Positions 1-64,000 of a stretch of 64,000 bases of DNA are shown in pieces. The translations under genes and the position numbers were made by a program. Positions within the stretch are counted from its first letter, which is position 1; the number at the start of each line of letters is the position of its first letter. Under the pieces are notes generated by a model. The model did not search any database. It was not told the DNA's origin and saw nothing but the letters and a program-made list of their open reading frames with translations. The DNA comes from Stegostoma tigrinum (taxonomy: Eukaryota), in NCBI RefSeq assembly GCF_030684315.1, contig NC_081371.1, forward strand, positions 29,631,440-29,695,439. Reading direction: 5' to 3'.

Positions 1-84
1 TCAAAGATGCTGCAAAGATACCTGTTAAGGCCCCAGCTATTTCATCTCTCGCTTCCCTCAGTAACCTGGGATAGATCCCATCTT

Positions 85-3000
85 ATATAGTGCATTGGTG
101 AGACTACACTCCAGTGCTGTGTAAAAATGGTCACAATACTTTGGACGGATGTTAGTTTGTTGCAAACAGTTCAGTGAACGTTTATTAGACTGATGCCTGA
201 AATCAGTAGATTGTTCTGAGGAAAGGCCAGAAGGGCTTAGGCTTGTATCCTCTGGAGTTATAAAGATTCAGAGGTGCCTTAATTGATACATCCTGAGGGG
301 ACTTGACCACGTGATATTGAAAGATTGTTTCCTCTTGTGGAAGAATCTAGAACTAGGGGGTCACAGTTTAAAGATAAGGGGTCACCCATTAAAAATTGAG
401 GTCAGGAAACTATTTTTTTCCCTCAGAGGATTGAACACAGAACATAGAACATAGAACAGCACAGCACAGAACAGGCCCTTCAGCCCAGAATGTTGTGCCG
501 ACCATTGATCCTCACGTATGCGCCCTCAAATTTCTGTGACCATACGCATGACCAGCAGTCTCTTAAATGACCCCAATGACCTTCCTTCCACAACTGCTGC
601 TGGCAACGCATTCCATGCTCTCACAACTCTCTGCGTAAAGAACCCGCCTCTGACATCCCCTCTATACTTTCCTCCAACCAGCTTAAAACTATGACCCCTC
701 GTGCTAGCCACTTCTGCCCTGGGAAACAGTCTCTGGCTATCAACTCTATCTATGCCTCTCATTATCTTGCATACCTCAATTAGGTCCCCTCTCCTCCTCC
801 TTTTCTCCAATGAAAAGAGACCGAGCTCAGTCAACCTCTCTTCATAAGATAAGCCCTCCAGTCCAGGCAGCATCCTGGTAAACCTCCTCTGAACCCTCTC
901 CAAAGCATCCACATCTTTCCTATAATAGGGTGACCAGAACTGGACGCAGTATTCCAAGTGCGGTCTAACCAAAGTTTTATAGAGCTGCAACAAGATCTCA
1001 CGACTCTTAAACTCAATCCCCCTGTTAATGAAAGCCAAAACTCCATATGCTTTCTTAACAACCCTGTTCACTTGGGTGGCCATTTTAAGGGATCTATGTA
1101 TCTGCACACCAAGATCCCTCTGTTCCTCCACACTGCCAAGAATCCTATCCTTAATCCTGTACTCAGCTTTCAAATTCGACCTTCCAAAATGCATCACCTC
1201 GCATTTATCCAGGTTGAACTCCATCTGCCACCTCTCAGCCCATCTCTGCATCCTGTCAATGTCCCACTGCAGCCTACAACAGCCCTCTATACTGTCAACG
1301 ACACCTCCAACCTTTGTGTCATCTGCAAACTTGCTGACCCAGCCTTCAATCCCCTCATCCAAGTCATTAATAAAAATTACAAACAGTAGAGGCCCAAGGA
1401 CAGAGCCCTGTGGAACCCCACTCACCACTGACTTCCAGGCAGAATATTTTCCTTCTACTACCACTCGCCGTCTTCTGTTGGCCAGCCAATTCTGTATCCA
1501 AGCAGCTAAGTTCCCCTGTATCCCATTCCTCCTGACCTTCTGAATGAGCCTACCATGGGGAACCTTAAAAAAATGCCTTACAGAGGTCCATATACACCAC
1601 ATCCACAGCTCGACCCTCATCAACTTTTCTAGTCACATCCTCAAAAAACTCGATAAGGTTTGTGAGGCATGACCTACCCCTCATGAAGCCGTGTTGACTG
1701 TATTTGATCAAGCCATGCTCTTCCAGATGGTCATAAATCCTATCCCTCAGAATCCTTTCTAACACCTTGCAGACGACAGACGTGAGACTTACTGGTCTGT
1801 AATTGCCGGGGATTTCCCCATTTCCTTTCTTGAAGAGAGGAATTACATTTGCCTCTCTCCAGTCCTCAGGTATGACTCCAGTGGAGAGCGAGGATGCAAA
1901 GATCTTCGCAAGTGGCAAAGCAATTTCATTTCTCGCTTCCCAAAGCAGCCGAGGACAAATCTGGTCCGGACCTGGCGACTTGTCAATCTTAATGTTTGAC
2001 AAAATTTTCAGCACATCAGCTTCCTCTATCTCTATCCATTCCAGCATGCACACCTGCTCTTCAAAGGTTTCATTCACTACAAAGTTCGTTTCTTTCGTAA
2101 AGACAGAAGCAAAAAACTCATTTAGGGCTTCCCCTACCTCCTCAGACTCCACACACAAGTTCCCTATGCTATCCCTGATCAGCCCTACTCTTTCTTTGAC
2201 CATTCTCTTATTCCTCACATAAGTGTAAAATGCCTTTGTGTTTTCCCTGATTCCTTCTGCCAAGCCTTTCTCGTGCCCCCTCCTGGCTCTTCTCAGACCA
2301 TTTTTGAGCTCCTTCCTTGCCTGCGAGTAATCCTCTCCAGCTGAACTTGACCCTAGCTTCCTCCACCTTATGTAAGCTACCTTCTTCCTTTTCACAAGAA
2401 GCTCCACCGCTCTCGTCATACAAGGTTCCTTTATCTTGCCCCTTCTTGCCTGTCTCAGAGGGACATATTTACTCATCACTCGCAACAACTGTTCCTTAAA
2501 CAGTCTCCACATGTCTATAGTTCCCTTACCATGGAACAATTGCTCCCAGTCCATGCTTCCTAACTCGTGTCTAATCGCGTCATAGTTTCCTCTTCCCCAA
2601 TTAAATATCCTCCCATTTTGCCTAATCCTCTCCTTCTCCATAGCTATATAGAATGTGAGGCAGTTATGGTCACTATCACCAAAATGCTCTCCCACCACAA
2701 GATCTGATACCTGCCCCGGCTCGTTTCTGAGCACCAAGTCTAGAATGTCCTCTCCCCTCGTCGGCCTGTCAACGTACTGCGTTAGGAAACCCTCCTGAGC
2801 ACACCTTACAAAAACAGCTCCATTCAAATCTTCTGCTTGAAGCAGGTTCCAATCAATATTAGGAAAGTTAAAGTCACCCATTACAACAACCCTACTGCGT
2901 CCACACTTTTCCAAAATCTGCCGACCTATGCTTTCTTCAATCTCCCTGCTGCTATTGGGGGGCCTGTAGTAAACCCCTAACGCCGTGACTGCTCCCTTGC

Positions 3001-3450
3001 TGTTCCTAATTTCCACCCATACTGACTCAGTAGGCAGATCTTCCTCGACAATGGAAGCTTCTGTAGCTGTGATACCCTCTCTGATTAGTAGTGCTACCCC
3101 CCTCCTCTTTTTCACCCCTCCCTATTCCTTTTAAATGTTCTAAACCCTGGAACATCCAGCAACCATTCCTGCCCGAGAAACCCATGTCTCTGTTATGGCC
3201 ACAACATCATAGCACCAGGTGAGTGTCTTCAGTGTCTTTGGAATTCCACTTTCAAAAAGGCAATGGATACAGAACCTTTAAATATTTTTAACGCACAGGT
3301 GGATACGTTCTTCATTACCAAGGGGATGAAATATTATCAGGGATATGCAGGAATATAGAATTTAGGTCAAAATCAGATCAGCTATGAACTTTCTGAATGG
3401 CAACATGAAGGGCTGAGTGGCCTATTCTTGTTCTTTCTTCACACGTTCAC
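85..3450 (+). mobile_element. Older CR1 3' fragment (85-434 and 3221-3450) split by the younger CR1
   Basis: Decayed CR1 3'-end sequence continues across the insertion (...ctcagaggattga | gtgtctt...tggaattcc...gggctgagtggcctattcttg). Confidence 0.75.
435..3220 (-). mobile_element. Young 5'-truncated CR1 LINE (APE endonuclease + RT ORF2, one frameshift at ~1567-1573)
   Basis: ORFs 1565-3115 (YYRPPN, MGDFN, SDH, NYRPVSLTS) and 526-1623 (GVPQGSVLGP, KFADDTK). Short (ATAGAAC)n tail at ~437-460. Confidence 0.95.
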
Positions 3451-3950
3451 ATATTAGATGTCGGGGGTTCTATTTGAAACACCATTCTACAGGCTAATGA
3501 TCATTAATAGAGACTGACTATCCAACAGAAAGATGTTCAATATTTTGAGCAGGGTTTTTGAGTGTTTACTTGCATGGTCTACAATGGACTTAGGGGCTTC
3601 AGGTGCACTTGACAGATTAGCCTTGATATCAATAATTGGAGCAGGACTGGCAGCAGCAATATTATTTGGAATGGATTTGAGATAAACATTCCCTGCCCCA
3701 CTTCCTGGGCTTAGAAAAGGTTACCAAAGTTATCAAAGAGACAAATTTCCCATAGATACCAGTCTATCTAATCAAACAAATTGAAAGGAGTCAAAGTTAT
3801 AATTTGGCAGTTTACATACTCATTCTTATGCTGACACTCTTTACGCCACATATTTCATCAAGTTAGAATCTATAAAGAAAACCTATTCAATAACAGCTTC
3901 TGCAGAGTTCAGGACACAACAACTATTTCAGATTTTGCCAGATTAGATAC

Positions 3951-4052
3951 CTGGGTGGCAATACAGTAGGGGATCCTTTGAAAGCACTTTTGAATAAAAG
4001 ATCTTGAAGAGAATGTTCTTCTTGCACCTTTTTACGAATTGTTTGAAGTGTT
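3951..4052 (-). CDS. ERGIC2: ERGIC2 coding exon (gene continues beyond position 1)
   Basis: ctttag|...|gtatct, 102 nt, reading TLQTIRKKVQEEHSLQDLLFKSAFKGSPTVLPP(R). Confidence 0.96.
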
Positions 4053-4536
4053 CTAAAGAAAAAAAAGGGAAAACAATGTACTCAGAAATCATTTCCATAC
4101 CTACTGGTGACAACCCACATTTTAAATTTTAAATAAGACATTGACAAAGAACCAACTAAATTCATCTGTTACTAGTTTCATTGTTCAGTAATTAAACTAA
4201 TTAAATTAGATTCTAGTTCCCAAAATAGGGTGGAATACTCTATAATAAAGCTCACTGATATAAATGGCATCAGTTAGTAATTAACATAATAATCAGACTC
4301 TTCCCACTTGGTGAATTGTCAATCTGATGAAGTCATCATGGTGTACTGAAAACATTGTATGCATGAGTAATCAGGTTTGACAAGATAACTTATGCTAAAT
4401 TCTCCAGTGAATGTTACAGTCTACCCATTTTTCTGAAATGAACTGTCAATCAGAATTGTTAATCTGATGAAAGTGCTTCCAATAACAGAGAAAACAAAAT
4501 GACAAAGCAATGGATGTTGTCTCATAACTACACAAG

Positions 4537-5137
4537 ATTGACAGGGCAGTGAAAGTGGTGTTGGTATGCTGGCCTTTGTAGGTTAGTGTATTGAGTAGAG
4601 GAGTTGGGAGATCACGTTGCAGCTATACAGGACATTGGTTTGGCCACTTTTGGAATACTGCATGAAATTCTGGTTTCCCTGCTTTAGAAAGGATATTGTG
4701 AAACTTGAAAGGGTTCAGAAAAGATTTACAAGGATGTTGCCAGGATTGGACCGTTTGAGCTATAGGGAGAGGCTGAATAGACTGGGGCTATTTTCCCCAG
4801 CATCATTGTAGGCTGAGGGGTTATTTCATAGAGGTTTATAACATCATGACGGACATAGATAGGGTGAATAGCCAGGGTCTTTTCCCTGGGGTCAGAGAGT
4901 CCAAAACTAGAGGGAATAGGTTTAAGGCAAGAGGGGCAGGATTTAAAAGGGACCTGAGGGGCAATCTTTTTATGCAGAGGGTAATGCATGCATGGAATGA
5001 GATGCAAGAGGAAGTAGTGGGGGCTGGTACAATTACAAGATTTAAAATGGAATCAGGATGGGCCAAATGCAAATAGGACCAGATTAATTTAGGATATCTG
5101 GTCAGATGGACGAGTTGTTTTCATGCTGTGCAGCTCT
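4537..5137 (+). mobile_element. CR1 LINE 3' fragment
   Basis: LQLYRTLVWPLLEYC...ERVQKRFTRMLPGL and RGNRFK...RDLRGNLF remnants. Confidence 0.9.
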
Positions 5138-7399
5138 GACCTAGTTATCAACAACTACTGCAAGTCTTTTCAAAGAGGTTTGACTTCTTACAAGATGGAA
5201 CAAAAACTTTTGGTATGGTTTTAAGTGAGAATCATACCCCATCAACTTACGGCAAGGCAAAAGCAGGCAGCTGTGATTAAGTTTGATATAAACTTGAGGG
5301 TATATTCTGGACTGGGATTGGAGGGGTGTTGGGTGCAGTAGTAAAAGGGAGCTTAGCACATATTCCAATGTTTTCTTTGTGGCAAATAAAATTGTAATGA
5401 CCATCTTAACAGCAAGCATATAGCCATGTGATGCGCACAGAAATAAATGAGCGTAAAAATGGATTTTCATTTTAAAATTATATTGGAAATTTCCAGACAT
5501 TTTACTCAAAAATTGCAGAGATCTAAAATCAAGGTTATGACGTGCAGAAGAAATCTGGTTCACACTTTATACATTTTAAGTTCTAAGAAGTTTTAGGAAT
5601 TAACTATAGAAACTTGAAGTCATCTGATTAAGAGATTAATGAGAAACACTGAAGTAAATAAAATTCCAAACAAGCCAGGCATTCGTTATAGTAGAAAGAT
5701 GACATGTTTGTCCTGCAAGCTCTCAGTTAATAATGGAAAAATAGTAGCAAGTGATCAATTATATTCAGTTATTATTCCTTTGGGCAACAGAATCAAAGAG
5801 AAGTGTTGAAGGGAAAATAATTAGTTTAAATTTCTGCTTGAATCATCTGAAAACATGCCATATTGCCACAGAGATATTGATTCAAAGTCGACCCTTTGTT
5901 GGAATGCTCTTTAGTTCAAGTTATCTTTGTACGTTTGTTTGCTGAAGAAACCAGCTCAGTTTGAGAAGAACCAGACACAGTTGCAGATTTAGCTAAGTGT
6001 GGGCTGTAACTCACTGAGGAATGCCAACACAAAATGATTGTTATTAGTTAGGCCTGCATTTCAAGCAAAGAAAAAACTAACATCACGATTCAGCATCTGA
6101 AATGCCGGTGGAAATTTGTCTCAATTTGAGAGAAAAGCAGCTGGAAAATCTTTTTTCTAGCTTGTAGCTAGTGGAAGTTATCTACAATGGCTCTCACAGA
6201 GTCTTGTTGAAGAAAGCAGAGTTAGTTTGGGAAGCTGTGGGAAGACTGTGGTGTATCTGCCAACAATAAGGTCAATGAGTTGAAGAATCCAGTCTATAAG
6301 TAGAATTTGGAATGTTGTATCGCCAAAAGGCTAATTGAATAAACAGAGGAGAAATCGAAGTGACTTCAGACATACCTTTGGGTCGGTTACAGGAAAGATG
6401 AATGAACTTTCACGTTTCATAAGACAAGTGAATTATTTACTGGGGTGTGGGAAGTCAACTATAAGTAATTTGTGTTAAAATAATTGTTGCATAAAACACA
6501 ATGAATAGATATTGGAAGTCTGTTAGAATGCAGATGTTATCTTAAAAAATGAAACCGCATAATAGCTGAATGATTGAATAGGAAAATCTGTATTTTGAAA
6601 TATTTTTAGCTAGTCAAATAAAGTTATTTGAATAGATTCACTTCTTTCGAAAGCCAAGACCCAGAGAGGGACAAACAGGACGGAGCTTGTAGCACAAGTT
6701 GTTATAAAACATAGTGTCAAGGTAGTTGTATTTGCATTGTTTGATTTCTTGCTTTACAAAATAAAATTTGCTTCTGATTAAAAATAACATGGAACCTTGT
6801 GGTACATTTTGTTGGTTAATGTCACCTTGGGGCGCTCAGACTTCAAATTTTAACAGTTCCCCACAAGATCATTAAAAAGTGTGCAACTGGAGCAGCAACA
6901 ATGGAACAAGATCTCTCAATCCTTTATTGAAATCACTAGCTGTGTAGAAAATAGATTTTAAGATATCTACGCACTGGGAAAGCAAAACCCATGCATGCCT
7001 CATGATCATTTGTGCACTGGATGGTCACTACTAAATGGCCAATGAATTCCAGGGTCCTCCATGTGCAAGAACAAAGCCCATACCATCAGAGCTCAGCCAT
7101 ATGACTACTTCCAGCTCCAGACAAACTGTAAAAACTTGGAACTGCCAAATCGGGCTCTTGAAAGGTTAAGACGACAGGTCACATCACCTCCAGTTGGGGA
7201 GTCGTGGAAAATTTAGTCTTTTCAGTAGGGGGCTAGAGGATCAGGCATCAGATCCAGGAAGCAGTTTGCTATTCCAGAAGGAAGCAACACATGACAAGCA
7301 GGAAATTACATTTCTCACTCATATTTTAAAGATTGTTTTCTTGGTAAGTGTACAAAACCAATGAGTTTTCAAAACATAAATCCTGTGCACATTGCTGAA

Positions 7400-8770
7400 G
7401 AGACAAGGTGAAGCCATCAAAATTTAAAACTGAAATGGATGATCCTAAAATGGTCGAAGTTCTCATAATAACGTTATACGCTGTAAAGATAAATGCATCC
7501 ATGTGTTATGTGCAAAACATTAATGATCATGTAGCAAAGTACACAGAAGTCACTGAGAGCCGGAGCAGCAAGAATTCTGCCTTCAAATGTATACAGTGTA
7601 TTGGCTTCATCATACAGATGTCCCTGGATGAACTGTGCAAATTGAGTTTTCATATACTGATAGTAAACTTGTACAGGCAGTTTAGTGCCAACTATGTTCA
7701 TTTTGTACGTCAAACTTTGACCTGGTTCTGAACTTGCTTACAGGACTGCCTTTGCAGGAATCTTGAAGCTAACCACATGCAACAGTGCCTCCATTGTGAC
7801 AGCAACCAAGCAATGTCATGCTGACAATGACTTTGAATTACCGAAGATGGTGACATGGACATCAGATGGAGCTTGGGTGTGCTGGGAAAGAAAAATGGAG
7901 TAGCACAACCTTGTGACATGAAATCAAACATTGTTGGAACAGCATTGTGTTGCTCAAAGATATCTGGGAATCGATGATGAATGGATGCAGATGTCAATTG
8001 TGCAAGATATTAAAACGCCTCTGAGGATAGCATGTACAACGTCGAACAAATCAACTGTTAAAAAGGTTTTTCAAAGCTAGAGTCTAATACAGTGGCATTT
8101 GAGCTTCTCAATGAAGTGAGGTGCCTGTCAAGATACTTCAAGTACTGCACACAGCTTGTGAAAAGCGTAACAATCCAGTAAACAAATACTGCCTGAAAAT
8201 GCACGCAGACCTACAATATCGCCTTGCATTGACAGGGCGCATGATATTCTTGAACTGCATCACTGTGCAAATTCTTCCAAAGAAGATATTTGACAATAAT
8301 TAAAGCAATGCAATTTGCAAAGGCCAAGATCAATAAACTAAAGTCTCAGCATTTAGGTGAGCATGTTTATTGAAATTACAAAGTTAAGCATGTTCTCTTG
8401 CTCTCAATAGTAACAGTGCTGCAATTCTTCAATTTATTCAACTGCTATGTGACCATCTAGAAAGGTGATTTCCAGAGAAGAAATTATGAGTGTGGCAAGC
8501 ATTTGATCAGGATGTAGTTGCCAAGCCAATGGATTAAAAATTTGGAAAAGGCAGCATTATGCGACTGATATCAAAATATTCCATTTTTGTATCAAACTAT
8601 AACGAAAGTTTGGCCATAAAGATAAATTAGGAATATTCAAATGTATGGTTGTGGGGAAAAAGTCAAGTGATTTCAAGTCTGATTCCATTGAAGCATTGTG
8701 ATTTTGTGGACCATGCTCCAAAAGACGGCCTGTTTCAAGAAATGTCCAATCTTCTGGACATGTGTACAAC
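7400..8770 (+). mobile_element. Decayed hAT-superfamily transposase (ZNF862-like)
   Basis: Frameshifted remnants SLDE (~7621), WTSDGA..LGKKNGVAQ (~7856-7910), HCVAQR (CxxH-like, ~7943), VRCLSR (~8116). Confidence 0.6.
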
Positions 8771-8834
8771 ATTTCAGTGCTGTCTGAGAATCTGGATTTA
8801 GCCTCATGAACTTGACTAAGTGTAAATCCAAAAA

Positions 8835-9540
8835 CAGATCATAGGGTCAACACAGCATGGAAACAGACCCTTCAGTCCAACTTGTCTGTACCAACCAGAC
8901 ATCCCAATCTGCACTAGTCCCATTTGCCATCATTTGGCCCACATTCCCCTCAACCCTTTCCATTCATATACCCATCTAGATGCCTATTAATAGATATAAT
9001 TATACCAATCTCCACCACTTCCTCTGGCAGCTCGTTCCATACACACAGCACCTTCTACGTGAAAAAGTTACTCTTCAGATCCCTTTTAAATCTTTTCCCT
9101 TTTCACCTTAAACCTACGCACTCTAGTTTTGGACTCACCCACTCTAGGAAAAGGACTAAGTTATTCAACCTGTCCAATACTCCTCACGATTTTATAAACC
9201 TCTATAAGGTCACCCCTCTGCCTCCAATGTTCCAGGGAGAAAAGACCCAGCCTATTCAGCCTCTCCCTTTAACTCGAACCCTCCAATTCCAGCAACATCG
9301 TGGTAAATCCTTGCTGCACCCTCTTATTTAACATCCTTCCTATAGAAGGGCAATGGGAATTGTACACAGTATTCTATTCCAGAAGTGGCCTCACCAATGT
9401 CCTGTTCAGCTGCAACTGGACATCTCTACTCCGACATTCAATGTTCTGACCAATGAAGGCGAACGTGTCAAATGTCTTCTTCACTACCGTCGACCTGGAA
9501 CTCCACTTTCAAGGAACAATGCACCTGCACCCATAGGTCA
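8835..9540 (-). mobile_element. CR1 LINE 3' fragment
   Basis: Reverse complement of the CR1 RT C-terminus and 3' UTR seen in the other copies. Confidence 0.85.
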
Positions 9541-10448
9541 ATTGGACAACCTGATGCAAATAAGTTGTATATTTCACCTGAACAAAAGATCAACCTGAAT
9601 GCGGCGTCCAAACATTGGCAGTGAACAAAGCATAGGAGCAAAAAGATGCCACAGCAGTGAATAAATTACTAATGTTCTCTTTTGGTCATGTAACATATGT
9701 GGTGTATATAGTGTCACTACTAAACGGGACAGCAGACACCTGAGTTGAAGAAATAATTTTGTTTATTTTAGCAGATAAAATACCTGCAGCTGTAAAATAA
9801 TATAAATGCACACCATTAATAGCAAACACTGTGAAAAGAATCACTGTATGCAGGTAGAATGTCTCTAACTATAACATAATACAAATGCGCACTTTTAGTA
9901 GTTGGAAACAAACTGCAAAAAAATTGCAATATTTCTGCTCAAGGGATATAATATGCCACTCGGACTTCTCTGGGTTCTTAACAAGCCCAAGGAAAATTAG
10001 AGGGAGTACTAATAGGGACGGGATTAAACATGGTGACATAATCCACTGACATTCATGAACCAGATATTGGTACTTGTAGAACAATACTTGAGCATTCCTC
10101 TAATTATTTTGATCTGAATAAAAAGAAAATGGCACATTGATTTTCACAGTAAAGTTTTTCTTACACCAGCTTAAATTTAGCCTTTATTAAAAGTGCAGAG
10201 ATTTGAAATATAAGGCTGTGGCTTGCTCATTATTGACCCCCTACTGTGTACTGATTTGGAGCTATTTAAATTGTCATAAGAATGATTGCGAAACTGTCAA
10301 AGATTCTGAACCATTTGCTAGCATTACAATTATGAAAGAAATTGCTCTAATTGTACGTATATCTCTTATATTGTTAACGCAGCTAGGAATATTACTTTCA
10401 AGTACAACAATGTCAGATAAGGAATTCTTTAGAATCTGTATATCTTAC

Positions 10449-10489
10449 CTTTGCCACACTCTTTGACGTGAAGATAATTCAAAAACAGT
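10449..10489 (-). CDS. ERGIC2: ERGIC2 coding exon
   Basis: ttgtag|...|gtaaga, 41 nt, reading TVFELSSRQRVWQ(R). Confidence 0.93.
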
Positions 10490-11064
10490 CTACAATATTT
10501 TTTAAAAGAAAAACATAAAGCTGTCAATTATTTAGGTCTTCATAAAAGATTAGAAGTCTGAAATTCATAGACAAAGAATTTTTCGAAAGGTATTTCTTAA
10601 AGATTGCACAAAATAATTCCAATAATCGAGCCAGGGTGAAAATAAAATTGATGCCACACGGAGTGAAAGCTCCTGTAACTTGGGTATACATAACAACAGA
10701 CAGGTTATAAATTGTAGTGTATATTGCCTGTCAAACAACCTGACTGCAGTTTTGCCAAAAGCTTAGGTGAAAATCAAATGTTCAAATTTTCAACTGAGGA
10801 ACGAGTGTGCATCAGTGTTTCAGGCTGCTTCCAAACAGCTTACACGGGTTCATCGATACTAAGCTATTCTTGCACACCTAGGATACTTAAGATATTGTGT
10901 AACATGGGTACACATATGAATGAAAAAAAAATACACTGAACTACATAGATATTATTACAACTGCATCCAAGAGAAAATCTAAGGCAAGAGCCTTAAAAGC
11001 AATGTGACCAAAACACATTCATCTCTCTGCTATCTGAAGAGCAACTTTAAATAACTATACATAC

Positions 11065-11135
11065 TGGTTCATATTTTAGCCCTTCTGAAGCTGCCACCAT
11101 TGTTTCAGCTAAGTCCAGGACATCTGCGCCAATAT
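11065..11135 (-). CDS. ERGIC2: ERGIC2 coding exon
   Basis: aaacag|...|gtatgt, 71 nt, reading (Y)IGADVLDLAETMVAASEGLKYEP. Confidence 0.96.
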
Positions 11136-13475
11136 CTGTTTAAAGACAAAAGCATTACTTCAATTATGGTTGACAAAATGTCATGTTCAATCAAAAATAC
11201 AACAAGCTTAATGAGACAGCTAAATCAGGATGTTTCAATGCATCTGATGTCCTGAATACTGCAGCTTTGTCTGTACATTGTTAAAAGGCTGTAATGATCA
11301 CTTTGGATAACTTAAAGTTTAGAACTAGGAGTTGATTTTTACATTTTCGTTAAGGACCTCAATATCAGAGTCAAATATTGTTCATGACCCCAGTGTTGGG
11401 CGGAAATGCTGACATAGATTTTGCCCATGCAGAGGCCAATTAGCGGCATGCTAACTGCCCAATTATAAATGATGGGTGGACTCGAGAAACTGGATGGCCC
11501 CATGGAACAAGCTGCAACCTGCCATTACAGGTGTCAGGGAGTGGGGGGGGGATGGGGTATTTCCATCTTGAGGCACCATTTCACAGCATTTACAAGTTAT
11601 GAAAAATAGACACACACTCCATAAAGGAGGCCTGACAATCAAAGCTCTGGCTAGGAAATGGGAAAGCAGTGAAGGAAGAGGGAGGGTAGCTTTCTGGATC
11701 ACTAATTTCCTGCAGTCTGCCACTGGAAGGCAACTCCAGTCAGCTATTCTTGCTGCAGTGTCTTGGAAAATTCCAGTTAGCCTCTGAACAATGGGCTTAA
11801 TTGGCCTGTTGACCTGTTAAATTACCACAGGGTGGACTGCCGATGCAGACTTTCCTAAAACAGCTTGACTACAGAAATGACACCAGCAAACCAGCCTCCA
11901 GTCGAACACTGATGTACATTAGCAAGAGCAAGGGCCTTATTTCTGAGTTCTGGGGAAAATCAATGTAAGTATTCCTCCACTCTGAAAAAAAAAGCCATTT
12001 CCCAAAATTCTTTCCTAACCCTGAATCAATTTTGTTTCAATTTTCCCACAAGCCCAATATATCGTCCTTCATTTCAGGCCTTTTAGAAGCCTATACATAC
12101 AACATCAACTGTACTGCCCCCATTGCATCCCCTTTGTTTAAGTTTCTGCATGAAGTAATTAGTTAGTGAAGTATTATTTGCCTTCAACAAACTTGCGTCG
12201 GATTTTCCTTATTAGTTTACCCAAGTTGAAAATTTTGTCTATTTTCTTTAGTGCGTGTATGGAATGAGCTGCTAGAGGAAGTGGAGGAGGCTGGAACACT
12301 TTTCCATCTGCCCCATAATACTTGACTCCCATCTCAATCAAGAAACATTCTAGTCTGTCTTCAATATATTCAATGATCTCGCCTTCTCTGCTGTTTGAGG
12401 TAGTGAATTTCACAGACTGACAACACTTAAAGATAAAGTCATCTTCACCTTAAAGGAGAAAGCTCTTACTGTAAACAGTGTCCTCTATTTCTAGCCTTGC
12501 CCAGAAGTGAACACCTGCTACCAGGCATAATCTTGTAAGATCCTGAGGGGACATGACATGTTTCAAAGCTTTTCCAAAGTTCAATTGACATTGATACAAA
12601 CTGTTTAATATTTCTTCATAATGTTTCATTCCAGAAATCAATCGAGTGTCTATCACTCCCCCTCCTCCCCATTTCTACTAATACTTCTACAGAAAGTCTT
12701 TGGAGTCCCTTTTAACATTGAATGGAAAAGTATTAGATGAGGGTCCAATATGAGGGGTGCTTTATTCTAGATAGTGTCAAGATTCTTGAATGTTGTTGCA
12801 GTTGTACTCATCCAGGCCCTTGTCAACCTCTGTGCTTCCTCCAAACTGTGTTCAATGTGGTGAGGACTGATTCATCAGCTTAATGAGAGGCTGTAGGTTG
12901 TAATTTAATAGGAGGTTTCCTTGCCCATGTGTGACCCGATGCCATGAGAATTCATGAAATCCAGCGTCAATATTAAAGACTGCCAGGGCAACTCCAGTCT
13001 CAGTGGGCTTAACAGACTCGGGAATGGTAACAATGGTATCTGCAAGAAATGTATCTAGGAGAACAACAGTGTCACTCTGTTGCTTGATTATCAGTGGGAC
13101 AATACACCAAATTTTGGCACAAGTACTAGTTGGAAGTGCGGAAGACTTTGCAGAGTCAACAGAGCTGTATGCTACTGTAAATGCCAAGTGGCCTGTCCAG
13201 TTTCATTCCTTTTATCAGACTTTCTAGCAGTTAAATACAACTGGTTGGTTTGTTAGGCTACTTCAGAGGGCACTTAAAAGACAACCATATTGCAGTAGAT
13301 GTCAAATCATTTGCAGGCTAGATGAGGATGGTTAATCTTCCTTCCTTAAAACAAACTAGTGCATCAGGATTTTTAATTAAATGACAATCAACATTTTCAT
13401 GGACATCCTTAAACCAGCTTTTTCTTTCAATTCCAGTTTGTTTCATCAATGTCATTCAAATTCCACCATCTCTCA

Positions 13476-13575
13476 TGCTGAGGAAAGGTCACCCGAATTG
13501 AAACATTAATTCTGATTTCTCTTCACAGATGCTGCCAGAACTGCTGAGCTTTTCCAGCAACTTCTGTTTTTGTTA
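13476..13575 (+). mobile_element. PLE terminal (pLTR) fragment with decayed hammerhead motif
   Basis: CTGAGGAAAGGTC...TTGAAACATT followed by the GATGCTGCCAGA..CTGCTGAGCTTTTCCAGCA tail shared with 40809-42769. Confidence 0.7.
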
Positions 13576-14149
13576 GCAGTAAAAATAACACTGCACCATT
13601 ACCTCTTCCTATTCTCTTTTACTTCAAACCATCCTGGATGCTCTGGCTTTAAGGCCCCTACTTTCCTACATTAAGATTGCACACAAGTTGTTTTTTCTTT
13701 AAAGATCAACCAATTCTCTTAAAATTCTGCATCTCAGCTTTTCACTGAAAATCACCAGATCTGTCAATGTGCTGAAATTAGTCCTCCCTACAATTAAATA
13801 CTGTTATTCTTGGCTGCCTCTTGCTTTACTGCATTACTAATCTAAATCCTAGGATTAAGATCACTATTTTGGAGGTGCTCCTCCAATTGATCCAAGGCAG
13901 GTGGAGTTGACGAATGGAAAAGAGGTGGCAGTTTGTTAAACTACTTGTCTTATCATTCTTCCTTAGATCAGTGTGTACTATCTGTAAGATACACTGCAAA
14001 ACCTGCCATGAGTTCTTCAACAGTAACATCAAAACACATTTTACTACCGAGAAGGAAACTTGCACCAGGCACCTGGGAACAACATAGTATAATAACAACG
14101 AAACCAAGCGATGCAAGTCATAGAAATATTGACAATGATGAGTACTTAC

Positions 14150-14196
14150 AATGACATTTCATTGAAACTGTAATATCTAAATTGATTCGCAGTTTG
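14150..14196 (-). CDS. ERGIC2: ERGIC2 coding exon
   Basis: ttgcag|...|gtaagt, 47 nt, reading KLRINLDITVSMKCH. Confidence 0.95.
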
Positions 14197-14901
14197 CTGC
14201 AAGATAAAAGAAGAATTTGGAATTATTGCTTCAATAATATTGTTGCCATTTTCAAAAATTAACTAACTTTTGGGGACCTTTTCTCTTTAAAAAAAAACTT
14301 GAGCAATGCTACAGAAGATGCAGAAGTATGAATTAATAATTTTATATTCCTCAGAGTGGAATGACGTATGATTGTCATTTCCAAAAATACTGACTGACAT
14401 AACTTAACTACAAAGTATTGAATTGGTCAAATAGTCAGCAAGCATCATACTTCAAAAAGGAAAACAGAAACCAGCACTGTAAACATTCAACATTCAATTC
14501 ACATTTGATTTCTTAGCCTGCCCCAGAATCTTGTTTTAGAAAAGGTTGATTCCACACATCTGTTCTGTCCATACTTTCTGTAGTTCCTAACCACTCAACT
14601 CCAATAACACAATCCTCCTGCCTCCTTAGTCACTTTGGGCTTGGTCTGCATCTCACTCAAGCTCTCTCAAACCCACCATCTCTCGTTCACGACCTGCAGA
14701 ATATTCAACACATTGCAGATTGCTGCTATTCTACAGGAGGATTGAAAACCTAAAATGCATGACTACGGTCGCCATTAGTAGAAAGTGATTTTCTAAAAGC
14801 AGATTATTTCTAAAAGCCAAAAGTCAAAATTTTTTTTTGCAGTTTTTGTAATTTTACAAATGTTTTGATTTGTTGATCAATTCCCCCGCGAGTCATAAAG
14901 A

Positions 14902-15100
14902 AAGTAAGGACTGCAGATGCTGCAAGCTAGAGTCAATAAATGTGGGGCTGGAAAAACCTCCGAGGAACAGGAAAGTCAACGTTTCAGGCCAAAACCCTTT
15001 GTTAAGAGTCCTGATGAAGGGTTTGTCCAAAATGTTGACTTTCCTGCTCTTTGGATGTTGCCAGATCTGCTGTGCTTTTCCAGCTCCACAGTTATTGACC
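14902..15100. mobile_element. Short inverted PLE pLTR pair (hairpin)
   Basis: Two opposite pLTR ends meeting at ~15007-15010. Both hammerhead cores are damaged. Confidence 0.75.
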
Positions 15101-15263
15101 CCACCCTTAGAATTTGCTGTCCTCAGTACTAGGGCTGTAAACAAAAACCACAGAAAATTGACTAATTCCAGATGTGTCTCCTGTGGAGTCACTGACCTCT
15201 GAGTCAGTTATTGGAAAACGGAACACACAAAGGCTCTCAAAAATAAACAAGTCAGATAGTCAC

Positions 15264-15372
15264 CTGGCAAAGTCTTTGTCTACTTCATAATCATACTTCA
15301 TCCATGTGTCACAATACACAAAAAATTCCATAACAGACAATAGAGCAATGGTGGTAAAGGCAATTATAGAAA
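15264..15372 (-). CDS. ERGIC2: ERGIC2 coding exon (first transmembrane segment)
   Basis: ttacag|...|gtgact, 109 nt, reading (V)SIIAFTTIALLSVMEFFVYCDTWMKYDYEVDKDFA(S). Phase is consistent with neighbouring exons. Confidence 0.96.
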
Positions 15373-15476
15373 CTGTAAAGAAATAATTATCACAGTTAAT
15401 ACATGTTAAGAATTAACATACAATGATATTCAATGTAAAATTAAATATGCTAGTTAGGATTCCAAACTGAAAGCAC

Positions 15477-15582
15477 CTGTTCCACCACTCGTGGAAGTCT
15501 CAATATAACTTTCAGGAATCTTTGGGAAGGCATCAAGCTCCTTCACTAAATTCAATGCTCTCTTCTTATTTAATCGCCTCAT
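15477..15582 (-). CDS. ERGIC2: ERGIC2 first coding exon (exon 2; likely acceptor at 15632-15633)
   Basis: Reverse strand reads MRRLNKKRALNLVKELDAFPKIPESYIETSTSGGT, the ERGIC2/Erv41 N-terminus (LDAFPK motif). 106 coding nt, followed by a GT donor. Confidence 0.96.
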
Positions 15583-18500
15583 CTTCAGATATACATTCAG
15601 GAACCTTCACTTTCAGCTTCATAAATTCGATCTGCAAACATGTTAAATTTCATTAGCGCAGGCTGAAAATAAGGCAATAATGTCCAAAATGTTATGTAAA
15701 ATTGCAAAATAAAAAAGCTATGCAAAACTACTTCAATAGAATAAAATGTGAGTTTCCCTGCACAGAAATCTGCATGGCATTTTAAATTTTATATGGTCTA
15801 TGATTTATTAACTTGGATATTGCAATAGCTTCATGATCATTACCATCACCTTTCACTGTCTGTTAATTCATGGTTCCAGCTAGGTGCCCTACTGATGGCC
15901 CCCCACATTGAAGGCAATCAAGTAGTAAACATTACATATTGTTGAATGAAGTGTAACTAGGCTTTTATGGCACACTAAGTTCATAATTTTAAACAGCAAC
16001 ACTGCCCTGAAAAACAAATTTTCATTTTTTAACAGAGCAAATTTCTCCAGGACTTAAAAAAGGAAATTATTTTTAAAATTTAAGATAGTTCAGCTTCTAC
16101 TCTAATCCATGAGCATAACCCCAATCATTTATTTTGCTCTCTGTAAAATCTATTAAAAATGACTAATAATCAGTGTATTTTATTGCCTGGTTTCTTGTCT
16201 ACGTGAATACTTTAATCTGACTGGCTCAGTTTCTGCCACATTCAAAGAGGTAAATAAATTCCTCTCTTTTCTCTCCCAAACTTGGAATAACAGTTCTGAA
16301 TTTTTAAACAGATATTCTTTTCTCCAATTCAATGTGTAGTTGGACATGTATTAGAGTTAAGATACAGGGGAGACCGATCTTGTTAGGCAATCAAAATTAA
16401 GGAATTAATTTTATTGCAAATTCACTCAGTTATAAATATAATCATTATAAAAAGGTAGAACCCATCCTGAGTTTAACATACACACTCCAGAATGCAAGTA
16501 AATAGAACAAGGTGTAAAGTGAGGAGAGGCAGAATTGAAAAACAATTAGAGCTCTCACATTAAGGAATCATGTGTTTCAATGTTGATATTGAGTTTCTGT
16601 TCAAACGTTTAAACGGAGATAGCTTAGTTGTTCTGAATGTTGTTGTACAGGAGCAGATTTCTATGTTTTAAAAACTCTCAATTTGCAATTGCTTTCGCGG
16701 AGCCAGGCACACCACTTCCAAAGATAGAGTCCTTCTTGATGTTACACTTTCTGTAGCAAAAAGTACAAGCTTATAATCATGATTTCTCACAGGAGGATGG
16801 CTTTGATGTGTTAATTGGCAGTTGGCCCACACTGGAATCAATTCATTTTCAACAGAGTTTTGTCAGATTTTCCCTGCTACCATTTGATATTATCAGGGTG
16901 ATTTCTATTGCATTTGCATAACGTGTTTCAGATTTAAGTCTTTGTTCCAGCAATATCTGTAGCTGAAAAGTTTTATTCCAGTAGAGTCATTTGAAAGTCT
17001 CATTCCAGATGTTGAATTTTATTAGTCAAGGACCTTAGGATGCTTTTTTAGGAGGAGTGATAAACAGCTTCAGCAATATTGTTCCTTTGTAAATTCCTGT
17101 TGAGCTTGGCTACATTCAGGTCAGCTGTCTTTAGTATTCCAGCTCATTTTTAATCGTTTCCTCTCAATCCAAAGTCCAAAGCTTTAAGCTACTCATTTAA
17201 AGATCAATAGTCCATTTTTTATACTATCATGATAGTCTTTACTATGCTGGATGACATCACGTCTGGAAATCCCAGAATCAAACAAGCAATCAGAGGAGAG
17301 AAATTCACGCAATGACAGCTAGACTTTGCAGGAAGGTTTCTTTGAGATAAGTGGTAATTACAACCACCCCACTGATGCTGGTGAAATCTGGGCCAATGTT
17401 TTGTACTGAACACCACTTACTAACCATTTTTCTCCTCTAATGTAAAAGGACAGGTTTCTGCTATCTCCAAATGGGTAAAAATGCTTACATTTTAAATTCA
17501 ATGACTTAAATGCACAGGTATGATTGAAAAACATTGATCTTAGCTAATAAAAGTAAACCAAAACCTAGAGTGATGAACATAATACAAATTTAAACAATTT
17601 ACCTCCAATCCAGTTTATAATTGTGTTATATGGACAAAATCTACTTGCAAAAAAAAAGTAAAAATTGTTGGAATTATACATGGAGTACTATGCCTTGATG
17701 CTTTCCCTGCAAACTTTAAAAACTCGAATGACATATCCAAGTTTCACACCAATGAAGAAAATTTATGAGTCTACCAACTTATGCAACAAAAACTGTTCAC
17801 TATGATCACTCAGCAAATCAGAGAATCTTAGCAGCAAAATTCCTCCATAAGGCAGCAAAAATAATTCTAAATAAATCTCTACTCTTATTTGTCTCAAATG
17901 CATTCTTCATTCCTTCAAAATGTTACCCCAGTATTATTTATTCTTGGTCTTATATTCTGAAATCTGATTTATGAAACTTTTTTGCACCCCAAATCTTTTA
18001 TTTTAACGTCAGTTGACTTCACCTGATCATCCCTCTGAGTCACCAGTTTCAACACAGAATTCATGGAAATTACATCTATTAAGTGAACAAAATTACAAAT
18101 TTTATTTTCCCCTCAGTTAATGTATTCTCATTGTAGATATGTAACTCCGAACAACAGAAATTGCAGTTTCTCTCCCCGAGGCCATTCCTGGCTCTTTGCT
18201 CCATTATGTTTCCTCCGCTACAGCATCAGAGTCTAAATACATTCCCTTTCCCATGCCTCTTGAAACTTCCATTCTACTCCATTCCTTTCACTATTTTCAT
18301 TTTCCTCTTGATCCTGTTTCAACCGTCCCATTTTTTGGTTCTTTGAATTTGGATGCCATCCAGATGCCTAAACTTTGCTGCTCTGGACTATCTACTGCAC
18401 TGCACTCCTAGAGTTGCCCTCTATCTTTCCATTCTGTCCTGAAATTCCTCTTCTTTTTCTGCCACTTGCAGTGAGTTCCAGGGTACTATCCTGAAATATA

Positions 18501-18741
18501 TGCTTAGACCTTTTTGAGCAACTGCCAGAATACTCATTTCCACCATCGTGCACTACTCTCACCACTACCTGCCAGTTATGCTCATTGCTCTGCACTTTCA
18601 TCGTGTCATCAGTGGCTAGATTTTCAGGCTACAGGCTTCTGAAGACTGTCAAAGAACAACCAAGGACAGGCTCCTTGGCTCACCATGACTGTGCCAACAC
18701 ACGATACCTTTCTAAACCAAAAAACATCTGCCTCTGCATTG

Positions 18742-18889
18742 GTGATAATGGGAACTGCAGATGCTGGAGAATCCAAGATAATAAAATGTGAGGCTGGATG
18801 AACACAGCAGGCCCAGCAGCATCTCAGGAGCACAAAAGCTGACGTTTTGGGCCTGCTGTGTTCATCCAGCTTCACACTTTATTATCTTG
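18742..18889. mobile_element. Short inverted PLE pLTR insertion (young family)
   Basis: Near-identical to the ends of 37119-38193. Flanked by TGCCTCTGCAT duplicates at 18729-18739 and 18888-18898. Confidence 0.85.
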
Positions 18890-19129
18890 CCTCTGCATGG
18901 TTCTTATCCCTCTCTTCCTTGCGTATTCATATATTTGTCAAGACGTCTCTTAAATGTTGTGATTGTATCTGCCTCTACCATGTCCTCTGGCAACACACTC
19001 CAAGCACTTACCACCTTCTGTGTAAATAACTTGTCTGTCACATCATCTTTAAATTTATCCCGTTACCTTAAACCTAAATTCACTATTAACTGACTATTCT
19101 ACCCTGGGGAAAAATAATTAAAATAGAAT

Positions 19130-19870
19130 CTTGATTAGACGGGGCAACGGGTTGAGGAGTTTAATTTATATAAATGTGAGTTGCAGCATTTTGGAAAGGC
19201 AAATCAGGGCAGGATTTATACTCTTAATGGCAAGGTCCTGGGGGAGTGCTGCTGAACAAAGAGATATTGGGGTGCAGGTTCATAGTTACTTGAAAGTGGA
19301 GTCTTAGGTAGATAGGATAGTGAAGGCAGTGTCTGGTATGCTTGCCTTTATTGGCATGGAGTAAAGGAGTATGGAGGTCATCCTGTGGCCATACAGCACA
19401 TTAGTTAGGCTGCTTCTGGAACACTGCATTCAATTCTGGTCTCCCTGCTTTAGGAATAACGTTGTGAAACTTGAAAGGGTTCTGAAAAGATTTATAAGGA
19501 TGTTGCCAGAGTTTGAACTTTGAGGCTGAATAGGCTAGGGCTATTTTGCCTACAGCATCAGAGGCTAAGGGGTGACCTTTTAGAGGTTACTAAAATCATG
19601 AGGAGCACAGATAGGGTGAACAGCCAAGGTCTTTCCCAGGATAGCGGAGTCCGAAAACAGACGGCATAGGTTTAAGGAGAGGGGGAAAAGATTTGAAAGG
19701 GGATCTAAGGGGCAACTTTTTCACACAGTGTGTGGTGAGTGTATGTAATGAGCTGTCAGAGGAAGTGGTGGAGTCTGATACAATTACAACATTTAAAAGG
19801 CATTTGGATGGGTATATGAACAGAAGGGTTGAGAGTGGTTTGGGCAAATGGTATGTTTCTGTGCGGTACA
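19130..19870 (+). mobile_element. CR1 LINE 3' fragment
   Basis: GDLRGNFFTQCVVSVCNELSEEVVESDTITTFKRHLD. Confidence 0.85.
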
Positions 19871-19879
19871 GCTTTATGA

Positions 19880-22800
19880 TGATCTTTGTCACCTCCTCAA
19901 AAAACTCAACCACGTTTGTGAGACACAAAGCTAGGCTGCCAATTCCTAATAAGTCCATATTTTTCCAAATGTGACTAATTCCTACCCCTAAGAATTGTCT
20001 CCAATAATTTTCCTACCACTGACATAAGGCACACTGGCCTACTACAGTCTTTCTTTAAAAAAATGAACCACGTGGACTATTCCATCGTCCTCTGGGACCT
20101 CTCCTGTAACTAATAAAGATACAAAGATTTTGTACAAGGCCCAGTAATTTCGTTATCTGGCTCCCTTGGTATTCTTGGACAGATCCCATCAGGTCCTGGG
20201 GACTCATCTACCTGAATGTTTTTTAAAAACATCCACATTTTTAACATTGACATTCCCCAGAATATCAACTTGTCTCCCAAGATTCACCATTCACCATGAC
20301 CTTCTCCTTTGTAAATACTCATGGAAAGTATTTGTTAAGGACCTCACTCACTTCCTCTTGCACCACACATATTCCCTCCACTGTCCTTGAGAGGACTACC
20401 CTTTACCTAACTATCCTCTTGCTCCTTAGACATGTACAAAATACCTTGCAATTTTCCTTAATTCTGTTTGCCAAGGACATTTCATGGCTCCTTTTAACTT
20501 TCCTAATCCTTGTATGAGTTCTTTCCTGCTATCTTAATATTCTTTGAGAGCTTTGTCTTTAGTTTCATAAATGTTATGTATTTTTCTTTGACTAAGCTCT
20601 CAATTTCTCTTGTCATTCAAGGTTCCCAAATCTTGCTATTCTTATCCTTCATTTTCACAGGAACATGCTGCCCCTGAACTCTAATCAACTGGCCTTTAAA
20701 AGATTCCTACCTGTCAGATGAGAATTTACCTTCAAACAGCCACTCCTAATCTAAATTTCCCAGCTTCTGCCCAATATTGTGGTTGCTAGCCCTCCCCCAA
20801 TTTACAATTTTCACCCAAGGATTAGCCTTATCCTCATCCATAAGTAATTTAAAGTTTACAGAATTATGGATACTGTTCCTGAAAGTTCCCGAACTGAAAT
20901 TTAATCATCTGGCTGGGCTCACTCCCCAATACCAGGTCTGGTATGGCCCCTTTGCTAGTCAGACTACTTACAAACGGTTTCAAAAAACCACCCTCGACAC
21001 ACCTAACAAATTCTCCCCATCCAAGTCTCTGACATTAAGCAAGTCTCTGTCAGTATAGGGGAAGTTAAAATCATCCATCATATCAATCCTATTGTTTTTA
21101 CAAATTTCCATAGTCTGTCCACCTTTCCACTCCTCTGTCACCCATTGGCTATTGGGAGGCCTGTAGCACAATCCCAAAGTGACTGCACTGTTCCTATTCC
21201 TGAGCTCTACCCTTATGGCCTCCCTCCAAGGTGGCCTCCCTCCCTACAGCTTTAATATATTCTCCCTCATCAATAATGCAACTCCTCCACCTCCTTTACA
21301 TCCCTCTCTATTATGCCTGAAACATATAATCCTGGAACGTTAAGATGCCAGTCTTGTCCCTTTCTCAACCAAGTCTCTGTAACAGCTAAAACATGAAAAA
21401 CACTGATTACTTCCAGTTCCACATGCTGGTCAGGGTAAGAACTGGAGGATGTGGCAGATGAATGTGTGGCCTAACAATTGGTGCAGGGATTCAGATTCTT
21501 GGATCATTGGGATCTTTTCTGGGGCAGAGGTGATCTGTTCAAGATAGACAGGTTGCCCCTGAACTGGAGAGGGAACCAATATTTTGGTGGGCAGATTTGC
21601 TAGTGTTGCAAGGGAGGGTTTAAACTAAATTACAGTGGGTTGGGATCCTTAACAGCAGGGAGGTGAGCAAGAGTCTGAAAGGGGATACAGTAATCAGAAA
21701 TAGCAAGCTGAAGAGACAGGTCAGGCCGGAACAGGACAGGAGGCAAGGGATGCCTGTTGGATTAAATTGTATCTATTTCAATGCAAGAGGGCTGACAGGT
21801 AAGGCTGATAAACTCTGGGTGTGGATAGGTACGCGGGAGGAGGATATTATAGCCATGACAGAAACATGGCTAAGTGAGGGGCAGGACTGGCAGCTTAATG
21901 TGCCAGGGTACAAGTACTTTAGGCGGGACAGAGGTGGAGGAAAGAGGGGAGGGGGAAGTCGCATTTTTGATTAAGGGGTGTATCACAGCAAAAGTCAGAT
22001 GAAATAACTGAGGGAACATCTTTGTGGTTAGAGCTAAGAAATAAAAAAGGGATGGTGATGCAATTGTGGTTGTAGTACTGGCCCCCAAGTAGTCAATGGG
22101 AATTTGAGAACAAACATACAGGGAGATTGCAATGACTCGCAGGGGAAATAAGACTGTCATCATGGGGGATTTTAATTTTCCTAACGGAGGCTGGAACTGC
22201 CATAATGTTAAGGGCTTAGATGGGGTGGAGTTTGTTAAGTGTGTTCAGGAAAGTTTCCTCAAACAGTATACAAAGGGCCCTACTCAGGAAGGGGCAAAAC
22301 TAGACCAACTCTTGGGAACGAGGGCAGGACATGTGACTGAGGTGACAGTGGGGGAGCACTTGGGACCAGAGGCCACAGTTCTATTCATTTTAAAATAGTT
22401 ATGGAGAAGGACAAAACTGATCCACAGGTTCAAGTTCTAAACTGGAGCAAGGCAAACTTTGATGGAATTAGACAGGAGCCTGCAGTGGTTGACTGGAGTA
22501 GTTTGTTTGCAGGCAAAGGGACCTTTGTCAACTGGGGAGGCCTTTAAAACTGTGATAGTTAGAGTTCAAAGTCTGTACATTCTTGGGAGGATTAAGGTCA
22601 AGGTTAACAGGAGTAGGGAACCCTGGATGACAAGAGATATTGAGGCTTTGATCACAAAAGGAGGCATGGAACAGTTACAGGCAGCTGGGATCAAGGGAAT
22701 CCCTGCAAGTATATCGTGGGTACAGGAGTTCACTGAAGGAAATCAGGGCAGCAAAAAGAGGACACGAGATGGCTTTGGCTGAGAAGATTAGGGTGAATGC

Positions 22801-25060
22801 CAAGAGATTCTTCAAGTATGTTAAAGGAAAAAGAATAACAAGAGAGAGAGTAGAATCCAAGGACCAAAGTGGACATGTATGTGTGGAACCGCAGGAGATC
22901 GGTGAGGTCCTCAATGACTATTTCTCCTCTACGTTTACTGTGGAGAAAGACATGAAGACTTGAGAAAATTAGTGGTGATATCTTGGGAACAGTCCATATC
23001 CCTGTAGAAGTGGTGCTGGAAGTATTAGAATGTATGAAGGTGGATAAGTCTCCTGATCCTGACCAGATGTGTCCAAGAACCCTGCAAGAGGCTAGAGAAC
23101 AAATTGTGGGGGCCCTGCCCTTGCATCATTAGCCACGGGTTAGGTCGCGGAAGACTGGAGGGTAGTGAATGTTGTCTCCTTATTCAAGGAGGGATGCAAA
23201 GAAAAATCTGGGAATTATAGACCTGTAAGCTTAAGATCTGTGATAGGTAAGCTATTTGAGAAGATTCTGAGGGATAAGACATACATGCATTTGGAAAGAC
23301 ATGGTCCGATTAGGAGTAGTCAGGATAGCTTTGTGGATGGGAGATCACGTCTCACAAATTTGTCAGAGTTCTTTGATGAAGTGACCAGGAGAGCTGATGA
23401 GAGCAGGGCAGAAGATATGGTCTATATGGATTTCAGTAAAGCCTTTAATAAGATTGCACATGGTAGGATGCTCTGGAAGGTTAAATCACTTGGAATCCAG
23501 GGAAAGTTGGCAAATTGGATACACAGTTAGCTTGATGGTTGGAAGCAGACAGCAATATGAAAGGATGCTTGATAGACTGGAGGCCTGTGACTAGTGGTGT
23601 GCCTCAGACTACAGTGCTGGGTCCATTGCTGTTTGTTATCTATATCAATGATTTGTATGATAATGTACAAGGCATGATTAGTATGTCTGCGACACAAAGA
23701 GGTTGTGTTGTGGACAGTGAGGAAGGTTATCAGAAATTGCAGCTGGGGAAGTGGACCAAGAAATAGCAAATGGAGGTTGGTATAGATAAGTGTAAGGTGT
23801 TGCATTTTGGAAAGTCAATCATGGTAGGAGTTTCATGGTGAATGGTAGGGCCTTAAGGAATGCAGTGGAACAGAGGGAACTTGGAGTTCAGGTGCATAGT
23901 TCCCTCTGAAAGTGGAGTCACAGGTAGACAGGGCAGTGAAGGCGGCTTTTGGCGCACTGGCCTTTATCAGCTAGGGCGCTGAGTATAGAAGTTGGGAAGT
24001 TATGTTGCAGTCGTACTGGACGTTGGTGAGGCTGCACTTGTAATATCGTGTTCAGTTTTGGTCACCTTGCCATAGGGAGGATGTTATTAAACTGGAAAGA
24101 GTGCCAAAGAAATTTATAAGGATGTTGCCAGGGCTCAAAAGGTACCGAGTTATAGGCAGTGGTTGGACAAACTATGACATTTTCTTTAGAACATCGGAGA
24201 CTGAGGAGGGAAATTAAAGAAGTGGATAAGATCATGAGAGGCATGCTTAGGGTGAATGCACTCAGACTTTTTCCCAGGGTTGGGGAACTGAGGATTAGAA
24301 GGCATCAGTTTAAGGTAAGAGGAGAAAGAATAATTGTAAATCTGAGGGGGCGACTTTTTTTAATACACAGTGGGTGGTAAGCATATGGAATGAGCTACCA
24401 GTGGAAGTCATTGACACAGGTACATTAACAACATTTAAAAGGCATTTAGACAAATACATGGATAGAAAAAGTTTAGAAGGATATGGGCCAAGTGCAGGGA
24501 AATGGAGGTATCACGGTGGACATTTTGGTCGGCATGGGCTAATTTGGGCCAAAGGGCCCGGCTACATGTTGTAGAACTCTATGATAGTTAGATGTAATAA
24601 TCCAAGCTCCTGGTTCATCTACATTACCTGTCACACTCGTCACATTAAAAACAAATACACCTCAGTCTGTCAGTCCTATTTGTGCTCAGTAACCTCTCCC
24701 TGCTCATTTTTGGTATCAGTCTTACTGGCGTCAGTCTGACTCCTCCTTGGTCATTTGACTTGTTGTCCTACTGCTCCGCTTCCCGCTCCACCTGCCACAC
24801 TAGTTTAAACCCTCTGGAGTGGCACTAGCAAAACTTCCTGCCAGGATATTGGTGCCTATCACATTTAGATGCAACCCTCCTTCTTATATAGATCCCACCC
24901 TGGCGGGAAGACATCCCAATGATTCACATATTGGATGCCCTCTCTCCTACATCAGCTCTTTAGCCATGTATTTAAATGTACTACCTTCCTATTCCTAGTC
25001 TGACATGTGGCACAGGAGGTAATCCTGAGTTTACACCACTGAGGCCTTTGCTCTGTTGCT
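19880..25060 (-). mobile_element. Old CR1 (19880-21425 and ~24590-25060) interrupted by a plus-strand CR1
   Basis: APE remnant GLCYRPPNS...DDFNFP (20980-21177). The sequence resumes after ~24590. Confidence 0.75.
21430..24585 (+). mobile_element. Long decayed CR1 LINE (end of ORF1 plus ORF2)
   Basis: CIYFNARGL, IIAMTETW, IMGDFNFP, NYRPVSL, YMDFSKAF, GVPQ..VLGPLLF and a CR1 3' UTR, broken by many stops and frameshifts. Confidence 0.92.
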
Positions 25061-27234
25061 GCTGCAATTGCTGCTTGCACTGACCAGTCATTGGAGATGG
25101 GGGTTGGGGTGGTTTAGAAGCCTGTGTGGAAAGCTGTCAGTCAGTGTGATTTTTCTTAGAATGGAAAATTAATGACAGAGAATGCATTTCTCTTAAGCCT
25201 TCAAAGTTCTCAAGGCCTTCCAGTTTGAAAGCAACAGCAGGATAGCATTTAAATCAAAGAAAGGGGTACTTTGCACTGCCTATCAACTTCAATTTCTGTC
25301 TGAGACTGAAAGTCAGCTACCAGGTTTTTCAACAGCTTGCAAATAGTTATTTGTTGCTTTCCTTTCAGTTGTGGTTACTGTCTCTGCTTTCTTCCCAAAG
25401 CAGTAGTTTTACATTATCCCATACTTCTTCATAAAAATGTACAACCTCCACTGTGGCAAAAACAACACATATACATCAAATATATCTACAGCTGGACACG
25501 ATTTCTGGTAGTTTATAGAAACATAGTAAATAAAAGAGTAATGAATAAAAGCAGAAACAAACATAAGCTGCATTTACACTACACGAATTACTTTTGCAAG
25601 ATTCATTTACAGACAGACGTTTTTGTCTAAATGTGGACTCAGTTAATGTTAACAGACATTCAGAAAAAGAATTACATCTTGGGGAAGTGAAAAAGGTCAA
25701 ACTTTTTTGGTTCAATGAGCATTGCCACAGGAAATCAACTAATTATAACAAAATACACAGTAATTACAGATTGACATTAGGCGCAAATCACTCTGATCAA
25801 AGTCAAGCTCTCCCTGTTCAGCTGAGCTCTGGTTAGTTTAACCTACAATGTTCCTCCACCATCTTTTTATTCTGACCTTATTCACCGTTGAGGCAGGATT
25901 TCAAGTAAATCTCAGCACTTAACTGGCAAGTTAGATAGAAAGATTATGCATTTGAAGAAATTTCATGAACATTAACAAAGTAAATAATGATGCCACCAAC
26001 AGTACGAATTACAACCATGTGTAATAAGTGGGAATTATTTCCTACATTGATCAAGTTTGCAATTGATAACATTTTAAGAAGTCTGATTTAACTTCAATAA
26101 AGAAATTCTGGTTAAGCCTCAAAAAACGTTTGACAACTCTACTGAGCTGGGGTAGAAGATGTTAATAAATTTGATGCATGAAATAACTAAGTAATGTGAG
26201 CACCATCCATACACAGAAAATGAAAGTTTTAAGCGCCAAAAGATGAAACAAATCAGAAGTGTCAACATGATTAGGTAAAAATAATTTAAACTTTGCACAA
26301 TCTTGACCTCAGAACAGCAACTGCTGTTTGAGTGACAACTAATTTCCTACATAGGAAGAACTACAGGAGGGCAGTGAGAAACACATTGGAAAAATCAAGT
26401 TTGACAGTGACAAAAGTATGGTGGTTCCAACAGCTACAGATTGGTTGAAGCAGAGGTGGAGGCAGGCAGTATTATTGGGCTGGAAACTTAGCAAGGGATT
26501 CAATAAAATCAGCCTGTAACTGAATCAGAAAGAGGAATGAAACTGGTGGTAAGGGTAACTAAGTTGTGCAGGATTCAAAGGCAACAATACTGGAGAAAAT
26601 AACATCTCATTCAAACAAACTGGTGCCAAGCAATCCATACTGCATTGGCTACCAGCAAGTAGCTATTTTTATCCACAGACCAGTGACCAGATATCTATGA
26701 AAAAGGCCTTCTCCACCTCCAAACAACTAAATAATTGGCTTCGAGGTAGCTGAACCTCTTGGAGGTGAGAATACTTGGGTCAGGAGCCACTGCATTTCTG
26801 CAAGAGCAGGAATTCTTTTCTTTGCTGTAAAAACCTTAAACCTGAAGAAAGCCAGTTATTTTTTCTTCAGCAGCTGTTGTAAGCTGTGGCTCTTAACCAA
26901 TTAGCGAGAGACTGTGTGTGAACTAGCCACCCTGTAAATATCTGGACAGGGAGCCAAGGTGTAAGACATACTGACAATCCAAAAGACCCATTTCAATGAA
27001 TCCTGTGAATAGGGACCATTGAATATCCTTCCCGATCTTATCTCTGTGCATCGTGCCTATATTTTTATCTTCCTGCCTGTGTTGTTTCTGGGTGCAAATA
27101 CATCAGGTGGAGGAGTGTAATTTACAAGTGAGTTAGAGTATTAGAGTTTTGACTAGTTGAGTAATGCAATGGTTAATAACTGTTTAGCTGTAACTGGAAT
27201 TTATTTATTTGTAATAAATAGTCATTCCCCTATC

Positions 27235-28010
27235 CCCAAGCTTGGACTGATATATGGCAAGTAATATTCATGCTACACAAGTGCCATGCAATGGCCATTT
27301 CCAACAAGTGAATCTAAGCATCACCACTTGATATTTAATGGCATTACCATCACTGAATCCCTCACATAATCCTTCTAGGGGTTACAACAGACCAGAAACT
27401 GAACTAGTCATAATTTCTGTGGCTACAAGTAGGTCAGAGCTACAAATCTTGCGAGTAACTCAACTCCTGATTTCCCAAAGCCTGCCCACCACCTTCAAGG
27501 CATAAGTCAGAAATGTAATGGAATATGTTCCATAGGCTTGGATAAAAGCAGCTCCAAGAATAGTCAAGCAGCTTGACATAATCCAGGACAAGAGCATTCC
27601 AGTTAATTGGCACCATATTCATAAACATTAATTCCCTTCACCAGTGACACACAGTAACAGCAGCGTTGATTATCAGTAAAATGCATTCCAGTGGTTCACC
27701 AAGGCTCTTCAGACAGCACTCTCCAAACACGTGGCCACTACCAATGAGGCAGCAGATACATGGGAACACCATCACCAGCAAGTTCCTTTCCAAGCCACTC
27801 ACCACTCCGACTTTGAAACATACTGCTGTTCCTTCACTTTTGCTGGATCAAGATCCTGGAAGTCCCTTGTTAACAGCATTGTGGTTCTAACTACACAAAA
27901 TGGTCTGCAGTGGTTAAAGAAGACAGCTTACCACAAATTTCTCAAAGGTAATTAGGGACGGGCAATCAATGCTAACTCAGGCAAGCAAGCCTACATCCCT
28001 TGAATTAAGA
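27235..28010 (+). mobile_element. LINE 3' end sharing its tail with the HE1-type SINE (HER1-like)
   Basis: Ends ...ctcaaaggtaattagggacgggcaatcaatgct, similar to the SINE tail at ~49620-49680. Family name recalled, not searched. Confidence 0.55.
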
Positions 28011-30841
28011 AAACAAAATTACTTTGATCAGAGGCCTGTTTCTCCTCTGTTGCACTGTTTAAGCTCCCTGGCTCGAGCAGTGTCTAATATTTCAGTCTTG
28101 TTTAACAGCAAGTGAAGCATTAGCTTAATCATTTGCTCATGGGAATTGGGCCTTTTCACAACATTGGCTTTTAAATGCTTGGAATTCTCTGGGCCTCAAG
28201 ACTATTCTTTTAGACTAGAGCACACCTCCAGAGAAGGAGCTGTTCTGTTGTAACTTGGATCAGTCTACACCCACTGGTCCTATTAAATGCCGAGTCTATG
28301 AATCATTTTCTGGTTCCACAGGTTCAGCTACAATTTAGTTCCTGCTTAGAGATTCACATTCCTAGGCTAAAGTATATTTTCCTGTATCTTATGGTGATCG
28401 AGAAATTTGTCACTGCTTTTTTCTCTTCCCCCCCTCCACTGCCCTGCAATTAAGTATACTCACCTCTTGGCTCTTCATTCATGTGGAACTATGTTCATTA
28501 ATGAGTTTTCCAATGATCTATCCTTCAAACTGCTTTTACACTTAGTTCACCGTCCAAGCCTGCCTTCCAACTTGGCATGTGGTTCACCATTAGTCCATAC
28601 TGATGCCACAAGACTAATCCCACCAACATGGTACCTATAGAACCTATCATCTCCGCTCTCTTCTTTGTTTATGACCAAGATATTGTTGCGATCCCAGGCT
28701 AAGCTGCTAACATTATTTTGTGATCTGGTTAAAAACCAGTAAACTTTATTTTTAAAGTTGTCAAAAGGGCATGATCTAGAGGATCAAATAATAAAATAAA
28801 GCCACTAGGTACTATGGTACTGAGCAATAAACTCTACTTTCCAAACTAGAACAGTAAAACAATTTACATGTCCAGTTTATTTGTAACACTTTGAATTAAT
28901 GTGGTAAACATGTTAGTATTCTATGACTGAACACAGGGCACATCATACAGAAAAAAGGATCAAGCCCTCCCATGGATTTCCCAATAATTCACCTGATGCT
29001 AACAATACAATGGGTTACCAAATCTCAAAAATCGTCACCTGTTCGATTCTTCACTTTTGCTCAAGGCCTCAAAATCTGCTTTCACAAATCATTTTGTCAT
29101 GGACTGCTTTAAAGGCTGTTTCTGTTTTAGTCACTGTCCTGTCCGAGTTTCACATTCCTCACAACTCAAACTTCTAGTACATAATCACTGGCACAAATCC
29201 AGCTTTTCACCAACAGCTGGCCTCACCAAGCCATCTCGCTGGGCTTTTTGGAGCTTTAATCTTGCTAAGCAGTATGCAGCAAATAATGCTTCTGGGATTT
29301 TTCAAAGCCCACTCTATTACTCTGAACTATTACTGACCACAGAATTTTCCCAAGAGCCTATTGCTTCCTCCAAAAAGACAGAGACTTTGCTACATTCTCA
29401 TACCCCAGAACTTCCAAGCCCTGACTCCAACTCTCAGTCACATACTAATTCCAAGAACATCTTCCAAACAGCTTTGAGCGTGTTGAGTAACAAACAGTGC
29501 CGAAGGTCTCCTGCTCAAATCAAGTTGACAATTTAAACAGCTTTCATTACATGAGAAAAGTTTATAACTTTACTTGCTAATGCTTGTTTGCAGATTATAC
29601 AGTGGTAATCAACTAAAATCAGGATCACTAGTGCAAAATGCAACAAAGCTGCATTTCTGCTAAGCATAGAACATAGAGCTGGACAGCACAGGAACACGTC
29701 CTTCAGCCCACAATGTTGTGCTGAGTATGACGCCAAATGAAATCAATCCCTTCTGCCTGCCATTGATCCATATCCCTCCACTGCTTGCATATTCATGTGC
29801 TTATCTAAAAGTCCCTTAAATGCCCATATTATATCTGCCTCCACCACCACCTCTGGCAGTATGTTCCAGACAATGTGTAATAAACTTGCCCCTCACATCT
29901 CCTTTGAACTTTCTCCCACTCACCTTAAACACATGTCCCCTAGTATTAGACATTTAACTTTTGGAAAAGATTCTGACTGTCAACCCTACCTACGCATCTC
30001 ATAATTTTATAGACTTCTATCAAGTCTCCCACCCACTCAGCCTGTGCTGCTCAAGAGAAAGCAATCTGAGTTTTTCTAACCACTTCTTATAGCTCATACT
30101 TTCTAATCCTGATAAACCTCTTGTGCACTCTCTCCAAAGCCTCCACATCCTTCCTGTAATGTGGCAAGCAGAACTGAATGCAATACCATTAAAAGTGTGG
30201 CCTAACCAAAGTCTTATAAGGTTGCAACTTGACATCCTGACTCTTACACAATTCCCTAAGCAATAAAGGCAAGCATGCCATACAGCTTCTTTATCACCCT
30301 ATCTACTCCCCTCAGGGGGCTAAGGACTTGAACCTCAAGATCCTCCTGTACATCAATGGTGTTCAGAGTCCTGCCATTAACTATTTACTTTTCCATAAGA
30401 CCATAAGACATAGGAGTGGAAGTAAGGTCATTCGTTCCATCAAGTCCACTCCGCCATTTAAATCCTGGCTGATGGGCATTTCAACTCCACTTCCCTGCAC
30501 TCTCCCCGTAGCCCTTGATGCCTTCTGAGATCAAGAATTTGTCGATCTCTGCCTTGAAGGCATCCAACGTCCCAGCCTCCACCGCACTTCGCGGCAATGA
30601 ATTCCACAAGCCCACCATTCTCTGGCTGAAGAAATGTCATCTCATTTCAGTTTTAAATTAACCCCCTCTAGTTTTAAGGCGGTGCCCACGGGTCCTAGTC
30701 TCCCCAGAAACAACTTCCTAGCGTCCACCCCTTCTAAACTACATTATCTTGTAAGTTTCTATTAGATCTCCCCTCAACCTTCTAAACTCTAATGAGTACA
30801 ATCCCAGGATCCTTAGCCGTTCATCATACGTTAAACCTACC

Positions 30842-31705
30842 AGCGAGTTTTGAAAAGATTTGTAGCTCAGGTTGGAGGTTCTGGATGTGAGTTTGCTCAC
30901 TGAGCTGGAAGGTTAGTTTTCAGATGTTTCGTCACCATTCTAGGTAACATCAGTGAGCCTCCGACAAAGCGCTGGTGTTATGTCCCGCTTTCTATTTACC
31001 TGGTTAGGTTTCCTTGGGTTGGTGATGTCATTTCCTGTTCTTTTTCTCAGGGGATGGTAGATTGGCTCCAAGTCAATGTGTTTGTTGATGGAATTCCGGT
31101 TGGAATGCCATGCTTCTAGGAATTCTCGTGCATGTCTCTGCTTGGCTTGTCCTTGGATGGATGTGTTGTCCCAATCAAAGTGGTGTCCTTCGTTATCTGT
31201 ATGTAAGGATACGAGTGATAGTGGGTCATGTCGTTTTGTGGCTAGTTGATGTTGTATCCTGGTGGCTAGCTTCCTGCCAGTTTGTCCAATGTAGTGTTTG
31301 TCACAGTCCTTGCAAGGTATTTTGTAGATGACGTTCGTTTTATTTGTTGTCTGTATAGGGTCTTTTAAGTTCATTAGCTGCTGTTTTACTGTGTTGGTGG
31401 GTTTGTGGGCTACCCTGATGCCAAGGGGTCCGAGTAGTCTGGCAGTCATTTCGGAAATGTCTTTGACGTAGGGGAGTGTGGTTATGGTTTCTGAGCCCGT
31501 TTTGTCTGTTTGTTTGGGTTTGTCTACCATCCCCTGAGAAAAAGAACAGGAAATGACATCACCAACCCAAGGAAACCTAACCAGATAAACAGAAAGCGGG
31601 ACATAACACCAGCGCTTCGTCGGAGGCTCACTGATGATGTTACCTAGAATGGTGATGAAACGTCTGAAAACTAACCTTCCAGCTCAGCGAGCAAACTCAC
31701 TTCCA
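30842..31705 (-). mobile_element. Penelope-like element, 5'-truncated, with GIY-YIG endonuclease ORF and inverted pLTR
   Basis: ORF 30940-31530 NVIYKIPCKDCDKHYIGQTGRKLATRI...REFLEAWHS. Inverted arms 30882-31061 and 31523-31705. 12-bp TSD GTTAAACCTACC at 30830-30841 and 31706-31717. Confidence 0.93.
31628..31667 (+). ncRNA. Minimal hammerhead ribozyme motif (PLE family B)
   Basis: UCA-CUGAUGA-U-GUUACC(UAGAAU)GGUGAU-GAAA-CGUC-UGA, with a 3-bp stem I UCA/UGA and palindromic ACGU stem III. Confidence 0.7.
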
Positions 31706-32378
31706 GTTAAACCTACCTTCCTTAACAGTTGATCTCCCAAATTGCAGCACCTCACATTCACCCGGATTATACTCCATCTGCCGTTTCTCTGCCCATATCT
31801 GCGACTGATCTATATTGCGCTGCATCTTTTGACAATCTTCTACACTATCCACAATTCCACCGATCTTTGTACCATCTGCAAACTTATAACCCACCCTTCT
31901 GCATTTTTATCTGAGTCATTTATATGCATCAAACAGCAAAGACCCCAGTACGGATCCCGGTAGAATACCACTAGTCACAGACTGCAAGCCTGAAAAACAC
32001 CCTTCCACCAGTATGCTGACTTCTATGGTAAACCCAATTCTGTATTCACACAGCCAAGTCACTGTGGATGTCACGCATCTTAATCTTCTGGACGAGCCTA
32101 CCTTGAAGGAACCTTGTTGAGGGCCTTACTAAAATCCATGTAAACAAATCCACAGCCGTGCCCTCAATGAATTTTTTGAGGAGCTGACGAAAGTGATCAA
32201 TCAAGTCAGACATAAGCCCCGCATAAAGCCACGCTTTTCCAAATGTGCATAAATCCTAACTGTAAGAATTCTCTCCAATAATTTCCCATGCACTGATGTG
32301 AGACTCACTTGTCTGTAGTCTCCTGGATTATCCCTATTTCCCTTTTTGAATGGAGGAACACCATTAGCTACATTAAAC

Positions 32379-33070
32379 ATGGCTGGTGCATCCTCAGTTG
32401 TGACTGAAACCAGTTTGTTAATTGGAATGTTATTCTCAAGCAAGTATCTTTTGAATTTGTTCTTATTCTTACTTCTTGCTTTCTCATTAAGGGGCACAAG
32501 GGTGACAAGATCCTCTCCATAAAAACCATCCACACAAAAGCTCAACTAGCTGTGTTGTTCATGTTAACAGATTAATTCATTGGCCTGCAATGACAAGCAT
32601 TCCATCCTTCACATCCTGCTTTAGTTGCTGTAAGTTGTCTTCAGATAAAGATTCTACCTTGATTTCCTGCTGTGAAAACACCAACTGACATGCTCTGGAT
32701 TGCTGTTAGTATGTTGCCTGTGTTCTTAAAGTCTCTGAATGGTCTGCACCCACAGTCTTGCCTGTTTAAGTTCTTAGTTATCTGTACATGATTTCTTGTA
32801 TTTCACAAGATGACAGCAAACATAAGATGATAGATCAGTGCAGGCCTTACTTTAGGTGCTGGTTTAGAAATAAAAATTGTTCAGCTTTCGAATTGGCATT
32901 CAGTTCGTCAATAATATTTGTCCAAAAGAAAACAATTTAAATTTACGGTAAATCATTGTGGTATGATTCCAAATTCTGTTTTACTTTTTATTGGTTGTAT
33001 TTTAGTTGTGAACAGAAATTCATTTTTCTATTCCACATGTAAGTTGCTCATTTTGGTTTCCTTATAGATG
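32379..33070 (-). mobile_element. Decayed hAT transposase (SPIN/Buster/GTF2IRD2-like)
   Basis: EDLVTLVPLNEK...FKRYLLENNIPINKLVSVTTEDAPAM, resembling the TTDGAPAM motif. Confidence 0.65.
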
Positions 33071-36000
33071 GCTCACATTTATCATGCATCATTACTGCTT
33101 AACCTTACAGTTTGTGACATCACTTTACTAGTGATCATGCTGCATCTCCATGCATCTGGAATATCCAGAACATTACTGGGCTGCTTTCAAGTACAGAGAT
33201 GTCACAGGTCACAACTGTAGCCACTGTTTCCAGGCCTCTGATCAGCTTGCGTTGCTCAGGTACTGGATGTGGGGTATGGCAGTGTCTCCTGTAGCTTTCG
33301 TCCATGTTGGACTGATCGATTAGATAAGTAGCTGAAGGAAGAAAACTACAGGTCTACGGAGACTGAGCAGAATAAACTGCTCTTGCAAAGTTTACACAGA
33401 TATGATGGGCAGAATTGTGTATTATGTTTACAGTAGTGTAATACACCAGCTTCGCACATCAGTTTCCAGCATATTTCTTATTTAATTGTTTGCATTTCTC
33501 CCACAAAAGTTACTTTACCCTGCAATGCTAGTCCATCCGGACCAAATTGAAACACGATGCAATGAGCAGGCAAAGCCTGTTAAGAACATACACTTTTCTC
33601 AATCCCTGTTGCTTCATGGAAGTCATGCAGCTGCATGGCAATCGACGGGTGCGTGGCGAGGAAATGCAGGCAGACAGTGAGATTCTGCATTTCACCAATT
33701 GATTGTGATCTATACATTGGAGACCATAGTTATAAAAGATACACATTGCCTCCACTGTGTCAATGAATTCTCATAGCAGTGGGAAGAGTGCTTAACAAGC
33801 CGGTTGCCTTGTCCTTGATGGTGTTAAGCTTCTTGCTGGAGCTGCAGTATTATAGCCAAGTTGACTGTATTGCGCCACTCTCCTGATTTATATCCTGTGG
33901 ATGGTGGAACGGCTTTGTAGTATCAGGTGGTGAGTTCCCAGCACAGGATTCCTTGGCCCTGTAGCGCTCTTCTAGTCAAAATAATATGTCTAATGCAGTT
34001 CAGTTTCAGGTCAACAGTAACCCACAGGATATTAAGAATGGAAGAGTATAGCGATGATAACATGATTGAATGTCATGAAGAATGGGAAGATTCAGTCTTA
34101 TTGGAAATGGTCATTGCCTGGCATTTGTCTGGCATAAATGACAGTGACTACCAATGAAGCAGCTCAAAACCTTTAGGCATAAGATACTACTGTGAGGAAG
34201 TCATGCACCGCATCCAGAGGGTTTGACAATTGCCCTTTAACAATCATTGCCATCTTTCTTCATGCCAGATATGACTCAAAACATTGGAGAAATTCCACAA
34301 CACCTCACCAATTTCCACTGACTGCAATTATGTTCTGCTCATTGATGCCATACAAAGTTAAAAGTTGTTTTGATATAAAGAGCAATCAATCACTCTTGTA
34401 TAGTAATGAAATAGAGAAGCATAATGCAAAAAAGCAGTGACACAAGCTATCAAGTAAAGTGTTCTGGAAAAAAAAAAGAGAGAAGGAATAGCCTGTATAA
34501 GAGCCTAACACACTTCTCTAAAATATGGAATGTATTAGTGTAACAAAAGCAGTTTTGAGAAATCTACTAGAGTCAGACCTTAATAGTGACAGAAACTGTC
34601 CACACCTAGAATAAGCCACAAATATTATTCAAAATGGAATTAAGCTAAAATTCAATTCTCATCTGATTTCAAGTTCAGCCTTTGCCCATGTTCAGACCAA
34701 AGTAGTACTTAGGTCAGGAGCTGAGTTGCTGTGACAGAATAGAAACTGAAAATCAGTATGCAAGTTATTGTCAAAGAAGTGCCATTTGTTAGCACTGATG
34801 GCACCCTTCCATCATTCCATTGGTAATCTAGAGTAAACCGATGGGTTGGTAATAACCTGGCTTCAGGTTATCCTGTTCTTTGAAGACATGCCTTAAAACT
34901 ATCACTGGCCAACCATCTGACAAAGTATCTCCATAAAACCATAAGATGAAGGAGTGAAAGTAGCCATTTAGACCATCCATTTGATGAGACTGTTCTGACA
35001 ATCCTCAAATCTCCTTACATAAGTCTTATACAAAATTTGACAAGTTATGTGAAACATTATGCAATTCAAATATATTAAAAGGAGGTCACATTGCTGTACG
35101 GCATTAAACAATTTAATGGAATTGAATTATTTTATTAACATATTCTCTGCACATTAACATTGCCAATGAAGCAAATATATACTCGAACATTCTACGTTGC
35201 TCCCAAATCATTACACTTCGAATAGCTCAGAAACGGTTTTGCCCATTGAGTTATCAAGGGAGCAAAAGGCACACCTTCCACAATGCTTTCGTATAGTGAA
35301 GGATAGAGTGGGGGAAAAGGCTTCAAAGGGAGAGACCTGACTCGTACCCAATACTGCATGTGAGGGCTACGTACGATATTAATCAACAAGTTATTCAAGA
35401 GCACCGAATGCAATAAAGTGATGACAGATGGCGAACACTTCTCCTAAGTGTTCAAATATTGCCATGGATCGACACTCAATAGATGAATGAAGGCAAGTAT
35501 TTGAATGAATGCGTTCAGTGAAGGAAAGCGAGATATTTCATTTTAACAGCAAGTACGAAAGACAACGAACGGTTTGGGGAACTATTTTCACCAGCTCAGT
35601 GTACTTAGGCGTGAAAAAAATTTGTCAAAACAGCCTGGTGACGACATGCATTGCTTGCACTCCCTTTTACGGTCAATGGGGAACCTCGACATTCATAAAG
35701 GAAACTGAAGAAAATAATAGTGGTCACGCACCGGTCTCAGCGAACGTAAGAAATGGGCACACAAATTGCAGAAGCAAAGATCCCACATGGAAACGAAAGC
35801 ATTGTCAGGACTCAGTACCACCAGGGAAATGCTAGAATATGGAATGAAACTAGCGGTGGCAACTACAAGTTGATTTAAACGCATGTTCTGGCTGTTAGCT
35901 GCTCCGACCTGACCACCACCCTGCCCCGGGATAACCTGACAGTAGGTTGGGATTTTACTGAGCATCACAGCTCCCTCCGGGTAAACGGGCATTTGTAGAG

Positions 36001-36088
36001 TGAGTGTAACTGGGAGAGAGGGAAGGTACTCGCTGCCTTTCGGGATCATAAAGCAGGCGGTGAGTTGGGATAAAGCAGTGGCTGGTAC

Positions 36089-36250
36089 CTGTGCCGTTCG
36101 TTGCCTCCCCGGTTTCCTCTCTCTCACAAGCAGAACCTATCAGTAGTCGCCATGTGTGCCATTCCCCCGTTGCTCAGCCTCCGGCTCTGAGAGCGCGTTC
36201 ACATCCTGACCTTTCACCTCTGACCTCCGCGACCCCCAGTGAGCGGCTGT
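36089..36250 (-). other. ERGIC2: Probable non-coding exon 1 of ERGIC2 (TSS approximate)
   Basis: CpG-rich island with a YY1-like ACATGGCG, candidate donor CAG|gtacca at 36089/36088, and tandem ETS sites immediately upstream. It is the only promoter-like island seen upstream of exon 2. Confidence 0.65.
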
Positions 36251-36280
36251 TTCCGGGAAGGTAACTTCCGGCTTCCGGCT
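36249..36280 (-). promoter_or_regulatory. ERGIC2 core promoter: tandem ETS/GABP sites
   Basis: Minus strand CCGGAAGCCGGAAGTTACCTTCCCGGAAAC, typical of TATA-less housekeeping promoters. Confidence 0.7.
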
Positions 36281-37215
36281 CTCCTGTTTCCATGGAGTTG
36301 AGGACGTCTATCATTTAGAAAAGCAAGGGGAATCATAACTGGTCAAAGAAAAAAAAACATAAATTAGCTTGGTGCTTTGTCAAAGAGGTCGGGGTTTAAG
36401 CAGCACCCAAAAGGAAGAAAGAGTGCGTTTCAGCATCTGGCGATCAGAAACCATTGATGTATTATGGAGTTGGACTCCAGCGACTGAGCAGGAGGCGTTA
36501 GCGATAAAACAGCTCTGGGACGGGTAAAGCATTCGGCACTGGCAAGCTCCTGCGTGTGAGGATTTAAGCAAAAAGCCCAGATTTTGTGGTCAGTATCAAA
36601 GCAGCAGAAAAAGATACCCTTTAAATATAGTTAATGTTAATACTTAATGTACGTTATTAAAATTTATATAGCAATAGTGATCAAAGGGTGTCCCAAAGCA
36701 TTCGACACCCAATAAGCTATTTTTGAATTGTAGTAACTTGCTAGGAAATTCAGGAGTCGATTTGCATCCAGCAATCTCGAGGAGCTATGAGAATGTGGTG
36801 ATCTAGAAGGTCTTTGCAATGTTCGGAGACATAGTTTCCAATCCCACCATGGGCAAATAGCGAAATTTGAATAAGGAGGTGTGGTCCTGTGGTAATGTCC
36901 CTACGACCCAGGTAAGTCCCACCTGCTTCAGAGTTATGCCATAATATGCCTGACCAGGTTATTTAAAAGTATCTACGGCAAGCTGCCACTACCTTAGTTA
37001 TCCACTGCCATGACAGTTAACAAATGTTTTTGTTTTCGTTTGACTAGAGAATTGGGTCATGGGGCGTTGACCAGTGATGTAAGTGCGCAGCAAAAGGAAC
37101 AACCAATTAGATTGATGAGAGATAATGGGAACTGCAGATGCTGGAGATTCCAAGATAATAAAATGTGAGGCTGGATGAACACAGCAGGCCAAGCAGCATC
37201 TCAGGAGCACAAAAG

Positions 37216-37247
37216 CTGACGTTTCGGGCCTAGACCCTTCATCAGAG
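37216..37247 (-). ncRNA. Minimal hammerhead ribozyme motif (family A), core intact
   Basis: Exact reverse complement of the motif at 38101-38132. Confidence 0.7.
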
Positions 37248-38100
37248 AGGGGGATGGGGGGAGGGAACTGGAATAAATAGGGAGAGGCGGACCGAAGATG
37301 GAGAGTAAAGAAGATAGGTGGAGAGAGTGTAGGTGGGGAGGTAGGGAGGGGATAGGTCAGTCCAGGGAAGACGGACAGGTCAAGGAGGTGGGATGAGGTT
37401 AGTAGGAAGGGATGGGTGAGAGGAAGAACCGGTTATGGGATGCAGTGGGTGGGGGGGAAGAGCTGGGCTGGTTGTGTGGTGCAGTGGGGGGAGGGGACGA
37501 ACTGGGCTGGTTGAGGGATGCAGTAGGGGAAGGGGAGATTTTGAAACTGGTGAAGTCCACATTGATACCATTAGGCTACAGGGTTCCCAGGCGGAATATG
37601 AGTTGCTGTTCCATGACATGTCCATCATGGGCCTCCTGCACTGCCACAATGATGCCACCCGAAGGTTGCAGGAACAGCAACTCATATTCCGCCTGGGAAC
37701 CCTGCAGCCTAATGGTATCAATGTGGACTTCACCAGTTTCAAAATCTCCCCTTCCCCTACTGCATCCCTCAACCAGCCCAGTTCGTCCCCTCCCCCCACT
37801 GCACCACACAACCAGCCCAGCTCTTCCCCCCCACCCACTGCATCCCAAAACCAGTCCAACCTGTCTCTGCCTCCCTAACCGGTTCTTCCTCTCACCCATC
37901 CCTTCCTCCCACCCCAAGCCGCACCCCCCGCTACCTACTAACCTCATCCCACCTCCTTGACCTGTCCGTCTTCCCTGGACTGACCTATCCCCTCCCTACC
38001 TCCCCACCTACACTCTCTCCACCTATCTTCTTTACTCTCCATCTTCGGTCCGCCTCCCCCCCTCTCCCTATTTATTCCAGTTCCCTCCCCCCATCCCCCT

Positions 38101-38132
38101 CTCTGATGAAGGGTCTAGGCCCGAAACGTCAG
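38101..38132 (+). ncRNA. Minimal hammerhead ribozyme motif (PLE family A), core intact
   Basis: CU-CUGAUGA-A-GGGUC(UA)GGCCC-GAAA-CGUC-AG. Confidence 0.7.
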
Positions 38133-40451
38133 CTTTTGTGCTCCTGAGATGCTGCTTGGCCTGCTGTGTTCATCCAGCTTCACATTTTATTATAATTAGA
38201 TTGATGACACCTCATTGACACTTGCATAGTGTAAACCACAAAGTATAGAACATTGAACATTACAGCACAGTAAGTTTTAAATCATATGCAGAAATCACAT
38301 TAAAGATTGGGAATTAAATATGGGTTTGAAAAAGACACAAAACAATTACATTTATAGCAGTGATGAAATTCTGAAGTAGCAAGAACTCCACACTTTTGAA
38401 ATTAAATTTTCAGTGCCAAAGATATTTTTAAGTATTTATGAATGATTGATCATGCCATTAAATGTTAATCTTAAATATGAATTCACCAGTCCTAACTTTC
38501 CCTGTATTGTTTAATGGGCAGCTATTAGGTAACTACAGAAAGTACTAGAGAAAATCAGCACATCATGGGTCTCTTTGTGGGACTTGAAACATTGACTCTG
38601 TTCCACTCCACGGATGCTGCCAGACCTGCTGGGTTTATCCATCGCTTTATTTTAATTTCACATCTTCATGATGTGCATTATTTTGCTTTTAATTGTTAAG
38701 TGCTGCAACTTTATGTGCTACATGAATTTCAACAATGAGTGTATAGAAAAATACAAGTACAGGACAGACTGTGGAGAAGCAGAGTAGCTCGAACCTCAAA
38801 CTTCTGAATTTCCAAGTGTATGTGCATACCTTTGGTTGCTGTCCAATTTACTTCATAATAATACTGTACGCTATTAGTCCCAGTATTTTTCTTAATGCAA
38901 AATCCAGACCAATGTCTTTTATTGCTGATCTGTTTACTCCTGAATAATTGTATTAGCTTGGTTCTCATCTCAAGTGGATGTATTGGTAGACAATTTAGTC
39001 TATTGTCGTTCAAACAGATCATTGTTAATCTGTTGGTAACCTAACTATTAGTACCCACCTTTTCCCTATCAATCAATCTTCTTTTAAATTTAACAATTGA
39101 CTCAACAACTATGTGGTTTGTGGAAGACAGTTTCAGAAACCCTTTGTGTGAATAAGTGTTTTCTTACACCACCCAAAAATATGAATATACAAATTAAGAG
39201 CAGGGGAAGGCCATTGAACCCCACTGCCATTTAATAAGTTATCAGCTCATCTGATAGTTCCGCATTCCCACCTACCCTTGATAACCTTTCATCCCATTGC
39301 TTCTCCAGAATTTATCTACTTCTATCCACAAAAAAAGGATGGTCTGTCCGCCACATTTTGAGGAACAAGTGTTCCAAGGATTCACAAATCTCTGCAAGGA
39401 GAAAAGTTCGCATCACTCTTTGACTCCTTGTTTTTAAATAGTGATCTCTGGTTATAGATTCTCACACAAGAAGAAGCAAACACATCCATCCTGTCAAGAT
39501 CCCTAAAGGTCTTCTATTCTTGTTCTGACATTTATCCAATTCCTCCAGGTTTGGACTCCCAAACCTTTGAAAATAATTTATCTCTATCTACCCTATCTGT
39601 TCCTCCTAAAACCGTCAATGAAATTACTGCTTAAAGCTCTAAATTCTAGAGTATATTACCCTAGGTTGTACAATATCACCACGTAATTAACCCTTTGATT
39701 TCATGTCTCATTCTGGTAAATCTGTGCTGTACTCATTGTCATACCAATATATCATTCTCAAGGTGTGGCAGAATATTCTGTTCACAATTCTCTGGGTCAT
39801 CGAATCAGAATTTTGCATTGCTGGAGCATGACTTCTATTCACTTGAACTCTAATCCTAACAGTATAAAAGCTTTAATTCCATTTGTCTTTTTGATTATTT
39901 ACAGGATGTACATTTACCTACATTGCAATCCATTTGTCTGTTTTATTCATTCACTTAACATATTAATATTTCTTGGTAAAATGATGCTTTTATCTGCACT
40001 GCTTTCAGTACCAATTCTCTTGCCACCTGGTTGAAAAGTATGTAAATGGAGTGATTACATGATAGGGGTTGTACTTGGCAAGAAATAGAAACAGTAGAAT
40101 CTGTTATTAAGATTGCTGTTTAGATTCTTTACTAAAAAGCACTCTATTTCCTCTTATATTTTTCACATGTCTACTTCGAAAATTTTAAGGTCAGCTTCTC
40201 TAATTTCCTGTGTTCACATTTGACATAAATGTTACAACTAAGTTGCAGTTCTGAATTTTAAGGTATCAGTGGAATAATATTTAAGTTTTACCTTCAGGAC
40301 TTTTCTGAGTATAGTCTTCTAGACAAGTATAATACAAATAATAAAAATAGAATGTAATCTTGCTCATGCTTTGAAATTGTCAAGGGATCGTTCTCAAATC
40401 TTAATGTCACCAAAAAGGCAGCTTTGCATAACAGGACATTGTTTATTAAGG

Positions 40452-40715
40452 CTGACAATAACAAATGCTTAAGATCACAGCAGGTCAGGCAGCCACCATG
40501 GAGAGGGAGCAAGCTATATTGTTTGGGGTCTGGATGACTCTTCATCAGAGCTGACATGAAGTTTGGAGAGGCCAGCATTTGTCACTTCACATCAGCTCTG
40601 ATGAAGAGCTATCTAGACTCGAAACATTAGTTTGTTCTCTCTGCCTGACCCACTGTGAACCCCAGCATTTGTTGTTTTCAGTATAAATGCCAGCATTTGC
40701 AGTAATTTGCTCCTT
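40452..40715. mobile_element. Short inverted PLE pLTR pair
   Basis: CTGATGAAGAG(CTATCTAGA)CTCGAAACAT at 40598-40628 and an opposite copy at ~40517-40548. Perfect 15-bp TSD CATTGTTTATTAAGG at 40437-40451 and 40716-40730. Confidence 0.85.
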
Positions 40716-40808
40716 CATTGTTTATTAAGGTTTTACTTCAGAAAAAAACCAGAACATTCAAATCTTCATAGTGATAATTTTGAAATTGTCTGTCTAAATA
40801 AAATGTTA

Positions 40809-42769
40809 AATAAAATCAGGAACAAAAACAGAAGTTGCTGGAAAAGCTCAGCAGGTCTGGCGGCATCTGTGAAGACAAAATCAGAGTTACTGTTTCAGGT
40901 CTGGTAACCCTTCCTCAGAACTGATGGTAGCTGGGAAAACGTCAGATTATATGTAGAAAATAGGGAGGAGGACGGGTTAGAGAGTAAGCGATAGGATAGC
41001 GCCCACACAGAGAGAAGAGCAGTTGGATAGACAAAGGCGTTCATAATGATCTGGCTGGGAGGGTGAACAGCTGTTAATGGGGACTATTAGTGACTAACAA
41101 TAGGTAGCATGTAATGGCAGACTTAGTGATAACAAGGCCTGATGTGTGGGGTAGGAGGCTAGGACCCGGGACAGTTTAGGCCCTAAAATTACGGATATTG
41201 AGTCCGGAGGGCTGCATGGTCCCCAAGAGAAAAATGAGGTGTTGTTCTTCTAGCTTGCATTGAACTTTGCTGGAGCACTGCAGCAAGCCAGAGACGGAGA
41301 TGTTGGCCATGGAAAAGGGTGGTGTGTTAAAGTGGCAGACAACGGGTCGCTCCGGGACTTTTTTTGTTTGTTCCAGTCCAATTCTGGACCCCAATCGCAA
41401 TTCTTTCTTTTCCGATATATCGATGGTATCATTGGTGCTGCTTCCCTCTCTTGTCCTCAATTGGAGAAGTTCATCAATTTCGCTTCCAATTTCCACCCTG
41501 CCATCACTTTCACCTGGTCTATCTCTGACTCCTCCCTTCCCATCAGTTTTTGTTTCTGGGGTAGACTGGCCACTAATATCCACTGACTCCCAAAGCTATC
41601 TCGACTAAGCAGCCTCACACTCTGCTTCCTGTAAAGACTCCATCCCATTCTCTCAGTTCCTCTGTCTCCATCGCATATGTTCAGATGAGGCCAGCTTCGA
41701 CAAGGGAGCCTCTGAAATGTCTTCCTGCTTCCTCAATTGAGGATTCCCCAGCGCCATTGTCAACAGAGCTCTCAACCGGGTCCAATCCGTCTCCTGAACT
41801 TCTTCCCTCCCACAACAGTGATAGGGTTCCCTTGTCCTTACCTACCATCCCACTAGCATTCTCCTTCAGAAGATCATCAGATGTCATTTCTGCCATCTCC
41901 AGCAAAATGCCACCACCAGACGCATATTCCCCTCCCTTCCCTTGTCTGCCTTCTGTATGGACCGTTCCCTCCAGGACACCCTCGTCCACTCTTACTTCAC
42001 CCAACAACTGCGTCCCCCCCAAAGCCTCACAGCACCTTCCCCTGCAACCGGCAAAGGTGCAACACCTGCCCATTTACCTCCTTCCTCCCCAGTATCCAAG
42101 AGCCCAAACAGACCTTCGAGGTGGCACTTCCCAGAATCTAGTCTACTGCATTTGCTGCTCAAAATGTGGTCTCCTCTACACTGGGGAAACAAAACTTAGA
42201 TTGAGTGACCGTTTCACAGAACTTCCAGGTTCTACTCACAAAAAAGACCCCGAGCTACCTGTTGCCTACCACTTTAACACGCCATCCTGTTCCTTGGCCG
42301 ACATCTTGGTCTCTGGCTTGCTGCAGTGTACCAGCGAAGTTCAACGCAAGCTGGAAGAATAGCACCACCTCATCCGCTTGGAGACATTGCAGCCCTGCAG
42401 ACTCAATATTGAGTTCAATAATTGAATTAGCCCCCTTGCCCATATACCAGGCCTTGTTATCGCATAACCTATCACTTACACACTACCTCTTGTTAGTTAC
42501 TAACAGTCCCCATGAACAGTTATTCACCCTTCATAGCCACCTTTTTATCAACTCTTTTGTCTATCTAACTGCTGTTCTCTCTCTTTGAGCTCTTTCCTAT
42601 CACTTACTCCCTATCCCATACCCTTCCCTGTTTTCTGCATGTAAACCAACATCTTCCCAGTTGTCATCAGTTGAGAAAGGGTCACTGGATCCGAAATGTT
42701 AACTCTGATTTTGTCTTCACAGGTGCTGCCGGACCTGCTTAGCTTTTCCAGCTGCTTCTGTTTTTATTC
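40809..42769 (+). mobile_element. Decayed PLE with RT + GIY-YIG remnants and an inverted 5' segment (40809 to ~41357)
   Basis: FFRYIDGIIG...LEKFINFASNFHPAITFTWSIS (RT) and NLVYCICCSKCGLLYTGETKLRLSDRF (GIY-YIG). TSD CTAAAT(A/G)AAATGTTA at 40794-40808 and 42770-42784. Confidence 0.9.
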
Positions 42770-43891
42770 CTAAATGAAATGTTACTGATGCTAAATTGTT
42801 TAATTTTTTGATAATTTATTTAGTCACTTACGATAATTCCTTATCCTTTTCATTTCTTTTCAATTCATGCACAAATATAAACATCATGTATTTCTATGAT
42901 TCCATTCTAATTGTGTACAAATTAAGATTATACTGTTGTAAGTATATAATTTTATATGTGTATACACATTGGTCTACTGGACTTGACAGAATCCTTTCCG
43001 TAGACTGTTTCAAGAGCTTATTTTTACAACTTATTATTGTACTTTGTTTCATATTTGATACAGCTGTCTCATCCAAAAATAAACACTGTACTTTAAATCT
43101 GCAATAAATACCAACAAACTTTCATTTAACTGACAAATGATACTGCTGTACATTCTTTTGTGGCTACAATCTGATTTACAAGGCTAAAGAGAAACATCTG
43201 GTCTATTATTAATTGTTGTTTAGCTTAGATAGCTAGTGTGAAGTTCAGAATAGCACTAATGAAATGGATTAAATTCCCATTCTAGCTGAGATAGACTTGA
43301 GACCTGTCTCCCCACCCTGCCACTGACAGTACAAGGTAATGGTAAACCAGTATTGACAAAAACTATCAAGAAAACAGCTCATCATGAAGCATCAGTAGGT
43401 AATGAGTCAAGGACGTACCCTTGGGTAGAGAACTCATGTTTACTAAAGGTATGTGACTTTTTGGTTGGATTGTTCAGTTGAAAATGTGTTTTTATTGGAT
43501 TATTTTATATTATTGGTTTCACCTAATGCAACGGGATATATCACCGGTATTATTTTAATACTCGGTAATTTTTTTCTCCATCTCTCCTCTCTACAATTCA
43601 CATAATGAGTTTCTCGTAAGTTAAGGTTCCAAGGGTGGATTTTAGTACTTCACTTAATTGGTTGTATAGCAGGTCTGTTTCTTCCGTTTGCTGGACCGGA
43701 TTTACTAATGCCAAATGTTGCAGGAGCAACTAGTTTAAAATTAACTTATTCAGCGTGGACTAGGAATCAAACCTGGTGCCTTCCTAGATTGAAATAAAAC
43801 ATAAGATCCTGGATACACACTAGATAAATAACTGTAAAAGAAAGAAGAGTTGCTGACATTTAGATGTGGGACCATTCATTAATCAATGATC

Positions 43892-44470
43892 AGAGGCAAA
43901 AAAAACTGCAAATGCTGGAATCCAAGGTAGACAGACAGGAGGCCAGAAGAACACAGCATGCCAGGCAGCATCCAGAGGAAAGGAGAAGCCAACATTTCGG
44001 GTATTACCGTCCTTCAGGACTGGATGTGGGGTTAGGGGGAGCTGCAGATAGAGTGGTGGTAGGTGGACAGTGGTGATAGGTGGATACCGGTAGTAGGTAC
44101 AACTTAATAGATTGGTGGGAGGGATGAATTTGGTTCGTACCTGGAAGGGAGGGTCAGTACTTGGAATGGAAGGGAGGAAGCAGGGCTGGAAAGGGAGCCG
44201 GGGGTTGGGTGGGAAAGTTATTTGAAATTAGATTCCTCTGTGTTAAGTCCACTGGGCAGTAGGGTGCCCAGGCAGAAGATAAGGTGCTGTTCCTCAAATT
44301 TGCATTCTGAATCACTGCGACACTGGAGGAGGCCGAGGACAGACATGTTGTAGGGGGAGTGAGATGGGGGTGTTGAAATGGGTGGTGACCAAGAGGTTAG
44401 GCTGGCTGTTACAGGCCAGGTGAAGATGCTCAGTGAAACAGTCACCTAGTTTACATTTGGTTTCACCGAT
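43892..44470 (-). mobile_element. PLE 3' fragment
   Basis: SVLGLLQCRSDSECKFEEQHLIFCLGTLLPSGLN plus pLTR. Confidence 0.85.
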
Positions 44471-44668
44471 GTCGTCTTGTTATAATTACTACATGATTGC
44501 TTTGGCTTCACTTACAATAAAGATCTCAAAAATATCCACTGCATTTTCATCATTAAACATAATAACAGGTTACAATTTACATCATGGATAGTTCTCTGAC
44601 TAATGGAGGTCCATGCAATTACAAAACATCAAATAGCATCTTTGGTACCAAAGCTGATCCTGTATTGA

Positions 44669-45641
44669 GAAATCATAAGAACTGCAGATGCTGGAGTCAG
44701 AGATAGCACAGTGTGGAGCTGGAGGAATACAGCAGGCCAGGCAGCATTAGAGGAGCAGGAAGGTTGACGTTTCAGGTCGGGACCCTTCTTCAGAAATGGC
44801 AGGGGGAAAGAAATAAATCGAGAGAGGTCGGTGAAGTGGGAGGAGCAGATAGGTGGGAGAGAAGATGGACAGGTTGTGTCAGGAGGTGGAGATGAGGGGA
44901 GAGTTGGTCATGGGATGAAGCTGGGGATGAGGAGATTTGGAACTTGTAAAATCCACATTTGGGCCATTGAGCTGTAGGCTCCCCAGGCAGAATATGAGGT
45001 GCTGCTCCTCCAGTTTGCAGGTGGCATAACCTTCCACATTAGACAGAGGTTCACCTGTGCATCTGCAAATGCGGTCTGTTGCATCCACTGCCCTTTATAT
45101 GGCCTCCTCTACATCAAAGAGATCAAGTGGAGGCTCGGAGACCACTTTGTAGAGCACCTGCGCTCTGTTTGTGACAAACAACAAGACCTTCAGGTCGCAA
45201 ACCATTTCAGTTCCCACTCCCTAGGTGACATGTCTGTCCTTTGGTGTCACAATGAGGCCACCTGCAAACTGGAGGTGCAGCACTCATATTTTGCCCTGGG
45301 ATCCTACAGCGTAATGGCATAAATGTGGATTTTACCAGTTTCAAAATCTCATCCCATGACCAACCTTCCTTCTCATCCCCGCCTCCTTGACCTGACACAA
45401 CCTGTCCATCTTCTCTCCCACCTATCTACTCCTCCCACCTCACTGACCAATCCCGCCACTCCCTACCTGCACTCAACTGTCACCACCCCAACCCTGGCCC
45501 TCCTCTATTTATTTCTGAGCTCCCTTTCACAACACCGCCACTCCCACCGCTCATTTCTGAAGGGACCCGACCTGAAACATGAACTTTCCTGCTCCTCTGA
45601 TGCTGCCAGGCCTGCTGTGTTCCTCCAGCTCTGCATTGTGT
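44669..45641. mobile_element. Inverted PLE insertion
   Basis: GIY-YIG remnant (CCIHCPLYGLLYIKEIKWRLGDHF). TSD TGATCCT(G/A)TATTGA at 44655-44668 and 45642-45655. Intact hammerhead core on the minus strand at 44766-44793. Confidence 0.88.
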
Positions 45642-45779
45642 TGATCCTATATTGACTTTTCATTAATTTGAGAATGCCCTGTCCATTGGCTGAATTACAG
45701 ATATGCACCTTGAGATCAATACACAGGGAAGGCAGCGTCAGCTTGTAATTGTTTTACACAGGGATGAGTTGAACAATTG

Positions 45780-46561
45780 ACAAAAAAGCACAGTCTTGCA
45801 GTCCACAACCAACCCAACCTTTCAACAGTGTGAAAAAGCCTTGGAGACAAAATGGTTATGCAACCAGTTACTCTCAACCACTTGGGTGACGTACTGGCAT
45901 AATTTTCATCCCTTTAACAGCATTAGGTTTAAGACTTCCACCAACAACTAAGAGATTATACTTTCTTTGACTTTTTGCAACTGTGCACCACCTCCTGTAC
46001 TATATCAGCAATTGCATACCATATCAAACACCCATCCAGTCTGCATTATATAGTTGTTCAAGGCTAGTTCATCATCATTACTGAACTTTGAACATTTGGT
46101 TGTGTAACATTTGACAACCTCTCAGCCAAAGTTTGTTCACCAGTAGCCTTTGAGTGATGGATCCTATGCATAGTTAAACATTTGCAAGCAATTTAAGAAT
46201 ACTCTCACTTACAACTAATTTTAAAGTCCTTATGAAATTCTTTTCCATAAGCATTGTCCCTGACATAGGGACTCCCCTCACTATGACATTGTCAGAACCA
46301 TTCATACAGCAAATTGTCATGGTCAGCATACTTAGTACCATATGGTGTTTTACACTGACCAATTCCTTTAATAGTGTCACTTTCTGCATAGAATACAAAT
46401 AGTTATTCTCACTGCTTCTTGATGTCATAACCTGTTGAGCCACCCATACCATATGCCACACACATTTTTTTCACTGAAGCATTTTTGTATAGTTTCTTTA
46501 TGACTTGTACCTTTTGCAAGAATGTAAGCACAACATATTTGCGTTTTGTTGCACTTTTCAT
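45780..46561 (-). mobile_element. Decayed Tigger/pogo (CENP-B/Jerky-like) transposase
   Basis: From the ATG at 46561: MKSATKRKYVVLTFLQKVQVIKKL...YGMGGSTGYDIKKQ*...LLYEWF*QCHSEG. A YNAD motif follows at ~46040-46052. Confidence 0.75.
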
Positions 46562-49384
46562 GGATATTGTTTAAAAGAAATTAGTCTACCCTGAGAATGC
46601 TTGGGTCTGTCCAAAAGTACTGCTGCAAAAGGAAGGATGGTAGAAAATAGCATGTAATGGAGAGGATGTGATGATTGTGTAGTGTGCAAAAACACAAAAC
46701 AAGGTTACAAAAGCCATTCAGCTCATGAAGACTTGTGCATCTATAGACGAGGTGAATCCATGTCTTCATGATTTAAGACAGTGCTTGAACAATTGAATGG
46801 CATGTTGATCATTTGCTTGGGCCTGCTCAAAATGTTTCTGAACAACTAGTGTTCTTGAACAATGGAATTCCCTGCTGGAGAGGTTCCAGTGTAGTATCAC
46901 AGAATCTTTTACATCCACCTGAGAGCACAGACAGAATGTCGGTTGAATGTTTTAAAAATCTACACCAGTGCTGCACTGAAGGTAGAGCCTATGTTAAGCG
47001 TACAAGTCTCTGAAATGGGGCTGGAACCCAAAATCTTCTGACTCAGTGGTAAAATTTCCACCAGCATGCCAAAGAATAGCAATCACTACATGGTTGACAG
47101 AAGGAAGTTTAATTATTAATTACAATAGTTATTACTTACAATTTTGAATGATAAGGAAATTCCAAATCTAGTATACATTATAGACATGGTATATCTAATA
47201 ATGATCAAAAATCAGTTCACTGCTTTTCACTTTTAAATTCACATTTAACCAACGAACATTTCAGAACTTAAGATAATCTTTTAAACCAGTAAAATAATAA
47301 TTTACTAGTTGCTTTAACAATGTTACACATGCAATACTGTTAGGTTCATCAGCTGTTGTGATAACTTCTATATTCTAACTCATGAGACAAACCTTTTGAC
47401 GTATAAAGTTTTATCCAAGTCTATTGTTGAGTTTTCCTTCGACAATGGCACTGCTTAGTAGTCAGTCAGCAAAACAATTCAGATCACCCATTAATTAGTG
47501 TGATAAAGCCTAATGACCTTTAAATGTTTGACAAAAATCTCATGATCCTCCACCCTTAGCCTTGTGATCTTAGATGAACCATGATTTTTCCATTAATTTT
47601 CCTTCATCGGGCTGAAAATTCAAAGGATCTTCTAAATTGCACACAAGAACTTGTATTTATACAGCATCTTTTAGACAGGAAACATTTCCAGTATTTCACA
47701 GAAAAAAAAGGTAAATATAGGGGTGAAAGAATAGATAACTGGCTCTGGTGCATTAGTTAAGCAAAATTACAGATGATCTGTCCAGAAACAGGAGTTTTGA
47801 GGATTGTTTTCAAATAGAAGAGTGTAATGGAGAGGTTTAGAAGCAATTATCATGGAGAGGGTTGAGATGATTGAAAGTTTGCTACTATTAGTGGAACAAA
47901 AAAAAAACTGATGAGATGAACAGAAGACCAACACTATGGGGGCTAAAGAATGCAGCATGAAACATTAAGCAGAAAGTAAAAATATAGAAAAAAAGTGGGT
48001 GAAGCCATGGAAAAGGAATGGTGAGACTTACGCAGCACAATGTAGAAGTAGGAGAGCAGTATTTATGGAGAGAAAAGCAGAGTTGACATTTCAGATGGAT
48101 GACCTTTCATCACCAGGGCTTTTAAGCAGATGCAGATGATAGTCTGATAAGGGAAATGTTAGAGAAATTGTGTCTAAAGATGAGTAATAAAGGTGAGATA
48201 GGGTTTTAGCAGCAGTGGGAATGATGTATGAGAAGTTGCAGGTAATACTGAGAGGTGGAAATTAGTGGCTTCCTAAACAGGTAGGATATTGCATTTGAAG
48301 CCAGCTTTAGAAAAAAAAAATCCCAAGGATTTACAAGGTATAATTAATCCAAAGAAACTGATACAATTTGAGGATTACATGGATGGATGGAGCAAAAGTG
48401 TCTGTTGAAGGACAGAAGAAAGATACGCATTCATTCAGTACTTTTTTTTACAAACTCAGGCCTTCCCAAAACACTTATAGTTAATGAAGTACCTTTGAAA
48501 TATTACCATTGTAAAACAAGAAATGCGGCATGAAGTTGCAGACAGCAATATCTTACAAATAGCAAATGGCTAGGTGAGCAGATGTTTTGCTGGTATCGGT
48601 TAAAGAATAAGTATTGACCAGTACAAGGGACTAAAGTCAGACATTGGCAAAAAAAAATTTCCACAGAACCACAGACCTGTTACAGTTGCAGAAGGTGGCC
48701 ATTCAACCCATCATGTCTGCAATGGCTATCAAAACGAGAATCATGACTTAGTGCACTCGGCCTTTTTCTGATGCCCTTGCATAGTGTTTCTATTCAACTA
48801 ACCATTTAATATTCTTTAGAATGCCTCAATTGAACATGACTCCACCCCACTCCCACGCAGTGCATGCCAGACACCAAACCACTTGTGTGAATTTTTTTTT
48901 TACATCACATTTGCTTCTTTTGGAAATCCCTCTAAATCTGTGTCTTCTCATTTTTGATTGTTTTCTGCATGAGAACAGTTTTTTTCCTTTGTAATCAATA
49001 CAAATCTTTCATAATTTTGAAAACTTCTCTTCAAGGAGAACCATCCCAAGATCTCTAAAATATCCTCATGACTGATGTTTCCACTAATAGGAAAGACTAA
49101 GACCTGAGGCCACAGATTCAGAGTGAAGGCATGACCCTTTAGAACTGTGATAAGGAGGAAATTGTTCAGCCAGAGCGTGGCAAACCTGTGTAACTCGTAG
49201 CCACAGAAAGCAATGGAAGTCTAGTAACTAAATGTGCTAGTTATGATCTTGATTAATAAGAAGAGGATCAAGAGTCATGGAAGGAAGGCAAAGAATAGGG
49301 TTGAGAAACATATCAGCCTTGAATGAATGGAGGAGCAGACCGATGGGCTGAATGGCCTAGTGCTGCTCCTATATCTTATGGTGT

Positions 49385-49740
49385 AATGGGTTTGAATCGC
49401 ACCATGGCAGATGAAATATTAATTTGAATTCAAATTTTAAAAAAAACGATGGGATCAGCAAGCAAGCCCAATGGCAACCATGTAATCATTGTCAATTGTC
49501 AAAAACAAAAAAAATCACGTTCACTAATATCCTTTAGGGAAGGAAACCTGTTATCTTTACGTGATCTGGCCTATGTGTGACTCCAGAACTAGCAAGAAGA
49601 TTGACTCAACTGCCCTCTGGGCAACTAGGAAAGGGCAACAAATGCTGGCCTAGCCAGTGACACCCACATCCAATAAATTAAAGGATCAGCAACAAATGCT
49701 GGCCATGCCAGCAATGGTCACATGCCAAGAAAGAATAAAA
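49385..49740 (+). mobile_element. HE1-like shark SINE
   Basis: gggtttgaatc..accatggcagatg...ttcactaatatcctttagggaaggaaa...gggcaacaaatgctggcctagccagtga. Recognised from memory. Confidence 0.6.
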
Positions 49741-49792
49741 GAGATGTTAGAATGAAACGGTGAGGATCATAAAACAACAGGAAATCTTACTT

Positions 49793-50000
49793 AGACAAAT
49801 GGGATCTGGAAGAACACAGCGAGCCAGGTAGCATCTGGAGGAAAGGAACAGTCAACATTTCAGGTATTACCCTTCTTCAGGACTGTCAGCCCTGAAGAAA
49901 GGGAATACCCGAAACGTTGACAGCTCCTTTCCTCCAGAGGCTGCCTGGCTTGCTGTGTTCTTCCAGACTCTTGTTTGTCCAGCTTGGATTCCAGCATCTG
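49793..50000. mobile_element. Short inverted PLE pLTR pair
   Basis: Arms meet at 49881-49891. Plus-strand core CTGAAGAAA-GGG(AATA)CCC-GAAACGTT. TSD CAGGA(A/G)ATCTTACTT at 49778-49792 and 50001-50015. Confidence 0.85.
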
Positions 50001-50460
50001 CAGGAGATCTTACTTGACTAAGTCAGAAGTCACACAACACCAGGCTATAATCCAGTAGGTTTATTTGAAATCACGAGCTTTCAGACTGCTGCTCCTTTGT
50101 CAGGTAAAGTCACTTCAGTTCTGGGGATGAACATGATTTTAGTTCAAAATCATTGAAGCAGGGTATGAGAAATCAAGATGGCAGGCCTTAAAACATCAGA
50201 AAACATAGGAGTTGCAGGGAGGTCTGGGGGTTAAAAGCAATTTAGAGGGTTTCTTAGCCAAATATGAATGAAACGAGCCCTTGAAATATTTTACCTTAGA
50301 GAATAGCTGGAACACTGAAGAGAAAACAAAGTGAATTCTAGAGGGTTGATATATACATTTGTTTGGTAACAGGGAAAATGAATAACCATTCAAGAGTTAA
50401 GGAAATTCGTGCGGGAGGAACTGAAAAATAGTTTAAAGAAAAGTCTTTATAAGCTGTCAC

Positions 50461-50561
50461 CCCTCTCTGATGAAGGGTCTAGGCCCGAAACGTCAGCTTT
50501 TGTGCTCCTGAGATGCTGCTGGGCCTGCTGTGTTCATCCAGCCTCACATTTTATTATCTTG
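50461..50561 (+). mobile_element. PLE family A terminal fragment with intact hammerhead core (50467-50496)
   Basis: Near-identical to 38097-38193. Confidence 0.88.
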
Positions 50562-50958
50562 TATTAGTAGTGTTTACTTTGTTTAATTTTTTTAAATATA
50601 CAACCAAGTTTAGTTTTGCTTAAAAACAAGAAATCTTATGTAGTTCTGTGGTTAACTGGTGGGCATTTATGTTTCTCCTTTCAACTTTAATAGTCACTAC
50701 ACGATCATAAAATCGAGAAGGACTTCATGATGATTACCTTAAAGTTTTGTTAGCATTACATTAGTTGTTGGTCATCATTTATACCTTTTGATTGTTTCTG
50801 CAAATCAAACTCCTTATTGAGTAACCCAAGTAACAGCAAATTCCAGAACTATTTTGAAGATTGTGGAAGGTACTACATTTTTAAGGTAGGTTTTTGCTGT
50901 CCAGGAGAGCACAATGCCCATGATAATAATTTTCCTTAATTATAAGCAAATGTTACAT

Positions 50959-51513
50959 TTATTGTAACACTGCTAACTCAAATGTTGTCAAAGAGTTGTC
51001 CATAACCTTCATTTTACCTTCGGAAGTAAGATCCTGTTTTCTCAGATGCTCAATCAGCTGTTCCATTTTTTTAAGCTTTGCTGCAGTTCCCTGCTCTTGT
51101 TGCTGAAGTTTTTTTATCTTCTCTTGTAATCTGAAAATCTTTTCCCAGAGTTGGGCCTTACCAGTATCCTGTCTACAATATGAATGCTCAACTTGTAGAA
51201 CATTTTCAGGGACTATGGGTTGTTGATCACTGAACAGTTGGTTTGTTTCAAGCTCTTTTATTGTTGTGAAGGGTTCAGTTGATGTGATGTTGAAAGGTTG
51301 TTCTGGATTTCCAAGTGACTCAGATGCAGTGTTAACTTCCGAATTCCTTTTGGATTGCTCATTGCGCTCTGCATTAGGAACTGACGATTCTAGTCTTTCT
51401 TTGGTTGGTTTTTCATCTCTTGCAGCAGGACCAAAGATTTGCAGGTTTGCTTCTGATGCTTCTTTTGGAAACTTATTTTTCCTACGAATATATCGAGAAC
51501 ACAGTTTTTTCTT
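50959..51513 (-). CDS. THAP5: THAP5 exon 3 (linker, HCF-1-binding motif EHSY, coiled coil, stop)
   Basis: ctttcag| then 555 nt open frame KKKLCSR...VLQVEHSYCRQDTGKAQLWEKIFRLQEKIKKL...TTFELAVLQ*. Total CDS 831 nt = 276 aa. Confidence 0.94.
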   Translation of the reverse strand, partial: KKKLCSRYIRRKNKFPKEASEANLQIFGPAARDEKPTKERLESSVPNAERNEQSKRNSEVNTASESLGNPEQPFNITSTEPFTTIKELETNQLFSDQQPIVPENVLQVEHSYCRQDTGKAQLWEKIFRLQEKIKKLQQQEQGTAAKLKKMEQLIEHLRKQDLTSEGKMKVMDNSLTTFELAVLQ

Positions 51514-51609
51514 CTGAAAGATAAAGTTTTGGGCTTTTTATTTGATAAAGTGGATATTTATTGCATTATAATGTCCGCAACCCCAATTCAAAGTCAGAGA
51601 TAATCTTAC

Positions 51610-51802
51610 CTGCTGATGATTTGGAAATGAGAACACAGTTGGTATAGCTTGCGGCTTCAAATAACGGATACCCCAGCGCCATTCAAATGAATCTGCAGTA
51701 AAATGTTCACTACATATGCATTGATGCTTAGTGGGGAACCAGTTGTCACGTTTCATATTTTTGATCCATTTGTTAAGTCTTTCTTTGTTTTGCAATGGAA
51801 AC
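51610..51802 (-). CDS. THAP5: THAP5 exon 2 (THAP domain C2CH and AVPT box)
   Basis: 193 nt, reading FPLQNKERLNKWIKNMKRDNWFPTKHQCICSEHFTADSFEWRWGIRYLKPQAIPTVFSFPNHQQ. AG/GT junctions. Confidence 0.96.
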
Positions 51803-52220
51803 CTTTTTTTAAAGAGAAAACAAAATGTATTTGTTACATTAAAGGTTTATACATGCTGTATTGTGAAGTTTATTCTTGAGCTGCTTAGTATTAAGTTAGG
51901 CTTAATATTAAGCAATATTTAGATATGTATTCCTAAATCTGCTCATTAATCTCTCTTCTACATACTCTGAGCCAGCATTAGGGTGGTAAATTTATATTTG
52001 TAAAAGATTAACTTTCTAAATTAGTATAACTGAAATACAAATTCTGTCTTTAATGTGTATGAATTCAAGGCTCTTCAAATATGTTAGCATTATTGTTGGA
52101 TGTAACATTCCTGTGAATCAAAACCTAAGGGGCTGGGTAATAGGAATGTCCTTTTGAAAATGTTTAATAAATCAGTTGAATTGTATCCTCATGCAGAATG
52201 AAGCTGACTTCATAGGGGTA

Positions 52221-52443
52221 TACAAGGTGTACAGATGGATGAACACAGCAGGCCAAGCAGCATCAGTGCAGCAGGAACGCTGATGTTTCCGGCCTAGACC
52301 CTTCTTCAGATTTTCTGAAGAAGGGTCTAGGCCCCAAACGTCAGCCTTCCTGCACCTTTGATGCTGTTTGGCCTGCTGTGTTCATCCAGCGCTACACCTT
52401 GTACATCTCAGAATCTCCAGCATCTGCAGTTCCTACTATCTCC
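52221..52443. mobile_element. Short inverted PLE pLTR hairpin in THAP5 intron 1
   Basis: Arms 52221-52310 and 52314-52403 centred on CTTCTTCAGA-TTT-TCTGAAGAAG. Both cores carry point changes. Confidence 0.85.
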
Positions 52444-52969
52444 GACTTAAATAATACTTATAAAACTTGTAATCATGAATACATACATTTCTTAATAAAA
52501 TCTTTTACATTTGTGATGCAAGTTAAGTAGTTTCTATTTTCTAAATGGGTGGTACTTGATTCCAGGAGTCTCTGACATTCTAGTCTTTGTGGACATATGG
52601 GCATACCCTGATGCTTGAACATGACATGAAACAATTTAAGTGATATGCTGCGGTCTGCTTGAGCCATTGTAGTGCTGTGCCCTGCTGACCATCACAGTCA
52701 ATTCTAATGTTACATCTTCCATTTCCTGTCAATTACTGTCCAGTTTCAATCTTCAAAGTAACAATAGTCTGTTGACAGTTGTGTATGTGCATGAAGGTCA
52801 GAACAAGATCACTTGCTTTTCTTTCTGGTCTAACTGGAAGAAAGCTTGGTCATCCAGTGAGATACAAAAAATCTGCCGACATTTATGAAACATTACTCCA
52901 GTGTAGCTACTGCGTTCTGTAAATGGGAATAGAGATTTTAATGACAAGTGATGTACATGTGGAACATTA

Positions 52970-53490
52970 CAGTCATAGTCATAGAGATGTACAGCATGTA
53001 AACAGGCCCTTCAGCCATGGGGACTAGATATCCTTAATTAATCAAGTCCCATTTGCCAGCATTTAGCCCATATCCATCTAAACCCTTCCTATTCATATAT
53101 CCATTGAGATGTCTCTTAAATGTGGTAATTGTACCAGCCTCCAGCACTTCCCCAAGCAGCTCGTTCCATACTTGCAGCACCCTCTGCTCGAAAAGATTGC
53201 CATTTGAGTCCCTTTTACATCTTTCCTTGCTCGTCTTAAATCTATGCCATCTAGTTTTGGACTCCCCTACCCTGGGTAAAAGACCATAGCTGCTTACACA
53301 ATCCATGCCCCTCACGATTTTATAAAGTTCTATATGGTCACCCCTCAGCATCCAGGGAAAATAGCTCCAGTCTATTCAGCCTCTCCCTGTAGCTCAAACC
53401 CTCTGACCCTGGCAACATCCTTGTAAATCTTTTCTTAACCCTTTTGAATTTCACAACATCTTTTCCTATAGTGATCCAAGATAGACAATG
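52970..53490 (-). mobile_element. CR1 LINE 3' fragment
   Basis: KRFTRMLPGSEGLSYRERLNRL and WNELLGEVLEAGTITTFKRHL. Confidence 0.88.
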
Positions 53491-53909
53491 GGACAAAATT
53501 GTGGCTGTAAGTGCTGCTCCTTTTTTCACTTGTTTTCGGTGTGGGAGCTCATTTCCTCAAATTCTTGGAACAGTAATTACTGTTTTATAAGCTGTGGCAT
53601 TGTTTTATAATTTTGGGAAAAAAATTCAAATCAAAGGTACTTCTTAAAGTGGGATGAAGTGAGACAGCAGCTACTATGTGGGAAGTAAAAAAAGGAGCAG
53701 TGAACTTGCACAGCTGCCTATGCTGTTTAGTAACAAATATCTGTGGATCATCAGAGTTTGGGCTTAGAGAAAAATGAGCTTTTACTACAAAATTGCAGTT
53801 TTCTTTTTAATTACAATGAATCATGGCAAGAAGATCCCAATTCTCTCCGCCCATTTTCTATTACTAGATATCTTTGATTTATGTTTTTTGACATAGAAGA
53901 TTAAAGACT

Positions 53910-54865
53910 GCTTCAACGCTGGAGCACCCCAAGGATGCATCCTCAGTCCATTGCTTTACTCCCTTTACACCTATGACTGTGTGGACAAGTTCCAAATGAA
54001 CGCTATCTACAAGTTTGCTGACCACACCACTATAATCGGATGGATATCTAACAATGAAGAGCCAAACTACAGAAGGGAGATAGAGGGCTTGGTGACATGA
54101 TGCAATGAAAACAATCTGTCTGTCAACGTCAGCAAAAATGAACATTGACTTCAGAGAGAAAGGAGAACATGCCCCCATCTACATCAATAGGACAGAGGTT
54201 GAGAGGGTGAAGAGCATGAAGTTCCTTGGAGTGACGATAACTGAAACCCGTCCTGGACTTCCCACGTAGCTGTGACAGTCAAGGTACAACAACACCTCTT
54301 CTTCCTCAGGCAGCTCAGGAAATTTGGCGTGTTCATAAGGTCCGTCACCAGTTTCTACAGATTCACCATTGAAAGCATACTGTCCAGGTGCAAAATAACC
54401 TGGCAACTGTTCTGCCTAGGTCCGTAAGAAACTACAGAAGATTGTGTGCGCAGCCCAAACCAACATGGAAGACAACCTTCCATCCAATGGACTCAATTGA
54501 CACAGCTTGCTGCCAAGGAAGGGCTACCAACATCAGCAAAGAGCCATCGCACCCATGTAATAATCGCCTACAACCTCTTCCGTCAGGCATAAGATAAAGA
54601 AACCTGAACTTACGCACAAGCAAGTTCAGGAACAGCTTCTTCCTGGCTGTTATCGGATGATAAATGGAACTCTAGCCTCAAATAATGCTGATCTTGCTAA
54701 CTTTGATCTCGCCTAGTACACGCCTTGTGCAATGTAACCTGTCTAAGTCTTTATGATCTGTATATCCTTTGCTTACTGTGATCTGCCTGTACCACTCGTA
54801 AACAAAGCTTTTTACTGTATTTTGGTAAATGTGACGACAATAAATAAATCAATCAATCAATCAAT
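53910..54865 (+). mobile_element. Rex1/Babar-like LINE 3' fragment with (AATC)n tail
   Basis: GAPQGCILSPLLYSLYTYDC...YKFADHTT remnant. Tail aataaataaatcaatcaatcaatcaat at ~54839-54865. Confidence 0.75.
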
Positions 54866-57800
54866 ACTTATACAGTGAAACAGCAGTCAGACCAAACAAT
54901 GAACACAGAGAATGGATAGCTAAAAGAAAAGTTGGACAAGGTTGTTTTCTGTTTGCAGAACTTTCCAGTCTTTATAGTGAAATTTGGAACAATGTTGACC
55001 CCATTACTTGAGAAGTGATGTAGTTGCATTGAAGGCAGTTCAGAGGAGATTGATGAAAATGAATCCACAGATGGGGGAGTTTATCTTCTGAAGACAGATT
55101 GAGTATTCAGGCCTATATTCTCTGGAGTTTAGAAGATTGAGAAGAGATCTAACTGAGGGATATAACATGCTACAGAGGATCTATAAAGTGGATATAGAAA
55201 GGATGTTTTCTTCATGTGAGCAATCTAGAACAAGATGTCATATTTTAGATAAGGGATAATTGATTTAAAACAGATGAGAAGAAATTACTTCTGTAAGGGT
55301 CATATATTTGTTACCCCAAATTGTGGCTAGGACATTGAGTAAATTTAGGGAGAATATACCAGATTTTTAATCAGTAATGGGTTGAAGGGTGATGGAGAGT
55401 GGGCAGGAAAGTGGAGTTGAGGCCAAGATGAGATCAGCCACGATTGAATTAAATGGCAGAGCAGGCTCGAAGGGCTGAATTGCCAACTCCTGCTTCTAGT
55501 CGTTAAAGTCTTATGAAATTACTACAGAGCATCTATAGGAGTTTTAAAAATGTATTTATGGCAAGTGGATGTCACTGGCTGGGCCAGCATTTATTGCCCA
55601 TCACTAATTGCCATTGAAAGATTAATGGTGAACAGCCTTCTTACATGCTGCAATCTGTTTGGTGTAGGTAAACCAACGATGCAGTTCAGGAAAGAATTCC
55701 AAGAGTTTGACCCAAACTATCACCAGGAATTTCAATAATTGCAACAAATACAAATAATCTGAGATAAGCTGATTACGCAATAATTGTAGCAGTTATGAAG
55801 GAAAGTCTATAGACTTCTAGATGCAATTGTAATAGTAACAGATATGGATTGTCATTAATCTATGAAACAAGGATTATTTCTAAATACAAAATATTGGTGA
55901 AATCAAAATAAATGAAACAAGTGGAATTTTTGTTCTGCTTGGGTGGCTTAATTTTGATGGGAAAAGAGATAAAGACACCAGGAAGCATATAACACTTGCA
56001 AAACAAAAATGAGACCTCTTAGAATATGAGCACCTCCATAGAAAAATGAGATGGCCAAAATGCTTCACGTGTGTAATGTTTTCATATGGATTTGACATTG
56101 AAGTATAAACGAGATAATAGAATGGATGTCAGTTCTGAGACATTTACGAATTACTTGGACCACACACAGGTAATGAGGAACCTTTGAGGAAAAGCAGGCA
56201 CGTAAGAAGAAATTTTGTAGATGATCACCAAAGGACAATTACAATTGTTTGGGTACATATTTAGTAGAGAAAAACTGGAACATGTATAAGCAACAAAATT
56301 AATGTTCCATCATGCCGCCGTGTTGCTCTTATCAGATTTCATTTGGCAGCAGGGCATTCACTGTGTGCCATGCATGTGTGCATTGGTTGTACACAGGAGT
56401 CAATGGCTCATGGATAGCTCTTATTATCTAGCAGCCACCCTTTGGTTTTAGATGTTGGCTCAATGCAACTAGCACAGCAAACTGATGCAGAATAAAGATC
56501 TCATAGCCACTGCCAGACTATCAGATATTGACCTGAATGTTACACTACCTGTTCACATACTTGACAGTCATTGAGGTTGCGTAATTTATTATTGTTCCAG
56601 TACAGCGCAAAGTTGGCATGCTGTATCCACAAAGTGTTTTGCTTTAAGTGGAACCCTGCATCATGGTGAAGCCTGTAATCCTAACAAATCAGATGCTTGC
56701 CTTTGGTAAAAGAGAATGGAACATATTTATTTAGCTGTCATTAAATTGACAGTCTCAGTCACTTCCTTTATGCAACAGTGGATACAAAACTGTGAGATGC
56801 CGTATCTTTACCATTAGCTTGAAGGGAGTCAGATGCATTACAGCTTCTCACGAAGATCACCTTCATTGCCACGGGCATTGTATTCTTTGTCCTGCTGTGA
56901 GGTTGCAGTTGTGAATGCAGCACATGGCACATTTCAGTGAGAACATCTTCTGCAGGTCAAATATTGAACTGCGAGAAGTTGACTGGGACATTAATCTCCA
57001 AACTGTTGCATGCTGTTTGACATCATAATTTCTGTGACTTGCACAATTATAGCAGTTATTGTCTGCATGTAAGCTAACTTTTACACCAATACAGTACCTG
57101 CCATAATGCTGTGGAGGCCATAGCAGAGCCCTAAGGGCACACAGCATATGTATAAAAAACAAATCTAATTCTTACAGTTTCATTTTTCAATTTACGGCAG
57201 TTGACTATCAAGTGAATGAGGATCTAAGTGACATTGGTGGGGTTTTCACTATGTGATATTGTTAGTATGTCTTGCAGAAGCTAAGATGCTGCTAGGCCTG
57301 CTTTGTATCTCGGATTCTGCAACATCTGCAGTTCCCATTATCTCTTATCTTACACTGTTGGTTCTTCTAGTTATGCTAGCAATACAGCCAGCACAAACAA
57401 CTTCAGAACATAGTTCAAAACATGTCTCGAAACGTCAGCTTTTGTGCTCCTAAGATGCTGCTTGACCTGCTGTGTTCATCCAGCTCCACACTTTGTTGTC
57501 TCGGACTCTCGAGCATTTGCAGTTCCCATTATCTCTGATTATGACACACTGATTTTCTCATCTTTGTCCGTAACTGCCTCTGTTAGCAATGAATTTTTGA
57601 GCTCTCCTCTTTGCAATTTGTCTTGGCTATATGATCTCTTCCATCACAACTCCTACACTTCCTCATCCTACTAGATTTTGAGTCTCAGTCAGCCAATCAA
57701 CTGGGCTATCTGCTCCCCATGTCCTGACCAGATACGACCCCTTTCTATCATCTTTTCCGACTCCTGATTTGCAAGAATGTATATGTTGTACGACTTTGCT

Positions 57801-58450
57801 CATGTCTTGGCTGTTGAAATTTTATCTGTGATTTAATGCCTCTAGAATCAACTATTGCAATGCACACTGGGCAGCTTCCTATGTTCTACTCACCTTAAAC
57901 CTGATCCAACATTTTCTTCTTGAGTGCTGATTCTTACTAAATCCCATTCATCCATCAACCCTTTATTACTCAACTAAACTGGTGCTTGTTTAAGCAGTGC
58001 CTTGATTTTAAATGTCTTCATACTTCTTTTCAAAGCCTCCATGACTTGAGGTCAACCTTTTCTCTGACATCTCACGTCCAAGATGTTTGTCTTTCTCCAA
58101 ATCTGACCTCTTGAGCATACCACATTCGCCAGAGGCACACCGACGATGTTACCTAGCAGGGTGATGAAACATTTGCAACCAAACCCACCAGCTGTGAACA
58201 TGTCGACAACCTTATTTGTGGCTGTATCTTCAGCTGCCATGGCCTTAAGCTGAGGAATTCCTCAATAAACCTCTCTATTGTTCTTCAAGGTATATCTTAC
58301 AGCTATCTCTTTGATTAGACTTTTTGTTATCTATCTGACATATGGCTTGGTGTGAAATTTTGTTCATATTCTTGAGAATATATTACACCTTTGACGAAGA
58401 ATAAGTACAAGCCACAGTTATGTACTGGGAAAGTTAGTTGGATCAAAAAC

Positions 58451-58543
58451 TCTGATGAAGGGTCTAGGCCCGAAACGTCAGCTTCTGTGCTCCTAAGATG
58501 CTGCTTGGCCTGCTGTGTTCATCCAGCTTCACACTTTGTTATC
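58451..58543 (+). mobile_element. 93-bp PLE family A fragment with intact hammerhead core (58452-58481), inserted at the end of an older opposite-strand pLTR (to ~58642)
   Basis: 13-bp direct repeat TTGGATCAAAAAC at 58438-58450 and 58544-58556. Confidence 0.88.
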
Positions 58544-59279
58544 TTGGATCAAAAACAAAGTTGCTGGAAAAGCTCAGCAGGTCTGGCAGCATCTGTGGAG
58601 GAGAAAACAGAGTTAACTTTTCGGGTCCGGTGACCCTCAGAAAGTTAGTTGGAATTTGGAGCTTGAGTTCTGTTCCCAGATGATATACTTTCTTCTGCTA
58701 CCTCCTTTGTCTGCTCTCTTGCTGTTCCCTATACCTTGCATTCTGACCTCTTCTGTGCTTGTACTTTGCTGTGTTCTTCTGCAATTTTTTTTGCTCTTCA
58801 TACCTCTAACCCTTGTTCCTTCATATGGTGCTATTTAACTTATCTGCTATTGCCCTAAATGCCCACTCCTCCTCATATGAACATTCACGTGTAGATCTCC
58901 AGCCCCCAAATCCCAATACTCAATAATAAACAATTGACATATGAGATTCAGATTATTGATAACATCATTCATTATAAAGCAAGGGACAATGACTGTGGCA
59001 TTGCTGACAAGGCAATCTGCTAATGCATGGAATATTTAGGATAGATTGCAGATGTGCAATCTGGATTAACCTTGTAATTCCTACTTTTTCAGTGCATGCA
59101 TTACTCGAAAAGCGTTAGCTTTCTTTCCTTTTAGACTTCAATAAAACAAAGTTGCCGTATCTTAATTACTGCTCTTAATTGATCTTATGAAGCTTAGTGT
59201 TATTATGTGCGTTGGACCTTAGGATTCTTGATTTTCAGCGGCACCATGGACGGTGATGTTTCAGCCTTTTTCTACTTAC

Positions 59280-59362
59280 GGGTAGAAGCCCAATTTCTGA
59301 TTATCAGATGACAACTGGCCACTTCGATTAGAGCAGCAGGCAACCGCGCAATATCTAGGCAT
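59280..59362 (-). CDS. THAP5: THAP5 exon 1 (start of THAP zinc finger)
   Basis: MPRYCAVACCSNRSGQLSSDNQKLGFY(P), 83 nt, donor gtaagt. Confidence 0.95.
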
Positions 59363-59500
59363 TTCTTTGCGACAGAACCAAGGTAGTGGCGAACAGTGCA
59401 ACGCGCAGGAACCCTGAATGCGGAAGTGAAATCACAAAGAACGCTGTATCAGCGACGCGACGTGGAGGCAGCCAATAAGTGAGTGATTCGTGGTGGAAGG
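59363..59500. promoter_or_regulatory. THAP5/DNAJB9 bidirectional CpG promoter with UPR-type elements
   Basis: ETS CGGAAGTG 59421-59428, GACGTGG (XBP1/UPRE-like ACGT core) 59459-59465, CCAAT 59472-59476, second CGTGG 59489-59493. Confidence 0.75.
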
Positions 59501-59572
59501 GGTTCTAGAACACGGTGTAACAGTTCAGGGTGTTTCCTGCTGCTGTGTGCGGTTTGGGAAAGGCTGCTACCG
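59500..59572 (+). other. DNAJB9: DNAJB9 non-coding exon 1 (5' end approximate)
   Basis: Strong donor CCG|gtgagt at 59572/59573, downstream of the CCAAT/ACGT promoter. Confidence 0.7.
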
Positions 59573-61226
59573 GTGAGTGCTTCTGACAAATAGACTAGGC
59601 CCAGATTTCCCCGCACAGTCGATCCTGCTGCTATCTAACTGTAATCAAAATCGGTTTCGCTTTCTTTGTATTTATTTTTATTTTAAATGTTTTTTACAGC
59701 TTTCATTGTGAGTCGTACGAGCGTTCGCTTTCGTGTGCTTTCTATCCTGTGCGTAAGACTGTTGTAAGAAAGCCCTGGTAATGGAGGGGTAACGGATAGT
59801 GGCGAATTTGCACGGCTGGCATCAGGCTTGTTGTTAGGTTGAGTGTGTCGCCGCATTAGCTGAGTAATAAAGCGGGTTCCGTGGCATCATCCGGTTGTGC
59901 TGCTGAAAAGCGAAGCTTTTCTGTTTGCCAGTCTTTTCGCGACATGAAAAGTGAAGAAAATTAATTCTAAAAGCACTTTCTGTCTCCTACTTTGGTTAAA
60001 ATCTTTTAGTTTCTGAGGGTAATGAGAGTTATTGCCAAATTTCACACTATACTTCTGTAAAGAAATTAACTCACCTTAACCGAAGCCCGAAACAAAACGT
60101 GAAGCGCCCACTGACCTTTGGTTCTTTTGAGATGTGAATTTTTTTGCACTTTATCGATGTCATATTGTATTCGATGGCCTTCGCTTGCAACAAACTCGAT
60201 TCTGTCAATACAATGATCAGTTACAAAACAGGTTGAGATTTTATCACTACGCAGGAGATGTATTTGTTTTACATTGAGCCCTTTGTATAGTCGTCAAAAT
60301 GTTACCGATGTCGCCGTACTTGCTTTTGAACCAGTGCAGATTACTGAAACCAATTTGATTGAGTTGTCAGTGATTTATTCAGGGCGTAGGTGAAAATTTG
60401 CTCATGTTTTGAGAGGTAGATGTGTAACTGACGACAGAATACTGAAACAAATGTGAACAACTTTTTAAAAAATAAAATACTGTCTGGGAGCTTTTTAGTG
60501 TCCAATGATAGAAAAGTATAATCAGGCCCAGCAGAGCCGCCTTGAGATAAGGAGGGATATGTAATGACTTGTGGCCTTATCAGTATTTCCTGAAACCAGT
60601 TGGAGAATGCAAGGCAGAAAAATCAACGAAATCGCTTTCCCCTCACTGAGACACCACATTGTTATTCAATAGAACAATGTATGCAGTGAAGTCTGTGATA
60701 AGAGCATTTCACTTTGAATTATATTAGTCAGTACCAACCTTACTTTAAAAAAAAAATTCCTGTATCAGAGGTTGCTACAAAAATGCTAAAAATTGAACTA
60801 AGAAAGTTTTCTGGGACAAATGGTAAAGCATGAAAGTTCTTTCACAGACAATGTACTTAGCACTATTGAATATTATTTCTGTGATTGGGCTAGTGATTGT
60901 TTTTTTGGAATTCTGTGGGTTAATGATCTATGTGGCTTACTTTAAAGTAGATGTTGTATTTTGGCATAATTAATCATGCAATCAAGATCATTTCTCACTG
61001 ACAGAAATGAATGTGTACCAGGAAATATACAGGTGAATGTTGCATTCATATTTATGACATTTGAGAATTTATTGGAAATAGGTAGTATAAGTGACATTAG
61101 AAGGTAACTTGCAAGTAACTGATATCTGCTGAAGTATTGGTACTTGTGAACTTCCAAGGTGCACTCTGTCAAAACCCTTGGGCACTTGTTAACACAGCTT
61201 CGTCCCTCCCTTGCATACATGTGATA

Positions 61227-61360
61227 CATAAAAATCTGAACTGTAGATGCTGGAAATTAGAAACAAAAACAGAAATTGCTGAGAAAACTCAGCAGGTCTG
61301 ACAGCATCTGAAGAATTGTCGCCGGACCTGAAATGTTGACTCTGATTTTTCTCCACATAT
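61227..61360. mobile_element. Old short inverted PLE pLTR remnant in DNAJB9 intron 1
   Basis: pLTR tail joined at CTG (61308) to a decayed CTGAAGAA...CCTGAAATGTT core. Confidence 0.65.
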
Positions 61361-61763
61361 AGATTACTGGATTGATGTAAATTTAGGCTTAAAAATGTAG
61401 GGCAAGGTCCCCTGATATTGCAGTTTTGAGAGTCCGATAACAATTTTCATGTAAAAATTTCTTTTTTTTAACAAGGGAAATCTGCATGATGCTTGACCAG
61501 GTGGTCAGATGCTGCTGTGTACTTCCCCTCCCACTGTTTACCTTATTTCGTGCTTTGTTTAATATTCCAAATGCAAATGAGTCTCCCAAGAAATTTAACA
61601 TATATATTCAGATTGGTATGGAAGGCAATATAAATGAGATTGTCGAAATTCTAAGCCTTACTGAAGAGGATCTCTGCTGTACTGAAGTTTGGAATATTTG
61701 AGACACACATGCTTACAGCATAGTGTTAATGTATATCTTTGTGTTTTCTAGGAAATATTGACA

Positions 61764-61980
61764 ATGGCAGCAGCACACTCTGTTTTTGCTTTTGCTGTCT
61801 GTTTTCTAATGATATCTGAATTTATACTGGCAAAGAAAGATTATTATGAAATTTTGGGTGTGCCAAAAAATTCATCTGACCGTCAAATAAAGAAAGCATT
61901 TCACAAGCTTGCAATGAAATACCATCCAGATAAAAATAAAAGTCCAGATGCAGAGACAAAGTTCAGAGAAATTGCTGAAG
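61764..61980 (+). CDS. DNAJB9: DNAJB9 (ERdj4/MDG1) coding exon 1: signal peptide and J domain
   Basis: Acceptor ttctag|G at 61751/61752. Reads [33 protein letters not shown]...[22 protein letters not shown] (HPD motif). 217 nt, donor gtaagt. Confidence 0.97.
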
Positions 61981-62808
61981 GTAAGTGCGTTAGACTTCTG
62001 AGATTATTCTGATTGGTCTGTCTATATAGTTTCAGGTTATTGGAAAAGACTACAGCTATTTTCTTTAGCTCCTACCATAAATATTACCTTTTACCAGTTC
62101 AGCAATTCTCCTTTTTAGCTACTATCTCAAGGTGCACCAGAATTTTCAATATTTTGGCATCTTACTTAATAGTGAATCAAGCATCTGACTTTGACAGGAG
62201 GGTGTGGTGGGAAAGCTCATGTGCGCCACTGTAATCTACCACATTAGCTACCTCTTCCTGAACCCTTCTTCCATGTCTTTAGTTATCTCCCAAGCATGAA
62301 ATCTCCAATGATCTAACCGGTTTTTGCATCGTCCTCCTCTTCATAAGCTATAGGTCATATCCTGCTGTATTTGACCCATTCTAGGACCTGCTTCCTTTTC
62401 TTGTCCTTCTTGATCTACTTCAGCTACTAGTTCCCGGATGCATCCATTTAAAAATGATTGTCCTTCTATCTGAGTTTGAATCTTTCAGTAGCTTTATTAA
62501 TATCGTTTGTAACCTGTCAGCTAACCCTCACCTCCCCAACGTGCACATGCGCGCACCCCACCCAAACATGATTTCTTCGAGTCATTTCACCTCACTGTTG
62601 TTGGCTGTGCCTTTTGGCAGCTTAATCTCATGCTATGAAATTCTCTTACTTAGTAACTTTGTTTTCCTCTCTTCCCTTTTAACACCTTCCATCAAATCTA
62701 TGTCTTTTAGCAATAATTTGGTCACCTTTAAAATTGCTTTCTTTATTACATTGCTGTTTGTTATTGTGACTTGTCTGCTTTAGATAAGACTAGCATTTTG
62801 TTTTACAG

Positions 62809-63248
62809 CATATGAAGTCCTTTCGGATGAGAAGAAAAGGAAAGAATACGATCACATGGGTCATCAATTTTTTAATGCAGGCAATGGTGCCCAACATGCC
62901 CATTCTTTCAATTTCAACTTTGATGACTTTCTTAAAGATTTTGACTTTGATTTAGGCCACAGAACACATCACAAAAAACATTTTGATAGTCACTTCAGGG
63001 CACAGCAGGAGGGCCACAATGCGCACAGATTTGCCTTTGGAGATAGGCAGTTTCCTTTTGGAGGTGGATTGTTCGATGATGTATTTGAAGACATGGAGAA
63101 GATGTTCTCATTCACCAGCTTTGGCAGCACACACAAACACACAGTGAGAACTGAGAAGTTCCAAAGCTCTAGCAAGCAGCACTGCAAGACTGTTACACAG
63201 CGCAGAGGAAACATGGTGACCACATACACAGACTGTTCAGTGCCATAA
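62809..63248 (+). CDS. DNAJB9: DNAJB9 coding exon 2: G/F-rich region and C-terminus
   Basis: ttacag| then (A)YEVLSDEKKRKEYDHMGH...HCKTVTQRRGNMVTTYTDCSVP*. Total 657 nt = 218 aa. Confidence 0.97.
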
Positions 63249-63487
63249 ATTGGCTAAATGTACATAATCATATCAGCATGGTTTGCTTGACATCTTTGTC
63301 ATGGCCTATTCCTGGGCAGAAGTGTCAAGAAAGGCAATATGAGTTACGTTGCGCAAAAAAAAGCTTTCCTCTCCGTCTTTGTAAACCTTCCAGACATTTA
63401 TTGCGTGCTGTGGCTAATTTCAGCTAGAAACTGTATTTAGCCTTTACAGTCACCATTTTCTAGCTTAGTAATTTCAAGCATATGCTT

Positions 63488-63493
63488 AATAAA
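63488..63493 (+). terminator. Candidate DNAJB9 polyadenylation signal
   Basis: AATAAA ~240 nt after the stop codon. Usage not demonstrable from sequence. Confidence 0.35.
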
Positions 63494-64000
63494 TACAAAG
63501 CAATAGTAATGATGTATGAGCTAGCACAGGAGGTAAACCAACAAGTTTGGATAAAATAATGGTGAAACAGGTTATTCTGTAAAATGTTATGCTTTACGCT
63601 GTTTATGTATTTGTTTAATCCTGATGTTCAAAATTTGTTTAACTTCGTTTGAGGACAGATCTTGCATCTTGCCATGGCTAATGAAGGCAGAATGCTGTAC
63701 TCTGATAGCTAATCTTACAAGATTATCTATTAATTTCCTTAATACAATCTACATGGTATCCTACAATTCATCGTAATTCAATTTCAACAGTATGAGTGAT
63801 AGGTCCATGCCTTATTTATTGCTTTGGTTTTTTTTTTCGGTTTAGCTGGCTTTGTGTTTGGATAAGATGTTGGACTTTGGTTTAAAAGAAGGTTGTGAAA
63901 AGCACACTTAACAAGGATTAGCTTCAAGTTCAAACCAGAATTGTAACATTGTATATTTTGTGTGGAGATTCTCAAAATTTAATTAAAGTTTGTTAACTTC

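Follow-up and report, generated by a model that had tools for sequence, protein, structure and literature searches.

Minimal hammerhead motifs on mostly fossil Penelope-like element termini in a shark genome

The window analyzed here, a stretch of 64,000 nucleotides (64 kb) from Stegostoma tigrinum, contains fragments that are best understood as 3' pseudo-LTRs (pLTRs) of Penelope-like elements (PLEs) with an endonuclease. Their minimal hammerhead ribozyme (HHR) likely cleaves only in the RNA of an active element, together with a partner copy and probably with the protein of the element, while the genomic copies decay like their surroundings; we give this reading a probability of about 0.88. 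The minimal PLE hammerhead class has been known since 2014, and the copies described here are mostly fossils.

A scan of both strands of the window for the core pattern CTGANGA-N4-40-GAAA-CGTH recovered exactly seven intact cores, at 31631-31664(+), 37245-37218(-), 38103-38130(+), 44793-44766(-), 49892-49918(+), 50467-50494(+), and 58452-58479(+), the same seven sites that had been proposed by the initial annotation. Under a stricter descriptor that demands one extra base, at least 3 bp in stem II, and CGUH, six of them remain and 200 dinucleotide shuffles contain none, while the loose core alone matched 24 times in the window as compared to 8.9 ± 2.9 matches expected by chance from shuffles. 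A profile search furthermore yielded 27 Neptune-type pLTR pieces (none in the reversed window) and BLAST three of the Poseidon type, and these 30 pieces correspond to about 20 insertions after grouping. Only six insertions supply the seven intact cores, because 37245 and 38103 are the arms of a single event. The very high density of PLE-type minimal hammerheads claimed at the outset is thus borne out, with seven intact cores per 64 kb. The suggested check by Rfam, on the other hand, gave no hammerhead among the seven window matches at E ≤ 5 and would therefore miss these motifs; the matches to MIR533, mir-3431, mir-2432, and mir-423 were sub-threshold, are located on inverted pairs, and were dismissed.

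Also upheld is the description of the motifs as PLE-type minimal hammerheads of type I in which A9 is followed by an additional base and stem III consists of ACGU without a loop. All seven copies follow the order CUGANGA ... GAAA ... UH and carry the palindrome ACGU, which forms no stable stem III, and six have both the extra base between positions 9 and 10.1 and a G10.1-11.1 pair, the exception being 49892 with an A at 10.1. Among the 21 aligned Neptune-type copies, eight preserve the central CG of ACGU, while 12 of the other 13 read CA or TG, that is, products of CpG decay. In the copy with the arms GAG-N9-CUC (40598), which had been counted among those with the palindrome, the actual letters are CAUU and hence non-palindromic.

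Among the stem II pairings listed earlier, GGGUC-UA-GGCCC and GGGUC-CC-GACCU as written would force 2-nt loops, the workable form of both being 4 bp with a 4-nt loop. Likewise, GGG-AAUA-CCC at 49892 is, judged from the sister copies 49880(-) and 44017(-), likely a mutated GGGU-AAU-ACCC, and stem I of this copy is damaged as well. Covariation had been placed in stem II, but across the 21 aligned copies its four pairs show three two-sided and 17 one-sided changes and vary mostly by G-U wobble, whereas the two core-proximal pairs of stem I show five two-sided changes each; in total, 11 of 14 two-sided cells lie in stem I. Paired cells amount to 79 % as compared to 17-50 % in slid controls, and the pairing support was reached in one of 500 shuffles, a value inflated by the relatedness of the copies. 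Pairing of helices I and II is thus backed by compensatory change, with two-sided covariation mainly in stem I. That the motifs merely reflect chance patterns in repetitive DNA has next to no probability, even though chance would account for about nine of the 24 matches to the loose core, Rfam recognizes no hammerhead, and isolated monomers fold no better than shuffles (z between -1.0 and +0.9): the full motif is absent from all 200 shuffles, the paired cells clearly exceed those of the slid controls, and the motif matches the published consensus and, in two clades, lies at a constant position behind the PLE endonuclease.

Judged by homology, the PLEs in the window are one Poseidon-type family (B) and several Neptune-type subfamilies. 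Accordingly, the "at least five lineages" inferred before shrink to two clades, with the Neptune-type copies being subfamilies that share one common pLTR tail. Endonuclease remnants lie upstream of the HHR in subfamilies A, C, D, and F and in family B, while no endonuclease is linked to E or G. The Neptune CX2-5CxxC linker was seen in subfamily F only (FPCNRQRCNTC), subfamilies A, C, D, E, and G being placed by homology of the pLTR or of the endonuclease C-terminus, and the linker zinc finger is absent from family B and its relative P0001. Homologues of the remnants are annotated as GIY-YIG, with CCHH-type residues; Pfam gave no match on ten PLE-remnant ORFs. Neither an RT domain nor a full RT-EN ORF is found in the 64-kb window, the RT portion having been truncated away, and the close shark relatives P0004 and P0006 combine PF00078 with the same endonuclease region. 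In addition, the same HHR motif lies about 215 nt downstream of a related endonuclease on one metagenome contig (L002). A family-A stretch had no match among metagenome contigs. Horizontal transfer between sharks and flukes is not supported, as sharks form their own branch beside, not inside, the flukes (SH-aLRT 92) in a rapidly computed tree in which 144 of the 162 rows carry no label.

The Poseidon-type insertion of family B (30842..31705) consists of a GIY-YIG/CCHH remnant with pLTR on the (-) strand and an inverted 5'-truncated arm on the (+) strand, the arms being 3.9 % apart and flanked by a 12-bp target duplication (at 30830 and 31706). Its remnant (31030..31491, (-)) is 85-89 % identical to Stegostoma PLE proteins and 55-58 % identical to fluke GIY-YIG proteins. 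The intact core at 31631..31664 (+) has a 3-bp stem I, a 6-bp stem II with a 6-nt loop, and ACGU, with a predicted cut after 31664 (+), while the HHR of the main arm (30923..30953, (-)) is broken by a 3-nt deletion and reads CAUC. The Neptune-type insertion of subfamily A at 37119..38193 is very young, with head-to-head arms that differ by 0.4 %; what is left of an endonuclease C-terminus lies near 37612-37725, and a target duplication of 14 bp flanks the insertion (37105 and 38194). Both arms carry an intact core with a 2-bp stem I, at 37218..37245 (-) on the left and 38103..38130 (+) on the right, the latter with a predicted cut after 38130; this cut point and 31664 had been placed correctly beforehand, as predicted positions. 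An intact core with a 2-bp stem I and a 4-bp stem II (44766..44793, (-)) is also present in the inverted subfamily-C insertion 44669..45641, which contains endonuclease remnants, a deletion in the right core (about 45555), and a target duplication (44655 and 45642). In the pLTR-only inverted pair 49793..50000 of subfamily D (target duplication 49778 and 50001), from which the sub-threshold miRNA-model matches originate, the HHR at 49892..49918 (+) has all core letters intact, yet both stem I and stem II are damaged. The two remaining intact cores belong to subfamily-A pLTR fragments antisense to a THAP gene: 50460..50561 (+) spans about 100 bp with the core at 50467-50494, and 58451..58543 (+) (core 58452-58479; 13-bp target duplication) lies in an intron of the gene and is nested in the terminal part of an older fragment of subfamily F ((-), reaching to about 58639; 14-bp duplication).

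All other copies are damaged, decayed, or truncated. The old subfamily-F insertion 40809..42769 contains the Neptune C-X4-C-XX-C linker alongside a remnant of the GIY-YIG domain (about 42000-42410); its cores at 40918(-) and about 42672(+) are both decayed, and a target duplication flanks it (40794 and 42770). The subfamily-D copy 43906..44470 (-) contains an endonuclease remnant (44221-44470) and a decayed HHR (about 44017). Further inverted pairs are 40452..40715 of subfamily E (cores 40549(-) and 40598(+) both decayed; target duplication 40437 and 40716), 52210..52445 of subfamily A' (cores 52309(-) and 52315(+) both damaged), 14913..15114 of subfamily G (truncated and decayed), 18744..18887 of subfamily A (truncations within the HHR and behind it; target duplication 18729 and 18888), and 61243..61374 of subfamily F (decayed; in the first intron of a DnaJ gene). 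Decayed single pLTRs comprise 13461..13586 (+) of subfamily F, found by profile search, the F-like copies 38567..38674 (+), which lacks the first core box, and 48036..48128 (-), and 58125..58196 (+) of family B. Lastly, 57261..57539 (+) harbors two subfamily-A fragments, of which that at about 57281 consists of the tail only and that at 57428 breaks off within stem II.

Seven of the ten head-to-head pairs have target duplications of 12-17 bp, so each pair is one insertion that is unable to dimerize in cis. Overall, such duplications flank nine of 20 candidate insertions as compared to two of 300 random pairs at the same score (rows 57281 and 58141 were dropped as self-overlaps). Inverted 5'-truncated arms, an optional tail, and target duplications, all hallmarks of EN+ PLEs, are therefore present in the window. 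An alternative scenario is that the units of about 100 bp in subfamily A constitute a non-autonomous retrozyme- or SINE-like family that is mobilized independently. Many pLTR-only copies with similar ends, a huge contig pile-up on this unit, and 41-bp tandem duplications of the core among the listed joints would fit, as would the fact that retrozymes are pLTR-derived and known in one chondrichthyan. However, there is no tandem HHR array in the 64-kb window, the same pLTR is joined to endonuclease sequence at 37119-38193, and the 5' ends range from -7 to +60, as truncation predicts, which makes independent mobilization unlikely.

The claim that these loci retain self-cleaving termini is not supported by a comparison of the arms. 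Differences between arms affect 9 of 74 core and 28 of 221 tail positions (P=1.0; 6/68 and 28/221, P=0.52, when the truncated 15004 box is left out), and 6 of 14 CpG sites (P=0.008). As the core mutates at the background rate and thus as fast as the tail, nothing is "retained" after insertion; this test of neutral decay is small, and weak constraint on the core may still exist. Same-strand intact cores of one subfamily are, in addition, at least 7985 bp apart (the distance of the closest two), and the intact cores are likely inactive where they are located. Several pLTR copies lie in or beside the THAP and DnaJ genes, which could indicate that the host has exapted the ribozymes to act on these transcripts. 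This is very unlikely, though: the intact cores 50467 and 58452 have an antisense orientation with respect to the THAP gene while the sense copies 52309, 58637, and 61308 are broken, the segment 50460-50558, and thus the 50467 copy, is skipped in a contig from a related species, core decay is neutral, and the ORFs scanned between 5.1 and 50 kb revealed no coding exon. Pfam gave no match on 92 ORFs of this region (85 of 146 ORFs of 62-109 aa and seven longer ones) or on the last exon of the THAP gene.

In the preferred reading of pLTR fragments from formerly active PLEs, and based on published work on other PLEs, a GIY-YIG nuclease would cut AT-rich DNA, and RT would start about 65-100 nt downstream of the hammerhead, copy through it, and usually stop early. 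A second, inverted cDNA would often be joined at the 5' end, resulting in palindromic insertions of 100-1900 bp. At the RNA level, two ACGU palindromes may pair to form the 4-bp stem III of a double hammerhead, with cleavage after GUC or GUU. Imposing the active dimer on subfamilies A and C and family B carries a predicted cost of 16-34 kcal/mol relative to the best dimer fold, energies that leave out the tertiary contacts of the hammerhead core. For comparison, the HHR of an anole PLE requires the PLE protein, and uncut RNA was the main template in vitro (PMC11167929). Selection would act on the motif in the replicating lineage, not at these loci, and would thereby account for the compensatory stem I changes between subfamilies.

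The window includes a very young subfamily (A, arms 0.4 % apart), and such a young and abundant subfamily makes in vivo cutting by PLE hammerheads testable from insertion ends. As a supplement to the explanation above rather than its replacement, the HHR of young subfamily-A copies could be situated at the 5' end of a capped pLTR transcript that is cut in vivo, with template jumps of RT recording both ends, a doubtful but conceivable scenario. In assembled contigs of one run from Stegostoma tigrinum (X1), the strongest listed joint runs from the 3' end of the pLTR (50561) to 50495, the base that immediately follows the predicted cut, with depths of 545, 129, and 68 for GA, GAA, and A in between (unique DNA: 17-40); no copy number was derived from the total depth of the contigs (about 2.8e7 vs 17-40). 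An inserted G occurs at the end of all seven listed joints that restart at 50463-50469 but in none of the three at 50495, and 50559-50561 are the commonest 3' ends among those listed. However, these joints stem from the best 12 of 68 rows in contigs of a single run, their direction is not given, and one amplified event could produce them. Moreover, none of the eight family-A copies in the window starts at the cut, the host junctions of 58452 and 50467 have no extra G, 50495 is absent among the six loose-end places listed for X1, and no anole RNA reads end at the cut (PMC11167929). The junction pattern may thus be a first hint of in vivo cleavage but is no result yet. Should the genome indeed record such cleavage, which we consider a tentative idea with the odds against it, the capped start would precede the core by 2-4 nt, the ribozyme would cut off roughly the first 30 bases, and both ends would become fixed, extra-G junctions marking the transcript start and G-less junctions the exact cut. 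As there are probably 10^5 copies, an assembly alone would then suffice to quantify the part that PLE hammerheads play in vivo.

A literature search showed no paper on shark PLE hammerhead families among the entries listed; some of these families may be listed by Lunse et al. (PMC5785218) or in Repbase. The non-LTR retrozymes of Li et al. (bioRxiv 10.64898/2026.07.22.740005), reported in one chondrichthyan genome, are likewise pLTR-derived, HHR-bearing, and non-coding, but are tandem repeats with an HHR in each unit, an arrangement the window lacks. With the Neptune and Penelope/Poseidon EN+ clades (Craig et al. 2021, PMC8557442; Arkhipova et al. 2013, PMC3846280), the copies share the C-terminal GIY-YIG and, in the parts of these sources consulted, the inverted 5'-truncated arm, the tail, and the target duplications (12-17 bp here, 8-10 bp as described for rotifers) as well as the CX2-5CxxC linker in Neptune and its lack in Poseidon, which matches F and B; they differ in that no RT domain is left in the window. 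The Poseidon of Anolis carolinensis (Frangieh et al. 2024, PMC11167929) matches family B in clade type, has its HHR in the pLTR, and shares two RT start sites that give an optional tail, AT-rich targets, and cutting of both strands. It is full-length and tested, whereas the shark window holds only remnants, and its lack of RNA reads at the cut ends contrasts with the weak DNA-level hint for subfamily A. Close counterparts are the min-HHRs of metazoan PLE pLTRs with the consensus CUGANGAH-G..C-GAAA-palindrome-UH (Cervera & De la Pena 2014, PMC4209133), which have in common the type I core, the extra base 9/10.1, the G10.1-C11.1 pair, a palindromic 15.2-16.2 without loop III, and mostly single truncated copies with dual copies on opposite strands. 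As far as the accessible portions of that study reach, chondrichthyans are absent from its table and alignment, and subfamily A resembles the Acropora Neptune motif and family B the Clonorchis motif (Fig. S3). A stem I of only 2 bp in subfamilies A, A', and C, below most published examples, is a difference, and so is density: with seven intact cores per 64 kb as compared to 4,000 (Latimeria) and 9,000 (Xenopus) per genome (PMC4209133), carpet sharks appear to exceed by far the vertebrates counted so far in the number of these motifs.

A pattern search for CUGANGA-N-stem II-GAAA-CGUH found seven complete motifs in the window, confirming in place all seven hammerhead cores that the initial annotation had called intact. 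Six of the seven were kept by a stricter descriptor (any match in 0 of 200 dinucleotide shuffles), and the loose core alone gave 24 matches as compared to 8.9 ± 2.9 in such shuffles. An Rfam scan of the window, suggested along with these cores, returned no model matching the motif. In 21 aligned Neptune-type copies, 79 % of the cells are paired versus 17–50 % with slid partners; a pairing shuffle test gave 1/500, a figure inflated by kinship among the copies. The covariation ascribed to stem II lies mainly elsewhere, as most two-sided changes fall in stem I (11 versus 3) and stem II varies chiefly by wobble. Stem I measures 2 bp in subfamilies A, A', and C but at least 3 bp in family B and in subfamilies D, E, F, and G.

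Around the motif, a profile search delineated a repeat with 27 pieces (none in the reversed window), and a second, unrelated repeat (family B) has three. In family B, the Penelope-like element (PLE) terminal repeat piece (pLTR) is situated behind a GIY-YIG endonuclease remnant that shares 85–89 % identity with carpet-shark (Stegostoma) proteins, 61–70 % with Chiloscyllium, Hemiscyllium, and Rhincodon proteins, and 55–58 % with fluke GIY-YIG proteins. The host appears to be a carpet shark. The linker zinc finger was sought in family B and is absent which, by the criteria in the available text of PMC8557442, makes its sequence Penelope/Poseidon-type. Within the 27-piece family, remnants of the endonuclease precede the pLTR in subfamilies A, C, D, and F, the C-X4-C-XX-C linker characteristic of Neptune is seen in F, and one pLTR tail is common to all subfamilies. 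Linker and tail thus reduce the proposed "at least five PLE lineages" to two clades, one of them divided into subfamilies. Every named non-shark relative of the endonuclease in the family-B stretch 31030–31664 is a parasitic flatworm (Clonorchis, Opisthorchis, Dicrocoelium, Trichobilharzia, Sparganum, Schistocephalus); a quick tree places the sharks beside and not inside the flukes, so horizontal transfer between them is unsupported. Among metagenome contigs with related PLE endonucleases, one carries an intact minimal hammerhead downstream (L002:1339–1375) and two (L005, L006) carry decayed antisense ones upstream.

Ten head-to-head pairs occur in the window, their 3' ends facing outward. Seven of these pairs are flanked by direct repeats of 12–17 bp, as are two single copies (9 of 20 candidate insertions versus 2 of 300 random pairs at equal score), and every pair so flanked is a single insertion event. 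Arm divergence is 0.4 % in the subfamily-A insertion 37245/38103, 3.9 % in B, and 9–19 % at the upper end, marking A and B as the youngest waves. PMC8557442 and PMC3846280 describe an inverted arm truncated at its 5' end and an optional tail as standard PLE features, and dual minimal hammerheads on opposite strands were already noted in 2014 (PMC4209133, in part). As the arms lie on opposite strands, each transcript holds a single core in the sense direction. Between intact cores on one strand the shortest distance is 575 bp (different subfamilies), or 7985 bp within one subfamily. Inversion or truncation points lie within about 6 nt of the core 5' edge at 49880–49892, 52309–52315, 15004–15011, and 58451, a clustering that might reflect an RNA start or a stall of reverse transcriptase (RT). 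At 58429–58653, a fragment of subfamily A has inserted into the end of an older F fragment, each with its own perfect target duplication. A related species has, in one run, a single contig that lacks 50460–50558 (intervening letters not known), which suggests a lineage-specific insertion.

Arm-versus-arm differences in seven paired insertions, five with target duplications, are alike in core (9/74) and tail (28/221, P=1.0); leaving out the truncated box of 15004 (an arm of a subfamily-G pair), the core has 6/68 (P=0.52). The central CpG differs in 6/14 (P=0.008), and stem III has kept CG in 8 of 21 copies and reads CA or TG in 12. It follows that selection has shaped the motif in replicating lineages but gives it no measurable protection post-insertion, so that the self-cleaving termini cannot be said to be "retained" at these sites.

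According to PMC4209133, single minimal hammerheads did not cleave and dimers did so weakly. For an anole Poseidon, PMC11167929 reports cleavage only in the presence of the PLE protein and insertion in vitro that does not require cleavage; RT initiated internally, at either of two sites, and RNA reads with an end at the cut were not seen. By analogy, we infer a dimer-plus-protein mechanism for the shark families: ACGU palindromes from two copies would pair within a tandem RNA of an active element, its PLE protein would assist the paired hammerheads, and the genomic fragments in the window would be inert. Folding of short subfamily-A constructs by nearest-neighbour energies only predicts pairing between the core and the strand of the cleavage site (probability 0.3–1.0 at 58 nt), a pairing gone at 141 nt; the same energies predict the active dimer fold to be far less stable than alternative folds. 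At 38103–38132 (subfamily A), the core letters CUGAUG complement CGUCAG spanning the cleavage site, with a self-locking monomer fold predicted.

None of the eight family-A copies in the window starts at the predicted cut, consistent with uncut RNA as the usual template. A possible footprint of cleavage comes from one run, among the 12 joints listed of 68 with inserted letters. Three of these 12, including the strongest row listed, lead from the pLTR 3' end at 50561 to 50495, the first base past C17 (the base 5' of the predicted cut), and seven restart at 50463–50469, all with a final inserted G. Such a G is copied from the cap in LINE-1 retrotransposition. RT might run to the 5' end of one RNA and then jump to the start site on another, whereby the final G would be the copied cap and the G-less joints the copied cut end. 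That the joints record both a capped start and an in vivo hammerhead cut nevertheless appears unlikely, as neither feature occurs in the window's own copies and the joints compared are 12 of 68, listed with no joint direction; a single amplified event possibly produced the tandem joints, and the final G could be a subfamily base. A literature search found no published footprint of this kind.

In one run of the window's species, 87,180 contig records aligned to 50150–51800, their depth, which does not equal copy number, being concentrated on the 100-bp pLTR; the family is present in two further organisms as well. Extrapolated from seven per 64 kb in one window to a genome we take to be multi-gigabase, intact cores would number about 10^5 or more, as compared to 4,000–9,000 minimal hammerheads for coelacanth and Xenopus (PMC4209133, in part). 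Same-species contigs also show 41-bp tandem duplications spanning exactly the hammerhead (50463–50506), which probably arose via similar flanking sequence and would carry two cores in cis.

A CpG island at 59–60.5 kb is common to a minus-strand THAP-domain gene (start codon near 59360; exons 51610–51800 and 50959–51513) and a plus-strand DnaJ gene (coding exons from 61764 and about 62800), arranged head-to-head (50959–63248) and presumably THAP5/DNAJB9. PLE copies nearby have intact cores antisense and broken sense copies. The 96-bp intron 51514–51609 is spliced out in one contig from a run guessed to be RNA. Another CpG island (35000–37000), with no coding exon identified in its vicinity, may act as promoter for an unmapped gene. 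A LINE, presumably CR1-like, in which Pfam recognises endonuclease and RT domains, occupies 526–3121 (minus), with many decayed relatives at 4.5–5, 9, 19–24, 30, 32, and 53 kb.

The hammerhead class, its architecture, the inverted pairs, and the dimer model are already published. A search for literature linking sharks to PLE hammerheads (Lunse et al. and Repbase being outside its scope) found no description of these families, and a 2026 preprint describes, in its available part, hammerhead-bearing tandem units in one chondrichthyan (bioRxiv 10.64898/2026.07.22.740005). The initial annotation was thus correct in its catch, and the shark families are fresh instances of a published class. The family-B hammerhead is near the published Clonorchis motif, and subfamily A shares its CUGAUG/CGUCAG complement with the Acropora Neptune motif, likewise published.
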